Origin: Akkermansiaceae bacterium
GTDB lineage: Bacteria > Verrucomicrobiota > Verrucomicrobiia > Verrucomicrobiales > Akkermansiaceae
Assembly: GCA_026461385.1 (NCBI GenBank)
Contig: JAPJNB010000043.1
Location: forward strand, 4,718 to 68,717
Direction of reading: 5' to 3'
Length of the DNA stretch: 64,000 nt
Positions 1 through 64,000 of the stretch are shown here, one piece after another. Position numbers and translations under genes: made by a program. The notes below the pieces were generated by a model, which was not told the origin of the DNA, did not search any database, and saw nothing but the letters and a program-made list of their open reading frames with translations. The first letter of the stretch is position 1. Every line of letters starts with the position of its first letter.

Positions 1-2
1 AT

Positions 3-149
3 CAAGTTCAAAAGTCCACCAACCTGGTGAACTGGAGCAATCTCGGTTCGGCGGTTTCGGGTGATGGTTCTACTAAGTCGAAGACCGATGCAATCGGTGC
101 GACCAAGGCATTCTTTAAGGTCATCGAGACGACGCCAGCGAATCAATAA
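3..149 (+). CDS. 3' end of an upstream gene; C-terminal domain typical of verrucomicrobial secreted proteins (partial)
   Basis: Frame 3 is open from the window edge to TAA at 147-149: QVQKSTNLVNWSNLGSAVSGDGSTKSKTDAIGATKAFFKVIETTPANQ*. The Q-x-STNL-x-x-W ... FF(K/R)V pattern resembles the C-terminal tails of other secreted proteins in this window. A terminator follows. Confidence 0.7.
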   Translation, partial: QVQKSTNLVNWSNLGSAVSGDGSTKSKTDAIGATKAFFKVIETTPANQ

Positions 150-162
150 ATGGCTCACCAAT

Positions 163-196
163 CGGCGGTCGGTGTACAACCGGCCGCCGTTTTTTT
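163..196 (+). terminator. Rho-independent terminator
   Basis: 11-bp GC-rich stem CGGCGGTCGGT / ACCGGCCGCCG (one G-U pair), 5-nt loop and a T7 tract, just after the stop at 149. Confidence 0.8.
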
Positions 197-238
197 CTCC
201 CCCTCTAACAGATTTAAGCTCGCCTCCATCGTGAATCC

Positions 239-2146
239 ATGCCTCCTGAAGTGCTAGAAAATAGGCTTGAACCTCGCCATGGAAGCACGAAGGCCAGAGA
301 AAAACCATTCGTTCGCATTCTTCGCCTGCCGCTGAAGCCCATCTTAATTTTGTTAGGTTTTGCTCTAACAGAATCCGTTAGAGCACAAACCATTCCTGGC
401 TATACCTTGTGCTGGGCAGATGAATTCAATCAGACGGATGGCAGCACGCCGGATGCTCAAAAGTGGGGATATGACACGGGTGCCTCGGGTTGGGGAAATG
501 GTGAGCTTCAAAATTACACCACTCGTGTAGAAAATGCGCGGATTGAGGCTGGGCAATTGGTGATTGAGGCTCGCAAAGAAAACTACGCGGGAAGTAATTA
601 CACCTCTGCACGTTTGTTGACAAAGAACAAGGCTTCGTGGACCTATGGTCGCATGGAGGCACGGATGAAACTTCCGAGAGGCCAAGGAATCTGGCCAGCA
701 TTCTGGATGCTTGGCTCGGACATCGATGTCGTGGGTTGGCCGAGTTGTGGGGAGATCGACATCATGGAGAACATCGGTGCACTTCCCTCGACGGTTTATG
801 GGACGGTGCATGGCCCTGGTTACTCGGGTAGCGGGGGAATTGGCGGAAGTTTCACCCGAGCCGGCGGAGCACTCGCCGACGATTTTCACGTCTTCGCGAT
901 TGAGTGGGAATCGAACGAAATCCGCTGGATCATCGATAACCAGACCTATTTTACGGTTCGACCATCTGACCTTCCGAGTGGAGGTCGTTGGGTGTTCAAC
1001 AAGCCGCACCATCTGCTGCTCAATCTAGCAGTCGGAGGCGCGTGGCCGGGCTATCCGAATGCGTCCACGACATTTCCCCAACGCATGACGGTCGACTATG
1101 TGCGGGTCTATCAGCGATCAGGATTTGTCCCTGTGGTCCCGCAGTTTGTGACGGTGACACCCGTAGAAAATTGGATAGGGTACATGCATGTGTCGAACCG
1201 TCCTCAAGATGGCGGGGCTTATCAATTTGGCACAACTTGGTCGACGGCCGATCTCAGTGCGAGCTTTTCGGGTGCGAACCTGATCCTGAAACCTAACAGT
1301 ATCAGCGATCCTGCGACTTACTGGTATGTGGGTGGCGGCGGCCCAGGGCGAGCAGGCAATAAGATCATGGATGCCAACATGTATGTCGAGAAAACCAATA
1401 CCCTCTCCGGGAAGACCGTGGTCTTTAAGGGCAATGTGCTTTCAAACACACTGACTGGAGCGCACCATTCATTCGCATTCATCAAAGACTTCGCGCCAGA
1501 CTATTCCTCAAGCGTTTCGGTGCAGGTCCCTCTAACAAACGGCGTCTTTAAGTTGATTCTCGACACGCTCCCTGGCGTGGGGCGTCACGTGCAGTATGGA
1601 TTCGAGACGTTTGGGGTGAATGTGTGGGCGTCTGATTCCGCAGTGTTCGGGTCGGTTCAGATCGGCGCAGCGGAGGATGACCTCTATGAACGGTGGATCA
1701 GAGGATTTGAGATGAGTTCAATTCCGGGACCCGACCTTAGTGCCCGTGGCGATCCTGACGGAGATGGGCAGAGTAACCTGTTAGAGTATGCGATCAATGA
1801 CAACCCAGCCCGCCCGTCGATTTCAGGGAAAATGAGGTCGCAGATCCGGATGATCGATGGTGCAAGGTGTTTTGAATTGACTCTGCCCGTGCGGGATGGG
1901 GCGGTTTTCAGTGGGTCGCCGGCGAAATCGGCGCTTGCAGGCCAGTTGGCCTATACCGTGGAGGGTTCGAGTGAATTGAAGGTCTTTGATCGAGAAGTGA
2001 CTGAATTATCGCCTCTCACGGAAGGGCTGCCCGCACTCGATGAGGGTTGGTCTTACCGGAGTTTTAGGCTGAATAGCGCAATTGGCTCCGTAACTCCTCA
2101 GCGATCGGCGGGTTTCCTTCGTGCGAAAATCACCGCAGTCCCCTGA
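239..2146 (+). CDS. Secreted GH16 beta-1,3-glucanase (laminarinase-like) with an unassigned middle domain and a C-terminal DxDGDG/sorting-like domain
   Basis: GH16 motifs WADEFN, GWGNGELQNYT, YTSARL, GIWPAFWMLG and catalytic WPSCGEIDIMEN (ExDxxE). Signal-peptide-like LKPILILLGFALTESVRA, so the real start may be downstream of 239. C-terminus has DPDGDGQSNLLEYA...FLRAK. Confidence 0.9.
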   Translation: MPPEVLENRLEPRHGSTKAREKPFVRILRLPLKPILILLGFALTESVRAQTIPGYTLCWADEFNQTDGSTPDAQKWGYDTGASGWGNGELQNYTTRVENARIEAGQLVIEARKENYAGSNYTSARLLTKNKASWTYGRMEARMKLPRGQGIWPAFWMLGSDIDVVGWPSCGEIDIMENIGALPSTVYGTVHGPGYSGSGGIGGSFTRAGGALADDFHVFAIEWESNEIRWIIDNQTYFTVRPSDLPSGGRWVFNKPHHLLLNLAVGGAWPGYPNASTTFPQRMTVDYVRVYQRSGFVPVVPQFVTVTPVENWIGYMHVSNRPQDGGAYQFGTTWSTADLSASFSGANLILKPNSISDPATYWYVGGGGPGRAGNKIMDANMYVEKTNTLSGKTVVFKGNVLSNTLTGAHHSFAFIKDFAPDYSSSVSVQVPLTNGVFKLILDTLPGVGRHVQYGFETFGVNVWASDSAVFGSVQIGAAEDDLYERWIRGFEMSSIPGPDLSARGDPDGDGQSNLLEYAINDNPARPSISGKMRSQIRMIDGARCFELTLPVRDGAVFSGSPAKSALAGQLAYTVEGSSELKVFDREVTELSPLTEGLPALDEGWSYRSFRLNSAIGSVTPQRSAGFLRAKITAVP

Positions 2147-2244
2147 TCTTTAATAAATTGCCCTGAAATGATACCAGTAAGTTGCATTAAATTTCTCGAC
2201 TAGGTCGGATTTTGATGCGATGAATTCTTCTGTTCTTTAAACCC

Positions 2245-2991
2245 ATGAAAGCAAGCCAACAACCCCAGCGCCGTAGGAGTGGATTCACTCTTGTTGAAAT
2301 CCTTGTCACTCTAACCATTGTCGCGGTGCTTGCGGGAGTGGTGTTTAGTATATCGGCGAAGGCCAAGCAGTCGGCCTTGTCGGCGAGTACCTTGAATAAC
2401 CTCCGTGAGATTGGGGGTTGTGCGGGACTCTGGATGTCAGAAAACAACAATTTTTTCCCACCTGCATGGGACAACACCAATGGTGCCAATCGGTCCTATG
2501 CGCAGAGTTTTGATCCCTACATGCATGGAGTGCCGATCTACCGTTCGGACCGCAGCAAGTTCATCGGCCCCGATAAGAGAATCGCGGTGAAAGTGAATAG
2601 CAATTCTCACCCACTCACCTATGCCATGAATCGCGCAGTCTGTCGCGATACCACTTCTAACGGCAAGCCTGGTGAAACGCTGGTGCATGTCACCAAAGTT
2701 TCACAACCCACCCAAGTGATCCTCCTTGCCGATGGCTGCCAGAACCCAGGAAACTTAGGACAGTCGAATGCTTCCGCCTATCGGTTATATGCCGCAACAG
2801 GTCAGTTTGGCCCTCCAGGCAAAGGCACGCAAACGATTCCCATTGGGCCTGACGTTGATACCGCAGCGGGCGACGGTTGGTTCCGCTATCCATGGGGCAA
2901 ATGTCACGCCTTGATGTGCGATGGATCTGCGATGGTCTTCGCGAAGGGGACGATCAAGAACAAAAACATCTGGATCGATAGCGATATATAA
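2245..2991 (+). CDS. Prepilin-type N-terminal cleavage/methylation domain protein with a degenerate H-X9-DG tail
   Basis: RRRSG|FTLVEILVTLTIVAVLAG prepilin cleavage motif; C-terminal FRYPWGKCHALMCDGS. Confidence 0.85.
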   Translation: MKASQQPQRRRSGFTLVEILVTLTIVAVLAGVVFSISAKAKQSALSASTLNNLREIGGCAGLWMSENNNFFPPAWDNTNGANRSYAQSFDPYMHGVPIYRSDRSKFIGPDKRIAVKVNSNSHPLTYAMNRAVCRDTTSNGKPGETLVHVTKVSQPTQVILLADGCQNPGNLGQSNASAYRLYAATGQFGPPGKGTQTIPIGPDVDTAAGDGWFRYPWGKCHALMCDGSAMVFAKGTIKNKNIWIDSDI

Positions 2992-3016
2992 GAATGCGTC
3001 GCGGGCGAACCAGAGA

Positions 3017-4351
3017 TCAAATCCGGCGCGCGGCAAGATCGGTGCGCATGGTCTTGCAGGTGGCCTCATCGAGGCCGTAGCGCAGGAAGAAGATCGAGAG
3101 CATTAGCAGACCTACAGCAGGAATCAGACTTGAGAGAAGTAAGATGCCGTGCAGGGAAGCGGTGGTCTGTTCGGCATTGGCCACGTAGCCAAAGTAGCTA
3201 AGCAACCATCCAGCGAAGGCAGCACCGATGCCCATGCCTGCCTTCTGTGACGAGGTGGTCGCTGAGAAAATAATCCCCGTGGTGCGCACCTTGAACTTCC
3301 ACTCCGCATAGTCCGCGGTATCCGCGACGAGGGCCCAGTAAAGTGTCGCGTTGATTCCTGCGAAGATCATCCCAAGAATCTGAAAGGTGAAAATCAATTC
3401 AGTTTGTTGGGGCTTGATCCAGTAGAACGGAATAGCGGTTAGAGCGACGAGAGCCATGCTGGTGATAAATGAGTATTTCTTACCGATTGACCGCACTGCA
3501 AACTTCGTGAGCATGGCGCCGAAGATCATGGCGAGTCCGCCAACGAGAAAATAGGTGGCGATTTGCTTGTCGTCCCACTTCAGGTAGCTCTTCAGATAAT
3601 AGACGCCGGCGGTTCCACGGACCACGGCGAAGGTAATATTGATGATCCCGGCCGCAAACATCATCAACCAGTGCCGGTTCGCTAACAGGGTTTTAATATC
3701 GCCGCTAAGTTTGGTTTTTTGGGCGACGGGTGGGTGGATTCGTTCGCGGGTTGAGAAGAACGAAATGAGAAAGAAGACGACCGAGATTGCACTGAAAAGG
3801 ATCACGGTACGTTGGGCGCCAAGTTGCTGGTTTTCTCCGCCGAAGGTTTTGATCAACAGCAGAAAACTGGAGTTAGCGACGATCCCGCCGAGTTGGGCGA
3901 GGACCATTCGGAAGCTATTGACGCTCGTGCGTTCTAGGGGATCGTCCGTCATCACGCCAGACAAGGCCCCGTAAGGGATATTGATGGCCGAGTAGAGGAG
4001 CATCAGTAAGTTGTAGGTGGTCCATGCCCAAACCAACTTGCCCCATGAACTGAAGTTGGGTGTCGTAAACGCAAGGACGAATACGACGGCAAGTGGAAGG
4101 CAAAGCCAAAGAAGGTAGGGGCGGAATTTTCCCCAACGTGAATGGGTTCGATCAGCCGCCGCGCCGATGAAGAAGTCCACGAATCCATCGGTGCAGCGCG
4201 CGAACAAAAGCATGGTTCCGGCGGCCGCTGCGGTGATGCCAAAAATGTCGGTATAGAAGAACATGATAAAATTCATCATCAGTGCCCAGATGAAATTGCT
4301 GGCGGTGTCGCCAAGCCCATAGCCGATTTTTTCTTGAATGGAAACTTTCAT
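3017..4351 (-). CDS. MFS sugar transporter, glycoside-pentoside-hexuronide (GPH) cation symporter family
   Basis: Likely start ATG at 4351 (MKVSIQEKIGYGLGD). Motifs DRTHSRWGKFRPYLLW, NIPYGAL and ADTADYAEWK; about 12 hydrophobic segments. The ORF track extends it upstream to 4507, overlapping the next gene. Confidence 0.9.
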   Translation of the reverse strand: MKVSIQEKIGYGLGDTASNFIWALMMNFIMFFYTDIFGITAAAAGTMLLFARCTDGFVDFFIGAAADRTHSRWGKFRPYLLWLCLPLAVVFVLAFTTPNFSSWGKLVWAWTTYNLLMLLYSAINIPYGALSGVMTDDPLERTSVNSFRMVLAQLGGIVANSSFLLLIKTFGGENQQLGAQRTVILFSAISVVFFLISFFSTRERIHPPVAQKTKLSGDIKTLLANRHWLMMFAAGIINITFAVVRGTAGVYYLKSYLKWDDKQIATYFLVGGLAMIFGAMLTKFAVRSIGKKYSFITSMALVALTAIPFYWIKPQQTELIFTFQILGMIFAGINATLYWALVADTADYAEWKFKVRTTGIIFSATTSSQKAGMGIGAAFAGWLLSYFGYVANAEQTTASLHGILLLSSLIPAVGLLMLSIFFLRYGLDEATCKTMRTDLAARRI

Positions 4352-4371
4352 CGTTTTTGAAAATAGAGATG

Positions 4372-7300
4372 TTAGAAATGAGTGACGAGTTTTTTTGGAA
4401 GCTTGACCGTGATGGACTGGATCACATGGTTGCGCGCGAACAACGCTTGGCACACTGTGGATGGAAGCTGATTGCCGTCGATTTCCAAGACTTTGCCATC
4501 GGCGCAATCAACCGTGATGGATGCTTTGTCCGCGAGCTGATAGCAGATTGGAGTTTGGAATGCTGTGAACGCAAGGGTCATGGGATCGAGCTTCCACGTT
4601 TGGCCGTCGCCGTTCACGTCGATATAGTGGAATGCATGCGAGGTCGTGAAAAACTCGTGAGTTGTAAGAAGTGTGGGGTTGAAGCGCAGGCATCCGCCCT
4701 CGATTTGAACCCCGAGTTCTCCGAGGCGGGTGAGAATTTCTTCTTTCACTTGACCCGTCATGCCGGGTTGCTGGGCACCTCGGTGGCGTGGGGAGTGCGA
4801 ATAAGGGTCGGTGGGAAATGCACCATAGGTGGGCGCATCCTTGGTGAAGCCGAGTCCATTCCTGATGTCCCGATACACCTCCGCAAGTTGGTTGGATTCA
4901 ACCGAAGTTGGGTCAAGTCTAGATGAATTTTGATAGATCTCTTGAACGGCTAACAGCAACTTCGCGATCATGTGCCAGTAAATGCTGCCCAGTCCCTCGA
5001 AGGCGAACATGGATCCGCTTCGGCCCGTGAACGACTGGTGGCGAAAGACCTGCTCCCAAAGCTCTAGCAAGCTACTGCGATCGGTTGACAGGGCATCTTG
5101 CCAGCGTGGCTCGGTGCTCAGTCGATCCATGAGCGATTGAAGATCGCGAGCATTGGTTAGATCCGGATGGAAGTGTGCATGGCCACGGCTGTCTCGGCGG
5201 ATGAGGCTTCGATCTCCAAGGCCGACGATTTCCGCAAGGTGAGGGATCTGTTTTTCCCAGTGGCAAGGCAGTGTGTTGCGCTCGAGGAACGGGGGGATCG
5301 TGCGATCGGGGTAGAGCAAGTAGCTGTGTTGGTCCGCACGATAGAGTGCGCTCGAACGCAACGAGCTCAGCAAGCTCAGCGCTTCAGCGGGATCCAGGGT
5401 ACCGCTGCTCAATGCGGCGACTTGGCCTTCGAGCATGAGATCGAGATGATGAACGACTGCGCTTTGTCCGCGTTGTTCTAACAGGTTGTAGCTGTGGAAG
5501 AGTGATCCATCGCGGCGATTGACGCGGAGCGTGGCATCAACGGCGGCAAGGCCCTTGGAGATGAAGTCCTTGAGCGCCTGATGCCTGACGGTGGTGAAGG
5601 ATTGGATCCCGTGGGTGTAAATCGCCGTGCGGTGTTTCTCCCCAGCACGTCCGAGTGCCTCCGTGAGACGGCCTCGTTCCAGATCGTCCATGACCTCAAC
5701 TGCGAGTTCTGGCAGGATTTTTGTTAGGTCGGCGAGCAATTGGGCAACTGGCTCCGATAGAGAAAATTCAGCGACTTCCTCACCGATGAGCTTTTCGAGG
5801 AAAGCCAGATAGCGGCGCATGTAGCAAACGGTGACAACGGAAAGACCCCAGCCCGCGAGTGCGTTGTTGGCATCGTTCCACTCAGGTCTCTGGGTGTTGA
5901 GCCAGATGCCGCCGCCGGGGACGAGGTTGCTCAGCTTGACAAGCAATGGTACGAGCAACTTTTCTGTTAGAGTGACCAGCGTGATCTGGCCCGTCTCGTC
6001 AGTGAGCAATTTGCCATCGCCCCCGAGCGCTTCTGCCCACGTCATGAGTTTTTCGTGGAGGGCTTGATTGAAAGTGATCGAGTTTTTCGGGTCTTGGCGG
6101 AGGACGTCAAATCCCGCGATCTCGTAGGGAACACACGCGTAGGTGTGAGTGCGTCGGTTGAGCGTTTGGCGCAGTTTGCCGGGATGGAATTGTTCGTGGC
6201 CTTCGAGGAGCCGGAGCAAATAGATGATTTGGTGGTCGCCCCAGTAGCCGATTTGGCTCCAGGGATCATTGGCTTCGAGGACTTCCCAGTCGATGCCGTT
6301 GCGAGTGATCCGGTAGGGGTTGTAGCCGTCTGCGGTGGAGGCATTGAGGAAGATGGCGATCATCGACTCGAAGCAACCTGGGTAGCTGTAGGCGAGGCTT
6401 TCCCAGTTTTGGAAAATGTCGCGCCAGTTTCCTGCATAGGCAAAACGCGGGCTACCATCCGCATCCTTGGTGTGGATTTCAAACCGGTTCCATGGGCGGC
6501 TTGGGTCGCCATGTCGGCGGCTGAAGCAGATGGGTAGGTATTCGCCTGCAACGCGGGCGAGGTGGGGGTCGGCGGTCTCTGCGGCGTGGGTAAGCAGCCC
6601 GTCGAGCGAGCAGGGGTCTGGCAGCGTGCTGAGCCATTCGGTCCGTTGCGAAAACAGCTCGGTGTTGCGGCATTTGAGAAATGCGGCAAAATCACGGCGC
6701 GGGAAATGATAGTTGTCGTGGAGGGTGCCACCCCGCATGCAGTTGAAGAGGACGTTGGCAAAGTGGTGGATGCTTGCAGGGGCATCAGCGCTTTGCTGGA
6801 TGGCGTCGGCTCCAGCGATGCGTCGTTTCAATGCAAGCGCATTTCCGGAGAGGTCGGCCACCAAGTGAGCTTGAAGGGCCTCGGGTTCAAGAAGCCTTTC
6901 ATGCAGGCTCCAGAGCGCGGTGTGGTCGAGCCCCGTATCCGCCACCATGAACCACTGGCACGTCGCTGCGGCCTCAAGTTCGATTTCGGCACTCAGCAAA
7001 TGGGCCCCAAATACCCCGCGCACCGCTGACTCTTGGGTCACGGGTAGGCCGCGGCGAAAGGCGTCGATCTGCTGGCCTGATAGAAGCGTTGTCGCCTGGT
7101 CAAGGCCGAGTGACCACGCGCAAGAAACGCGGAGTGATTCACAAGGTTCGGCACGGTCGGTGACTCCCGAGTTGAGCGTGTAAATTCCTAAGCCACTGCC
7201 CGCCACGATCTCGTGCCGCATGTAAGCTGCTGCCAAATAGCTGTAGCGCGAATACGTTTCTTGGGTCACCCCATGGGGTAAAAGGTGGTTCCAGCCGTCA

Positions 7301-7839
7301 AGTACCCGCAGGTTGCGTCGAGAGTCTGTTAGGTTTTCTAACTCGCAGGTCCTCACCAGTCCGAAGCGCTCGCTGGCGCTCAGCGTCCACCGGCAGATAA
7401 GGCCTAACCGGCGGTTGATTTCTTCAAAAATGACGCTGGTGCCCGTGACGTGTTTGTAGAGGTTTCGGGTGATTTCATCGGGCGGTGATTCAGGTGCCCA
7501 TGGTTCCCAGATGGCACCATCGATGATGATGATGCTGGTGACGCCGCAGGATTTTGGCTGGCTGAGGATTTTGTCGGCGGTTTGATAGGGGAAAAGCGCG
7601 TGGTCCGGATCGACACGCCCCGCAGTGAATCCCCCATTGCTGCCGACAAAAAGCCATAGATCAGAATCCGAAGCCACGCTCATGAGAAACGGCAGCATTC
7701 GATCCACATTTTGGATGCAGAGGTATTCCTCGCCGCTGAAGGGTGTGGTGCGTTCGCTCGCAGCTTTGGAAGTTTGCTCAACGCGAGTTGAAGGCGGTGC
7801 CTGTCCTGCTGGTGGACACAAGGCGGATGGAGTTCGCAT
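4372..7839 (-). CDS. Probable beta-1,3-glucan phosphorylase (GH149-like, GH94-related fold)
   Basis: 1155 aa with no signal peptide. Motifs PFLMSVASDSDLWLF, GNWRDIFQNWE, NASTADGYNPYRI, IGYWGDHQIIY, NTQRPEWNDANNAL (WND catalytic-loop motif of inverting phosphorylases) and GAFPTDPYSH. Size and GH16/MFS context fit GH149. Family assignment is from recall, not a search. Confidence 0.7.
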   Translation of the reverse strand: MRTPSALCPPAGQAPPSTRVEQTSKAASERTTPFSGEEYLCIQNVDRMLPFLMSVASDSDLWLFVGSNGGFTAGRVDPDHALFPYQTADKILSQPKSCGVTSIIIIDGAIWEPWAPESPPDEITRNLYKHVTGTSVIFEEINRRLGLICRWTLSASERFGLVRTCELENLTDSRRNLRVLDGWNHLLPHGVTQETYSRYSYLAAAYMRHEIVAGSGLGIYTLNSGVTDRAEPCESLRVSCAWSLGLDQATTLLSGQQIDAFRRGLPVTQESAVRGVFGAHLLSAEIELEAAATCQWFMVADTGLDHTALWSLHERLLEPEALQAHLVADLSGNALALKRRIAGADAIQQSADAPASIHHFANVLFNCMRGGTLHDNYHFPRRDFAAFLKCRNTELFSQRTEWLSTLPDPCSLDGLLTHAAETADPHLARVAGEYLPICFSRRHGDPSRPWNRFEIHTKDADGSPRFAYAGNWRDIFQNWESLAYSYPGCFESMIAIFLNASTADGYNPYRITRNGIDWEVLEANDPWSQIGYWGDHQIIYLLRLLEGHEQFHPGKLRQTLNRRTHTYACVPYEIAGFDVLRQDPKNSITFNQALHEKLMTWAEALGGDGKLLTDETGQITLVTLTEKLLVPLLVKLSNLVPGGGIWLNTQRPEWNDANNALAGWGLSVVTVCYMRRYLAFLEKLIGEEVAEFSLSEPVAQLLADLTKILPELAVEVMDDLERGRLTEALGRAGEKHRTAIYTHGIQSFTTVRHQALKDFISKGLAAVDATLRVNRRDGSLFHSYNLLEQRGQSAVVHHLDLMLEGQVAALSSGTLDPAEALSLLSSLRSSALYRADQHSYLLYPDRTIPPFLERNTLPCHWEKQIPHLAEIVGLGDRSLIRRDSRGHAHFHPDLTNARDLQSLMDRLSTEPRWQDALSTDRSSLLELWEQVFRHQSFTGRSGSMFAFEGLGSIYWHMIAKLLLAVQEIYQNSSRLDPTSVESNQLAEVYRDIRNGLGFTKDAPTYGAFPTDPYSHSPRHRGAQQPGMTGQVKEEILTRLGELGVQIEGGCLRFNPTLLTTHEFFTTSHAFHYIDVNGDGQTWKLDPMTLAFTAFQTPICYQLADKASITVDCADGKVLEIDGNQLPSTVCQALFARNHVIQSITVKLPKKLVTHF

Positions 7840-8010
7840 GGCGGCTGGTTAGATCTTAAGCTGAAATTTCGGAGGCGAGTTCACCCCCTAGTCGCGGCCC
7901 AGTTCCATTCTTGGGTTTTGGCGGTGTTCAAGGGATGGAGACTGCCTGATCGAACGGTAGGAAAGTTCGTGCCCTTGAATAGGGGAGGGGCGCGGCATCC
8001 ACAAGCGAAA

Positions 8011-8028
8011 ATTGCATTATGTTGCAAT
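8011..8028. promoter_or_regulatory. Candidate operator palindrome upstream of the phosphorylase gene
   Basis: ATTGCA-TTATGT-TGCAAT inverted repeat in the lacI-phosphorylase intergenic region. Confidence 0.35.
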
Positions 8029-8100
8029 GAGATCGCGTCGTGAAATTCCCATTGTGCTCGCCCTGATGCAGGGCCGAGTGGAAGGGAGGACGGGAAATCG

Positions 8101-9144
8101 CTAACTGGCAGGGCCAATCGTGGCACCGGGCCTGAGACGGCAATCGATCAGCACATGTTGTGCGGAGCCGAATCGTTTGGAGGCCCGTTCGATCAGGCGC
8201 TGGGTCCCGATCGTCCCGATTTCCCGGAACGGGATGACCACCGTGGTCAATTTGGGGCAATCTTGGGGCGCCTCGATTCCATCGAAGCCCGTGACCGAGA
8301 CGTCTTGAGGCACCCGGATTCCACGCTTTTCAAGGCATCGGATGAGGTCGTAGGCTTGGTGGTCGGCCGCGCACACCCAAGCGGTGACACCGGCGCGAAT
8401 CCGCTCGACCGCGTAGTCGATGCTGCTTTCGTCATCCCCCTCATGCGAAGGAAACACATTGACGATGTCCTCGATGGCCACCGGCAATCTCAGGCGAGCC
8501 ATCGCTTCCAAATATGAAGCATACCGCCGGTATGACCAACTTGCTTCGATCTCGTAGCGTCGGGTGAAAAACCCAATCTTGCGGTGCCCATTTTCGGCAA
8601 GGTGTTCGACGATGGACGAGATCCCTTTGTAGTGATCGACGTCGACGCAATCGATTCCCGTGTGATCGAACTGCTCGACCAAGGACACCAGGGGGATTCT
8701 CGGTGCCAAGTGGTCGAGCACGGTGTCTGGGAAGGGATAGACTAACAACAGTCCATCCCATCGGTTGCATAGCTTTTCGATTCGGAGAAATTTCGCATCA
8801 TTGAGAGCGCAGTGTTTGGGGTCGATCAAGTGGACCTCGACCTCGGCCCCGCTGAGGTGGGCGCAATCGGTCACACCAGTTAGAATCTGTTCGCTTGGAT
8901 TTTGATAATCTTTGCGGAGGTATTCTTTTTCGGACGAGCAAATCAGCACACCGAAGATTTGCTTTACGATCTTTTTGCGCTTCGCTCGTGGTGTGCGCAT
9001 TTGCAAATGCACATAGCCGATCTCGGCTGCCAACTGGAAGACCCGGGCGCGGGTCACCGGATTGATTCCAGGATGGTTGGTAAAACAGCGGGATACGGTG
9101 GCGCGAGAAATATTCAAGCGATCTGCGATCCATTGCTGGTTCAC
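8101..9144 (-). CDS. LacI-family transcriptional regulator
   Basis: N-terminal HTH MNQQWIADRLNISRATVSRCF; sugar-binding domain with VCAADHQA, VPQDVSVTGFDG and LTTVVIP. Confidence 0.9.
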   Translation of the reverse strand: MNQQWIADRLNISRATVSRCFTNHPGINPVTRARVFQLAAEIGYVHLQMRTPRAKRKKIVKQIFGVLICSSEKEYLRKDYQNPSEQILTGVTDCAHLSGAEVEVHLIDPKHCALNDAKFLRIEKLCNRWDGLLLVYPFPDTVLDHLAPRIPLVSLVEQFDHTGIDCVDVDHYKGISSIVEHLAENGHRKIGFFTRRYEIEASWSYRRYASYLEAMARLRLPVAIEDIVNVFPSHEGDDESSIDYAVERIRAGVTAWVCAADHQAYDLIRCLEKRGIRVPQDVSVTGFDGIEAPQDCPKLTTVVIPFREIGTIGTQRLIERASKRFGSAQHVLIDCRLRPGATIGPAS

Positions 9145-9295
9145 CTCGGGGGATGTTTCGTTCGTGATGATGCGAAGGATTGGTTGGGTGAGCGACTTGG
9201 TAGATAAGGATCAAGCGGATAGCAAGTCCAATTTGGATTTGGTGGTCTTTAGCGATGGCTGATGAGACCACCGAGCTCGGTTCATGTCCTGCCGC

Positions 9296-10042
9296 TTAGA
9301 GGTTCCTTTTTCTTCGATAGGCCAGCGGACTGATTCCCACGGCTTGCTTGAACTGGCGTGAAAATGAAGACTGGTCGGAGTAGCCGCAAGCAAGGGCAAT
9401 CTGAGCGATGGGCTCGGTGGTGCTGGAAAGCCTTAGGCATGCAGCATCGATCCGGACTTTCACTAGATATTGGCCTGCGGTGACGTGGAATAACGAACGG
9501 ATGCGCTGGTCGAATTGATAGACTGAAAGCCCCGCCATTTTCGCCAGTTCTGGGAGCCGGAGTGCTTCATCGTAATGCCGATGAATGTGATCGACCGCCC
9601 CCGACAAGGCGGCAAAGTCTTCCTCCTGTCCACCGGGTGCGCGGAGGTCGCGCGAGATTCCGCAGATCCCTGCGATGCGCCCATCTTTTTCCATGATGGG
9701 TTCTTTGTAAGTGAGGCACCATCCGCAGTGACCGCCAAGATAAAGGTGCAGTTCCATGTGATCGCGGATCGGATGGCCCGTTTTTAGGATTTCACGGTCT
9801 TGCAGTGCAAAGGCCTTCCCGAGGGGCGCGGGGAAAAGCTCATCCGCCGTTAGACCCAGCGCGGCTTCCTTGCTTTGCAGTCCGCAGCGCGCGGCCAGGG
9901 TGTCGTTGACCGCCATGTAGCGACCGACCGCATCCTTGACAAAAAAGACGATGTCGGGAACGCCATCGAAAAGGCGATCGATGGGCAATAACCCGTTAAG
10001 GGATTGAGCGAATGAGTGTCGAACCGTGTTGAATGAAGCCAT
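9296..10042 (-). CDS. AraC-family regulator with an N-terminal PAS-like domain
   Basis: N-terminal FDGVPDIVFFVKDAVGRYMAVN (PAS-like); C-terminal IAQIALACGYSDQSSFSRQFKQAVGISPLAYR AraC HTH. Divergent from the hydroxyproline genes. Confidence 0.9.
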   Translation of the reverse strand: MASFNTVRHSFAQSLNGLLPIDRLFDGVPDIVFFVKDAVGRYMAVNDTLAARCGLQSKEAALGLTADELFPAPLGKAFALQDREILKTGHPIRDHMELHLYLGGHCGWCLTYKEPIMEKDGRIAGICGISRDLRAPGGQEEDFAALSGAVDHIHRHYDEALRLPELAKMAGLSVYQFDQRIRSLFHVTAGQYLVKVRIDAACLRLSSTTEPIAQIALACGYSDQSSFSRQFKQAVGISPLAYRRKRNL

Positions 10043-10134
10043 GGCGCAATTGCTGATGGCGGTTTAGTAGCCCGATTCGGGAGAGAGTGCTAGAGGATTC
10101 GCCAAGACCCCAATGCTATCTATGTTAAATACCG

Positions 10135-11091
10135 ATGAGCACCCTCCCACTACGCGTGATCGATTCTCACACCGAAGGTGAACCCACCCGAGTGGTAGTT
10201 TCCGGCGGGCCAGACCTCGGCTCAGGAACGATCGCCGAACGCGCCGTGATCCTTCGTGAGCAGCATGACTGGTTGCGGAGTGCGGTTTGCAACGAACCCC
10301 GCGGTCACGAAGCGATGGTCGGCGCCCTGCTTTGCGAACCTTACGAACCCGATTGCTGCTGCGGGGTGATCTTTTTCAATAACGTCTCCACCTTGCACAT
10401 GTGCATCCACGGCACGATCGGTCTCGCCGTGACTCTCGCTCACTTGGGGAAAATCGGACCCGGGATTCACCGGATCGATACGCCAGTGGGTGTGGTCGAG
10501 GCCGAACTCCGGTCAGATGGATCGGTCGAGGTGACCAATGTACCGAGCTTCCGGACGGCCGCCGCAGTGGCGGTGAATGTCCTAGGCTGGGGCGAGATTC
10601 AGGGTGACATCGCGTGGGGCGGAAATTGGTTTTTCCTCGTGGGCAATCAGGGCCCGGCGATCCAGCCATCGAACATCGAGGCTCTAACAACTTTCGCCCG
10701 GGACATTCGCAACGCACTGGAAACACAGGGCATCACGGGAGACCATGGCATGGAAATCGATCACATCGATTTGTTTGGCCCGCCGAGCGACCCCACCTTG
10801 GCCGATAGTCGGAATTTCCTGCTTTGCCCGGGGAAGGCGTATGACCGCTCACCTTGCGGCACCGGCACCAGCGCGAAACTTGCCTGCCTCCACGCCGACG
10901 GGAAACTCAAGCCAGGCGAAATCTGGCGACAAGCCGGCATCCTTGACACGATTTTTTGCGGCCGCATCGAGGAGATTGCAGAGGGCAAGATCATCCCCTT
11001 TGTCTCGGGCCGTGCTTGGGTGAATGGCGAAAGCACTTATTTTTTAGATTCAACCGATCCTTTCCGCTACGGCATCCCAGTATCAATCTAA
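10135..11091 (+). CDS. Proline racemase family protein, probable 4-hydroxyproline 2-epimerase
   Basis: VIDSHTEGEPTR, MCIHGTIG (first catalytic Cys) and DRSPCGTGTSA (second catalytic Cys). Confidence 0.88.
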   Translation: MSTLPLRVIDSHTEGEPTRVVVSGGPDLGSGTIAERAVILREQHDWLRSAVCNEPRGHEAMVGALLCEPYEPDCCCGVIFFNNVSTLHMCIHGTIGLAVTLAHLGKIGPGIHRIDTPVGVVEAELRSDGSVEVTNVPSFRTAAAVAVNVLGWGEIQGDIAWGGNWFFLVGNQGPAIQPSNIEALTTFARDIRNALETQGITGDHGMEIDHIDLFGPPSDPTLADSRNFLLCPGKAYDRSPCGTGTSAKLACLHADGKLKPGEIWRQAGILDTIFCGRIEEIAEGKIIPFVSGRAWVNGESTYFLDSTDPFRYGIPVSI

Positions 11092-11108
11092 CCAAAAACA
11101 CAAAACTG

Positions 11109-12014
11109 ATGAGCATCCAATGGAAGGGCGTCATGCCCGCGACACTGACCCAATTCAACGCCGACCTCACCATCGACCACGGTCTAATGGCAGAGCACGG
11201 CAAATGGCTGATTGAGAATGGTTGCACGGCCATCGTGGCCCATGGTTCGCTTGGGGAAGGAGCCACGCTCTCGTTCGACGAGAAAATCGCGCTGCAGAAA
11301 ACCTACGTCGCCGCGCTGCCAGACAGCCCGATCATTCCAGGAGTGGCTGCGCTTTCGACACGTGAAGCCGTGGACATCGCCAAGGCCGCCAAGGACAACG
11401 GTTGCCGTGGTCTGATGGTTTTGCCTCCTTACCTTTACGCATCGGATTGGCGGGAAATGAAGACGCACATGACCGCGGTGATCCATGCGACCGACCTGCC
11501 GTGCATCATTTATAACAACCCCGTCGCATACAAAACCGACTTCACCCCGGCGCACATCAAGGAGCTTGCTGACGAGTGTGCGAATGTCGAGTCGGTGAAG
11601 GAATCCTCCACGGATGCGCGTCGCATCGCTGGTATTCGCGAACTTTGCGGGGATCGCCTCGCCCTGGGTGTCGGAGTGGACGATTGCGCGCTTGAGGGCG
11701 CTGCGATGGGCGCGAAGTTCTGGATCACCGGCGTGGGTGGCGCATTCCCGAAGCACAACGTGAAACTGTGGGATCTCGCCACTAGTGGACGCATCGAGGA
11801 AGCCATGCCGCTTTACCACTGGATGCTCGACATGCTGCGCATGGACACGGTGGTCAAATTTGTCCAACTCATCAAGCTCCAGCAAAATCTCGCAAGCGGC
11901 GGTAAGCTCGGTAACAATCGGGTGCGTCCACCACGGTTGGAACTCGTGGGTGAGGAGTTGGCGACGGCGACGGCGATTATTGAAAAAGCCCTCGCAACGG
12001 CTCCTGTAATCTAA
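11109..12014 (+). CDS. DHDPS-family protein, probable delta1-pyrroline-4-hydroxy-2-carboxylate deaminase
   Basis: Likely start ATG 11109 (MSIQWKGVMPA). Motifs GSLGE, IYNNP and VKESS (Schiff-base Lys). Lies between the epimerase and the semialdehyde dehydrogenase. Confidence 0.8.
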   Translation: MSIQWKGVMPATLTQFNADLTIDHGLMAEHGKWLIENGCTAIVAHGSLGEGATLSFDEKIALQKTYVAALPDSPIIPGVAALSTREAVDIAKAAKDNGCRGLMVLPPYLYASDWREMKTHMTAVIHATDLPCIIYNNPVAYKTDFTPAHIKELADECANVESVKESSTDARRIAGIRELCGDRLALGVGVDDCALEGAAMGAKFWITGVGGAFPKHNVKLWDLATSGRIEEAMPLYHWMLDMLRMDTVVKFVQLIKLQQNLASGGKLGNNRVRPPRLELVGEELATATAIIEKALATAPVI

Positions 12015-12025
12015 CATCTAATCGC

Positions 12026-13585
12026 ATGATCACCCCACTACTTGGCTCATCCTTCATTGGCTACTCGCGCTCCACTGGCACCGACCCTTGCGGCACTGCG
12101 GTGCAACCGGGAACTGGCACTGTGTTAGAGCCAGTCTATCACTCGGCCACCCCCGCTGAAGTGGAGCGTGCGATGGTGCTCGCGGCGGCGGCGTTCCCGA
12201 TCTTTTCCAATCGATCGGCCGCGGAGCGTGCAGGATTTCTCCGGGCGATCGCTTTGGAGATCGAAGGGGTGATTGAGGATGTCGTTGAGCGTGGTATGTT
12301 AGAAACGGCGCTGGCCGAGCCCCGCTTGCGAGGCGAGATGGGCCGCACCACTGGCCAACTCCGGATGTTTGCCAGTCTCATCGAGGAAGGGTCTTGGGTC
12401 GATGCTCGGATCGATCGCGCGGATCCAGACCGCAAGCCGATCCCGAAAGTGGATTTGCGTTCGATGCTTCGTCCACTCGGACCGGTGGCGGTGTTTTGCG
12501 CGAGCAATTTTCCACTGGCCTTTTCCGTGGCGGGTGGTGACAGCGCTTCGGCATTGGCGGCGGGATGCCCCGTAGTCGTCATCGCTCACGCTTCGCATCC
12601 AGGGGTTGCTGAAATCATCGCCTCCGCAGTGATTCGTGCGGCCAAACTCACCGACATGCCAGAAGGAGTTTTCTCGGTTCTTTACGGCGGCGGCCGCAAG
12701 GTGGGGCAAGCGGTCGTGAAGCACCCCGTCATTCAAGCCGTGGGCTTCACTGGGTCACGCTTGGGGGGCACCGCGCTGATGGTGACTGCAGCAAGCCGGC
12801 CTCAACCGATCCCCGTGTATGCGGAAATGAGTTCGGTGAATCCGATCGTCGTCCTGCCCGGTGCGTTAGACCGTGGCGAAGATGAATTGGCCACGGCATT
12901 TTTCGGGTCGCTCACGTTGGGGGTTGGGCAGTTTTGTACGAACCCGGGATTGGTATTTCTCCCTACAGGAAAAGGGGATGAGTTCCTCGCCAAACTGAAG
13001 ACCCTCGTGGAAGCCGGTGCGCCGGGGACCATGCTCAATGCGGCGATCTCCAAGGCTTTCGTCGCATCGACCGCCGCGATTGCCTCGGCACCCGGCGTGG
13101 AAACTCTCGCGCGCTGCAGCGCCGAGGCGGGACAAGACCAAGCCGCACCCGCGGTGTTTGTGGTCTCGATCGAGGACTTCCTCAAGAATCCCTCGCTGCA
13201 ACATGAGATGTTTGGCCCAGCGACCTTGGTGGTGCGTGGGACCTTGGAGGAAATCGAGTTTGCGATCCTCCGATTGGGGGGGCAATTGACCGCAAGCCTC
13301 CACGCGACCGAGGCCGAGCTTGCCGCCCACTCAGGCCTTGTCTTCGCCCTGCAGAACCGCGCGGGACGCGTCATTTTCAATGGCTTTCCGACGGGGGTGG
13401 AAGTCTGCAATAGCATGGTACACGGCGGACCCTTTCCAGCGACCTCCGATGGACGTAGTAGTTCGGTCGGCACCCTGTCGATCTTCCGATTCTGCCGCCC
13501 CGTCTCGTGGCAAAGTTTCCCAGATGCAGCGCTGCCCGCAGAGCTTCAAGAGGCGAACCCACTTGGCATCCGCCGGATGGAGTGA
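12026..13585 (+). CDS. NADP-dependent aldehyde dehydrogenase, alpha-ketoglutarate semialdehyde dehydrogenase-like
   Basis: PVAVFCASNFPLAFSVAGGD, GFTGS, YAEMSSVNP, GVGQFCTNPG (catalytic Cys), EMFGP and HGGPFPA. Confidence 0.88.
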   Translation: MITPLLGSSFIGYSRSTGTDPCGTAVQPGTGTVLEPVYHSATPAEVERAMVLAAAAFPIFSNRSAAERAGFLRAIALEIEGVIEDVVERGMLETALAEPRLRGEMGRTTGQLRMFASLIEEGSWVDARIDRADPDRKPIPKVDLRSMLRPLGPVAVFCASNFPLAFSVAGGDSASALAAGCPVVVIAHASHPGVAEIIASAVIRAAKLTDMPEGVFSVLYGGGRKVGQAVVKHPVIQAVGFTGSRLGGTALMVTAASRPQPIPVYAEMSSVNPIVVLPGALDRGEDELATAFFGSLTLGVGQFCTNPGLVFLPTGKGDEFLAKLKTLVEAGAPGTMLNAAISKAFVASTAAIASAPGVETLARCSAEAGQDQAAPAVFVVSIEDFLKNPSLQHEMFGPATLVVRGTLEEIEFAILRLGGQLTASLHATEAELAAHSGLVFALQNRAGRVIFNGFPTGVEVCNSMVHGGPFPATSDGRSSSVGTLSIFRFCRPVSWQSFPDAALPAELQEANPLGIRRME

Positions 13586-13606
13586 TGCTCGCGCGAGCGA
13601 CAGGTT

Positions 13607-16600
13607 TCAGTGGAAATCGTGCGATCGTGCGGCATGCTCGGGCTCGATCCCATCCAGTTCTTGGACGTGGATGACATAGACGGTCGGTTGGTCACCCTCC
13701 GAGCGCTGAAGGATTCCTTCGATCCAGAGAAAGGGCTCGCTGCTGATCACGCGCCGCAACCGGTGGAAGGTGGTCTTGGGAACAAAGAGATTGGCGATGC
13801 CTGTCTCATCTTCGAGCGAAATGAAGCAGTGCCCCTTCGCGGTGCCTGGCCGCTGACGGCAGATGACCATCCCCGCGATGGTGACCGGAACGCCGTGAGG
13901 AAGGTTTTTCAAGTCATTGGAACGTAGCACGTTGCTGCTACCACACGCATCCCTCCAGAGAGCCATCGGATGGGTGCCGACGCTTGCGCCTTGGGTGGTG
14001 AAATCGGCCGTCAGCCGCTCCCCCGCCGACATGGGCGGCAACACCGACCGATATCCCGACCGGCAGGGAATCAACAGATCGTCATGGAGTGGCAATTCGA
14101 TCTGCCACAAGGCGTCCCGCCGGTGCTGGATCTCCGGCATCCCATTCAACGCCCCCGCCTTGGCCAACATCCGCTTCTCGTTCGCGCTCGGACGAGTTCT
14201 TGTTAGAAAATTTTCTAATGAACTAAAAGGCTCTTTCCGCCGTTCTTCCGTGATCCGGTGCAGGGTCTCAGCGGATACGCCTTTGATCCGGTGCAGGCCG
14301 AGGCGCAGGGTTTGATCGTCCTCCACCTCGGTGAGCACCTCGCTGAAGAGACAGGAAACCGGTTTGATGCGGATGCCATGTCGCTTCGCATCCTGCATGA
14401 GCGTGTTGACCGAGTAAAAACCCATGGGCTGATGGTTGATGAGTCCTGCGTAGAATTCAGCCGGATGATGCACCTTGAACCAGCAGCTGGCATATGCGAT
14501 GAGCGCGAAGGAAATGGCGTGGCTTTCCGGAAAACCATAGAGCGCAAATGACCCGATCGATGCGATGATTTTCTCTTGGACCTCTTTCGAGACACCGCGC
14601 TCGGTCATGCCATGGCGGAGCTTGGTGGTCACGTTTTCCATCCGGTCGTCGCTCCGCTTGAATGCCATCGCCCGCCGAAGCTCGTCGGCTTCAGCTCCGC
14701 TGAAACCCGCAACGGCCATCGCCATTCGCAACACCTGCTCTTGGAAGAGCGGGACGCCTAAAGTGCGGCGTAGAATTTCCTCACAGGCGGGATGAATGAA
14801 GTCGATTTTTTCCCGGCCATTCCTGCGGTTCAGATACGGGTGGACGAGATCGCCGACGATCGGCCCAGGCCGGATGATCGCCACCTGGATGGCGATATCG
14901 TAAAAGGTTTGGGGGCGCATCACCGGCAAGGTGGCCATCTGCGCGCGGCTCTCAACCTGGAAAGTGCCGATGGTGTCAGCGCGACACAGCATTTCAAAGA
15001 CGGCAGGGTCGTTCTTGGGGATGGTGGCAAGATCTAACGGATGGCCGCGACGCGAACGGATTTCTAATGCGTATTCAAGCGAGGCCAACATCCCGAGACC
15101 TAGCAGATCGATTTTGACGATTCCCATGTCTTCGCAATCGTCCTTGTCCCACTGAACGACGCATCGCCCCGCCATGGTGGCAGGTTGCAAGGGCACGACC
15201 GCATCAAGCCCGTGATCGCAAACGATCATCCCGCCAGAGTGCTGGCCAAGATGCCGTGGGATCCCTAACACCGCGTGATAGAGGTGGGTCAGCGCGGGAA
15301 GCCGTGGATGCGATGGCGGCAAAATCCCGGAAACGCGCTCTTCGAACTCGGCCTCATGGTCTCTTGTCTTTGATCCATCTCCGCCAAACGACGATGGGCT
15401 CGCCGAAAACCGCTCCGCCACCGATGGTGGAAAGCCTAACACTTTGCTCATCTCGCGGAATGCGGACTTCGGCCGATACGTGATGACATTCGCGGTCATC
15501 GCGGCGTTGCGAGTCCCGTATTTGCGGAACACGTGTTGAATCACTTCCTCGCGTCGATCGCCCGAGGGGAAATCGATGTCGATGTCTGGCCAGCTCCGAC
15601 GGTTTTCTGATAGAAATCGCTCGAATAACAACCCGCCGCCGACAGGATCCACCGAGGTGATGCCCAAGGCGTAGCAAACCACCGAGTTTGCCGCAGATCC
15701 GCGGCCTTGGCAGAGGATGCCGCGGCCACGGGCGAACTCGACAAGGTCATGGACGATCAGGAAATAGCCGGGAAATCCGAGCCGGTGGACCATGGCCAAC
15801 TCATGCTCGAGCTGCGCCCGGACCTTGCTACTACAAATCCCGTAGCGACGCGACGCCCCAGCATAGGCGTGCCGACGCAGCAAGGTCGATTGCTCGGCGA
15901 GTGATAAGGGATGGCCGTGACCATCGGGGAAATCGGGGAAGCGGTAGTCGAGGTTTTCCAAGGTGAAACCGATTCGCTCCGCAAGCCGCCGCGTGTTTCG
16001 GATCGATTCGGGCAGATCGGCGAAAAGCGTGGACATCTCGTGAGGTGACTTGAGGTGCCGCTCGCCATTCGGGGAGAGCAGGCGCCCGGCGCGGTCGAGT
16101 GGCACGCGGTGGCGAAGGCAAGCAAAGGCGTCTGCGAGGCGGCGGTCACTGCGAGTCGCATGCAGCGGCGCGTTGCTTGCCAACAACGGCAGTCGCAGGT
16201 GACTTGCGAGATCGATGAGCTCGCGGTTCAAGCGGCCATCGTCTCTCAAGCCGTGGCGGTGAATCTCGACGTAAACATTGGCTTGCCCAAAAACATGGAT
16301 CAAGCGCTGCGCGGCGTGCAGCGCGCCTGTGCGGTCACTCGCGAGCAAGCGGCGGCATAGCGGACCGTCACGGTCGCCAGTGAGGGCGATGAGCTGACCT
16401 TCTAATGGGAAAAAATCATGCGCTGCGTCTGGCATGAGATGGAAATCGGTGAGGTGGCGTGACAGCATCCGGTAACCTTCGCGTGAGGCACAGAGGACGG
16501 GGATGCGCGTTTGATCGGCTAGAGTGATGGTGCTACCGACTAAGGCCCGGATGCCACAGCGTTGCGCCGCATGGTGGGCGCGGGCGGAGCCGTAAAACCC

Positions 16601-16732
16601 CGCGATGTCGGTGATGGCGATGGCTTCGCAACCGATTTCCGCCGCTCGCTGGACCATCGATTCGGGCTGGCTTGCGCCTAACAGAAATGAAAAAGCCGAG
16701 TGTGCGTGCAACTCACAAAAAGTTTTTTTCAC
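13607..16732 (-). CDS. dnaE2: Error-prone DNA polymerase III alpha subunit DnaE2
   Basis: PHP start ELHAHSAFSFLLGAS; GRGSAANS, PDIDIDF, HLGQHSGG, GTFQVESRAQM, YGFPESHA; C-terminal OB fold and ARSHDFH tail. A GTG start at 16732 overlaps the imuB TGA (GTGA), so it is preferred to 16852. Confidence 0.95.
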   Translation of the reverse strand: MKKTFCELHAHSAFSFLLGASQPESMVQRAAEIGCEAIAITDIAGFYGSARAHHAAQRCGIRALVGSTITLADQTRIPVLCASREGYRMLSRHLTDFHLMPDAAHDFFPLEGQLIALTGDRDGPLCRRLLASDRTGALHAAQRLIHVFGQANVYVEIHRHGLRDDGRLNRELIDLASHLRLPLLASNAPLHATRSDRRLADAFACLRHRVPLDRAGRLLSPNGERHLKSPHEMSTLFADLPESIRNTRRLAERIGFTLENLDYRFPDFPDGHGHPLSLAEQSTLLRRHAYAGASRRYGICSSKVRAQLEHELAMVHRLGFPGYFLIVHDLVEFARGRGILCQGRGSAANSVVCYALGITSVDPVGGGLLFERFLSENRRSWPDIDIDFPSGDRREEVIQHVFRKYGTRNAAMTANVITYRPKSAFREMSKVLGFPPSVAERFSASPSSFGGDGSKTRDHEAEFEERVSGILPPSHPRLPALTHLYHAVLGIPRHLGQHSGGMIVCDHGLDAVVPLQPATMAGRCVVQWDKDDCEDMGIVKIDLLGLGMLASLEYALEIRSRRGHPLDLATIPKNDPAVFEMLCRADTIGTFQVESRAQMATLPVMRPQTFYDIAIQVAIIRPGPIVGDLVHPYLNRRNGREKIDFIHPACEEILRRTLGVPLFQEQVLRMAMAVAGFSGAEADELRRAMAFKRSDDRMENVTTKLRHGMTERGVSKEVQEKIIASIGSFALYGFPESHAISFALIAYASCWFKVHHPAEFYAGLINHQPMGFYSVNTLMQDAKRHGIRIKPVSCLFSEVLTEVEDDQTLRLGLHRIKGVSAETLHRITEERRKEPFSSLENFLTRTRPSANEKRMLAKAGALNGMPEIQHRRDALWQIELPLHDDLLIPCRSGYRSVLPPMSAGERLTADFTTQGASVGTHPMALWRDACGSSNVLRSNDLKNLPHGVPVTIAGMVICRQRPGTAKGHCFISLEDETGIANLFVPKTTFHRLRRVISSEPFLWIEGILQRSEGDQPTVYVIHVQELDGIEPEHAARSHDFH

Positions 16733-18207
16733 CGGTAAATTCCCTCCAGTGTCCAGCGGTTGGGTGTTTGGAAAACTAGGCGGAGCAGGTGGTGGCTCAT
16801 CAGTTGGATGTCCCACTCGAGTCTTTGCCATGAGGCATCGGGGTTCCACCAATCCCCAGAGATGGGAAATGGGCCGCGGCGGTCCGTGATTTCACCCAGA
16901 TGTGGGCCAGTGAGCAGTGCCAAGGGCCATGGCTTGCGGTTGCGCAACTCGTGGGCAACGGCGACCTCATGCGGCGGCCGGAACCGATGCAAGGGAACTG
17001 GGCATGCGGGTTGTGCCGTGAAATTTGGAGCTGTCGGCAGCGCCCCAGCTACTGGGTGGAGGACGAAATCATCGGGGGAAAATGAGTCGCCAGGCGCTGG
17101 GATACCCACACGCCCATGGCCTAACAGCGCATCCAGTTTTGCCAGCGTCTCGGCCCAGCGTTCGGGTTGCGGCAGTTGGCGGCCGAACCATTCACGCTGT
17201 GCTGCGGTCGCAAAGGTGGTTTCCACATCGAGTCGCAAGGCGGCGATCGGCGCAGCGGGTTTGAGCGAGTCTAACAGCGTTTGCAGGGGTGAAAGCATTC
17301 CCTCCACGGCGGTCTGCGGCTCGGGCAGACGCACGCGCCGCATCCATTCGGCACCGGATGTTAGGACGAGGCGGATTTCCAAGCAACTCGCCGCGAGGTG
17401 GCGTGATGCCAAGCGCCCCGCAAGCGTGTGAAGCAGGCGCTTGAGCGCGAAAACCAGCGGGTCAAGCGAGACCAGTGGATCATCGAAATCCACCACCTGG
17501 TCGAACGATTCGGGTGGGCGGTGCAGGCGCAAGAGGCGGCAAGCCTTGCCATGGACGAGGTCGTGCCAGGTGCCAACATCCGGCCCAAGCCGTTCGGTGA
17601 TGGCTTGGCGCGGCAACTCCATGAAATCTCCGAGCGTTCGCAAACCCCAAGATTCTAACAATTTTCCGGATGGGTGTCCTGCGGCAAGCGAGTCGAGCAC
17701 GTTGAATGGCAGCGGCGCGAGATCCGCCGGGGAAACCATTTTTCCGCGCGTCGCGGGGTGGCGTGATGCCAGATGGGCGAGGTCTGGCGTCAGCGCACGG
17801 GCGTGGTGGATCGTGGTGCCTGCCAATGTCAAACGATCCAGCGCAGCGGTCACGGGGCTGGAGCGGCCTGATAGATCGACAATCACAGCATCGGCCGCCG
17901 TGAGTTCGACATCTGCGGCAAGCGACTCAGCGATGAGAAAAAGCTCGTTGCGCAGGACGGCTTCCGCCGTGAGATCTCGCGAGAGGATCCTCAGGTCAGG
18001 GCAACGCACGAGTGCGCGATGAAGCGGCCACCCGTGGCGGATTCCGGCGATCCGCGCCGCAGGGTTGGTGGCGAGGAGGGGTAACTTTTCGCGGCTGGTG
18101 GATGCGGGTCCCGCCTCGAGGACCGCGCAGGGATATGCTCCCTCCACCGCGCGATTTCGCAGGGCGGCGATGATGGGAAAATCCGGGAGACAAAGGGCGG
18201 CAAACAT
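16729..18207 (-). CDS. imuB: ImuB, Y-family polymerase-like accessory protein
   Basis: Likely start ATG 18207 (MFAALCLPDF). Motifs ARIAGIRHGW, WGLRTLGDF and GPFPISGDWW; ends EGIYR. Directly upstream of dnaE2. Confidence 0.88.
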   Translation of the reverse strand: MFAALCLPDFPIIAALRNRAVEGAYPCAVLEAGPASTSREKLPLLATNPAARIAGIRHGWPLHRALVRCPDLRILSRDLTAEAVLRNELFLIAESLAADVELTAADAVIVDLSGRSSPVTAALDRLTLAGTTIHHARALTPDLAHLASRHPATRGKMVSPADLAPLPFNVLDSLAAGHPSGKLLESWGLRTLGDFMELPRQAITERLGPDVGTWHDLVHGKACRLLRLHRPPESFDQVVDFDDPLVSLDPLVFALKRLLHTLAGRLASRHLAASCLEIRLVLTSGAEWMRRVRLPEPQTAVEGMLSPLQTLLDSLKPAAPIAALRLDVETTFATAAQREWFGRQLPQPERWAETLAKLDALLGHGRVGIPAPGDSFSPDDFVLHPVAGALPTAPNFTAQPACPVPLHRFRPPHEVAVAHELRNRKPWPLALLTGPHLGEITDRRGPFPISGDWWNPDASWQRLEWDIQLMSHHLLRLVFQTPNRWTLEGIYR

Positions 18208-18212
18208 CGGAG

Positions 18213-18848
18213 TTAGGTGGCGCGGCGGAGTTGGTCCGACGAAGCTTGAACGCGTGGGAGCAGCTCCGCTTGGGCGCGGTCGAAGTCCGCCAGTGAAAGC
18301 CCTGCGGAGAGCGAAACCCTGAGGCTCGCGCAGGGGACCAGCGGGGAGGTGGCGAGCACCACCAAGCGCCGTCCAGAGCGCTCGACCGCTTGTTTCATCC
18401 GCCACCACGCGGCGGCGGGGAGCGCGTTGAGATCCTGCCGTTTGACACCGGTAGAATCTAACAGAACAAAGGGCATGTTGCCATCATGCACGAGCAAGTC
18501 TGCCGCCTTGAGCATTTCGAGAGCAGACTTGCAGCGAATCCACACCAATTTCGAGCAGGCATCGCCCGGGAAGGAATTGGGGTCAAAGGCATCCGCGCCA
18601 TCGATCAGCACCAACTGTGGCAGGGAATTGGCCGCCTCGGACTCGTCTAGCAGGCCGGCCATGAACAAGGCGAGGCCTGCGCTTGGCCCAGCGGGCAGGA
18701 CTTCCGAAATGGCGCCGATGGGGAAGGAGTCGGCCGAAAATGGTTTCTCTAACAACGGGCTGGGCGCGGGGTTTGGGCGCAGTCCATGCGCTTGCGGGAA
18801 TTGATCACGCAGTTGCTGACGTAAGATTTCTACTGCCGAGGCCGCCAT
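18213..18848 (-). CDS. imuA: ImuA-like RecA-fold protein
   Basis: GAISEV, LVLIDGADAFDP, LVWIRC and FVLLD RecA-like segments without a Walker A motif. First gene of the imuA-imuB-dnaE2 cassette. Confidence 0.75.
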   Translation of the reverse strand: MAASAVEILRQQLRDQFPQAHGLRPNPAPSPLLEKPFSADSFPIGAISEVLPAGPSAGLALFMAGLLDESEAANSLPQLVLIDGADAFDPNSFPGDACSKLVWIRCKSALEMLKAADLLVHDGNMPFVLLDSTGVKRQDLNALPAAAWWRMKQAVERSGRRLVVLATSPLVPCASLRVSLSAGLSLADFDRAQAELLPRVQASSDQLRRAT

Positions 18849-18876
18849 GGCGGGACGCTAAATGCAAATTCATGAA

Positions 18877-18890
18877 TGTTCAAGTGAACA
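18877..18890. promoter_or_regulatory. LexA (SOS) box, Verrucomicrobia type
   Basis: TGTTC-AAGT-GAACA is an exact match to the described Verrucomicrobia LexA motif TGTTC-N4-GAACA, 29-42 bp upstream of the imuA start. Confidence 0.85.
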
Positions 18891-18984
18891 CTCATGAATT
18901 CGTCGCATCTGAGGTCAGGCGATGGACCACGGCCACCGTGGATCCTAGCCAAGACGGGGCTAAAACGCCGGAAAATCCGACGAT

Positions 18985-19371
18985 TTATTTCATCGGTGCA
19001 ATGAACATGCACTCCTTGCCCTTGTCATTCACCATGACCATTTTCCATTGGTCGCCATTTCGACCGGGAGGGCCGACGTGTTTGATGGTGTATTTCTGTT
19101 TGCAGGAGTCGCAATGGATCGTGCCGCCATTGTGGCAAAGGGCTTGCGCGTCCTTTTCGCTGGCAACCTCTTTCACGCTCACCGATTTGCATTCCATGCA
19201 GACCAAGGCATAGCGACTGCCTTTTTTCATGCTTTGGATGTTTTGTGGATTTGATTCCTCAAGGTAAGTTCCAGTGACAAGCGGACCCTTGCCGGGGGGC
19301 GAGGCTGACACTGCGGTGACGAGACTGGCGGCGAATGCGGCCATGATCAGGCTTTTCAGGGGGGATTTCAT
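18985..19371 (-). CDS. Small secreted Cys/His-rich protein of unknown function
   Basis: Signal-like MKSPLKSLIMAAFAASLVTAVSA (ATG 19371; an alternative in-frame ATG is at 19413). Mature part carries CMEC, LCH and HCDSC. Has its own sigma70-like promoter. Confidence 0.7.
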   Translation of the reverse strand: MKSPLKSLIMAAFAASLVTAVSASPPGKGPLVTGTYLEESNPQNIQSMKKGSRYALVCMECKSVSVKEVASEKDAQALCHNGGTIHCDSCKQKYTIKHVGPPGRNGDQWKMVMVNDKGKECMFIAPMK

Positions 19372-19476
19372 ATGATTGGGGGGGTATTTGGTTCGTTTTG
19401 GCACCATTTTCATGTTGCCGATTTATTCATGATGGGCGTGCCCGACTCCATCCGTTGGAATCAAGACGCTTTTTTC

Positions 19477-19505
19477 AGTATAGCATGAAATGCTGAAAAA
19501 ATCAA
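19477..19505 (-). promoter_or_regulatory. Sigma70-like promoter of the small CxxC gene
   Basis: Minus strand -35 TTGATT (19505-19500), 17-bp spacer, -10 TATACT (19482-19477). Confidence 0.65.
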
Positions 19506-19635
19506 GAATGCGTGGCGAAGTGATAAATGGCATCATTTATATCTGGGTGTCATTCTACTTGGCGCAATACCCCGCCAACACCAAATCAATGAATTCACTG
19601 GCAACGGTAAGGAGACCACTTCATCTCCCCAGCCG

Positions 19636-19824
19636 CTGTCAGGAAGTCACCAAGCGCTGTCGGTGACTCACTTGGAGCTGTCAGGGCATTCCTAGCCGTT
19701 GTCAGCCAATTCCCAGAAGCTGTCAGGGCATTCCCAGACGCTGTCAGTCAATTCCCACACGCTGTCAGAGACTCCCCAAGTCCTGTCAGCCCCCGACCCG
19801 TCGCGGTCAGACACATTCCCATCC
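19636..19824. repeat. Degenerate 21-bp tandem repeat, 9 units
   Basis: The core (C/T)TGTC(A/G)G recurs at 19636, 19657, 19678, 19699, 19720, 19741, 19762, 19783 and, degenerate, 19804: exact 21-bp period. Approximate consensus CTGTCAGnnnATTCCCAGnnG. Confidence 0.85.
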
Positions 19825-20078
19825 CAGGCCCTCCAATCCTCATTTCTGTCAGTTGCATCGCATTCCATCGCTGGCTCATTTTCATTAACTTAAGCCCATC
19901 ACCCCATTCGGTGGTAGCGGGAGCCCGCCGCCTCGCCCATACCGATTGGCTGCGAGCGGACAAGGCTCTCCATGCTCTGCTGGATATCGAGCGTTTTCCC
20001 GGCTCCGTGCGCCGCGTAGCCGAAAAATGATTTAACTTCGGATTTCGGGATTATTTTTCGGGGACATGGCCCGAAAGC

Positions 20079-20100
20079 AATGTGACAGGTTTGTCACATT
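20079..20100. promoter_or_regulatory. Perfect palindrome upstream of cheA (CRP-like half-sites, 8-bp spacer)
   Basis: AATGTGACA-GGTT-TGTCACATT has 9-bp perfect arms and contains TGTGA-N8-TCACA. Confidence 0.6.
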
Positions 20101-20107
20101 GGGTTAA

Positions 20108-22390
20108 TTGTTAGCTAACCGTTTTACAATGCAACCTAACCAATCTGTGATGTCCACTTCTTCTAGCGAATCGAAATACCTTCTCCAATTTGTTGAGCTG
20201 CACAGCCAGATTGGTGTGGAACTGGCTTTCGTGGGGCCGGGATCTGATGTTGGCCTCCTGCCGATCAACAGCCTTCTCATGGATTTTGAAGATGCCAACG
20301 AGTCGGACATTCCCGCAGTATTGGTAAGTGGAATTGCGATCGCCCGAGTCTGGTTGGACCATATTTTTGATCAAACCGGGCAGTTTTCAGAGGAGTTGAT
20401 TCTCAGCTTCAATGAATGGCACGGCTGGATGGCGGAGGCGCTTGCGGCATGGGAAAGGGCAGAAGCGTTACCCGCGATCCCATCGACATGGACGAATCAA
20501 GTGGCAACTGCCAGCGCGCCAGCAGAACTGTTGGAATCTGAATCTTCCGAAGTTGCTTCAGTCGTGTCGGAGGAGATTCCCGAATTTGAAGAGAAGGCGA
20601 TTGTGCTCAATCTCAAGGATGATGCGGAGCTGCTTTATGAGTTCCACGGAGAGTCGGTCGAGCTGCTTCAAGAAATTGAACAAGGCGTGCTCATCCTTGA
20701 GGAAAACCCCAGGGACTCAGCGACGATCAATTCGATTTTTCGCGCCTTCCACACCTTCAAGGGCGGGGCTGGCTTCCTTCATCTTCATGCACTGCAAGAT
20801 TTGGCGCACGATCTCGAGTCTTTGCTCGATGCCGCCCGCCAGTCAAAGTTGCAAATCACTTCGCACGTCATCGATTTGATCCTTGCGGGTTCAGACGTGC
20901 TTAAAAATTACACCAACGAGATCGGCGCACAGCTCAAAGGGGTTCACGCCGGTGAGCCGATCACGGTTCCAACCAGTCAGTTGATCTTGCGGGTTAAGGC
21001 CGTTTTGAACGGCGAGACGCCGATTTTGGCACCGAGTCCTGCAAAGCCGGCCCCTGTCGTTGCGATGGCCAAGGTCGAAGTTGCGCCGCAACTCGTGATT
21101 GAAATGGTGGTTCCCAACGTGATCGCGGCACCGGCATTGGAGCCAATGCCCACGGTGATCGCGGTGGATAAAGCACCCGCCGCAGAAGTGGCTGCCAAGC
21201 CGGTCCCTAGCAAGCGTGCCGCAGCGGTGGAGTCGAGTTCTGGCTTTATTAAACTTGAGACTTGGAAACTCGATGCACTTGTGGACTTGGTGGGTGAGCT
21301 CTTCATCGCGCAGTCGATGGTGGTTCAAGATCCGGATGTCCAGAACCTCGACAGTCGCACTTTAGCCCGCAGCCTCCGACAGCTTAGCCGCACGACCACG
21401 GAGCTTCAACGCAACGCGATGTCGCTGCGCATGGTGCCCATTCGCGGGGTTTTTCAAAAGATGACGCGTCTCGTCCGCGACATTGGTGCGGTTCAACACA
21501 AAGAAGTACAACTCATCCTCGACGGTGAAGAAACTGAGCTCGATCGAAATATCGTCGACAAACTCGGAGATCCACTGGTCCACATGATCCGCAATGCTGT
21601 CGATCATGGCCTCGAGTCGCCCAGCGATCGAACCGCCATGGGCAAGCCATCACTTGGCACCGTTCGACTCAGCGCTTCTCACCAGCGCGGGGGGATTTTG
21701 ATTCGGATTCAGGACGACGGCAAAGGGCTCGATGCTGCGAAGATTCTCGCCAAGGCCATCGAGCGTGGACTGGTCGCTCAAAATGCCGAGCTCACGGAGG
21801 CGGAAATTTTTGATCTGATTTTCATGCCCGGATTTTCCACGGCAGCAGCCGTCACCGATCTTTCTGGGCGCGGCGTTGGCATGGACGTGGTGCGCCGGAA
21901 CATCGAGGGCCTGCGTGGCAAAATCGAAATTCAATCGGCACTGGGAGCGGGCTCCACCTTCAACATTCTATTGCCTCTCACTCTCGCGATCATCGACGGT
22001 CTGATGGTCGGGGTTGGTGGCGAGCGTTACATCATACCGACCATCTCCGTTCGCGAGTCTTTCCGGCCGGCCCCAGGCATGGTCAGCACCGTCCAAGAAC
22101 GTGGCGAGCTGGTGATGGTCCGCGGCAAGCTGACTCCGGTGCTCCGTCTCGGCCAGTTCCTTGGCACGATCCCCAAAGCCAACACACCCGAAGAAGGCAT
22201 CATCGTCGTCGTCGAATCGGGCGATGCCATGCGAGCGATCCTTGTCGATGAACTGATCGGCAAACAAGAAGTGGTGATCAAGAGCCTTGGCGACACCTTC
22301 CAGCACCAGAACCTACTCGCGGGAGCCGCCGTCCTTGGCGATGGCGCGGTCGGCCTCATCCTCGATGTCGATACCATCGTGAAACTCTGA
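20108..22390 (+). CDS. cheA: Chemotaxis histidine kinase CheA
   Basis: Hpt IFRAFHTFKGGAGF, dimerisation KLDALVDLVGELFI, HATPase HMIRNAVDHG / DDGKG / FMPGFST / SGRGVGMDVV and C-terminal CheW domain. In-frame ATGs at 20129 and 20150 are likelier starts than the TTG at 20108. Confidence 0.95.
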   Translation: MLANRFTMQPNQSVMSTSSSESKYLLQFVELHSQIGVELAFVGPGSDVGLLPINSLLMDFEDANESDIPAVLVSGIAIARVWLDHIFDQTGQFSEELILSFNEWHGWMAEALAAWERAEALPAIPSTWTNQVATASAPAELLESESSEVASVVSEEIPEFEEKAIVLNLKDDAELLYEFHGESVELLQEIEQGVLILEENPRDSATINSIFRAFHTFKGGAGFLHLHALQDLAHDLESLLDAARQSKLQITSHVIDLILAGSDVLKNYTNEIGAQLKGVHAGEPITVPTSQLILRVKAVLNGETPILAPSPAKPAPVVAMAKVEVAPQLVIEMVVPNVIAAPALEPMPTVIAVDKAPAAEVAAKPVPSKRAAAVESSSGFIKLETWKLDALVDLVGELFIAQSMVVQDPDVQNLDSRTLARSLRQLSRTTTELQRNAMSLRMVPIRGVFQKMTRLVRDIGAVQHKEVQLILDGEETELDRNIVDKLGDPLVHMIRNAVDHGLESPSDRTAMGKPSLGTVRLSASHQRGGILIRIQDDGKGLDAAKILAKAIERGLVAQNAELTEAEIFDLIFMPGFSTAAAVTDLSGRGVGMDVVRRNIEGLRGKIEIQSALGAGSTFNILLPLTLAIIDGLMVGVGGERYIIPTISVRESFRPAPGMVSTVQERGELVMVRGKLTPVLRLGQFLGTIPKANTPEEGIIVVVESGDAMRAILVDELIGKQEVVIKSLGDTFQHQNLLAGAAVLGDGAVGLILDVDTIVKL

Positions 22391-22432
22391 CCCACCGAAA
22401 CAAGCGCCTGCCGACAAATTTAATACTTACTG

Positions 22433-22969
22433 ATGAGCACGACACCACCATCCACCGCTGAAACCAAAAGCAAAACCGGCCGCTATCTAACATTTAGACT
22501 TGGCCAAGAGACCTACGGTCTGCCGGTTCTGAATGTCCGGGAAATCATTCGCATCTGCCCGATCACCCCGGTACCTAAAATGCCGACCCATATTAAAGGA
22601 GTGATCAACCTGCGTGGCACCGTGATCGCGGTGTTAGACCTTCGGGCGAAGTTCGATCTTTCCAAGGCGGATTTCGGCGACCGCGCCTGCATCATCGTGG
22701 TTCAACTCACGGCACCAGACGGTCGCAAAAATCTGATTGGCGCGATGGTCGATGCGGTGGAAGAAGTGATCCAACTCAATGAGGAAAGCATCGAGCCCGC
22801 GCCTGACTTTGGAGGGTCCCAAGAAACCCAATACATCCTCGGTGTGACCACTGGCCAAGACGGCGTGAAGACCCTCTTGGACATCAATAAGATTTTCACG
22901 GATGACTTCTCCGCGACCCGCCCGCTGGCCGAAGGGGCGGCAAATCATCAGAGCGAAGCGCTCAGCTAA
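22433..22969 (+). CDS. cheW: CheW coupling protein
   Basis: YLTFRLGQETYGLPVLNVREII, ITPVP, GVINLRGTVI and VDAVEEV. Confidence 0.95.
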   Translation: MSTTPPSTAETKSKTGRYLTFRLGQETYGLPVLNVREIIRICPITPVPKMPTHIKGVINLRGTVIAVLDLRAKFDLSKADFGDRACIIVVQLTAPDGRKNLIGAMVDAVEEVIQLNEESIEPAPDFGGSQETQYILGVTTGQDGVKTLLDINKIFTDDFSATRPLAEGAANHQSEALS

Positions 22970-23040
22970 ATTTCTGCCTATAGCGAAACTAAATTTTTTA
23001 AGAAACGACACGCAAAACCATATTATACCATCGAATCAAT

Positions 23041-24711
23041 ATGAAAAACTGGACTATATCACGCCGCATTATTACCGGCTTCACTGTTATCGTGCTCATC
23101 GCGACCCTCATGGGATCCTATGCCTTGTATCGGATCACCGGCCTCTCTAAAGAAATTCTCAACCTAGGTGAAAATTCGATACCGAGTATCGTATTGCTAA
23201 CCACGGTCGATCGAGAAATCAGTGCCACGATGCTTCATCTGGAGCAAATGGAGGGAGAGAATAATCCCAAGGCCATCGCTGAATTTAAGGAAAGTTTGCC
23301 CAAACATAAGGCCACGATCGGCGAGCTCATTAAAAAATATGATGGGCTGATTTCTGATGCCAAGGATCGTAGTCTATTTGATGAGGTCATCAAATACGAG
23401 CGGTTATACTTCCCCGCGTATGAACATTCCTATGAACTTCTCGCTAGCGGTAAAAGTGATGAGCATGACAAAGCACAGGCGGAAGATGTCATCCCGACTT
23501 ACCGCAAGATGATGACGGCCCTTGAGGAAGATGCCCAATATAACGAAACTCTGGCGAATCAGGCATCTTCTAAAGGTAAGGCGGATGCTACATCTTCGAC
23601 CTATATCGTTGGCATCATCTTGGCCGCCACGGTTCTGTTCGCGACGTTCTTTGCATGGCTGGTCTCCAGCAGCACCAAAAAGGCATTGCAAACCTTGGCC
23701 AGCAATCTCGCTCAAGGCGCGTTGCAAACCGCAGCGGCTGCCCGTCAGGTTTCGATGGCGAGCAACCAACTTTCCTCTGGCTCTAGCGAGCAGGCATCTT
23801 CCGTCGAGGAGACCAGCACCTCACTGGAAGAGATGTCGAGCATGATCCGTGCAACCGCAGAAAACGCGCAAAAAGCCAAGTCGCTTGCGACTGAGGCTCG
23901 TGCGGAAGCGCAGGCGGGTAGCCAAACGATGGGCGAAATGATGGAGGCCATGACCGCGATCAACACCTCGAGTGCCGAGGTTGCGAAAATTGTCAAAAAC
24001 ATCGATGAAATCGCCTTCCAAACCAACATCCTCGCGCTCAACGCAGCGGTCGAGGCCGCGCGTGCGGGTGAGGCAGGTGCTGGCTTTGCGGTGGTGGCCG
24101 ACGAGGTCCGCTCCCTCGCGCAGCGAAGTGCCGCTGCCGCCAAGGAAACGGCGGAGAAGATTGAAGCGGCCATCGCTAACAGCCGCAATGGTTCCCTGTG
24201 CTCCACCAAGGTCGGTGAGTCACTCAAGCAGATCACCGAAAAGGTCAGCGCGACGGATGCCCTCGTGGCGGACATCGCGGCGGCCGCCTCCGAACAATCC
24301 CAAGGCATCCAACAAATCAACAATGCGATGGCGCAGATGGACAAGGTGACGCAGGGAAATGCTGCCAGCTCAGAAGAGAGCGCGAGTGCGGCCGAAGAAC
24401 TGGATGCCCAGGCGGAGACGATGAAGGACTTGGTCGGTCAACTTCGCGAACTCGTGGAAGGCAAGTCCAAGGGTGGATCTGCAACGAATCATGGCCAATA
24501 TCAATCCGCTGGCGCTCAGGAGAATTACCGCACCAAAGCGGTTTTCACTGGAGCTTATAACGGTGGTGGACGTCGTCCGATTCCAATGCCAGAGGACGGT
24601 GACTATCGCAGCCGTCCCGCCATCGCGAATAGCGGCCCACGGCTGATACCGATGCCGGACGACAATCATTCCACGGGTGCTAACGACGACAGCAACTTTC
24701 GGAATTTCTAA
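23041..24711 (+). CDS. Methyl-accepting chemotaxis protein with a periplasmic 4HB sensor domain and a C-terminal pentapeptide
   Basis: Two TM segments flank a helical periplasmic domain; hairpin tip [43 protein letters not shown]; ends DDSNFRNF. Confidence 0.95.
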
Positions 24712-24729
24712 TCCGAGAATCATTGCTAG

Positions 24730-25590
24730 ATGTTCGACTCTCAACCCATCAAGGATTTCAGAGATGCTACCATCTCTGCAGATGCTTACCGAATCATTGT
24801 CGAGTTGGTCTACGAGCATAGTAGAATCAAACTCGGCAATGACAAGCAGACCTTGTTGTCTAACCGCCTCGGCAAAAGGTTAAGGCATCTTGGGCTGAAC
24901 TCATACGATGAGTATGGTGTCCTGCTGCGTTCGCATGGGGCGAGTGAGGAGCTGGAGCATTTGGTAGACCTCATTTCCACCAACCACACCCGTTTCTACC
25001 GAGAGCCAGATCACTTTACTTTTCTGACCAGTCGGATCTTGCCGCCGCTGATTCCACAGCTCGCGGAAGTGGGCGAACCGCTGCGGGTATGGTCCGCGGC
25101 GTCTTCGTCAGGCGAGGAACCCTATACCTTAGCCATCGTCCTTGCCGAGTATCTGAGGATTCACCCAAGCATCAAATGGCAAATTGAGGCATCTGACATC
25201 TCGAACAAAATGATCGATCAGGCACGGCGTGGGATCTATCGGATGGATGTGGTCGAGCCGGTGCCCCAGGTGTTGTTGGAGCGCTATTTTCAGAAAGGGG
25301 TGGGCGAGCAACATGGCAACTGCCGTGTTCGTGAGGAGTTGAGGCAAAAAGTCCGCTACGACCGCGTGAATTTGTTTCAGCCAGAATATCCAGTAGCACG
25401 CAAGCAACATGTAATATTTTGCCGGAATGTGATGATCTATTTCGATATTCCATCGCGTGAGCTGGCAGTGAAGAAGTTATCTCAGTATCTAGCACCCGGC
25501 GGCTACCTCATCGTGGGACATTCGGAGAGTCTGATGGGTATTAAACATGGATTGGAATCGGTACGGCAGGGAGTTTATCGAAAGCCATGA
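24730..25590 (+). CDS. cheR: CheR methyltransferase
   Basis: STNHTRFYREPDHF, LRVWSAASSSGEEPYT, ASDIS, IFCRNVMIYF and LIVGHSESL. Confidence 0.95.
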   Translation: MFDSQPIKDFRDATISADAYRIIVELVYEHSRIKLGNDKQTLLSNRLGKRLRHLGLNSYDEYGVLLRSHGASEELEHLVDLISTNHTRFYREPDHFTFLTSRILPPLIPQLAEVGEPLRVWSAASSSGEEPYTLAIVLAEYLRIHPSIKWQIEASDISNKMIDQARRGIYRMDVVEPVPQVLLERYFQKGVGEQHGNCRVREELRQKVRYDRVNLFQPEYPVARKQHVIFCRNVMIYFDIPSRELAVKKLSQYLAPGGYLIVGHSESLMGIKHGLESVRQGVYRKP

Positions 25591-26645
25591 TGCTAGGAGG
25601 TCGAAAAATCAGGGTGCTGGTGGTGGACGACTCGGCGCTTGCGCGTCGGGCCATCACCGACGCTTTGGCGCGCGACCACGAGATCGAGGTGATTGGGGGT
25701 GCAGCCGATGCCTATCAGGCCCGCGAGAAAATTTTAGAGTTAGAGCCAGACGTCGTTACGTTGGATCTGGAGATGCCGCGGATGGACGGGCTCACCTTTC
25801 TGAAGATTTTGCAGGAGCATCATCCAGTTCCAGTCGTGGTGATTAGTTCTCTTACCCAGGCAGGTTCTGCCAAAGCGATGGATGCGCTGAATGCAGGGGC
25901 GATCGATGTGATCGGGAAACCCGACGGCAGTCGAAGTTTAGTACAAATGGGGCATGTCCTTGCGTATCATGTGAAGGCGGCTGCTCGTTCTCGCCCAAAG
26001 CCTCGCATTGCTAAAACCGAGCCCGCACCGAAATCTCCATTCCCAACTGCCTTTCCGGCGGGGAAATTTTCCCCACGCCAGTTGATTGTGATCGGCTCGT
26101 CTACGGGCGGCGTGGAGGCGCTGCGCTATATTTTGCCACGCCTTCCTGCGGGCCTGCCGCCCATCGTGGTGGTTCAACATATCCCCGCGAATTTTTCGAG
26201 AATCATGGCTCATCATCTCGATGAGCTCTGCTCATTTCAGGTTCGTGAAGCGCGTGATGGTGAGGAGTTGCGTGCCGGCACCTGCCTCATTGCGCCAGGG
26301 GATTTTCACGTCACGCTGGTTTCTAATGGAATGGGCTACCGGGTGAGGCTCGTGCAGTCGCCACCGGTTCACCATTGTCGGCCGGCGGTTGATATCCTCT
26401 TTCGCTCAGCAGCACAGTATGCTGGATCCCACGCGGTAGCCGCGTTGTTGACGGGCATGGGTGTCGATGGTGCAGCAGGTTTGAAAGCGCTCCAAATGTC
26501 TGGTGCTAAAACATTCGCAGAAGCCGAAGAGAGCTGTATCGTCTTCGGCATGCCGCAAGCCGCCATCAAACTCGGTGCTGCAGATCATGTGGTCCCACTT
26601 CCTCAAATGCCTCAGTCCATTCTTAAGGCCATCACCACCAAATAG
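25587..26645 (+). CDS. cheB: CheB response regulator-methylesterase
   Basis: REC domain (VLVVDDS, TLDLEMP) plus esterase triad motifs IGSSTGG, VQHIP and LTGMGVDG. Confidence 0.95.
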   Translation: MMLGGRKIRVLVVDDSALARRAITDALARDHEIEVIGGAADAYQAREKILELEPDVVTLDLEMPRMDGLTFLKILQEHHPVPVVVISSLTQAGSAKAMDALNAGAIDVIGKPDGSRSLVQMGHVLAYHVKAAARSRPKPRIAKTEPAPKSPFPTAFPAGKFSPRQLIVIGSSTGGVEALRYILPRLPAGLPPIVVVQHIPANFSRIMAHHLDELCSFQVREARDGEELRAGTCLIAPGDFHVTLVSNGMGYRVRLVQSPPVHHCRPAVDILFRSAAQYAGSHAVAALLTGMGVDGAAGLKALQMSGAKTFAEAEESCIVFGMPQAAIKLGAADHVVPLPQMPQSILKAITTK

Positions 26646-26648
26646 CCG

Positions 26649-27122
26649 ATGACGATTTCAAACCATCTATCGAATGAGCTCAGTCAAACTGCGGCCAACG
26701 CCATATCTGAGGTTTTTTCAACCCAACTGAAGCTCTATCCTGAAGAATCCTCCCTGGCGATGGAATCGAGTGCATTGCATCATTCGTCCGTTACCATCAT
26801 CGGAGAGCGCATGGAGGCTTCAGTTTTGTTGCAATTTTCAGAAGTGTTCGCTGCGCGGGCTACGGAATTAATGATTGGCGGCGAGTGCGAGGAGGATGAC
26901 ATCAAGGATGTGACCGGTGAGCTTTGCAATATGGTCGCTGGCAGGGTGAAGGCGGGGCTTGCGGCTGTCGGATTTGTTGGAACCCTCGCGACACCGATCG
27001 TGACCAGCGGCCCTTTCATCAAACTACGGAAAATGGCAGGCTCTGAATTTTGTGAAAATAACTGGTCCTGCGAAGGTCATGCAATCAATCTCCAAGTACT
27101 CCTACGGATTCTACCATCATGA
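26649..27122 (+). CDS. cheX: CheX-family phosphatase
   Basis: DVTGELCNMVAG (ExxN motif) and ATPIVTSG. Confidence 0.8.
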   Translation: MTISNHLSNELSQTAANAISEVFSTQLKLYPEESSLAMESSALHHSSVTIIGERMEASVLLQFSEVFAARATELMIGGECEEDDIKDVTGELCNMVAGRVKAGLAAVGFVGTLATPIVTSGPFIKLRKMAGSEFCENNWSCEGHAINLQVLLRILPS

Positions 27123-27505
27123 TCCCTAAAATTCTGACTGTTGACGACAGTAGAGCGATTCGCATGGTGCTTAAGCGGCTCTTCCGGCCATTTGCCTGTG
27201 AACTATTTGAGGCCGGTGATGGTGAGGAAGGTCTTGCCGTAGCAACCAACGAAAAACCCGACCTGATCATCCTCGATTACAACATGCCAGTGATGGATGG
27301 CGTGGCGATGCTGCGCCAGATGAGAGAGAACCCCGAGCTTAAGCGAACACCGGTGATCATGCTTACGGCGGATGCGAGTAGCGAGATCATCAATACGGTG
27401 GCCCGCCTCGGAGTAAGAGATTACGTCACCAAGCCATTCGATGATGCACAGCTTCTGGATAAAGTATCTCGAGTCATTGCGCTGAATCGCATTGAAGAGG
27501 CTTGA
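27119..27505 (+). CDS. Single-domain response regulator (CheY-like)
   Basis: ILTVDDS, LIILDYNMPVMDG (phospho-Asp), LTAD and YVTKPF. Confidence 0.9.
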   Translation: MIPKILTVDDSRAIRMVLKRLFRPFACELFEAGDGEEGLAVATNEKPDLIILDYNMPVMDGVAMLRQMRENPELKRTPVIMLTADASSEIINTVARLGVRDYVTKPFDDAQLLDKVSRVIALNRIEEA

Positions 27506-27545
27506 TCGTTTCCTCCTAAAATCGAATTCTTTCCACGAAAAAATC

Positions 27546-28706
27546 ATGAACGAGATCATTCCACAAGTGCCCAACCCAGATGGGGCAGTTCTTCCCCAGC
27601 AAGTCGCCAGTACCCTGAAAAAAGCGGATGTCCTTGTGGTAGACGATAGCCGCATGATGCGTGCGGCACTAGGCCGCTCGTTAAGGGAACTGGGATTTAG
27701 CAATATCTCGGAAGCCGTAGATGGTGCCGATGCAGTCAACAAACTCCTCGAAAAACCTTATGATTTGATGCTGCTGGACATGGAAATGCCCGTCATGAAC
27801 GGGATGGAAGTGCTGGCCGCGATGCGACTCGACTCGAGGCTTAGTGGAGTCCCCGTGATCGTCATTTCAGCCGCCGATCAAATCGAGAAGGCCGTCCAGT
27901 GCATTGAGGCGGGAGCTGAAGATTATCTTCCTAAGCCACCTGCACTTACCTTGCTGCGGGCGCGGGTGACCACGGCACTGGAGAAAAAGCGTCTGCGTGA
28001 TCTCGAACGTCTCCGCTTCGCTCAGTTGCAGGCAGAAAAGGAATTGGTAGAGCTCGAAAAGGAAAAATCAGAAAAATTGCTGCTGAATATTCTTCCTGGC
28101 GCAATTGCTGGACGTCTGAAAAGCGGCGAAAAAACCATTGCTAACGGTCATGCCACAGTTTCGGTCATGTTTGCAGATCTCTGCGGTTTCACGGCTCTCT
28201 CGCGTAAGACGAATCCCGCTCAATTGGTTGAAATGCTGAATGGTATTTTCACGGCCTTCGACCTGATTGTCGAAAAGCACGGGGTAGAAAAAATTAAGAC
28301 CATCGGTGATTGCTATATGATGGTGGGGGGGCTCCCAACCCATCGCGATGACCATGCCCAAGTGGTGGCAGATGCGGCCCTTGAAATGGTGCAGGCCCTC
28401 GACCGACTCAATCAAATCAATGGGACTGATTTAAAAATGCGTGTTGGCATTCATACCGGACCGGTGGTGGCGGGCGTCATTGGGAAGATTAAATTTACCT
28501 ACGATCTCTGGGGAGATACCGTCAATGTTGCAAGTCGGATGGAATCATCGGGCTTGCCCGGAATGGTGCATCTTTCCGAGCAGACACAGGAAGCGCTCAA
28601 AGGTAAATTCATGTTGGAAGAAAGGGGATTTGTCGAATGCAAGGGTCTTGGCCAAGTTAAAACTTTTTTCCTGAAAGGTCGTGAGGGTCAGGTGATACCT
28701 GTCTAG
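27546..28706 (+). CDS. Response regulator-class III adenylate cyclase fusion
   Basis: REC (VLVVDDS, LLDMEMP, DYLPKP), coiled coil SEKLLLNILP, then cyclase with FADLCGFT, EKIKTIGDCY and YDLWGDTVNVASRMES. Likely start ATG 27546; the ORF track gives 27492. Confidence 0.92.
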   Translation: MNEIIPQVPNPDGAVLPQQVASTLKKADVLVVDDSRMMRAALGRSLRELGFSNISEAVDGADAVNKLLEKPYDLMLLDMEMPVMNGMEVLAAMRLDSRLSGVPVIVISAADQIEKAVQCIEAGAEDYLPKPPALTLLRARVTTALEKKRLRDLERLRFAQLQAEKELVELEKEKSEKLLLNILPGAIAGRLKSGEKTIANGHATVSVMFADLCGFTALSRKTNPAQLVEMLNGIFTAFDLIVEKHGVEKIKTIGDCYMMVGGLPTHRDDHAQVVADAALEMVQALDRLNQINGTDLKMRVGIHTGPVVAGVIGKIKFTYDLWGDTVNVASRMESSGLPGMVHLSEQTQEALKGKFMLEERGFVECKGLGQVKTFFLKGREGQVIPV

Positions 28707-28754
28707 TAGCGAGAGGTCCCATGCTAGATAATTGAAGAACCTGAAAGGACAGCT

Positions 28755-29633
28755 ATGAATACTGGAACTACTATGATTGAGTCATCGACTGCAGTGCTCC
28801 GGTTTTGGGGGGTTCGGGGATCAATTCCGACGCCGGGCCCGTCTACGCTGCGCTATGGCGGAAACACGACTTGCGTCGAATTGCGCATTGGAAGCGAAAT
28901 TGTCGTCATTGATGCGGGGTCGGGTATCCGCGCGCTGGGTGGCTCGCTCGTCCGGGAATTCGGAGCAAAGCCGATCTCGTTGAGTGTATTGATCACACAT
29001 ACGCATTGGGATCATATCCAAGGCTTCCCTTTCTTCATCCCTGCGTTCGGCAAGAACAATCGGATCCGAGTCATTGGCCCGCAATCTGAGCCCGATGGCT
29101 TAAAGGGAGTATTTGAAAAACAGATGGATGGGAGCCGTTGCTTCCCCGTCACCTTGGGAATGATGTCGGCTCAAATCAGCTTCGACCATCTCGATAAAGA
29201 TCAAGGTATCCAGTTTGAGATTGGAGACGTCAAGGTTACGTCTTGCCCGACCAATCATCCAGGTGGCTGTCTAGCATATCGTTTTGAGACGCCTGCTGGC
29301 GGAATCGCCTTCCTCTCAGATCATGAGACAGGCGGCGATGACGAATTGCGGATTCTTGAATTCATCAAAGACGCTAAAATTCTTATTGCAGATGCTCAGT
29401 ATGATGCGTCTGAAATGGTGGCGCGCAAGGGCTGGGGACATGGTTGTACCGACGATGTGGTCTCATTGGCCATGAAGGCAGGTGCCGAACAGCTCTATCT
29501 CTTCCACCATGATCCCACGCATGATGATGCCTTTATCGATGGCATGTTGGAACATGCCAAAGGATTGGTTTGCCAATTTGGATCGCTTCTTCAAGTTCAG
29601 GCTGCGGCAGAGGGCTGTGAAATCAGCATTTAA
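28755..29633 (+). CDS. MBL-fold metallo-hydrolase (RNase Z/phosphodiesterase-like); putative cyclic nucleotide phosphodiesterase
   Basis: WGVRGSIPTPG, YGGNTTCVE, THTHWDHIQG (HxHxDH), NHPG, SDHE and LFHHDP. The PDE role is inferred from context only. Confidence 0.75.
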   Translation: MNTGTTMIESSTAVLRFWGVRGSIPTPGPSTLRYGGNTTCVELRIGSEIVVIDAGSGIRALGGSLVREFGAKPISLSVLITHTHWDHIQGFPFFIPAFGKNNRIRVIGPQSEPDGLKGVFEKQMDGSRCFPVTLGMMSAQISFDHLDKDQGIQFEIGDVKVTSCPTNHPGGCLAYRFETPAGGIAFLSDHETGGDDELRILEFIKDAKILIADAQYDASEMVARKGWGHGCTDDVVSLAMKAGAEQLYLFHHDPTHDDAFIDGMLEHAKGLVCQFGSLLQVQAAAEGCEISI

Positions 29634-29709
29634 TTCTTGAGACCACTTCATGCTTCAAACAAGTCAAAGTCAGTGGCAGGCTCGAACAATTTTCTAAGAT
29701 GACATACTC

Positions 29710-31884
29710 ATGAGGCAAAGCACGATCGATTTTATTTTCTTGTGGTCGAACTACAATAAATTTTTGCGGTCTCACGGACGTGAGTACGCCTTGATTTTGC
29801 TGGGGATTTTCAGCCAGTTAATTTTTTACATCGTCTACCCGCTGATCTTTAAGTACATTTTCGATCAAATTGTTCCAAATAAGGATTTTGATCAGCTTGT
29901 AGCATACGCCGTAGGAATTGTGATCCTGCTTGTAACTTGTGGCTTTGGTGCCTACATCCAGACGAAATACATGGCCCACGTTGGAGGGAAAATTCTCGCC
30001 GATTTGCGTTCACAAATGGTCTCCAAGTTTCACAAGCTGTCTTTTTCGTTTTACGCAGGGGTTGATTCGGTGGACCTGTTGTCACGTTTTTCAAACGATA
30101 TGGATAAAGTGGAAAACTCGCTGACGCGCGCCTTGCCATCATTGCTAGAAAGTATCCTGATTACCACGGGATGTTTGGTTGCCATTTTTTTCATTGACTG
30201 GCGTCTTGCGGTCTCAGCTGGCATTCTTATTCCTATTGGGTTTTCTGCGAATTCTATTTTAGGTCCTAGAGAAGATCGGCTAAACAGTGAGAGCCGACAG
30301 CAAAAAAATAGCATGTTAATGGTTGTGAGTGATTTTATCAATTCTTGGCTATTAATCCGAGCGTTCAATGATAAGGTCCATGTCAAAAAAAGGTTTGAAC
30401 TTTCAAATAACAGTTACACAAAGACCTCTTCCAATTACTCATACTGTAGCAATATCACGCCAGTTTTTTCGGAATATGGCGTTAACGCAAGTCTTGCGGT
30501 TATCGTGATTGTCGGGGCTGTTCTTACGATGAAGGGTGCTCTGACCGCCGGATCATTTATTGGTTGCTTTGCTCTTCTGCGTAAAGTTGCCGACGGTTCG
30601 GCAAAATCAGCAAAAAATTACACCACTTTCATTAACGCGCTCCGACCTTACAAGCGAATCCAGAAACTTTTGGCGGAGGAGGAAATTGCAGGAGATCGTC
30701 ACGATTCAGTTGAGCTATATCCATTGAAAAGCGATATTGTGTTTAAGAATGTAAGTTTTGGGTATGGCGCTGGTCAATTGGCCGTTGATCATATTAGTTT
30801 TTCAATTAAGAAAGGTAGCTCAGTTGCCATTGTTGGAACCAGTGGATCCGGGAAGAGTACCTTATTGAAACTTATCATGCGTATCGTAGAACCTAGCCAA
30901 GGCTCGATTCTTTATGATGGCATCAATTTGGACCTTGCGTCAGTTGCCTCAGTCCGTCGTCACAGCAGCATGGTGCTTCAGGAAAGTCATGTTTTACGAG
31001 GGACAATCGCTGAAAACATTCGTTACGGTGCGGACGGGATAGGCGATGAGAGACTTTATCATGCTGCTGAGAGGGCAGGAATTCACGATTTCATCACTCA
31101 ACTTCCACTCGGTTATGAAACTGTTATCAATGATCGAGGGAGTTCTCTCTCGGGCGGCCAACGGCAACGCATTGCGATCGCAAGGGCCTTCGCTCACGAG
31201 CCACCTTTGCTTTTCTTGGATGAGCCTACTTCAATGCTTGATCCCATCAATGAAGCGGCGATCAATGAGACTTTCTTGAAGCTCACCGGTGGGAGAACGG
31301 TCATCCTCGTAAGCCATCGCCTCGCCACTTCGAGGGATTTTGATAAGATCTTGGTTCTCCATAAAGGAAAACTCATTGAGGAGGGGAATCACCATGAACT
31401 CATGGCGATGGATGGGTTTTACCGCACGATGTGGGATAAGCAAAATGGATTTATGATCAGTGCTGAAGGCAACGCTAAAATCACGCCAGAGCGACTTCGA
31501 TTGATCCCTATTTTCTCGAATCTTGAGTTGCAGGTTCTCTCGGATCTAGCAGGCCAATTTGATACCGAGGCTTTCGAGGCGGGGGTGAGGATTATTCAAG
31601 AAGGCGCAAAAGGTGACAAATTTTACATCGCTGTCCGCGGTAACCTGAGAGTTCTCAAGAAGAATGCTGATGGGGGTGAGGTCGAACTTGCAGTTCTAAG
31701 CGATGGAGACCATTTCGGAGAAATTGCGCTGATGAAGTCTGTTGCGCGCACGGCGTCAATTGAGACGCTATCGCATACGAGCTGCCTTAGCCTAAGTCGC
31801 GAGCGATTCAATCGCTTGGTGGAGACTCAGCCTGAACTTTTCAAGGCACTTACGGAGGCCATGGCCGCCCGCTTCACGGCATGA
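29710..31884 (+). CDS. ABC exporter (TMD-NBD) with a C-terminal cyclic-nucleotide-binding domain
   Basis: N-terminal TM helices; Walker A GTSGSGKST, signature LSGGQRQR, Walker B LFLDEPTS, H-loop SHRL; C-terminal cNMP domain IIQEGAKGDKFY...FGEIALMKSVARTASI. Confidence 0.9.
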   Translation: MRQSTIDFIFLWSNYNKFLRSHGREYALILLGIFSQLIFYIVYPLIFKYIFDQIVPNKDFDQLVAYAVGIVILLVTCGFGAYIQTKYMAHVGGKILADLRSQMVSKFHKLSFSFYAGVDSVDLLSRFSNDMDKVENSLTRALPSLLESILITTGCLVAIFFIDWRLAVSAGILIPIGFSANSILGPREDRLNSESRQQKNSMLMVVSDFINSWLLIRAFNDKVHVKKRFELSNNSYTKTSSNYSYCSNITPVFSEYGVNASLAVIVIVGAVLTMKGALTAGSFIGCFALLRKVADGSAKSAKNYTTFINALRPYKRIQKLLAEEEIAGDRHDSVELYPLKSDIVFKNVSFGYGAGQLAVDHISFSIKKGSSVAIVGTSGSGKSTLLKLIMRIVEPSQGSILYDGINLDLASVASVRRHSSMVLQESHVLRGTIAENIRYGADGIGDERLYHAAERAGIHDFITQLPLGYETVINDRGSSLSGGQRQRIAIARAFAHEPPLLFLDEPTSMLDPINEAAINETFLKLTGGRTVILVSHRLATSRDFDKILVLHKGKLIEEGNHHELMAMDGFYRTMWDKQNGFMISAEGNAKITPERLRLIPIFSNLELQVLSDLAGQFDTEAFEAGVRIIQEGAKGDKFYIAVRGNLRVLKKNADGGEVELAVLSDGDHFGEIALMKSVARTASIETLSHTSCLSLSRERFNRLVETQPELFKALTEAMAARFTA

Positions 31885-32266
31885 GGTCCGGCAGTGATTC
31901 GGTGGGGGTGCCTCGGAGCTGGCTCATTTGACGGACTCGGTTCACGAGTACGGTCATCACATGCTTCGCGAAGAAAGGATTGTTCTGAATGATGAAATTG
32001 AAGCGCCTTTCATCGACCTTCGCGAGGCGGCAGGGCTCAGCTGCGATTACCGTTGCTGCCCGAGGTGAGTTATCGATGAGTGCCATTTCTCCTAGCAAGG
32101 AACCGCTGGTGGAACGTTCAACCACTTCTTGGTTGACGATAATATCTGCGGAGCCTTCGAGCAGTACATACATGCAATCCCCGGGTTCACCTTGAGTGAA
32201 AAGAACCTCGCCTGGAGCTAGGTTTGTCGTGTCGGTATCGTGTTTAAAGAGATTGGCAGGGTTCAT
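31874..32266 (-). CDS. Stand-alone cyclic-nucleotide-binding domain protein (no HTH)
   Basis: Likely start ATG 32266 (MNPANLF). LFTQGEPGDCMYVLLEG and LGEMALIDNSPRAATV phosphate-binding cassette; ends soon after the C-helix. Convergent with the ABC gene and overlaps it by 11 bp. Confidence 0.85.
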   Translation of the reverse strand: MNPANLFKHDTDTTNLAPGEVLFTQGEPGDCMYVLLEGSADIIVNQEVVERSTSGSLLGEMALIDNSPRAATVIAAEPCRLAKVDERRFNFIIQNNPFFAKHVMTVLVNRVRQMSQLRGTPTESLPDLMP

Positions 32267-32409
32267 GGATTTATGGTTAGGGGCAGGCGGATACTCGGCA
32301 AGGTTTTTTTCGGATGAGGCAATGGTTCCGATCGGTGCGGTGACCGGGCGGCATTGCGGGAATCCCATCAAGAATCATTGGTGATGCAAATTGCCGAGAA
32401 GGGCATACC

Positions 32410-33453
32410 TCACCTGCCGCGAGCGGGTCCGGTGCTTTCGCGCAGGATCAATTGGCTTGCGAGCACCTTCTCGCGCGGACCTTCTTTGGTTTTCCCCTCG
32501 ATCCGATCAAAGAGCATCTCCACGGCGTATTGGCTGATCTCATCAATCGGTTGGGCGATCGACGTGAGGCTGGGATTCAGTAACGGGCAAAGTGAGATGT
32601 CATCCACGCCGATGACCGAAAGGTCGCGTGGCACTTGCAAGCCGACATCGTGCGCTCCGCGCAAGGCCCCGATGCCGCAGAGGTCGTTCAATCCGATCAC
32701 CGCGGTCGGCGGGTTGCCTTTCCGGCTGTCAATCAGGCGGTGGAATGCTTCTTTTGCGCCGGCCATCGTGTGATCCGAAGGCTCCACGTATAAATCCTTT
32801 TCGTCGAATCCAAGATTGCGGGCTATGTTGAGAAATATTTCTTGGCGGCCGTTATCCGCCTGATTTTCTGCGAGTGCTCGGATGAAACCTACGCGTGAGT
32901 GGCCTGTGCGGCGCAGATAGGAAAGTGCCTGACCGAGGCCGCCCTCGAAGTCCACGGTGATTAGGTCAACGGGTAGCGGCCTAGCTCCCCGCTGGCCGGC
33001 CACCACCATGGGGATGCCGTATTTGATGTGGCTTTTCAGGAAGTCCGCATGAACCGGCGGATCGATCAAGCAGGCAATGATGCCGTCCACTTGGCGGTCC
33101 ATGATGCTTTCCAGGCATTTCATTTCGCGAAGCAAATCGACTCGGCTGTGTTCGATGATAAGGTCGTAGCCGCGGGCTTCTGCCGCAAGCTCGAGCTGAT
33201 CTGCTAGACTCATGAAGAATGGATTGTTCAGGTCAGGCACGATCAGTCCAATCGTGTCGAACCTACGCTTCTTGACTGCCAATGCGATCCGGTTAGGCCG
33301 ATATCCAAGGCGTTTCGCTTCTTCCAGCACTCGAGCGCGGGTTGCTTCTGATGCCCAGCAATTCGGGCGATCATTGAGCACCATGGAAGCCGTATTGGTG
33401 GCGACTCCCGCCGCCTTCGCGACATCCACGAGCCTAGGTCGTTTTACGTCCAT
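32410..33453 (-). CDS. LacI-family transcriptional regulator
   Basis: Likely start ATG 33453 (MDVKRPRLVDVAKAAGVATNTASMVLN). LGYRPN, IGLIVPDLNNPFF, VPRDLSVIGVDD and LTSIAQP. The ORF track extends it to 33558. Confidence 0.92.
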   Translation of the reverse strand: MDVKRPRLVDVAKAAGVATNTASMVLNDRPNCWASEATRARVLEEAKRLGYRPNRIALAVKKRRFDTIGLIVPDLNNPFFMSLADQLELAAEARGYDLIIEHSRVDLLREMKCLESIMDRQVDGIIACLIDPPVHADFLKSHIKYGIPMVVAGQRGARPLPVDLITVDFEGGLGQALSYLRRTGHSRVGFIRALAENQADNGRQEIFLNIARNLGFDEKDLYVEPSDHTMAGAKEAFHRLIDSRKGNPPTAVIGLNDLCGIGALRGAHDVGLQVPRDLSVIGVDDISLCPLLNPSLTSIAQPIDEISQYAVEMLFDRIEGKTKEGPREKVLASQLILRESTGPARGR

Positions 33454-33627
33454 TGGTCCGTTTTCCGCTACCGAGCGTTTCATGCCCGGCGCTGATTTTT
33501 TTCCGGAGTTGTCCATGCGTGAAAGAGATAAGCTGCTGTTTGTTTCAATTTTCAACACAATTTCTCGCTAGGAGAAATATCCCATCAGGAGGGAGGCAAA
33601 GACCGAAGGGGTAATTTTCTGCCTCAT

Positions 33628-33641
33628 ACGAAACATTTCAT
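33628..33641 (-). promoter_or_regulatory. Candidate LacI operator upstream of lacI (autoregulation)
   Basis: Minus strand ATGAAATGTTTCGT, a 12/14 match to the ATGAAATGATTCAT site found three times downstream. Confidence 0.5.
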
Positions 33642-33938
33642 AGAAAATGGCAAGATTGGGCCGCCGAAACAGCAAGCCGCCCTTCAGTGGCGTGGAATAT
33701 TGCTCACGCCAAGTTTGGCCGTTTTGTCGTCGTAAATTTCAAAAACTTCCACGGTCAGGTGCATCATGGGATAAAACTCCCGCCTTGGGCGAGTGCCACG
33801 ATTCCATGGGCAGGCAGGAACCATTCGACCGTATTTTTGACTCGTTCGGCGGCTTTTCTTCCCAAATCGCCCCGCGTGAAGGCTTTCCGTAGCGGCGACG
33901 GTCCGAAACCGGATTTTTTGGCCGTTGGAATTTTTGCC

Positions 33939-33964
33939 TTGATTCAAACATGAAATGATTCATG
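33939..33964 (+). promoter_or_regulatory. Promoter/operator copy 1
   Basis: TTGATT-N5-ATGAAATGATTCATG upstream of the PEP-CTERM gene; the same layout recurs at 44196 and 48352. Confidence 0.7.
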
Positions 33965-34031
33965 TTGGATTCCTAGCTTCGCCAGTCAGCGAGCAATCCA
34001 AAGCAAAAACAACCTGAAAAACCCTTAGAAT

Positions 34032-34772
34032 ATGATCCCGAATATGAATATTAAGATTCTGACTCTTGCTGTAACCACCGTTGCCGCATTTTCACTCGTG
34101 CTCCAATCCGCCCACGCTGCTGTTTACTGGAACGGCAGCGTCAGCAGTGATTGGGCAGAAACGTCCAATTGGTCGGGCGGCCTGCCATCCACATCAGGTG
34201 CGGGCGATGCCATCATCAACCCCGGCTCACCCAATGTAAAACCAGTGATCAGCACCCCAGTGGCTGCCACCGTTGGGCAGACATACGTGTCCATTGGTGC
34301 GGGCTTGCAGGTTACCACGGGCGGAAGCTTGACCACCGTTAGTTTGATCACGGGGATCTGGGGCCATAGCGACGTCGTCGACGTCTCGGGGGGGAGCCTG
34401 ACTATCTCAAATAACTTGCTGCTGGGCTACTCTGGTTATGACGGAAAGATGAACATCTCCGGCGGCACGGTGACCGCCAACAATTTATCCATCAACATGG
34501 GTGGCGGAGCCAAGATGAACCTCGGCGGTTCGGGTGCCTTCATTGCGCCGGTCAGTAACCTCGGAAATATCAACTACTGGATCGCCAATAATGCCATCAT
34601 CGCGGGCAACGGTGCATCTGGATGGTCGGTCAACGTTGACACCACGAGCAATGCAGGCAACGTCGTTCTAACCGCAGTGCCGGAACCTTCGGTTTCCCTG
34701 CTGGCGGTTGGCGGAGCTTTGGGATGCTGTTTCCTGAGGTCGCGCCGGAAGAGCGCTTCCTTCCAGGATTGA
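34032..34772 (+). CDS. PEP-CTERM surface protein with a ~190-aa beta-rich domain
   Basis: Signal peptide ending SAHA; C-terminal VPEPS, a hydrophobic helix and basic RSRRK. Confidence 0.9.
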   Translation: MIPNMNIKILTLAVTTVAAFSLVLQSAHAAVYWNGSVSSDWAETSNWSGGLPSTSGAGDAIINPGSPNVKPVISTPVAATVGQTYVSIGAGLQVTTGGSLTTVSLITGIWGHSDVVDVSGGSLTISNNLLLGYSGYDGKMNISGGTVTANNLSINMGGGAKMNLGGSGAFIAPVSNLGNINYWIANNAIIAGNGASGWSVNVDTTSNAGNVVLTAVPEPSVSLLAVGGALGCCFLRSRRKSASFQD

Positions 34773-34836
34773 AATCAGCGATTTTCGACCCGCATCGAGT
34801 CCGCCCCACATCCCGAACGCTCGCTTTAACAACAAG

Positions 34837-37800
34837 ATGAGAATCACCCTCTTTTTCTCCGGCATCCGCTCCGGTTCGCGGCCTGTTTCAGGAGCCTCAC
34901 GGCAGAATGAAACTCTCAGCAGCCCGTCAGTTTTCAGTCATGAACTGAACGCTGTCGGAGGAGCTGAGGCATTGGCGGCGAATCGCAGCTTGGCGAGAAA
35001 ACCGAGAGTGAAGGCTGTGAAGCATTTTACGGGGTATTTCATCCGAGCCTTCTCGATCTTTCTCATGCTCACGCCTTCCGGATGGGCCGCCACGTCGACC
35101 TTGAGCACCAGCGGAGCATGGGCGACTGCGTCCAATTGGACACCGAGCGGTGTGCCGGGATCCACCTCCGATGTCGTGGTCAATGGGGCCAAATACGCCA
35201 TCGTTTCCACCAGTGCCGGCAGCATCAAGTCGATGGCCTTGGGGAATCAGTCGGGCGAGGGAGCCATCAACATGCGTGCGGGTGGCAACCTGACGGTGTC
35301 GAATGGGAGCGGGGTTTCTGTGGTGGTCGGTGGACCGGGAGCAGCTGGCAGCCAAGTAAGCCCCTACCCGGCGTACTACAGCCACGAAGATGGGAATTTC
35401 AGCACCACGGGGGACATGGTCGTCGGCACGAGCACGCTTTCTGGCCAAGCGTTTTTCAGTAAAGGCAAACTGAGCGTGGGTGGCAGGTTGAAAATTGGTG
35501 TCCAGACGGCAGGCGGCTCCGAGTTTAAAATCAACGGTGCCGGATCAGGTGTCTCGACTCTTGCCGTGAACGGGCTTGAAGTGGGCAGCAAGGGGACGCT
35601 GAACTTTGACTATCTGGGCGGCGCAGGAGTACTCGCGATTTCCGTCGCGAATCAGGTCAGCCTCAGCACCGGTTCGACCTTGATCGTTAGCAACGCCGCC
35701 GCTCTCCAAGCTGGGACATATAACTTGGTCAATGGAGGATCCATCTCCGGAACCTTTGGTGCCACGAACGTTTCGGGTCTGCCCACCTACATGTCTGCGG
35801 AAATTCAGTATGACGCCGCCAACGGGGATGTGAATTTGGTGGTAACCAATTCGATCACGGAATTTGACAATTATGATGGCGATGGATTGTGGTCGACGTC
35901 GCAGAACTGGAATCCCTTCTATCCCGATGCGACGTCTTTTGGAAGATTGCTGGCATTCGTGCAGGTCACGTCTGCGGTAGAAATTGGTTATCTCGAAATA
36001 GGAACCACACAGGCGAACTACGGGTTAAATCTGTGGGACGAGGCTGGATCACTGACCCTCAGCCGTGCAGGTGTTTCCTTGGTTGTTGGTGCCGCGAATA
36101 ATGCGGGCGGGGGTGCCAACTACCCAGGAGGAATCGGCTACCCAAATTACTATTCTCATGCCGCCGGAAGCTTGACCACGGTGGGCGACATGATCCTCGG
36201 CGCGAATGGCGCTAAGGTTGAGGCGTCTTTTTCTAGTGGATCGGTCAGCGTGGGAGGGACCCTCCGTTTGGGTTCATATCAAAGCTCAGGCGCATCGGTT
36301 TTTGAGTTAAGGGGCGGAGGCGGCACGCTTGCGACGCACGACCTCGAAGTGGGCGACGCGGGGAAACTTGTCTTCGACTTCATTGGCGGCGCTTCGTTGA
36401 AAATCATGCATGTCACCGGACAGGCTTCGATGATCTCGGGGGCTAAGCTCGCCATCAAAAACACATCACAGAACCCAGCCGCCATCACTCCCACCACCTA
36501 CGACTTGATCCAGGCCGACTCGATTGTCGGGACTTTCTCGCAGGTGGACTTTTCGGGATTCCCCTCGTCGGTTGTTCCTCGGATCGCGTATTCGGGCAAA
36601 AAAATTCAGTTGGTGGTTGAATCGGCTTCGGGTGCGCCCGTGGTGGATGCCGGAACTTCTCGGTTAAGCGGCTACAGCCGTGTCGCGCCCCTCGGCGCAG
36701 CGGGTTACTCGTTTGGAAGTGGGGCGGACGGGGAAGATATCTATTATTCCGATTATTCCGCCGGAACCATCACTCGGGTTTCGGGTGGAGTTTCCACCAC
36801 GCTGAAATCCAACTTGGTGGGGATTTATTCCTTAGCGGTGAAGGGAAATAAAATGTACTTCGCGCGTGAATATGACAGCAATTACGGAACCGCCAAAATC
36901 TTCGTCATGACCAAGAGCGGGGCCACTTGGGGAGATCCTGTGCAAGTGGTGGGTGGCTTGACGAGGCCGAGGCAGCTTTTTATCGAGAGTTCGGGCAGCC
37001 TGTTGTTAGCCGTGGAGGCATTGGCTCAGGGTCAAGGAGGAGCCATTCTCAGGATCACTCCGGCGACCGGTGCATCGACCACGTTGGTGACTGGACTTTA
37101 TGCACCGCAAGCGGTGGTTTCGGATGCTTCAGGCAATCTTTATTTCAACGAATACGGCAGCACCACGGCAGACGGCACTCCGACCTTATCGGGCAAGCTC
37201 TGGAAAATGGCCGCAGGGACAACCACCAAGACCCAACTCCTTGAGGGTCGCCGCCTCCGCGGATTGGCGTTGGTGCCGGGGAGTCCGGACCAGTTGGTTC
37301 AGCTGGCCGAGGCCAACAACAACGACCAAGGAAATTCCTCAACGACCTCCATCCTGACGACTTCGGGCACCCTGCTCCGGACGATCGAGGGGGTGGATTA
37401 TCCTCAGTTCACTGGGGTCACCGCCTCCGGGAATGTGGTGACCACCTGCCCGCGTGATCTGGCGCTCCTCAGCATTCTTCCGAACAGCAGTTCCGGATCG
37501 GATTCGGCCATCGCGCTTCGGACTGGGGTGGATTCATTTGCCTGCGTTCGCGGTCTCTCGTATCGGACCAGTGGAGAGGGAAGATTCCCCGTGACCCTCA
37601 CAGGAATGAAGGATGGTTCTTTGACATTCTATGTTTCCCCTAACTCTAACAGAAAATTTGCCGGCTGGATCCGAATGACTAAATCCCAGTGGCCAGGGAT
37701 ATCCACCAGCGAGCTGGTTTCGAATCCTGGATATTACGCTCTGCCCCAACCGGGAGTCCAGTGTGCGATTGGAACCTTGAATCGGCTGCAGATTTTTCCA

Positions 37801-39804
37801 CATCGCAGCAGGAACATTTCCCGCTGGCCGATGACGAATGTGGGAACCGCGCAAGAAGCGCCTCAGGTAGGTTTTTCTGAAGCTCCGGAAGCTTATCTTG
37901 CCTATGTCGAAATTTCAGAGCTTGCCATGACCCTTGCTTGGGATGGCGGCGGTGGTGCTGATGCGGCTTGGTCTACGGCGGCAAACTGGAGCGGAGATGG
38001 GTTGCCGGGTGCTTCCGACAACGTGTTGGCGAACGGCGGCGTCTATGTCACCAGTGCCGTGGGGCCGGTTGGCAATGTGGTGGTAGGCAATGCGGCCGGT
38101 AACGGTGCCCTCAACTTGGTTTCCCCAGGGAGCCTGAGCGCGGCATCCATCAAGATCGGCGAAGCAAACAATGCCGGAGGTGGCACTGGGTACCCGAATT
38201 ATTTCCGCGGAGATGGTGGAGCCATTACGACGACGGGCGACTTGGTGATCGGGGCGAGTGGTGCCAAAATCGATGGCGTCTACACATGGGGTAATATCAC
38301 CGTCGGTGGCGCCCTGAAGATCGGCGCTGGGTACGCGGATCCGGGCGGCTCAAGCTTATTGTTACGAGGCGCATCCAGCACGATCTCATCGAACAGTCTA
38401 ACGATTGGCGGCGGGGTGAAGTTGATCATGGACTTTATCGGAGGCAACTCGATGCGGACCTTGACGTCGACGGGAGCCGTGACCTTGGAGTCGGGATCGT
38501 CGATCAAGATTGTGGGCAATTCGAGCGTGGTGACGGGAAATAACCGGCGCTTGATCGATGGCGGCGCCGGTCAGTTGAGTGGAACATTTAGCAATGTGAC
38601 CTTTGAAGGGTTCTCATCCAACGTAGTCCCCAGTTTGGTCTATAACAGCACTGACGGAGATGTCTGGCTGGTGGTTTCCACTCGTGTGGTTTCTTGGGAC
38701 GCGGGTGGGGCAGCCGATCAGAAATGGTCCACGGTTGCAAACTGGAGCGGGGATGTCTTGCCGGGATCTGGGGACGATGTGTTGCTGAACGGTGGAGCTC
38801 AGGTGACAACGGCGGCGGGCCCGGTTGGGAACGTGGTGGTGGGAAATGCCAGTAGCAACGGAGCGTTGAACATGATTTCCCCGGGAAGTTTGACTGCTAC
38901 ATCCTTGACGATTGGGGCGGCCAACAACACCGGGGGAGGCACAGGATATTCGAACTACTTCTATGGGAATGGAGGCAATATTACGACGACGGGCGACTTA
39001 GTGATCGGGGCGAGTGGAGCGAAGATCGATGGCATCTACACATGGGGTAATATCAACGTTGGTGGCGCTCTAAAGATCGGCGCTGGGTACGCGGATCCGG
39101 GCGGCTCAAGCTTATTGTTACGAGGCGCATCCAGCACGATCTCATCGAACAGTTTAACGATTGGCGGCGGGGTGAAGTTGATCATGGACTTTATCGGAGG
39201 CAACTCGATGCGGACCTTGACGTCGACGGGGGCCGTGACCTTGGAGTCGGGATCGTCGATCAAGATTGTGGGCAATTCGAGCGTGGTGACGGGAAATAAC
39301 CGGCGCTTGATCGATGGCGGTGCCGGTCAGCTGAGTGGAACATTTAGCAATGTGACCTTTGAAGGGTTCTCATCCAACGTAGTTCCCAGTTTGGTCTATA
39401 ACAGCACCGACGGAGATGTTTGGCTGGTGGTGAGTGCTGGAGGAACCACGTTCGCATCTTGGTCAGGTTCTGCGGCTGCGGCAGACAGCATCTCCCTCAT
39501 GAAATATGGGGTCGGCGGGTCAGCGAGCCCCTCCGGGACTTCCGAAAAAATCGTCTTGTCCCTCGATACCACAAGCTTGTCGATCAGCGCGATTGTGCGG
39601 GTAGATGACGCCAAGCTGACGGTGGTGGGTCAGTCATCCACGAACTTGATTGGCTCTTGGACCGATCTATCCCAAAATCTAACAGGTTCCATTAGTTCCG
39701 ACCAGGCGGGAGTTCCTGCCGGTTGCCAACGGCGGATCTTCAGCATCAGCAAGGGGTCGAATCCGAAGATGTTCTTAAGACTCAAGGTCTTGATGAGCAA
39801 CTGA
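34837..39804 (+). CDS. Large secreted multidomain protein (beta-helix-like repeats, NHL/SMP30-like propeller, tandem 252-aa duplication)
   Basis: Open 1655-aa frame; probable start GTG 35008 before signal-like YFIRAFSIFLMLTPSGWA. Repeated W-S/A-T-A-x-N-W modules; propeller-like PQAVVSDASGNLYFNEY and PRQLFIESSGSLLLA; C-terminal FLRLKV tail. Confidence 0.85.
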   Translation: MRITLFFSGIRSGSRPVSGASRQNETLSSPSVFSHELNAVGGAEALAANRSLARKPRVKAVKHFTGYFIRAFSIFLMLTPSGWAATSTLSTSGAWATASNWTPSGVPGSTSDVVVNGAKYAIVSTSAGSIKSMALGNQSGEGAINMRAGGNLTVSNGSGVSVVVGGPGAAGSQVSPYPAYYSHEDGNFSTTGDMVVGTSTLSGQAFFSKGKLSVGGRLKIGVQTAGGSEFKINGAGSGVSTLAVNGLEVGSKGTLNFDYLGGAGVLAISVANQVSLSTGSTLIVSNAAALQAGTYNLVNGGSISGTFGATNVSGLPTYMSAEIQYDAANGDVNLVVTNSITEFDNYDGDGLWSTSQNWNPFYPDATSFGRLLAFVQVTSAVEIGYLEIGTTQANYGLNLWDEAGSLTLSRAGVSLVVGAANNAGGGANYPGGIGYPNYYSHAAGSLTTVGDMILGANGAKVEASFSSGSVSVGGTLRLGSYQSSGASVFELRGGGGTLATHDLEVGDAGKLVFDFIGGASLKIMHVTGQASMISGAKLAIKNTSQNPAAITPTTYDLIQADSIVGTFSQVDFSGFPSSVVPRIAYSGKKIQLVVESASGAPVVDAGTSRLSGYSRVAPLGAAGYSFGSGADGEDIYYSDYSAGTITRVSGGVSTTLKSNLVGIYSLAVKGNKMYFAREYDSNYGTAKIFVMTKSGATWGDPVQVVGGLTRPRQLFIESSGSLLLAVEALAQGQGGAILRITPATGASTTLVTGLYAPQAVVSDASGNLYFNEYGSTTADGTPTLSGKLWKMAAGTTTKTQLLEGRRLRGLALVPGSPDQLVQLAEANNNDQGNSSTTSILTTSGTLLRTIEGVDYPQFTGVTASGNVVTTCPRDLALLSILPNSSSGSDSAIALRTGVDSFACVRGLSYRTSGEGRFPVTLTGMKDGSLTFYVSPNSNRKFAGWIRMTKSQWPGISTSELVSNPGYYALPQPGVQCAIGTLNRLQIFPHRSRNISRWPMTNVGTAQEAPQVGFSEAPEAYLAYVEISELAMTLAWDGGGGADAAWSTAANWSGDGLPGASDNVLANGGVYVTSAVGPVGNVVVGNAAGNGALNLVSPGSLSAASIKIGEANNAGGGTGYPNYFRGDGGAITTTGDLVIGASGAKIDGVYTWGNITVGGALKIGAGYADPGGSSLLLRGASSTISSNSLTIGGGVKLIMDFIGGNSMRTLTSTGAVTLESGSSIKIVGNSSVVTGNNRRLIDGGAGQLSGTFSNVTFEGFSSNVVPSLVYNSTDGDVWLVVSTRVVSWDAGGAADQKWSTVANWSGDVLPGSGDDVLLNGGAQVTTAAGPVGNVVVGNASSNGALNMISPGSLTATSLTIGAANNTGGGTGYSNYFYGNGGNITTTGDLVIGASGAKIDGIYTWGNINVGGALKIGAGYADPGGSSLLLRGASSTISSNSLTIGGGVKLIMDFIGGNSMRTLTSTGAVTLESGSSIKIVGNSSVVTGNNRRLIDGGAGQLSGTFSNVTFEGFSSNVVPSLVYNSTDGDVWLVVSAGGTTFASWSGSAAAADSISLMKYGVGGSASPSGTSEKIVLSLDTTSLSISAIVRVDDAKLTVVGQSSTNLIGSWTDLSQNLTGSISSDQAGVPAGCQRRIFSISKGSNPKMFLRLKVLMSN
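37930..39431 (+). repeat. Intragenic tandem duplication, 756-bp period
   Basis: The W codons at 37939 and 38695 and the ATTACGACGACGGG starts at 38224 and 38980 are 756 bp apart. 38224-38675 versus 38980-39431 differ at about 16 positions by eye. Confidence 0.9.
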
Positions 39805-39871
39805 CCCATCAGCGGATGCACTCATCGATTCGTTTTCCCGGGGCGGGCGTAGGCCTCGGCCACTCAATTTC

Positions 39872-41770
39872 ATGTTAGACAGAAACACGACACTCATCAC
39901 GCTGGCCAATGCGCTCAAGCGACTCATCCATCCGAGGTGCATCCAGCTGTTGCTCCTTTGGATCGTCCTCATGCTTGCCTCCACCGAAACTCGCGCCCAA
40001 TCGCATCGGGCCGCGCAAGAGGTCGACTACAAGGTGGGATTTTTGGGTGCCCCCTGTCACCCGGAGGTGGAGTGGAATTCGGCGAATCTACAGCGCATGA
40101 AGGATCTGGGGTTCAATGTTCTGCAACTGAACATTGCTTGGGGTTATCGCCCCAATGATGAGGCCCTCAATCTCGAAGACGTGGTCGACTTGCCGATGGA
40201 AATTTCTCGCACGGCTGGCGACAAGAGCCGTGAGCCTATGCGAACTCCCGAAAGGATCGGCCGCCGGAGTGAAAAACTGCGGCAGCGGATCGACATCAGC
40301 CAGAAATTTGGATTTCGAACGATGTTCCATTTTGGAGCGCCGAATGTGTTGTATCCGCCGGAATCTCCGGGGGCACCTGGGGTGATTTTGGATCAGTGCA
40401 TTTCGGATCAAGCGACCCTCACAAGGTATATCATTCTCCTACGAGCGTTTCATGCCAAGTTCCCGGAGGTGGATGATCTGTTATGCTATACTTATGATCA
40501 AAATGCATGGCTCTGCAACGAGGTGGGAGCCTGTCGCAAGTGCCGTGGTGTTCCGTTGGCCAAGCGGGTTTCTAACTTCATCAACACTTTGGCTCGGACC
40601 TGGCGTGAACTCAACCCAGCGGGCACCTTGTTCTGGGAGCCTTGGGAACTTTCCGCAGGCCAGGCGTATCAGTCCGTTGATTTGCTCGATCCATCCTGTG
40701 TGGGGCTTTCGCTGCACTCCAACATTGCGGAAGTCCAAATTGCCTTCCCGGCGGACCGCTGGTTCAAAAACATGCTGACCAAAGCGGAGGAAAGGAAAAT
40801 ACCTGTCCTTGGGGAGTTGTGGACCGGCAGCCCCACCGAGGAGATGGAACCATTTCTGCACATCGCCACCCCGCTGGCCACGCTACGTGCTCTTCGCGCG
40901 GTGAACGAGGCGGGAAAGCTCAAAGGGATCAAAGAATACTATGGCAACGTGCCGGATCAAGAAGACCCTAACCTGCGCATGTCGGGCCTGTTCTTTAAAA
41001 ACCCAAACATCGGTGATGATGAGGCACTCGTGCAGTTGGCCTCGCCCTACGGTGACGCCGCTGAAGAGGTTGCGAAGGTTTGGAGGCTGACCTCCGAAGC
41101 GGTGGAAATGTACCCGTGGGACGTTTCCTGGTTGGCTCGGGAAGTCGGACGAAGTACCCCCAAGCACGCGCTGAGCGCAGCGATTCTGAAGGGCGCCAGT
41201 TGGCAGACGCCGAGTTGGCAGGCCAACCGCAGAGTCGACTTCATGAGAACCGACGAGACAGCGGCACCAAACTTCTGGATGTGTGAAGATGTTCAATTGC
41301 GGTTTGAGCAAACGGCCCATAAACTCGATGCCAGCATTCAGGCGGCCGAGGCCGTGCAACGCAAAGTCCCGGAAATCTATCAGAAAGATTTCGCCAAGAG
41401 CATCGAGGAACTGAAGGCCTTCCGTGTCCGCGTGCTGGCCTATGCCTACCACCTTCGAGAGACAAATCTAACCAATCTAATGCGCGGGGACGTCCAGCAG
41501 GGACTTGAGTTGAATCAAGAAAACATCCGGGCACTCAGAGAAGTGATGTTGAAAGATCAGCAAAACATGGGAAGCAAGGAACCGCTCGGGACTGCGATCC
41601 AGATGCTTGATGCGGATCTTAAAAAATTTCTAACAACCTACTTCCTTCCTTGGTCAGAATCCACTAAAAATCAGGATTGGGCTGAATGGGGGAGCGCCGC
41701 GAACTGGACGATCACATCGCCCAACGAGTTCTTTGAAACACACATAAATGACCATGGGAAAAACGATTAA
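39872..41770 (+). CDS. Secreted protein of unknown function, TIM-barrel glycoside-hydrolase-like; paralog of the C-terminal part of 44319-46676
   Basis: Signal-like IQLLLLWIVLMLASTETRA; LQRMKDLGFNVLQLNIAWG resembles the first strand/helix of clan GH-A-like barrels; YTYDQNAWLCNEVGACRKC. Confidence 0.6.
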   Translation: MLDRNTTLITLANALKRLIHPRCIQLLLLWIVLMLASTETRAQSHRAAQEVDYKVGFLGAPCHPEVEWNSANLQRMKDLGFNVLQLNIAWGYRPNDEALNLEDVVDLPMEISRTAGDKSREPMRTPERIGRRSEKLRQRIDISQKFGFRTMFHFGAPNVLYPPESPGAPGVILDQCISDQATLTRYIILLRAFHAKFPEVDDLLCYTYDQNAWLCNEVGACRKCRGVPLAKRVSNFINTLARTWRELNPAGTLFWEPWELSAGQAYQSVDLLDPSCVGLSLHSNIAEVQIAFPADRWFKNMLTKAEERKIPVLGELWTGSPTEEMEPFLHIATPLATLRALRAVNEAGKLKGIKEYYGNVPDQEDPNLRMSGLFFKNPNIGDDEALVQLASPYGDAAEEVAKVWRLTSEAVEMYPWDVSWLAREVGRSTPKHALSAAILKGASWQTPSWQANRRVDFMRTDETAAPNFWMCEDVQLRFEQTAHKLDASIQAAEAVQRKVPEIYQKDFAKSIEELKAFRVRVLAYAYHLRETNLTNLMRGDVQQGLELNQENIRALREVMLKDQQNMGSKEPLGTAIQMLDADLKKFLTTYFLPWSESTKNQDWAEWGSAANWTITSPNEFFETHINDHGKND

Positions 41771-44120
41771 CTCGTCTCAGTTTGCAGCCGTGAGATTTTC
41801 GATTTTTCCAGTTCTAGCCGCCATCGTGACGGCAGCCGTGCAGGTGCAGGACGTGGCAAGCGCGACCGATTCGGCGGAAGCTGCTTGGGGGAGATCCTTG
41901 GTGGATGCGGCTTTTGTGAAGGAGGGCATGGATCGTTTTCGCCATCCTCAATACCAGTACGAATGCCTTGGCCTTGGGGGGACGGTCATGCGGGTGGGAC
42001 CCGATGGGTTGACCCAGCAGGGTGCAGTGCTCACGCCGGCGAAGGGTTTTCTCAGGCACGTTCCCTATCTCTCCTACCAGTACTGGTGGGATGAGGAGGG
42101 ACATCGCCATCTGCCGTTTGATCTTGGCGGCGGATACGGGGGAAAAATGGAACCTGGCGAGGTGACTGCTTTCCGGCACCATCTGGATATCTCTAACGGT
42201 TTTCTCGAGATCGATTTGGGAATCAAGGTGCCCGGCGAGGGCTCGAGTTCCTTTCAAAGCCATCGGGAGATGTTTGTTACGCAGGAAGGAATTCTCGTGA
42301 TTCGGGTCACGGATTCGGCGGGTGCAACCATGCCATTTCGAATGCGCGTGGGGATCAATCAGAATGTCAGAATTTATCTTAACGAAGGGGTCTACGCGAA
42401 AGCGCACGATCCTTGGGTGGGCAAGGGCTCGGGCAAGACGCAGGGGCTGTTAGTCATGGCGAAGCGACCCAAGTCATGCACCGCCACTCTCGGCATGGCC
42501 CTAGAAGGCACCGAAATTTCTGTGGATGCGAAATCGTTGGAGCTTGGAGCTACGAAGCCTAGCAAGAGCGTGACGTTCTACATCGCCCCCGGTTCATCGT
42601 ATGAGAACGATGACCCCGCGTCGTCTGCATGGAAAAAGGCGGAGGCGGCCAAATCCCGCGGCTTTGAAACGCTTCGCAAGGAGACCGCTCATTGGTGGAG
42701 GGATTATTACGAGCGATCCACGGTTTGCATTCCTGACCCGGCGTTGCAGAAGTGGTTTGCGAGATCCACCTACTACATGGGGGTCTTTTCCGGCAACACC
42801 GATGTCCCACCCGGATGCAATGGGACAAGCATCGAGAGCTTTGCCGGCGCCGTCTGCCCAGAGTATGACTTGGTGCTCAATCAGATGGCGTTGCTTTACG
42901 GCAATCACTTCGATGAAGCGCGCCGCGTGGTGGGATGGCTGGAGCGGGTGCTGCCTCGAGCGGAAAAATATGCGACGGAGGGACTTACGCTGCATCAGAC
43001 TTCGGTCAAATATGCGGGAGGGGCCAAGTTTGGCCCGCTGATGGGCTACGATGGCACCGTGATGGTTCCGCCGACCATCGGTGAGGGGATTTGGGCGCAC
43101 GAGGATTTTTCGGGCAACAACGCGGCGCTCATGGCACTGAACTATGTCGATTGGAGCGGTGATGAGCGCTGCGAGCCACTGGCGAAGAAAATCCTCCGGG
43201 AGACGACCCAGATTTCCGTCGAGGACCTCGAGTGGCGTGCGGACTTTCAATCCTACCTCAACCGATTCATGCCGGCGACGGTGCAGCAGGCGGGCACGTT
43301 GTATGGTCTGCGTGAGTCCATTCGGCGCGGAGTTGCGGAAGCGGGTTGGGCGGAAAAGGCAGACAAAGTCCTGATTCCCAAGGCCGACTTCGAAGGGAAA
43401 AAACGTTTAGCGGTGGGACCGGGCCAGAATCTGGAGAAAAACTGCGGGGATGCCACTTGGCTGAGTCCCGCGTGGTGCTATCGGGTGGTGGCAGATGATG
43501 ATCCGATTGTCAGCGACAGCTATGCTTTGTTTCGCACGTCGAAGACTGGGGATTACATTTTCAACAACGGCTGGATGGGGGTCATCGCATCGAAGCTCGG
43601 TGAGGGCGATGAAGCGCTCCAATGGGCGAGAAACTTTTTGCGGCCAGACGTCACCCTGTTTGACGATACCTGTTTTGGTGAGATCATCAACGGCTCCGAG
43701 GACTTCAAGAAGACTCCCGAGGTGGCCGCCCATGCCGCCTTGATTTGCAACCTCACGCAGATGCTGCTGGATCCCGACAACGAAGCGTCCCTCTCGATCT
43801 TTCCCGCAATCCCGGCGGGGTGGGAAAAACCGGGTTTGGGTTTTACTCAGCTGGCCGCGAAGGGAAACATTTTAGTTTCGGCTGAATTTAGCACGAATCG
43901 AGTCTCTGTGGCGCTGGAGAATCGTTCGGACCATGATTGTGTCCGGAGCCTGCGCGTGCGACTGCCGAAGGGCACGACGAGCCTGCGCCATCCGGAGAAG
44001 GAGGTTCAAGTGAAAGACGGTAGGGCAGTAATTTCCTCCATCAAGCTTCCGGCAAAATCAAAGGTGACTCTTAGCTTCGAGCCGTTGGTGGCGTCACCAA
44101 ATCCTCGAGAGAAAGACTAA
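41748..44120 (+). CDS. Secreted glycoside-hydrolase-like protein, (alpha/alpha)6 barrel, distantly GH95/GH65-like
   Basis: N-terminal FRHHLDISNGFLEI beta domain; ETAHWWRDYYERSTVCIPDPALQKWFARSTYY; C-terminal SLSIFPAIPAGW...LAAKGNILVSA. This layout is typical of GH95/GH65. Confidence 0.55.
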   Translation: MTMGKTINSSQFAAVRFSIFPVLAAIVTAAVQVQDVASATDSAEAAWGRSLVDAAFVKEGMDRFRHPQYQYECLGLGGTVMRVGPDGLTQQGAVLTPAKGFLRHVPYLSYQYWWDEEGHRHLPFDLGGGYGGKMEPGEVTAFRHHLDISNGFLEIDLGIKVPGEGSSSFQSHREMFVTQEGILVIRVTDSAGATMPFRMRVGINQNVRIYLNEGVYAKAHDPWVGKGSGKTQGLLVMAKRPKSCTATLGMALEGTEISVDAKSLELGATKPSKSVTFYIAPGSSYENDDPASSAWKKAEAAKSRGFETLRKETAHWWRDYYERSTVCIPDPALQKWFARSTYYMGVFSGNTDVPPGCNGTSIESFAGAVCPEYDLVLNQMALLYGNHFDEARRVVGWLERVLPRAEKYATEGLTLHQTSVKYAGGAKFGPLMGYDGTVMVPPTIGEGIWAHEDFSGNNAALMALNYVDWSGDERCEPLAKKILRETTQISVEDLEWRADFQSYLNRFMPATVQQAGTLYGLRESIRRGVAEAGWAEKADKVLIPKADFEGKKRLAVGPGQNLEKNCGDATWLSPAWCYRVVADDDPIVSDSYALFRTSKTGDYIFNNGWMGVIASKLGEGDEALQWARNFLRPDVTLFDDTCFGEIINGSEDFKKTPEVAAHAALICNLTQMLLDPDNEASLSIFPAIPAGWEKPGLGFTQLAAKGNILVSAEFSTNRVSVALENRSDHDCVRSLRVRLPKGTTSLRHPEKEVQVKDGRAVISSIKLPAKSKVTLSFEPLVASPNPREKD

Positions 44121-44195
44121 CCACTGGCCCGGAGCCTTACGAACCGCATTTGACGAGGCGAATCCCGCGGAAAAGCTGGCGGATGAAAATTCTTC

Positions 44196-44221
44196 TTGAC
44201 CCTTATATGAAATGATTCATG
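44196..44221 (+). promoter_or_regulatory. Promoter/operator copy 2
   Basis: TTGACC-N5-ATGAAATGATTCATG. Confidence 0.7.
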
Positions 44222-44318
44222 TTGAGCTGGAGCAAGCTAGGTTTACCCAATTTGGACTCACGCAAAAACCACCCGAAAAACCCCGCCCCGCATCCGGAAC
44301 CATCGACTTACCAACAGA

Positions 44319-46676
44319 ATGAGAAACTACAGAATAAAAAGTTATAGAATGAAAAACGATAGAATTGCCACGGTCGCAGCGACGGCATTCGCATTGCTTC
44401 CGGCAGTCCTTCAAGCCGATGTTTTCTGGAACGGCGCGGCGAGCGGCGATTGGTCTGATGCCGCGAATTGGAAGGGCGGCCTGCCATCTCAGGCGGATGC
44501 GGGAAACGTGGTCATCAATCCGGGGTCACCTTTTGCGGAACCGGTCGTCAAGACGCCGGGCGTGATTACGGCAGGGCAAACCTATCTATCCATTGGTGCC
44601 AGTTTGAGCATCGCGAACGGCGGAGAAATGACCACGACCGATTTGGTCACTGGGAGCTGGGGGGATAGCTCGACGGTATCCGTCAAGGGCGGAACCCTGA
44701 ACATCCGTGGCATTCTGAATTTGGGGGCCGGTGGTCATGATGGTGATGTGAAGGTCTCGGGTGGTTTGGTTAGAGCATCCGGTCTATCCATCAATGGTAC
44801 CAGTGGAGCGACTCTGGACATCTCTGACTCCGGGTCCGTCATTCTGCCAGCCAGCCAGCTGGACAACATCGGTCACTGGGTGGAAAGCAACAGCATCACC
44901 GCCAACGGCGGAGCCGCTGGATGGTCCTTGCGCATCGATTCCAAGAGCCAACCCGACAAGGCCATCATCAAAGCGGTGTTCACCCCGCCGCTCACCGATC
45001 TCATCACGGGATGCAAACACAAGCAGCCCGAAGGTGGAAAACCCAAGGATTGTTGCCGGGGAAATTATCAATATTTCGTAGGAATCGTCGGAAATCCGTT
45101 GGTGCCGGAAATCAGATGGAGCGATGATGAACTCGAGAAAATCAAGGATCTCGGCGTCAACATGGTGCAGCTCAGCATCGCATGGGGCGGCAAGCCTGCC
45201 AATGAAGTCCTCAATCTCGAGGATCTCGATGATCCTGCACAGCGGGAGAAATTCGCATTCCGGATCTCACAGGCGAAAAAGCATGGACTCAAGACGCTCG
45301 CCCATTTCGGCATCCCGCGGGCAGTGAACGCGAATCCCGTGCGCCCCGCGTGCATTCTCGATTCGGAGGTGTGTGCGAAATATACGGCAAGGATCAAGGC
45401 GTTCATGACAGACTTCCCCGGGGTCGATGATGTCCTCGTTTACACCTTCGACCAGCAGGCGTGGCTGTGCAGTGAATTCGGCCCATGCCCACGCTGCAGC
45501 GGCATCCCCGTCGGCGAGCGCCTGCCGGCCTTCCTCGACATGCTCAACGACGCCATGCGTTCGGTTCGGCCAAGCTCCAGACTCTGGTGGAAACCGTGGG
45601 AGTTGTCGCGGGGCCAAGTGGTGACGGTTCTCGAGCGGGTCAAGGCCGAGGGCTTCGGCTTGGCACTCAACCCGTCCACCAGCAACGAGGTCTATCCATT
45701 CAACGACCGATCCTTTGCCTCCGATCTGGGCGTGAAACGCATGGTGCGCTCCGCCTATGAGCGCGGGATTCCCGTACTGGGCGAGTTCGATCACACATTC
45801 TACAAGCCATCTTACGCAATCGAGGACTTCTTCCCACGCCTGATCTTCGAACAAATGCAGGGTTGGAAAGGAATGGAGGGGATTGTCGGCGTGAAGGAAT
45901 ACTTTGGTTTCGCTCCATCCACGTTCTCTGTTAATTGCGCCATGCTCAAAGCGTGGATGAGGTCGCCGGATGCCAAGCTCGACACGCTGCTCCAAGAAAT
46001 CGTCACGCCATACGGCAAGGCTGCGGCTCCGCACATGATCGCAGCATGGGAATATGTTGCTCAATCGGTTGAAGCTTTCCCGTGGGACACCACCTATCTA
46101 ATCGGCCCGATGGGACTGGACCGCGGAAGTGACGGCTCACACGACTGGAAACCCGTGACGATCTCGAGCGGCACGTGGGACACGCCGATCTGGAAGACGA
46201 ACCGCCGTGGGAATTTCATGCTGACCGATGCACCCAAGGCGCATCCGTGGCTGTTTGAAGATGCCGGGCTCCGGTTGGAAGATTCCGCCGCCCTCGCTTT
46301 CAAGGCAGCGGACTTGTTCGAAAAAGCCATTGCCGCCGGTGGGGAACGCGCCGATGATATCCGCAAGCAACTGGAAATCACCCGCAGGATGGCCCGCTCC
46401 ATCCGCATGAAATCTCTCCATTTCCTCCAGACTCTTGCCACCCAAGACGCACGCATGGTTCAGCATGATCCAAAACAATTCCCGATCGTCATCCAGCGCC
46501 TCGAAGGCCTGCTGAAGAGGGATGTGAAAAACCAAGGCGGGCGTGCCGAGGTGGCTCAGAAACTCGCCGAGCTGCAGAGCAATCCAAAGGCGTGGCTGAG
46601 CACCAACTACCTGCCCTTCGAATACGAGACCAAGACGGTCATCGATTGGAGTCGCTGGATACCGCGCCAAGACTGA
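44319..46676 (+). CDS. Secreted fusion: shared ~190-aa N-terminal domain plus the unassigned TIM-barrel-like enzyme domain
   Basis: VFWNGAASGDWSDAANWKGGLPS...VINPGSP matches 34032 and 48448; VGIVGNP...IKDLGVNMVQLSIAWG...NLED and YTFDQQAWLCSEFGPCPRC match 39872. Confidence 0.8.
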   Translation: MRNYRIKSYRMKNDRIATVAATAFALLPAVLQADVFWNGAASGDWSDAANWKGGLPSQADAGNVVINPGSPFAEPVVKTPGVITAGQTYLSIGASLSIANGGEMTTTDLVTGSWGDSSTVSVKGGTLNIRGILNLGAGGHDGDVKVSGGLVRASGLSINGTSGATLDISDSGSVILPASQLDNIGHWVESNSITANGGAAGWSLRIDSKSQPDKAIIKAVFTPPLTDLITGCKHKQPEGGKPKDCCRGNYQYFVGIVGNPLVPEIRWSDDELEKIKDLGVNMVQLSIAWGGKPANEVLNLEDLDDPAQREKFAFRISQAKKHGLKTLAHFGIPRAVNANPVRPACILDSEVCAKYTARIKAFMTDFPGVDDVLVYTFDQQAWLCSEFGPCPRCSGIPVGERLPAFLDMLNDAMRSVRPSSRLWWKPWELSRGQVVTVLERVKAEGFGLALNPSTSNEVYPFNDRSFASDLGVKRMVRSAYERGIPVLGEFDHTFYKPSYAIEDFFPRLIFEQMQGWKGMEGIVGVKEYFGFAPSTFSVNCAMLKAWMRSPDAKLDTLLQEIVTPYGKAAAPHMIAAWEYVAQSVEAFPWDTTYLIGPMGLDRGSDGSHDWKPVTISSGTWDTPIWKTNRRGNFMLTDAPKAHPWLFEDAGLRLEDSAALAFKAADLFEKAIAAGGERADDIRKQLEITRRMARSIRMKSLHFLQTLATQDARMVQHDPKQFPIVIQRLEGLLKRDVKNQGGRAEVAQKLAELQSNPKAWLSTNYLPFEYETKTVIDWSRWIPRQD

Positions 46677-46687
46677 CAATCCATTCC

Positions 46688-47407
46688 ATGACGGACGCCA
46701 TGCGAAATCAATCGAAACCCACCCAAGGCTTCACGCTCGTCGAGTTGCTGATCGTCATTGCCATCGTGGCGGTGCTGGCGGCGGTTACCATGTCGGTCTC
46801 ACGCAGGATGATGGCATCCGCAAATGAAACGGTGTGCGCGGCCAATCTTCGCGGCCTGGCCACAGCCCTCAACAGTTATGCTGCGGAAAACAACGGGGTT
46901 TTCCCCGTCTCCGACCAAGGCAACCGATCACCAAGCAACTGGATTGTGGCGCTTCTGGACGGCGAGTATCTCAACGCAAAGCAAGGGGACACCCAGCGCT
47001 CTTTCGTCAACAGCCGGGGGAAGAACGGCCTCTTCTGCCCCGCCGCAATCCGCGTGGCGAAGCCTTTGGACGGCAACTGGAACACCTATGCAATGAACGT
47101 TCAAGCAGGCGGCTGGTATCAATCCGCAGGCCAGGCACCGGCCGCACGCTTGCCGCGTGTCCAGTATCCGGCGGAAACCGCTCTCGTCATGGACGGCTGC
47201 AGGGTCAGCGGGAATTATTACGTGACGACGGTGGGCCGCGCCGACTGGTTTCCCGAGATGGTGCATCCACCCGAACTGCTCAACCAACCCAAGGATCTGA
47301 ATCGGGGTGCCAACGTGGCTTTTGTCGACGGCCATACGGAATTTCGCAAAGTTTCAAAAATTCCCACCGATACCACCGGAGTTTTTTGGAGTGGCATCAA
47401 GCCTTGA
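46688..47407 (+). CDS. Prepilin-type N-terminal cleavage/methylation domain protein with an H-X-DG tail
   Basis: KPTQG|FTLVELLIVIAIVAVLAA; ETVCAANLRGL; C-terminal GANVAFVDGH. Start ATG 46688 or 46700 rather than 46592. Confidence 0.88.
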   Translation: MTDAMRNQSKPTQGFTLVELLIVIAIVAVLAAVTMSVSRRMMASANETVCAANLRGLATALNSYAAENNGVFPVSDQGNRSPSNWIVALLDGEYLNAKQGDTQRSFVNSRGKNGLFCPAAIRVAKPLDGNWNTYAMNVQAGGWYQSAGQAPAARLPRVQYPAETALVMDGCRVSGNYYVTTVGRADWFPEMVHPPELLNQPKDLNRGANVAFVDGHTEFRKVSKIPTDTTGVFWSGIKP

Positions 47408-47447
47408 ATGAGACTCACGAGATGAATCTAACGGAAAAAATGCGATT

Positions 47448-48308
47448 ATGATGAATCAGATCCGTTCGATGGCCATCGGGGCGACACTGTCATTGATCCA
47501 ACCCGCATCCGCGGAACTTCCCATGCTGGAACAGCCATGGCTCGGCTACTTCGCAGTCGCACAGGAACGAAACTTTCAGTTTTTGTTCAGCTCGAAAGGC
47601 GGCTTCAACCTCATGGTCCTCGATCATCAAGGCGCTCCGATTCAGCAATCCATCGGCCTGCAATTCCTCGGATTGGAAACTCTCCCAGATGGCAGCATCA
47701 AGGAATTGCCGATGGCATTGGACACCTTTGAATCCTCGGATCCACCCACCGCCAAGCTCAAGAAGACGGTTTTTAGATTCAAATTGACCGATCAGGCGAC
47801 CGGCCAAGCGATCGGCCAACCTACCATGGAGGGCACCATCGAGATCATCAGCGGGACCGTTCTTGCCAACGCTCGGATCATCGACAAGGGAGCATCCGAT
47901 AAAAACCCCATTCAACCGGTGATCCGTACGATCTTCACGGCCTTCTACGTGAATGAGAACATTCACAAAGAATCTTGGGACAGGAAACAAGTCAAAGAGT
48001 TCGAAAAGCGGATCGGCGCAGATTCCGTAACCTTAAAACACCTCGATGAGAAACGGGTCAAACTGGTCTGCGTTGATAAGACCGATCCAAAATCCAAGGA
48101 GGTGAACGGCGGCGGCAGTTCCTTGGCTGAGGTGGAGATCAGTTTCTATCAGAAGCGGAAAATTGAGCTTCTTGCCGCCCCCAACTCATCGCTCACCCTT
48201 TGCAATGCGGGCCCGGCTCCACTCCACCATGGCTTCTGGTTCCAATGGTCCGCCGATGCCGCCAAAGACCCCGATGGCAAAGCCAAACTCGCGCTCAGGA
48301 TCCAATAG
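47448..48308 (+). CDS. Secreted hypothetical protein
   Basis: Signal peptide AIGATLSLIQPASA; 286-aa open frame co-oriented after the pilin-like gene; no motif recognised. Confidence 0.7.
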   Translation: MMNQIRSMAIGATLSLIQPASAELPMLEQPWLGYFAVAQERNFQFLFSSKGGFNLMVLDHQGAPIQQSIGLQFLGLETLPDGSIKELPMALDTFESSDPPTAKLKKTVFRFKLTDQATGQAIGQPTMEGTIEIISGTVLANARIIDKGASDKNPIQPVIRTIFTAFYVNENIHKESWDRKQVKEFEKRIGADSVTLKHLDEKRVKLVCVDKTDPKSKEVNGGGSSLAEVEISFYQKRKIELLAAPNSSLTLCNAGPAPLHHGFWFQWSADAAKDPDGKAKLALRIQ

Positions 48309-48351
48309 CCCCAACTGACCCAAGGTCGGATCGAAGATTGGAATTTCTAAC

Positions 48352-48377
48352 TTGACCACGATATGAAATGATTCATG
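48352..48377 (+). promoter_or_regulatory. Promoter/operator copy 3
   Basis: TTGACC-N5-ATGAAATGATTCATG. Confidence 0.7.
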
Positions 48378-48447
48378 GTTGCCGCTGTTGATTCGCCTCC
48401 AATCGTAAAATTCCGCCAAAAAACGAACACTCACAAACCCAAAACAC

Positions 48448-50655
48448 ATGAACCCCAAACGCAAGAACACGGCCATTGCATTGACCACCATGGCTCTCAT
48501 TTCACTATCTTTTGAATCCGCCCGCGCCGCCGTTTACTGGAACGGTAGCGTCAGCAGTGATTGGGCAGAAGCCTCCAACTGGACAGGCGGCTTGCCATCC
48601 ACATCGGGTGCGGGCGATGCCATCATCAACCCCGGCAGCTCACCCAATGAGAAGCCCGTGATCAGTTCCGCAGTGGCTACCACCGTTGGGCAGACTTACG
48701 TGTCCATCGGTGCGGGTTTGCAGGTTACCACGGGCGGAAGCTTGACCACCGTTAGTTTGATCACGGGGATCTGGGGCGACAGCAACGTGGTCGATGTCTC
48801 GGGAGGAACCCTGACCATCTCAAATAACCTGCTGCTGGGCTACGGCGGCTATGATGGGAAAATCAATATCTCTGGCGGAACGGTGACTGCCAACTATCTA
48901 TCCATCAACACGACACGCGGAGCCAAGATGAACCTCGGTGGCACAGGTTCCTTCATCGCGCCCGCCAGCAACCTCGGCAACATCAACTATTGGATCGCAA
49001 ACAATGCGATTATCGCCGGCAACGGCGCAGCCGGATGGTCGGTGGTGGCTGATACTACTAGCCTCTCGGGCAAGGTGATCCTTACCGCCTTCAATCCGAA
49101 CAATGTTTTCACGGCTGCCAACAACAACAACTACGCCGAGAGTGGCAATTGGAACAACGGGCTCGTTCCGACCTCTGCCCAGTCCGCCTTCATCAACCAG
49201 CACCGCACGGCGGAACTCAGCACCAACCCGTCGCCGAACCAGCCGGGAAGCCTCTACGTCGGTCAGGGAACCGGCAGCGAAAGTGGCACATTGGAGGTCT
49301 CCTCAGCCGGAGTTCTGAGCCCGGGCAATCTGCTCATCGGTCGCGACGGATCCAGCTCTGGAACGATCAACCAATCGGGCGGCACGGTCACGGTGACCGG
49401 CGGGACGTTCGGCATCAGCAGCAATTCTAATGGCGCAGGCAGTTATCACTTGTCCGGTGGCACCCTTGCGGCGACTTCAGCCCCCCTGTGGCTGGGCTAC
49501 GGCACCGGAACTACCACCGGCACCGGCAACTTCACGATGAGCGGCGGCACGCTGAGCCTCGGCTCCTATTTCAGCGCAGCCTTCGCCAGTGGCACAAAAG
49601 CCAATGTGTCATTCAGCGGCGGCAACGCGACGATCGCCGGCAGCCTCACGGTCGGACGTCAGGGCAAGGGGCTTGCCGAAATTTCCGGCACCGCCTACGT
49701 CAACCCCGCCACGCTGCAAGTCGTCGAGTCCGGTGAGGGTGCCGCCGATTCCACGCTGACCGTCAGTGGAGGAACGCTCGCCGTGAGCCGCCAGATCAAT
49801 GTCGGCAATTCCGTCGATACCGGAGTGGCATCTAGCATGGTCATCAGCGGAGGCGCAGTTACTTGGCACGCGGACGGCCAGACCTCCGGATTGTTCAGCG
49901 TTTACAGCGAGGTGAAGGTCAGTGGCAATTCGGCAACGATCGGCAGTAACGCGTCGACCGATGCTCTCTTCAACGTTCGCGCCACTGGTAAACTGCGCTA
50001 TCAACTTGCTGCCAATGGCTCGGTTGCGTTGATCAACGTGCCCAACGCCACGATGGGAATTGCCCAAGGCGCGCAGTTGATCATCGACGGCTCGGCACTC
50101 TCACTCGGCGCTGGTACTTACTCGATCACCTTGGTGGATCACAATGGCTACTCGGCTGCCGCTGCTTTCGGTGCCACGAGCATGTCACACAGCTTTGTTG
50201 GCTTCGGACTGACTTGCACACCGACGATCAGTTACGACGCGTCTGCCATCACCTTGCATCTATCGGTGGGCGGTGGCTCCGACTATGATTCGTGGAAAAG
50301 CACCAACAATTTGACTGGCGGACCAAATGCCGACGACGATGGAGATGGTGTGAAAAACTCCGACGAATACGCTTTCGGCCTCAATCCGAAGTCCGGAAGC
50401 TCGGCCAACCCGATCAGTTCTGCGGTCGACAAGGCGACCGGCATCTTCAAGTACACCCGTCGCAAGCAGTCGCTCACCGGGGTAGCTTACACCTATGAGT
50501 CGTCCACCACGCTTACGGGCACATGGCCGGCCTTCACTCCAAACTCTGCTACCTCTAACAATGGCGATCCCATCGAAGAAATTACCGTCGATGTGCCAGA
50601 CGCGTTGCTGACCCATCCCGCGCTGTTTATCCGCGTGAAAGCCGTCCAGCCATGA
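48448..50655 (+). CDS. Secreted beta-helix-like protein with the shared N-terminal domain and a C-terminal DxDGDG/sorting-like domain
   Basis: N-domain nearly identical to the PEP-CTERM gene (AVYWNGSVSSDWAE...NYWIANNAIIAGNGA); Gly/Thr/Ser-rich SGGTL repeats; tail DDDGDGVKNSDEYAFGLNP...FIRVK. Confidence 0.85.
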   Translation: MNPKRKNTAIALTTMALISLSFESARAAVYWNGSVSSDWAEASNWTGGLPSTSGAGDAIINPGSSPNEKPVISSAVATTVGQTYVSIGAGLQVTTGGSLTTVSLITGIWGDSNVVDVSGGTLTISNNLLLGYGGYDGKINISGGTVTANYLSINTTRGAKMNLGGTGSFIAPASNLGNINYWIANNAIIAGNGAAGWSVVADTTSLSGKVILTAFNPNNVFTAANNNNYAESGNWNNGLVPTSAQSAFINQHRTAELSTNPSPNQPGSLYVGQGTGSESGTLEVSSAGVLSPGNLLIGRDGSSSGTINQSGGTVTVTGGTFGISSNSNGAGSYHLSGGTLAATSAPLWLGYGTGTTTGTGNFTMSGGTLSLGSYFSAAFASGTKANVSFSGGNATIAGSLTVGRQGKGLAEISGTAYVNPATLQVVESGEGAADSTLTVSGGTLAVSRQINVGNSVDTGVASSMVISGGAVTWHADGQTSGLFSVYSEVKVSGNSATIGSNASTDALFNVRATGKLRYQLAANGSVALINVPNATMGIAQGAQLIIDGSALSLGAGTYSITLVDHNGYSAAAAFGATSMSHSFVGFGLTCTPTISYDASAITLHLSVGGGSDYDSWKSTNNLTGGPNADDDGDGVKNSDEYAFGLNPKSGSSANPISSAVDKATGIFKYTRRKQSLTGVAYTYESSTTLTGTWPAFTPNSATSNNGDPIEEITVDVPDALLTHPALFIRVKAVQP

Positions 50656-52139
50656 ACCTCATGGTGGCGTCCGCCCTTGCAGCGCTCCTACTGGCTCTGC
50701 CATGGGACGCTTGCAGGGCGGATGCGGTGCGCAGCAAGCCCAATATTCTATTTCTTCTAACAGATGATCAGCGTTGGGATACGCTCGGGTGCATGGGAAA
50801 CCCCGTGATCCAAACCCCGAACCTCGACCATCTCGCCGCTCAGGGGATCTTGTTTCGCAACGCGTTTGTCACCGCTTCCGTGTGCAGTGTGAGCCGAGCC
50901 GCCATCCTGACCGGTGCTTATCCGTGCTCGCGCGGAACGAAGGATCTAGCAAAAATGGTGACTCCCAAGGAGGTAAACGCGACCTACCCAGCTGTTTTGC
51001 GTGCGGGTGGCTATGACACCGGCTACATCGGCAAGTGGGATGTGGGGGTGGGCGAGGACGGGTTCCGCATGGGCATGAACCTTTTTGATTACTGGGCCGG
51101 AGACCGCTTTCACGGCAACTATTGGCATGAGGCGGACTGCCCACTGGTGACCAACGAGGGTCGTCAGTCCAAATCGGAAATCAAATGCACCTGCACCCCG
51201 GAAGGATCCATGCCACGCATCGGTTCCGCAGGCATGAATCATCCTATCCACTTTGACCGTGAGATCGTTCCGGTCAAGATGAGGCAGTATCTTGCAGGGC
51301 GTGACAAAGCGAAACCGTTTTTCTTGGCCATCGCATTTCGCGGACCCAAGGACCCATGGGCGGACTACCCGAAAAATGTCGCCGAGCTTTATGCTTCTAA
51401 CACCATGCCCATCCCGGCCACGGCGACAACGGCGGATGCCATGCGCCAACCCGCTTTCCTGCGGGCTTCCATGGGGAGTGAGGCCGGCTTTTCGCGGGTC
51501 AGTAATCCTGCCACCCTGGCCGATGAACTGCGGAAAAACTACCGGTTAGTTTCTAACATCGATGATACGATTGGAGAACTTCGTCGGATTCTAGTAGAGC
51601 AAGGACTGGATTCTAACACCATCATCGTCTTCACCTCCGACAACGGGCATTTTCACGGGGACCACGGTTTCTGGGGCAAATGGCTGCCTTACGAGGAATC
51701 CATTAGGGTGCCATTGGTCGTTTTTGATCCCCGCCTGTCGGAGCAGCAGCGTGGCGTGACACGCGGAGAGATGATTCTCAATGTCGATCTCGCACCAACC
51801 TTTCTGACGTGGGCCGGTTTACCCGTCCCTTCGACCATGCAGGGCAGGGACTTTGCACCGCTGGAGGGTGGCGGCAGCCCGCCATGGCGTGAGGACTTCT
51901 ATCACGAGTTCACTTGGACCGCGGAAGGACGGATTGCCCCGAGCGAAGGCATCCGGTCAGCTCAGTGGAAATACATCCGCTATCCTGGCCAAAATCCCGT
52001 GGTGGAGCAGTTGTTCAATCTACAAAACGATCCCGGTGAAACGACGGATCTCATCGCCGACCCCGCCCATTCCACCGCACTTGAGTCGCTACGAATCAAG
52101 CTCGAGGCCCACAGGACCCATCTCTCCGCGGTAAACTGA
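50652..52139 (+). CDS. Secreted sulfatase (S1 family)
   Basis: KPNILFLLTDDQR, VCSVSRAAILTG (formylglycine motif variant), YIGKW, FTSDNG, GKWLPYEESIRVP and LFNLQNDPGE. ATGA overlap with the upstream stop. Confidence 0.92.
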   Translation: MNLMVASALAALLLALPWDACRADAVRSKPNILFLLTDDQRWDTLGCMGNPVIQTPNLDHLAAQGILFRNAFVTASVCSVSRAAILTGAYPCSRGTKDLAKMVTPKEVNATYPAVLRAGGYDTGYIGKWDVGVGEDGFRMGMNLFDYWAGDRFHGNYWHEADCPLVTNEGRQSKSEIKCTCTPEGSMPRIGSAGMNHPIHFDREIVPVKMRQYLAGRDKAKPFFLAIAFRGPKDPWADYPKNVAELYASNTMPIPATATTADAMRQPAFLRASMGSEAGFSRVSNPATLADELRKNYRLVSNIDDTIGELRRILVEQGLDSNTIIVFTSDNGHFHGDHGFWGKWLPYEESIRVPLVVFDPRLSEQQRGVTRGEMILNVDLAPTFLTWAGLPVPSTMQGRDFAPLEGGGSPPWREDFYHEFTWTAEGRIAPSEGIRSAQWKYIRYPGQNPVVEQLFNLQNDPGETTDLIADPAHSTALESLRIKLEAHRTHLSAVN

Positions 52140-53580
52140 ATCCCGAGCCACCTTCGCAACCGTCGCGCGAAATCGGATAGAGACGGATGGCGAGCAGCGA
52201 GACGAGGCACATGAGAGCGCTGACGAGAAAGGTAACCAAACCCAGACCCCACACCGCCTGGTGGGTCTGGGTGACGGCTCGGCCATCCTCAGAAACCTTG
52301 TAGCCGATGCCACTGAGACACCAGCTTGAGAGAATCAGGCTGAAGGAAATCGCCAGCCGCATGGTCAGACTGAATAAGGATGAATAGCCACCGTATTTGG
52401 CTTTTCCCGTTTGCAGACGACGCGTCTCGCTGACATCCGCCATCATCGCGGTTGAAACCGGCAGCATGATGCCGCATCCGAACCAGTAGCAGGTGTGAAA
52501 TGCAACGAAGAGAATCAAAGCGGATGGCACGTTGGCGCCCATGCAGATGAAGGTAGCGCCCGGCTCGACAAGGTCTGTTAGAAAGAGCGCGGCAAGGATC
52601 ATGTTGCCCGCGATGCTGATGGCTCCGCCGATGATGACCGCGCTCTTTTTGTCAAAACGCTGCGTCAGCTTGATCGAGAGTAACGCGCCGAGCGCCATGC
52701 TAACCATGGTGCTACCGTGAGCGATGGATTTCTGCCACGAGGGGAATTTCATGAAATCATCGTAAACAAACATCTGCAACGAACCGACCAGCACCATTCC
52801 TGCGGTGAGGATAAAAATGAAGGCGAACACCCAGCGAGGATTCGGGTCATTGAGGATTTCCGTCATTTCGAACCAGAAATTTCTCAACCATCCCGACCGT
52901 GAGTTCCGAGGCGAATCACGGGTATCCTCGCGCCAGCGGAACGTGAAGATCACCACGAGTACCGTAAAAACAGCGGTGGCGGTGGCGAAGGTCGCACCCA
53001 TGTGCTGGTAGTTCGCCTCAATCGTGGTGGCCTGAAAGTTCCCTTTCCCGCCGAAGAAGAAAACCCATGCCATCGCCGGACCCGCGAAATTGGCGACCAT
53101 GTTGGCGATCTGACGGATCCCCTGGAGACGGGAGCGTCCATGGTAGTCCCCGCACATTTCAAAGCCGAGAGCAAGGTAGGGGATGAAGAACATCGTCAGT
53201 CCGGCACGCAGCAGCAGATTCACCACAACGAGATAACTGAAAACCCAAATATGGCTGCCGCGGCAAAACGCCGGAATCGTCCACATCAGGTAATAACAAA
53301 GCGCCATTAGCAGACCGCCAGCCAACATGTACGGGTGCCGCCGTCCCCAAGAACTGCGGGTGTTGTCGCTGATCTGTCCCATGATGGGTTCCGTGACGGC
53401 CTCTACAAACACGGCCAGTGACATGATGAATCCCGCCCACTTTGGATCGATGCCGTGCGCCTTCGTGTAAAACAGCATCGCAAATGCGAAGATGCCATTC
53501 ATCACGAGTGAGTTCGCACATTCGCCCAGCGAATAAACGCACATGGCTCCTGTCGAGCAGGCTTTTCGATTTGGGGTCAT
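52096..53580 (-). CDS. MFS sugar transporter, GPH family
   Basis: YSLGE, ISDNTRSSWGRRHPY, FIPYLALG and MMADVSE; about 12 TM segments. The 3' end overlaps the sulfatase by 44 bp. Confidence 0.88.
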   Translation of the reverse strand: MTPNRKACSTGAMCVYSLGECANSLVMNGIFAFAMLFYTKAHGIDPKWAGFIMSLAVFVEAVTEPIMGQISDNTRSSWGRRHPYMLAGGLLMALCYYLMWTIPAFCRGSHIWVFSYLVVVNLLLRAGLTMFFIPYLALGFEMCGDYHGRSRLQGIRQIANMVANFAGPAMAWVFFFGGKGNFQATTIEANYQHMGATFATATAVFTVLVVIFTFRWREDTRDSPRNSRSGWLRNFWFEMTEILNDPNPRWVFAFIFILTAGMVLVGSLQMFVYDDFMKFPSWQKSIAHGSTMVSMALGALLSIKLTQRFDKKSAVIIGGAISIAGNMILAALFLTDLVEPGATFICMGANVPSALILFVAFHTCYWFGCGIMLPVSTAMMADVSETRRLQTGKAKYGGYSSLFSLTMRLAISFSLILSSWCLSGIGYKVSEDGRAVTQTHQAVWGLGLVTFLVSALMCLVSLLAIRLYPISRDGCEGGSGFSLPRRDGSCGPRA

Positions 53581-53741
53581 CGTGTCCCTTGGATCACCTT
53601 GAGCCGTTGGCGTGCATCGCGGATGGCTTCATCAAGCGTGGTGGTATCTGTGATTTTCATATTCTCTATCGGTAGGTAGCCTATCGGTTGGAGATGTTGC
53701 AAGATCACGTTTTCAGCGTAGAAATTTCGCGCTCTAGCAGC

Positions 53742-55172
53742 TCAGCAAACCACGGCGGTTTCCATACCGAGGAATTTTCCAATCACTTCGATCTGGTGAG
53801 CGAGGTGGCCGACGCCGACTGCACAGTGATGGGCGGGGCCGTGAGCGTTCCAGCGGTTCATGAAATTACGCGCGCCAATGGGAAAACGATACCGGCTGTT
53901 GGTGTTGCCGATTTCGAGGATCGGGCCGGGCACGGATTCTCCCTCGGCAACGAGCAGCATGAGACGGTGATCCGCCGTCTCCACCACGCTCAGAAGCGTC
54001 ACGGGGCCGTGCTTCACTGACATTTCAACCGAGAGCCCCTTGCCCACCTTCCCATGATAGACCGTGAGCGGGCGAACCTTGGTGCGGCCTTCCGCGATGG
54101 CGATGTGTCCCGGACCGTCGTGTCCCATGAGTACGACGTCGTCATTCCAATCCACCGCGTAATACTCGGTGAACGAGCCGCCTACCCCGAGGATATCGAG
54201 GATTTTCATAGCCTGCACATTCTTGATTTCCAACTCGCCCGCCACCGGACAGCCGCGGGCGGTGAGCAGGGTGTTGCCGAGGATGATGGAGCTTAGCGTG
54301 TCTTCGTTTTCCGCGATTCCAGTGCCCATGTAGTAATAGGCCATCGACCCGAGCTTCTTTTCCGAGATGAGACGGTCCAGAGCCACGGACGTGCGTGCGG
54401 CGTGCGCAAGTTCTTCCTCGGAGCAATCGTCTTGGACATCAAAATCATCGCGGAATAACCCCACGCGTGCCGCGATTTCCGCATCGCTGACCTCGCGGCG
54501 CAGGGCGCTGAGTTCGTCGACTTCGAGCATCTCGATGTGGGTGCCGAACGCGGCACTTTGGAGTGTTAGATCGGAATAGATGTCGAGCATGCCGCCATAG
54601 TAGTGGCCCATCACGCCGAGGCGGTTGTGCGACATCACATGCGCGACACGGGCGGCATTGATCCACGCATCGACCTCACCCCAGCACTCAGGATCGTCGT
54701 GCAACATGCCGGTGATTTGTTCGAAGGGGATGCCGGAGCGTTTGAAGACATTGGCGATCTCCGGTACCGGACAGGCGGAGCAAAAAGCGAGCCATTCCCC
54801 GGTCATCGCGGTGCGATCCCCCAACCGATTGAATTTCGTGTAATCGATCGCCGCCTCGGGCGCGAGATTCAGAACGATGACCGGACATTTCGCCCTCCGC
54901 ACCACCGGCAAGACGGTGGAGGACAGCGCGTAGGTGGTGACGTGGAGGAAAATCATGTCCACATCCTCACGGCGGAATTGGTGGCCGGCATCCGTCGCCT
55001 TCTCCGGTGAGTCGATCAGCCCGAGGTTGATAATTTCCACACCCGGGCGCTCAAGTTTTCCACTCACCACTCCGAGGTATCCTTCGAGCCGCTCCTTCAA
55101 ACCGGCAAATTGCGGCCAGTAGGTGTCCAATCCGATGCCAAAAAGCCCTACGCGTACCGTTGTGTTTTCCAT
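53742..55172 (-). CDS. L-fucose/L-arabinose isomerase family protein
   Basis: GLFGIGLDTYWPQF, TYALSS, GMLDIYSD, GELEIKN (metal Glu), GSFTEY, MGHDGPGH and GPAHHCA. Confidence 0.8.
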   Translation of the reverse strand: MENTTVRVGLFGIGLDTYWPQFAGLKERLEGYLGVVSGKLERPGVEIINLGLIDSPEKATDAGHQFRREDVDMIFLHVTTYALSSTVLPVVRRAKCPVIVLNLAPEAAIDYTKFNRLGDRTAMTGEWLAFCSACPVPEIANVFKRSGIPFEQITGMLHDDPECWGEVDAWINAARVAHVMSHNRLGVMGHYYGGMLDIYSDLTLQSAAFGTHIEMLEVDELSALRREVSDAEIAARVGLFRDDFDVQDDCSEEELAHAARTSVALDRLISEKKLGSMAYYYMGTGIAENEDTLSSIILGNTLLTARGCPVAGELEIKNVQAMKILDILGVGGSFTEYYAVDWNDDVVLMGHDGPGHIAIAEGRTKVRPLTVYHGKVGKGLSVEMSVKHGPVTLLSVVETADHRLMLLVAEGESVPGPILEIGNTNSRYRFPIGARNFMNRWNAHGPAHHCAVGVGHLAHQIEVIGKFLGMETAVVC

Positions 55173-55236
55173 TTCCTAAAACTATCGGATTGCCAGTGAT
55201 TTTGGAATGGGGCTATTGATCATTTGCATATAAAAA

Positions 55237-56139
55237 ATGACTCTGAAGACCTCGGACTATTTTCGCTATTTTCCCGTGACGCCTGAACTGCGCCGGTGGG
55301 GCCTAGGGGTTACCGGCTCGGGCCACACGCGCATTGCCGCAGGTTCCTCTTATCCTCGGGAGAAGCATCCTGAAGACCATCAATTGGACTGGGAGCATGG
55401 CCGGGTGCTCGATGCGTTGCAGATTGTGCTGATTTCCTCCGGCGGTGGTTGGCTTGAGACCCGTGCGACCGGAGAGAGACGGGTGGAGGCTGGCATGGTG
55501 TTTCTGCTCCTTCCGCAAACGTGGCACCGCTATCGTCCCGACCCGAAAACCGGCTGGACGGAGAGCTGGATTGAGGTCCAAGGGCCGGTGGTCGATGAAC
55601 TTCTACACGCGGAAACTTTCCCCCCGGCCACGATTCTGCGCGTGGGTGCGATCGGCAGCGGGATAGAGGAGGTGCTGGAGTCCATTCACCGCGGCATCCT
55701 GCAAGGCCCTAATGGTTTTCAACCCGAACTCTCTGCTGCGGCTCTGCAGTTGCTGGCGCTTTGCTCGCGGATCAGCCAGAACCTTGCGCGTCCATCTCAA
55801 ATCCAGCGCGCCGTGAGCGAGGCGGAGCGCTACCTCGGCGAGCATCATTCGGAACCCGTCAACGTCGAGGCGCTTGCCGCAAAACTTGGCGTCAGCTACT
55901 CGCAATTTCGCCGTGCCTTTCGTGCCCGGACAGGATTCGCACCTTGGAAATATGTCATCCACCTGCGCCTCACCCGAGCCAGACGCTTGCTCACCTCCAG
56001 CGACGCAATACTGGACGACATCGCCGCGCGTGTGGGATTCAGCTCCGGATTCCACCTATCTAACGCGTTCAAGCAAGCCTACGGCGAATCGCCCGACAAG
56101 TGGCGCCGGACCTTGATGAATGGACATCCATCTATCTGA
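55237..56139 (+). CDS. AraC-family regulator with a cupin sensor domain
   Basis: FLLLPQTWHRYRPD cupin; IAARVGFSSGFHLSNAFKQAYGESP HTH. Divergent from the isomerase. Confidence 0.9.
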   Translation: MTLKTSDYFRYFPVTPELRRWGLGVTGSGHTRIAAGSSYPREKHPEDHQLDWEHGRVLDALQIVLISSGGGWLETRATGERRVEAGMVFLLLPQTWHRYRPDPKTGWTESWIEVQGPVVDELLHAETFPPATILRVGAIGSGIEEVLESIHRGILQGPNGFQPELSAAALQLLALCSRISQNLARPSQIQRAVSEAERYLGEHHSEPVNVEALAAKLGVSYSQFRRAFRARTGFAPWKYVIHLRLTRARRLLTSSDAILDDIAARVGFSSGFHLSNAFKQAYGESPDKWRRTLMNGHPSI

Positions 56140-56491
56140 ATTCGCAGTTCTGATCTTCAAAATGCCGAGCTGTTGGAGCAACCGGACTGGTGAAGTGAGC
56201 GTTGAATTTCCCTTTGGCCAATTTCTCCAGATCGGCCAGCAATTTGGTGAGCTCCATCGGGATACGGATCCGAAAAATTCTTGAACCATCGAGCCCAGTG
56301 AACGCAGAGTTTGCTGAAAATTCTCGCTAAAAATTGAGCCGCGCGCACCACGCATTGACCTTGTATCACTCCAGATCCGACTCAAAATGCCCATCGTGAG
56401 CATGGCGGCAACGTGCTTGTTTTTGGCGATACAGTGAAGGTTTTCAATCTCCATTCCGCGCAGACTCATCAATATTACGATCCAATCACCC

Positions 56492-57760
56492 ATGGCAAAA
56501 AATTCAAAATCCATCGCTCAATCCTACAAGCTCGCCCAAGCCCGATATGCCGATCTCGGTGTTGATACCGAGGCCGCAATGACCAAGCTCGCCGGCATTC
56601 CGATTTCACTGCATTGCTGGCAAGGCGATGACGTCGGCGGCTTCGAAAGTAGCGGCGAAGGCCTCAGCGGCGGCATCGCCGTGACCGGAAACTATCCCGG
56701 CAAGGCTCGCACGCCCGACGAACTCCGTGCTGACCTCGACAAGGCGCTTTCTCTCATCCCCGGCAAGCACCGCTTGAATCTCCACGCGTTCTACGGCGAG
56801 TTCGGCGGCAAGAAGGTTGATCGCAACGAGATCCGCCCCGAGCATTTTAAAAACTGGATCGACTGGGCGAAGGCCAACGGCATGGGCATGGATTTCAACC
56901 CCACCTGCTTCTCCCATCCGAAGGCGGCCGACGGATTCACGCTCTCTCATCCGAAAAAAGCCATCCGCGATTTTTGGATCGAGCATTGCATCGCCTCTCG
57001 TGAAATTGGTGCGGTCATGGGAAAAGCGCTAGGCTCGCCGACGGTGACTAACGTCTGGATCCCCGACGGTTACAAGGACACGCCGGTTGATCGGTCCGCT
57101 CCGCGCCAGCGCTTGGCCGATTCACTCGACAAGGTGTTCGCCAAAAAGCTCAATCCAAAACACCACCTCGACGCGGTGGAATGCAAACTCTTCGGGATCG
57201 GCAGCGAGAGTTATGTCGTCGGCTCGCACGAATTCTACATGGGCTACGCGATCAAGAATCAAAAAGTCCTCTGCCTCGACGCCGGCCATTTCCACCCGAC
57301 CGAAGGCATCGCGGACAAACTCAGCTCCGCGCTGATGTATGTTCCTGAAATCCTGCTCCATGTCAGCCGCGGCGTCCGTTGGGACAGCGACCACGTCGTC
57401 ACACTCGACGACGCGCTGCAATCGATCGCCGCCGAACTCGTGCGCAACAAGCTGCTCGCCCGCACCCACATCGGCCTCGATTTCTTCGACGCCAGCATCA
57501 ACCGCATCGCCGCGTGGACCATCGGTACCCGCAACACGCTCAAGGCCTTGCTCATGGCCCTGCTCGAGCCCGATGCCCTCCGCGATTCGGAAAAATCTGG
57601 CGACTACACCACGCGCCTCGCGCTCATGGAGGAAGCCAAGTCCCTGCCATGGGGTGCCGTCTGGGACGCCTATTGCGAATCCCAAAATGTCCCCGCCGGT
57701 GCCGATTGGCTGGCCGAGGTGAAGAGCTACGAAAATTCTGTCCTGAGCAAGCGCGCTTGA
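56492..57760 (+). CDS. rhaA: L-rhamnose isomerase
   Basis: [78 protein letters not shown] and [12 protein letters not shown]. Confidence 0.95.
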
Positions 57761-57812
57761 TCCAAACCCATCTCAATTACTAAAAAACCTAACACCTAAA
57801 ACCTAAAAAACG

Positions 57813-58988
57813 ATGAGCAACGCAATATTTGGAGTCATTTTTCACTGGCTCGGCGGCTTGGCTTCCGGGAGTTTTTACGTCCCTTACAAGGGCGTTAAAA
57901 AATGGTCCTGGGAGACCTACTGGCTGGTCGGCGGATTCTTCTCGTGGATCATCTGCCCGATCCTCCTCGCCACAGTTCTAACGAAAGATGTGTTTGGCGT
58001 CTTGAGCAGCCAATCCCCTGCCACACTTGGCTGGACCTTTATGTTCGGCGCGTTGTGGGGCACCGGAGGATTGACCTTCGGCCTCGCCATGCGCTATCTC
58101 GGCATGTCGCTGGGCATGGGGGTGGCTCTCGGTTACTGCGCCGCCTTCGGAACGCTGCTTCCGCCGTTTTTCAAGCTGTTTTTCCCGACCATCCCGGTAC
58201 CTGAAACGCTGGTCGAAATCGCTTCAAGCACCGCCGGCAAGGTGACCCTGTTAGGCGTGGGCGTCTGCCTGATTGGAATCTTCATCGCGGCACTTGCGGG
58301 TGCCACTAAGGAGAAGGAAATGTCCGAGGAAGACAAAAAGAAAGCCATCGCCGAGTTCAGTTTCAAAAAAGGCATTCTCGTCGCCACGTTTTCTGGAATC
58401 ATGAGCGCGTGTTTCAGTTTCGGCCTCACGGCTGGAAATCCGATTGGTGAGGCCTCCGCAGCTGCCGGAACGTCGATCATCTGGAGCGGCCTGCCAAAAT
58501 TGATCGTGGTGATGCTTGGCGGCTTTGTGACCAATTTCGTCTGGTGCGTTGGACTGAATATCAAGAACCGCACCGGCTACCAATACCTCGCGTCGCATGC
58601 TCGCCCCGAACACGCTGGATTAACCTCCACCGGTGGCGAACATGGAGGCGGAAGCGCTTCCGGCCCGCAAGCCTCTTCGAGCGATTTGGCAATCCCGATG
58701 TTAGGAAACTACCTGTTCTCCGCCCTCGCAGGCATCACTTGGTATTTCCAGTTTTTCTTCTACACCATGGGTGAAACGCAGATGGGCAAATTTGGCTTTG
58801 CTTCATGGACACTGCACATGGCGAGCATCATCATCTTCAGCACGATGTGGGGTTGGATCTTTCACGAGTGGAAGGGATCCAGCAAAAAGGCCTATCGTTT
58901 GATTGCGTCGGGCATTGCGATATTGATCCTTTCCACCATCATCATCGGGATCGGTACCTACCTCAAGGGCTCCGGTGGCGGCCACTGA
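57813..58988 (+). CDS. rhaT: L-rhamnose/proton symporter
   Basis: SFYVPYKGVKKWSWETYW, GLTFGLAMRYLGMSLG, YFQFFFY and SWTLHMASII...EWKG. Confidence 0.92.
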   Translation: MSNAIFGVIFHWLGGLASGSFYVPYKGVKKWSWETYWLVGGFFSWIICPILLATVLTKDVFGVLSSQSPATLGWTFMFGALWGTGGLTFGLAMRYLGMSLGMGVALGYCAAFGTLLPPFFKLFFPTIPVPETLVEIASSTAGKVTLLGVGVCLIGIFIAALAGATKEKEMSEEDKKKAIAEFSFKKGILVATFSGIMSACFSFGLTAGNPIGEASAAAGTSIIWSGLPKLIVVMLGGFVTNFVWCVGLNIKNRTGYQYLASHARPEHAGLTSTGGEHGGGSASGPQASSSDLAIPMLGNYLFSALAGITWYFQFFFYTMGETQMGKFGFASWTLHMASIIIFSTMWGWIFHEWKGSSKKAYRLIASGIAILILSTIIIGIGTYLKGSGGGH

Positions 58989-59161
58989 CGATTCGAAAAT
59001 GGCTTGTGGGGTGGGGGTCCTTGCAAAGGGTTGCCCACCGAATCGAGGTGCAGCACCATGATTTGTGTGGGAAATTTAAACTTCGCTCATGGTGCGGGCA
59101 GGTTGTCAGGAGCGCCAAGGTCCTCGTAGGCCCCGGGAGCGCTGGCGTCTCCGCCGTGCCC

Positions 59162-59330
59162 GGCACTCGACCATGGCCAGTCGCTGGGTTCGCGGCAGAG
59201 TCCTGCTTTCATAAGATTGCGGTGAATGCAGTCGATGGTGCCTCGCAAATGGTCATCATCACGGATGAACCGGTCTCAATATTCACGTATCCAGACTTGG
59301 TGCGGATGAGTTGCGTCCTTGCGACGAACT
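59162..59330 (-). pseudogene. Decayed 3' fragment of a REP-associated tyrosine (RAYT / IS200-like Y1) transposase
   Basis: Minus strand reads HQVWIREY*DRFIRDDDHLRGTIDCIHRNLMKAGLCREPSDWPWSSA, matching the RAYT C-terminal pattern WQxxYWDRxIR...YIxxNPVKAGL...WxWSS. It has an in-frame TGA at 59276-59278 and Cys at the catalytic-Tyr position. Confidence 0.7.
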
Positions 59331-59442
59331 GGCTTCGGACCGTGCCTTGATGACTCGGCTCGGCTCTTGTCTGGAATACTACCCGAAACCCCCATCGACT
59401 CGGAATTTTCTGATAGGCTTATCGTTCTCTTCAACTTGTCTG

Positions 59443-59473
59443 GGAAACAAATTTCACTTGGAAACAAATTTCA
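59443..59473 (+). repeat. Direct repeat in the AT-rich promoter region
   Basis: GGAAACAAATTTCA at 59443 and 59460 (17-bp period). Confidence 0.6.
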
Positions 59474-59847
59474 ATTTGGGTGAGAAATTGAAATAAAATG
59501 CAATTTGTATAGAAAATTAAAATGGTGGCGACGACGGACGGAATTTTGTTTACAAAATGGCCAGATTCGCAATTTTGGCGGTGCTGGTTCAATCAGCTTC
59601 TCTTGCCTCCCTCCGGTCCCCTCATGAACTTTCTCAACGGTCTTCACCCCAAAAGCAATCCCCTCGCATTCGCGCCGATGATCGCAGCTGCTGCCTGCTT
59701 TTTCACCTAGTGCCGATCAGTGAATCTTATGGCGGATGATATGTAAAATTATCCTCTGCAATGCTTATTCGATAAAGTTGCCCATCGAAGTAATTTCGGT
59801 ATCCACCCCTCAAGCCCCCTCAGCAGTACCCGCTGAATTTAATCCTC

Positions 59848-62800
59848 ATGAATTTCTTCCCGTCTCCTATGTCCACCTCCATTCCCTCCTCCGCTCTTGT
59901 CCGCCGCGTCCGCGCTGCGATCGCCGTCCTGCCCGCAGCCGCCTTCTTCACCGCCGCGCCCCTCGGCGCCCAGACCACCTTTTACTGGGACCTCGATACC
60001 GCGACCGGCAGTGGCAGCACTTCCACCACCGCCAACGGCACGTGTGATACCACCACGACCAACTGGACCACCAGCACCGGCCTAACGGGCGATCTAAGCG
60101 ACACCTCCGCCTCCACTTGGTTAAATAGTGCAGCCACCCCTAACAACGCCGTCTTCTCCGCCGCCGCCGACATCACGGGTGCTTCCACCATCACCCTCTC
60201 CTCTGCCGTGAATGCCAGTAACCTCGTTTTCGAGGAAGGTACCGTCACCATCGCCGGCGGCACGCTCACCCTCGGCAGCTCCACCAGCGCCACCAGCCCT
60301 TCCGTGTCGGTCGCTTCCGGCCTGACCGCCACCATCGCCTCCGTCGTCGCCGGCGATGACGGCCTTACCAAGACCGGAACCGGCACCCTTACCCTCTCCG
60401 GGGCCAACACCTATACCGGTGAGACCACCATCAACGCCGGCACCCTCGCCCTCGGCGCGGCGAACCGCATCGCCGACACCTCCACATTAAACGTTTCCGT
60501 GGGTGCAACCTTCGATCTTGGTAGCTTCTCCGAGACTGTCGGTGCGATCAATGACACATACGGAAGCTCGGGCGGCACGATTAAGCTGGGTTCGGGCACC
60601 CTCACTTTTGGCGGCGCTGACTCCAGTTATTTCGCCACAGCCATATCTGGTTCTGGTGGTATCACAAAAATCGGTAACACTAACGCGGTCCTCGTGGGCA
60701 TGAATACTTACACGGGACCGACCATAATCAGCGCTGGCTCCCTGACCTTCGCTAATGCGGCGCCCGGCAGCACCCCCGATACCTCCGCAGTAAGCGTCGC
60801 CGCTGGGGCCACTCTTAACTTCTTATATAGCGGAGCTAAAATCGGTTCCCTTGCTGGAGCCGGCACCGTATGGTTAAGTGATGCTTGTGATAACCTGATT
60901 CTAGGAGGCAACAATAGTTCGACTACCTTTTCGGGCGTTATCCAAGCCGACGCCCCTTATCTACCGAACACCGGTTTCTATCTCATCAGAGGCGACACAA
61001 GCGGTGGTATCACAAAAATAGGCACAGGCACGCTCACCCTTTCGGGAGCCAGTACCTACACCGGAGCGACGACCATCAGCGCCGGGACACTTGCCTTGGG
61101 CGCGGCCAATCGTATCGCCGACACCTCCAGTTTGATCGTCGGCTCCGGCACCACTTTTAACCTAGCTGGCTTCGCCGAAACCGTCGGAGCCCTTTCCGGC
61201 GGCGGTAATATCACCCTAGGCAACGCCACCCTTACTTTCGGCGGCAGAAACTCATCCGACACCTTTTCCGGTGTGGTTTCTGGCACGGGCGGTCTGACCA
61301 AGACCGGCACCGGTGCGCAAATCTTGTCGGGGGCCAATACCTACTCCGGCACCACCACCATCAGCGGCGGCGGTTCCGTCCAGTTCGCCTCCGCCGCCAA
61401 TCTCGGCACCGGATCCATCAGTCTCAGCGACGGCAAGCTGATCTGGGCCTCTGGGAACACTGCCGATGTTTCTTCCCGTTTCGCCGCCCTCGGGGCCTCG
61501 GGTGCCACGTTCGACACCAACGGCAACGACATCGCCTTCGCCTCCGCCCTTTCCGGCACCGGCCGACTGGTCAAGATCGGAGCCGGCGTTCTAAGCCTAA
61601 CGGCGAACAATACCTACTCTGGTGGCACCGCCGTCACCGGCGGCACTCTCGGTTTTTCTCGCCTCGCAAGCTTAGGTACTGGCAACGTGACGCTCGACGA
61701 TTCCACCCTGCGCTGGAATACCGGCAACACCGCCGACGTCTCCGCTCGGCTCGCCACGATCGGTGCCTATGGTGCGACTTTTGATACCAATGGCAACAAC
61801 GTCACCTTCGCCACCGGTTTATCCAGCGACTCCAAAACAAGCGCACCCTCAGGTATAGTAATTAACGGTGGATTGACAAAAACTGGCACTGGCACCCTCA
61901 CTCTCTCGGGTGTCAACACCTATATTGGCACGACTACCATCAGCGCCGGCACGCTCTCCCTCGGCGCGGCCAATCGTATCGCCGACGCCTCCCCCGTCAG
62001 CGTCGCCTCGGGTGCCACCTTTAACCTGGCCGGGTTCGCCGAGACCGTGGGGGCCCTTTCCGGTGCCGGCAACGTCACCCTCGGCGCAGGCACTCTGACC
62101 TTTGGCGGCAGAAACTCATCCGATACCTTTTCTGGCGTGGTGACTGGCACGGGCGGCCTCACCAAGACGGGTACCGGCACCCAAACGCTATCCGGGGCCA
62201 ATACCTACTCCGGCGCGACCACCATCTCCGGCGGCTCCATTCTCTTTTCTACCTCCGCCAGTTTAGGTACCGGTTCTCTCACGCTCAACGGCGGCGGGTT
62301 GGTCTGGGGCACTGGAAACACCCTAGACGTATCTTCTCGCCTCGCCGCCCTCGGCGCCAACGGTGCCACCTTCGACACCAATGGTAACAATGTGGCCATT
62401 ACTTCGGTTCTTTCCGGCACGGGCCGCCTGACTAAAGTCGGGAGTGGCGTCCTTAACCTTGGGGGGACCAATACCTATTCTGGCGGCACCGCGATTACCG
62501 GTGGCGCGGTTAGTTTTTCCACCCTCGCCAATCTTGGCGCTACCGGGGCAAATGTGACGCTCGATGGCGGCAGCTTGCGCTGGAACACCAGTAGCACGGT
62601 CGATGTTTCCAGTCGCCTCGCCGCCCTCGGCGCCTCCGGTGCCACCTTCGATACCAACGGCAACAACGTCGCCTTCGCTACCGCCCTTTCCGGGTCCGGT
62701 GGCCTTGCCAAAACTGGCAGCGGCACGCTTACGTTTTCCGGGGCAAATACCTATACTGGAAACACGACGGTGACCGCCGGCATCCTCGCCCTCGGCGCGG

Positions 62801-64000
62801 CCAACCGCATCGCCGATGCGTCCGCCCTGAGCGTCGCCTCGGGCGCGACCTTTAACCTCGCCAACTTTGCCGAAACCGTCGGAGCCCTTTCCGGCGGCGG
62901 TAATATCACCTTGGGCAACGCCACCCTTACTTTCGGCGGAAAAAACACCTCCGACGCCTTCAGCGGCGTCATTTCAGGCACTGGAAGCCTCGCCAAGACC
63001 GGCACCGGCACAGCCACGCTTTCCGGCGTCAACACCTACACCGGTGGCACCACCGTCACCGGCGGCTCCATTCTTTTCTCTACCTCCGCCAATTTAGGCA
63101 CCGGCAACATCACGCTCAACGGCGGGGGCTTGACTTGGGGCCCAAGCAACACGGCCGATATTTCGTCCCGCCTAAACGCCCTCGGAGCCTCTGGTGCCAC
63201 CTTCGACACCAATGGTAACAACGTCTCCTTCGCCACCGCCCTTAGTGGCACCTGGTTCACCAAAGCCGGCGCGGGCACCTTGACTCTCAACGCCGCCAAC
63301 ACCTACACCGGGCGCACCTCCATCTCCGGCGGCACACTTGCCCTGGGTGCCTCCAACCGCATTCCCGACGCCCAGCTATTCATTTCTGAAGGCGCCACCC
63401 TAAATCTCGCCGGCTTCTCCGAGTCCATCGCGGCCGATATCAGTATCTACGGCAATATCAACCTAGGCTCCGGCACTTTCGCAGGCGGCGGCTTTAACGA
63501 CTCATCAGTCGGTGGCGTCATCTCCGGCACCGGCGGCTTCACCAAGATCGGCACCGGCACTCTGGATTTCACCGGAGCCAACACCTACACCGGAGCGACC
63601 ACCATCAGCGCGGGCACGCTTAACCTACAAGCGCCGAACACCACCTCCAGCGCCTCGGCAGTGAACATCGCTTCGGGCGCCACCCTGGCCGTCTATTACG
63701 AAAATACCGTCGCCGCCCTGACTGGTTCGGGTAATCTTGAGCTCACGGGTTCTTTTTTCACGCCTGGCGGCGTGCTCACCTTTGGCGCCAACAACATGTC
63801 GAATACCTTCTCTGGCTCGGCCACCGGCGTTGGCGGGCTCATCAAAACCGGCACCGGCACCCAGACCCTCACCGGCAACAATACCTTCACCGGCCAGACC
63901 ATCATCAACGGTGGCACGGTCGTCCTCGCCGGCGGTACCAGCCTTTATGGCGATTCTTTCGTGAACAACGGCAGCACGCTGCGTGTCACAGCCGCGAACG
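59848..64000 (+). CDS. Very large secreted protein with autotransporter-associated (passenger) beta-strand repeats; 5' part only, truncated by the window end
   Basis: Absent from the ORF track because no stop occurs in the window. Frame 1 reads open from ATG 59848/59869 (MSTSIPSSALVRRVRAAIAVLPAAAFFTAAPLGAQTTFYWD) to 64000, with about 13 copies of LTKxGxGTLTLSGxNTYxGxTxIxxG. Confidence 0.92.
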   Translation, partial: MNFFPSPMSTSIPSSALVRRVRAAIAVLPAAAFFTAAPLGAQTTFYWDLDTATGSGSTSTTANGTCDTTTTNWTTSTGLTGDLSDTSASTWLNSAATPNNAVFSAAADITGASTITLSSAVNASNLVFEEGTVTIAGGTLTLGSSTSATSPSVSVASGLTATIASVVAGDDGLTKTGTGTLTLSGANTYTGETTINAGTLALGAANRIADTSTLNVSVGATFDLGSFSETVGAINDTYGSSGGTIKLGSGTLTFGGADSSYFATAISGSGGITKIGNTNAVLVGMNTYTGPTIISAGSLTFANAAPGSTPDTSAVSVAAGATLNFLYSGAKIGSLAGAGTVWLSDACDNLILGGNNSSTTFSGVIQADAPYLPNTGFYLIRGDTSGGITKIGTGTLTLSGASTYTGATTISAGTLALGAANRIADTSSLIVGSGTTFNLAGFAETVGALSGGGNITLGNATLTFGGRNSSDTFSGVVSGTGGLTKTGTGAQILSGANTYSGTTTISGGGSVQFASAANLGTGSISLSDGKLIWASGNTADVSSRFAALGASGATFDTNGNDIAFASALSGTGRLVKIGAGVLSLTANNTYSGGTAVTGGTLGFSRLASLGTGNVTLDDSTLRWNTGNTADVSARLATIGAYGATFDTNGNNVTFATGLSSDSKTSAPSGIVINGGLTKTGTGTLTLSGVNTYIGTTTISAGTLSLGAANRIADASPVSVASGATFNLAGFAETVGALSGAGNVTLGAGTLTFGGRNSSDTFSGVVTGTGGLTKTGTGTQTLSGANTYSGATTISGGSILFSTSASLGTGSLTLNGGGLVWGTGNTLDVSSRLAALGANGATFDTNGNNVAITSVLSGTGRLTKVGSGVLNLGGTNTYSGGTAITGGAVSFSTLANLGATGANVTLDGGSLRWNTSSTVDVSSRLAALGASGATFDTNGNNVAFATALSGSGGLAKTGSGTLTFSGANTYTGNTTVTAGILALGAANRIADASALSVASGATFNLANFAETVGALSGGGNITLGNATLTFGGKNTSDAFSGVISGTGSLAKTGTGTATLSGVNTYTGGTTVTGGSILFSTSANLGTGNITLNGGGLTWGPSNTADISSRLNALGASGATFDTNGNNVSFATALSGTWFTKAGAGTLTLNAANTYTGRTSISGGTLALGASNRIPDAQLFISEGATLNLAGFSESIAADISIYGNINLGSGTFAGGGFNDSSVGGVISGTGGFTKIGTGTLDFTGANTYTGATTISAGTLNLQAPNTTSSASAVNIASGATLAVYYENTVAALTGSGNLELTGSFFTPGGVLTFGANNMSNTFSGSATGVGGLIKTGTGTQTLTGNNTFTGQTIINGGTVVLAGGTSLYGDSFVNNGSTLRVTAAN

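Follow-up and report, generated by a model that had tools for sequence, protein, structure and literature searches.

A polysaccharide-degradation cluster of a freshwater Akkermansiaceae-like bacterium encodes three secreted proteins with a common N-terminal domain of about 187 amino acids. We examined the domain in a window of 64 kb (the whole stretch of DNA that was analysed) and in other genomes. All three copies listed in an earlier note on this DNA were recovered, directly after the signal peptide, and its coordinates were right to within 3 nt of the HMM placement (residues 30-216, 34-220 and 28-215 of the open reading frames of copies 1, 2 and 3, respectively). Their arrangement is as follows.

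34032..34772, forward strand: copy 1, 246 aa, with signal peptide (34032-34118), domain (34119-34679) and PEP-CTERM anchor without a linker
44319..46676, forward strand: copy 2, with signal peptide, domain (44418-44978), Cys-containing linker and a (beta/alpha)8 enzyme of about 545 aa plus helical bundle (enzC)
48448..50655, forward strand: copy 3, 735 aa, with signal peptide, domain (48529-49092), further diverged module repeats and a tail with a DDDGDG motif

The three signal peptides differed, each having an AxA-type cleavage site immediately before the domain, and the C-terminal partners were also different, both as described before: PEP-CTERM in copy 1, a barrel enzyme in copy 2, and in copy 3 a repetitive region rich in Gly, Ser and Thr, followed by the tail. 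The true start of copy 2 is probably M11 at 44349; a protein 99% identical to copy 2 (P0269) has a length of 775 aa. The C-terminus of copy 1 comprised VPEPS, a hydrophobic stretch and RSRRK (the protein ends in TAVPEPSVSLLAVGGALGCCFLRSRRKSASFQD), that is, the PEP motif, hydrophobic helix and basic cluster of a PEP-CTERM signal (PF07589). The Pfam match of copy 1 to PF07589 was 17.6 bits, under the gathering cut-off of 20.7, while 50 out of 60 sampled relatives matched this model at E<=1 (best 2.2e-7). No exosortase gene was found among the scanned open reading frames of the window.

The copies recognised each other with tblastn E values of 1e-54 to 1e-97, and no further strong copy was found by tblastn in the window. 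Copy 2 was the more diverged one, as previously claimed, with 48% and 51% amino acid identity to copies 1 and 3, respectively, against 86% between copies 1 and 3. The domain is under purifying selection (dN/dS of 0.13 between copies 1 and 3, and about 0.3 in comparisons with copy 2).

AF2 modelled residues 30-216 of copy 1 at a pLDDT of about 97, as short strands, one conserved helix and a terminal hairpin. The sequence contained three consecutive segments of 22-24 residues built on a (V/I)SGG(S/T)(L/V)T motif, and the strand pattern together with these repeats would fit a right-handed beta-helix with rungs of 20-30 residues; family members gave weak matches to DUF2807, Beta_helix_2 and Beta_helix_3. 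The modelled strands fit a short beta-solenoid. In the copy-2 model a low-confidence linker separated domain and enzyme, and the domain is, judging from the models, discrete and folding on its own. We found no Pfam, NCBIfam or PDB family match above threshold for the domain, and Foldseek against the PDB gave no significant match: the best TM-score, a weak one, was that of Ag43 (TMq 0.31, E=7.7), and SepA was matched at E=5. In particular, no described CBM family (Pfam, NCBIfam) and no PL, CE or GH family was matched. Among 62 domain sequences filtered at <80% identity, the conserved residues were Gly, aliphatic, Trp or Tyr, plus D137 (85% acidic) and D203 (97%), and no alignment column held >=60% K/R or >=60% His; the domain is, as far as its sequence tells, without a catalytic signature.

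The claim that an identical operator precedes each copy held for the 14-mer ATGAAATGATTCAT, identical at 33950, 44207 and 48363. It is an imperfect palindrome within a 30-nt motif (3 occurrences against 0 expected by chance), and the distance from motif end to ATG was 69, 99 and 72 nt for copies 1, 2 and 3, respectively. The regulatory features are:

32410..33558, reverse strand: LacI-family regulator (Pfam LacI and Peripla_BP_1/3/4), divergent from the first operon
33925..33967, forward strand: upstream motif 1, TTGGAA..CTTGA-N7-ATGAAATGATTCATG, an imperfect palindrome and putative LacI operator
44182..44224, forward strand: upstream motif 2, formerly that of a PEP-CTERM gene now deleted
48338..48380, forward strand: upstream motif 3, the same motif as before the copy-3 orthologue in loci L008 and L011

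The (C)ATGAAATGATTCATG element had inverted arms of 5-7 nt about a 4-nt centre. The operator core was invariant at 9 sites in four genomes, and at 7 of the 9 aligned sites a TTGACC hexamer lay at a fixed distance, 5-6 nt upstream; a sigma-70 scan found no full promoter. A central CG is typical of many LacI operators, and the window palindrome is without it. A LacI gene stood next to the regulated genes in L001, L004 and L012, in the same position as in the window in L001 and L012.

The earlier note had proposed that a promoter-plus-domain cassette was duplicated and shuffled. One duplication can be kept: a 5'UTR block common to 34003-34024 and 44262-44283 suggests that a unit of promoter and PEP-CTERM gene was duplicated once. 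A simple recent duplication-and-shuffle in this genome was not borne out, since the domain-enzyme fusion had orthologues in L001, L011 and L012 and the fusion to the repetitive protein in L008 (with the same operator) and L011, so that both fusions are older than this genome. In relatives, the gene ahead of copy 2 encodes a PEP-CTERM protein, and it is to this gene that the operator belongs; the window is without that gene and the junction is visible, hence the operator adjoins copy 2 here because the PEP-CTERM gene was deleted. The long identical DNA stretches reported for copies 1 and 3 were recovered as perfectly matching runs (60, 30, 24 and 22 nt), the longest (34305-34364 and 48718-48777) exceeding the length expected from codon-column shuffles (P=0.002). 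The DNA similarity between these copies was limited to the domain (34105-34630 and 48515-49043) and the short motif and did not include 5'UTR or signal peptide, though at a dS of 0.60 neutral flanks would be unrecognisable anyway. The domain of copy 3 was 72% identical to that of its orthologue, against 85% for the remaining protein, which together with the long identical runs points to gene conversion between copies 1 and 3. No homogenisation was seen between copy 2 and copy 1.

The remaining genes are:

34837..39804, forward strand: big1655, a secreted repetitive protein of 1655 aa with internal 756-nt tandem modules weakly resembling the domain
39872..41770, forward strand: p632, 632 aa, paralogous to the enzyme part of copy 2 (enzC family; phmmer)
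41748..44120, forward strand: p790, a putative glycoside hydrolase of 790 aa with weak GH65_N, GH95_C and DUF5703 similarity
46592..47407, forward strand: prepilin-type pseudopilin-like protein (N_methyl, weak H-X9-DG)
47448..48308, forward strand: protein of 286 aa without a family match, with an orthologue in L011
50652..52139, forward strand: sulfatase (Pfam Sulfatase and SGSH_C), sharing its first 4 nt with the end of copy 3, in the same operon
52096..53580, reverse strand: MFS_2 (GPH-type) sugar transporter, conserved beside the sulfatase in L001, L008 and L012
53742-55172, reverse strand: sugar-isomerase-like gene
55237-56139: AraC regulator
56492-57760: L-rhamnose isomerase RhaA
57813-58988: RhaT

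The last four genes suggest a rhamnose-containing substrate. The enzC model (pLDDT 75.7) matched GH138, GH67, GH20 and GH115 structures in Foldseek with E values of 1.8e-9 to 1e-7 and probability 1.0, at TM-scores of only 0.32-0.38 and 9-13% identity, and its resemblance to alpha-glucuronidases and galacturonidases indicates that the polymer may contain uronic acid. The locus probably targets a sulfated polymer with rhamnose and uronic acid. No Pfam, NCBIfam or PDB sequence match placed enzC in a described family, and its named homologues were labelled hypothetical protein in every source. The p632 protein matched enzC homologues at a phmmer E of about 1e-80 and had no Pfam or PDB sequence match.

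Outside the window, we found the domain in Akkermansiaceae, Verrucomicrobia subdivision 3, Pirellulales, Planctomycetaceae and Hydrogenedentota MAGs, with 1-2 loci per MAG. It was rare, with 21 clusters at E<1e-30 and 153 at E<1e-3 among 1.84 billion representatives. Out of 172 full-length matches, 164 had the domain starting within the first 80 residues and 129 were proteins of <=300 aa, the commonest architecture being a stand-alone protein of about 240 aa with a PEP-CTERM end. Other partners comprised CBM9 plus Ig (CBM9 in P0132), Ig domains and PATR repeats (P0128, P0130), and P0121, P0124 and P0127 carried two full tandem copies. In Planctomycetota and subdivision 3 relatives the domain was fused to a big1655-like C-terminal region. 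Domain and enzC were separate neighbour genes in those two groups and fused in Akkermansiaceae. Planctomycete loci contained a fixed trio of paralogues (a PEP-CTERM form, a form with a short PPKP tail and a big1655-like fusion), which were 83-98% conserved between genomes and only 52-58% identical within a locus; several diverged paralogues (48-58% identity) were kept side by side in one locus.

At least one family of the window cluster (enzC, p790, p632, big1655-like, sulfatase, isomerase, MFS_2 or AraC) was present in 19 out of 21 GTDB domain loci, with enzC or p790 in about 14 of them and p790 adjoining the domain in many loci across phyla. The presence of the domain beside the same uncharacterised enzyme families across phyla argues that it is not a generic N-cap; an N-cap without a link to the operator, which the earlier note had named as the outcome that would speak against its idea, does not describe a domain tied to this locus and its regulatory motif.

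All the evidence would be compatible with a part in binding substrate, or in assembly, at the cell surface. Between these, we tentatively favour, at a little under even chances, that the domain is an undescribed non-catalytic module of a PVC polysaccharide-utilisation locus (PUL) that binds the target glycan of the locus and is used both in an anchored form and as an enzyme appendage. The stand-alone copy of about 240 aa would be displayed at the cell surface by exosortase, as its C-terminal PEP-CTERM signal implies, and would hold the polymer there, while the fused copies, joined in the Akkermansiaceae lineage to a glycoside-hydrolase-like enzyme with a predicted GH138/GH67-like fold and to a repetitive protein of great length, would bring these partners onto that polymer. 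Its breakdown products would be desulfated, imported through MFS_2 and RhaT and catabolised through RhaA, and the adjacent LacI regulator would repress all three transcription units via the shared palindrome. Like a CBM, the domain is a discrete non-catalytic fold appended by a linker to a GH-like enzyme.

The glycan-binding reading has to be weighed against three others. The domain might bind itself or its paralogues, so that a PEP-CTERM-anchored scaffold captures the enzyme, the repetitive and the big1655-like proteins, in the manner of cohesin-dockerin pairs or of the head-to-tail self-association of Ag43-type beta-helices; we regard this as rather unlikely. In its favour are the anchored stand-alone copies that L001, L006, L011, L012 and the window have beside a larger domain-bearing protein, and the fixed set of three paralogues in planctomycete loci; several diverged paralogues are not obviously required by a single shared ligand and also fit a hetero-oligomeric assembly. 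The putative conversion tracts of copies 1 and 3 would agree with a homotypic interface, although paralogues are homogenised also without interaction, and copy 2, only 48-51% identical to the others, escaped homogenisation with copy 1. The self-associating Ag43 is the best structural match, but not a significant one, and stand-alone copies occur without a fused partner within 10 kb in some loci (e.g. L004, L013, L027). The larger form of the docking idea, in which a PEP-CTERM/exosortase-anchored copy recruits paralogue-bearing enzymes and fibre-like proteins into a cellulosome-like surface assembly in PVC bacteria that uses a single beta-solenoid-like module in place of a cohesin-dockerin pair, we consider unlikely. 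A domain nearly always at the mature N-terminus, with W-x-G...W....NW among its most conserved parts, could also be an N-cap or stalk of a beta-solenoid passenger that initiates folding, or that is recognised when the protein is exported through the outer membrane, and has no ligand of its own, the export machinery perhaps being related to the co-encoded pseudopilins, whose genes co-occur with the domain in verrucomicrobial loci. Both copy 3 and the L006 protein of 965 aa continue beyond the domain with weaker repeats of the module, and weak profile matches extend to giant repetitive proteins of 1000-5000 aa. Against this reading, which appears improbable to us, the commonest form is domain plus anchor, a cap with nothing to cap; a flexible linker joins the domain to a TIM-barrel enzyme mostly found without it; full copies occur in tandem; and the domain is confined to one catabolic locus type, being absent from the neighbouring GH16/pilin/MFS/LacI cluster of the same window.

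Very unlikely, finally, is a small catalytic beta-helix that attacks the polymer of the locus, for example as an esterase or as a polysaccharide lyase of PL3 size, which would make copy 2 bifunctional. The domain is nearly as small as the smallest beta-helix lyases, it always occurs in a degradative locus and the polymer may hold uronic acid, but no basic residue or His is conserved, D137 and D203 are the only charged conserved positions, and PL, CE and GH families remain unmatched. The glycan-binding reading has points against it as well, namely the lack of similarity to known CBMs, family-wide conserved residues whose character appears structural and not that of a polar or aromatic binding site, and an enzC family mostly without the domain. 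The sub-threshold PEP-CTERM score of copy 1 and the lack of an exosortase gene among the window genes scanned count against it too. Most enzC genes stand alone and four loci sampled from the enzC side had no domain within 10 kb of enzC, so the enzyme does not need the domain.

Sulfated polysaccharides of algae and cyanobacteria are degraded to a major extent by freshwater and marine Verrucomicrobiota and Planctomycetota, which, to our knowledge, have no SusC/D machinery of the kind that accounts for glycan capture in Bacteroidota. Accessory modules common to several proteins of one PUL are frequent, and the finding is ordinary in kind, with a candidate function. The domain marks a conserved multi-phylum locus of almost entirely unannotated families (the domain itself, enzC/p632, p790 and big1655) and is a concrete candidate for a surface-binding or surface-assembly component, small (187 aa), with a high-confidence model and easy to express. 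If it binds glycan, it would represent a new CBM-like family and help to find out what a widespread, uncharacterised family of glycoside-hydrolase-like proteins acts on; as a docking module, it would represent a new way to organise enzymes on a Gram-negative surface.

The closest known counterparts are the CBMs of modular CAZymes and the SusE/F-type SGBPs of Bacteroidota PULs, where a non-catalytic module likewise occurs on a surface-tethered non-enzyme and on an enzyme, in one substrate-specific locus with a sugar-responsive regulator, transporters and sulfatases. The window locus differs in being without a SusC/SusD pair and in having a PEP-CTERM anchor instead of lipid, and its domain is predicted to be beta-solenoid-like and not a beta-sandwich. 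Cohesin-dockerin cellulosomes share the idea of an anchored non-catalytic protein with co-encoded module-bearing enzymes, but use two complementary modules, whereas here anchored and enzymatic proteins carry one and the same module; there was no cohesin or dockerin Pfam match and no sequence or fold similarity. PATR (PF12951) and the DUF2807 'GIN' adhesin-head beta-helix have similar short repeated SGG-x-L/V-x-I/V segments, and 8 out of 60 domain members matched DUF2807 weakly (best E=9.8e-6), but the window domain has a family-specific helix (NLGNINYW). Matches to an autotransporter passenger were lacking: PF12951 matched neither the domain nor copy 3, the Ag43 and SepA matches were not significant, and Pfam and NCBIfam found no C-terminal beta-barrel translocator in the three proteins.

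Copy 1 resembles PEP-CTERM/exosortase surface proteins (exosortase trafficking, PMC12188702) such as the floc-associated PepA of Zoogloea and Aquincola (PMC9850573) in its signal peptide, small domain, C-terminal PEP motif, transmembrane stretch, basic cluster and presumed export to the cell exterior. The match to NCBIfam floc_PepA was weak (E=0.0075), and unlike pepA, which belongs to an RpoN-dependent EPS-biosynthesis regulon, the copy-1 gene heads a putatively LacI-controlled catabolic operon; the window domain also occurs on enzymes without an anchor. Prepilin-type genes embedded in the domain loci recall the pilin-like 'fishing-rod' hypothesis of polysaccharide capture in Planctomycetes (Boedeker et al. 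2017, as summarised in PMC12078418). Since the domain-less GH16 cluster has pilin-like genes too, such genes are not specifically coupled to the domain. Domain proteins ended in PEP-CTERM, a short PPKP tail, a T9SS tail (in the weak member P0159) or none of these. In the NCBIfam 'choice-of-anchor' families, one extracellular domain has alternative C-terminal ends; no model of those families matched the window domain, which is, unlike theirs, also fused to enzymes.

We located a module of about 187 residues at the N-terminus of three secreted proteins, hereafter copies 1, 2 and 3.

Domain-bearing ORFs, with domain limits from HMM matches
34032-34772, + strand: copy 1 ORF, 246 aa; domain at residues 30-216 (34119-34679)
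44319-46676, + strand: copy 2 ORF, 785 aa; domain at residues 34-220 (44418-44978)
48448-50655, + strand: copy 3 ORF, 735 aa; domain at residues 28-215 (48529-49092)

The earlier note had described one module heading three ORFs with different signal peptides and C-terminal partners, and the HMM coordinates and protein identities bear this out. The domain starts directly after a Sec-type signal peptide in all three ORFs, the signal peptides differ, and protein identity of the domain was 86% between copies 1 and 3, 48% between copies 2 and 1, and 51% between copies 2 and 3. The true start of copy 2 is probably M11, since a public protein of 99% identity, P0269, is 775 aa long. No further strong domain copy was detected by tblastn across the 64 kb window, where weak echoes appeared only in a neighbouring 1655-aa protein (big1655) and downstream in copy 3.

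In copy 1 the domain runs without a linker into VPEPS, a hydrophobic helix and RSRRK, a C-terminus that by its sequence is a PEP-CTERM signal; its Pfam PEP-CTERM score was just under threshold, and 50 out of 60 relatives matched the family at E<=1 (best 2.2e-7). Copy 2 continues through a low-confidence linker containing Cys into a domain of about 545 aa (enzC), modelled as a (beta/alpha)8 barrel with a helical bundle. Beyond the domain, copy 3 contains weaker repeats of the same module (HMM match at residues 235-356, E=8e-6) and ends (50250-50655) in a tail with a DDDGDG motif, then a region of about 90 residues. The full form of the motif, DDDGDGxxNxxEYxxGxNP, resembles a thrombospondin type-3 calcium-binding repeat. 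The tail matched no known sorting-signal family; a similar tail follows the domain in another locus (L021).

The domain itself corresponded to no Pfam or NCBIfam family, with sub-threshold matches only to PEP-CTERM, DUF3389 and DUF2807, and PDB sequence searches with 3-sequence and 60-sequence profiles gave nothing significant (best Mfa5, E=0.02). Its AlphaFold2 model, based on a 60-sequence alignment, had a pLDDT of about 97 throughout and showed about 12 short strands, one helix (residues 174-185) and a terminal hairpin; the most conserved stretch of the family, NLGNINYW, lies at this helix. In the sequence, three segments of 22-24 residues follow one another, each built on (V/I)SGG(S/T)(L/V)T, and a fourth, more diverged one comes after them. 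Together with this strand model, the weak DUF2807 and Beta_helix matches of some family members and the PATR repeats of some partner regions, these segments point to a short beta-solenoid as the putative fold. The copy 1 model gave no Foldseek match at E<=0.001 in PDB or BFVD; its signal peptide and its anchor helices were part of the query and may have harmed the search. Conserved positions were Gly, aliphatic residues and Trp/Tyr, plus D137 and D203; the family conservation analysis found no conserved basic residue or His, which argues against catalysis by the domain.

When 1.84 billion cluster representatives were searched in full with HMMER, only 153 clusters matched the domain at E<1e-3, and only 21 did so at E<1e-30. 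The domain started within 80 residues of the N-terminus in 164 of the 172 full-length matches, and 129 of the 172 were proteins of 300 aa or less. Other architectures combined the domain with enzC, with a PATR-containing repetitive region, with CBM9 plus Ig or with Ig domains, or with a big1655-like region, or carried two tandem copies. The GTDB holders were all MAGs, from Akkermansiaceae, Verrucomicrobia subdivision 3, Pirellulales, Planctomycetaceae and one Hydrogenedentota, with 1-2 domain loci per MAG; as the scan depends on sequence patterns, this distribution is a minimum. The closest Akkermansiaceae MAG with the domain, KT_bin-0034 (locus L011), has four copies. Three Pirellulales/Planctomycetota MAG loci (L020, L016 and L030) have kept three distinct paralogues: a PEP-CTERM form, a form ending in PPKPxxxxAP (10 residues), and a fusion to a big1655-like region of about 520 aa. 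Each of these was 83-98% conserved between genomes and only 52-58% identical to the others of its own locus. In another locus (L004), a 119-aa ORF (15226-15582) with only the first ~28 domain residues overlaps the start of the gene for p790, a 790-aa protein of the neighbourhood.

The gene neighbourhood was constant: in 19 out of 21 GTDB loci, and in all metagenomic loci examined, the domain gene adjoined members of the window gene set (enzC, p790, the 632-aa protein p632, big1655-like, sulfatase, isomerase-like, MFS_2, and a LacI or AraC regulator). The enzC part of copy 2 (44979-46676) best matched, by Foldseek, the GH138 RG-II alpha-galacturonidase, GH67 and GH115 alpha-glucuronidases and GH20 enzymes, with E values of 1e-9 to 1e-7 but a TM of only ~0.35. 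Members of its family, mostly stand-alone and about 585 aa long, come from Verrucomicrobiota and Planctomycetota and are strikingly conserved (62-74% identity); the family has no Pfam model, and every source that names a homologue lists it as hypothetical. Since p632 (39872-41770) is a paralogue of enzC (phmmer E~1e-80 through shared homologues), this uncharacterised, highly conserved GH-like family is represented twice in the window locus. Sampling from the enzyme side, we found no domain in any of four stand-alone enzC loci, so the association is one-way only. PDB sequence searches found nothing for p790, p632 or the isomerase-like gene, and p790 showed weak GH65N/GH95C similarity. The weak resemblance of big1655 to the domain (tblastn E=1.5e-5) resides in its tandem modules (37934-38233 and 38690-38989; 756-nt period, 69% DNA identity). 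RhaA and RhaT lie a short way downstream in the window, and RhaA or RhaT also occurs in L004 and in a further locus, L008; this gene set suggests a sulfated polymer with rhamnose and uronic acid as the substrate.

The window holds a second PUL-like cluster (239-9144), organised like the studied locus, in which tblastn and an ORF scan found no domain copy.

Genes of the second PUL-like cluster
239-2146: GH16 enzyme
2245-2991: prepilin-type protein
3017-4507, - strand: MFS_2 transporter
4372-7839, - strand: 1155-aa protein without family
8101-9144, - strand: LacI regulator

The most economical reading is that the domain is a non-catalytic glycan-binding module with two uses: it would act as a surface-displayed stand-alone protein, as in copy 1, and the same module would serve as an appendage targeting an enzyme and a fibre-like protein to the same polymer. 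Such a two-way use would be analogous to that of the surface glycan-binding proteins and carbohydrate-binding modules of Bacteroidota PULs. Its chief competitor is a docking role, in which the fused proteins would be assembled on the anchored copy; this is favoured by the recurrence of anchored and fused copies side by side and by the stable sets of diverged paralogues that the Planctomycete loci maintain. A purely structural or export role is less likely, as is a catalytic role of the domain, which the conservation pattern disfavours. The earlier note had also raised a generic N-cap spread through the genome and without a tie to this locus; the small family, the 1-2 loci per MAG, the constant neighbourhood and the absence from the neighbouring GH16 cluster rule this out.

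Upstream of each copy we found the 14-mer ATGAAATGATTCAT (33950, 44207 and 48363), in agreement with the identical operators reported before, and the enclosing 30-nt motif occurred three times against 0 expected by chance. A LacI-family gene (32410-33558, - strand) is divergent from the first unit. The core ATGAA.TGATTC.T was invariant at nine sites in four genomes and lay 5-6 nt downstream of a TTGACC hexamer at seven of them; the exceptions were copy 1 of the window (TTGATT) and the big1655 site of locus L012. This arrangement fits a putative LacI operator overlapping the promoter; sigma-70 scans of the three upstream regions predicted no full canonical promoter. Between the LacI gene and copy 1 there is also a fourth, weaker operator-like site, ATGAAATGTTTCGT (33628-33641, - strand, 2 mismatches), which could be an autoregulation site, though it is within chance expectation (0.42 expected).

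Copies 1 and 3 had exact DNA runs of 60, 30, 24 and 22 nt, with copy 2 more diverged, as previously noticed; the 60-mer (34305-34364 = 48718-48777) is longer than the codon-shuffled expectation (P=0.002). Domain DNA identity was 83.5% between copies 1 and 3 and 87.6% between two L011 copies, against 83.5-85.6% for orthologous pairs, and within-genome paralogues shared patches at 93-98% identity. Paralogue similarity at or above that of orthologues, with such patches, is, as far as the alignments tell, the signature of gene-conversion tracts between within-genome copies, which would account for the long identical stretches. Beyond the domain, copies 1 and 3 shared only a 43-nt motif. Selection on the domain is purifying (dN/dS 0.13 for copies 1 and 3, with dS 0.60, and ~0.3 against copy 2).

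Copy 2 groups cleanly with its orthologues (91% identical to that of L011, 72-76% to those of L012 and L001), and in these three loci the orthologue lies directly 3' of a PEP-CTERM copy with operator. Aligned with L011 (9730-10960), the region upstream of copy 2 (44121-44318) is a chimera: its 5' part, with promoter, operator and 5'UTR start, matches the upstream region of the L011 PEP-CTERM gene, and the remainder matches the L011 spacer that separates this gene from the enzyme gene. Between p790 and copy 2 the window has thus lost a PEP-CTERM gene, whose operator was inherited by copy 2. An orthologue of copy 3 is P0123 in L008, with the same operator and downstream sulfatase; the two are 85% identical outside the domain and only 72% inside, against 86% between the domains of copies 3 and 1. 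In L011 a frameshift or else an assembly error has divided the copy 3 orthologue (14830-17122) into two overlapping ORFs.

The proposal that a promoter-plus-domain cassette was duplicated and shuffled therefore stands in part. The 5'UTR block (C)GCAAAAAC.ACC.GAAAAACCC, common to the leaders of copy 1 and of the promoter now driving copy 2 (34003-34024 and 44262-44283; 91% over 22 nt), suggests that promoter and PEP-CTERM gene were duplicated as a unit at some point. A recent cassette duplication for all three copies is ruled out for copy 2 by the deletion junction, and as the origin of both fusions by their orthologues in L001, L008, L011 and L012.

Searches of the literature on PEP-CTERM with Verrucomicrobia, PULs or glycoside hydrolases turned up no account of the domain or the locus. 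The domain, enzC/p632, p790 and big1655 each represent an unannotated family. An accessory module common to one PUL is a familiar theme; what is particular here is its setting, PVC bacteria, together with the PEP-CTERM anchor and the concerted evolution of the copies.

Finally, two further regions of the window were annotated. One (13607-18848, - strand) resembles an imuA-imuB-dnaE2 mutagenesis cassette; the other (20108-31884) is a chemotaxis operon with CheA, MCP, CheR and CheB, then signalling and export genes.

Genes of the two regions
13607-16852, - strand: DnaE2-like error-prone polymerase
16729-18408, - strand: ImuB/IMS-like gene
18213-18848, - strand: small upstream ORF
27492-28706: response-regulator adenylate/guanylate cyclase
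after the cyclase (27492-28706): metallo-beta-lactamase-fold protein
29710-31884: ABC exporter with a C-terminal cyclic-nucleotide-binding domain
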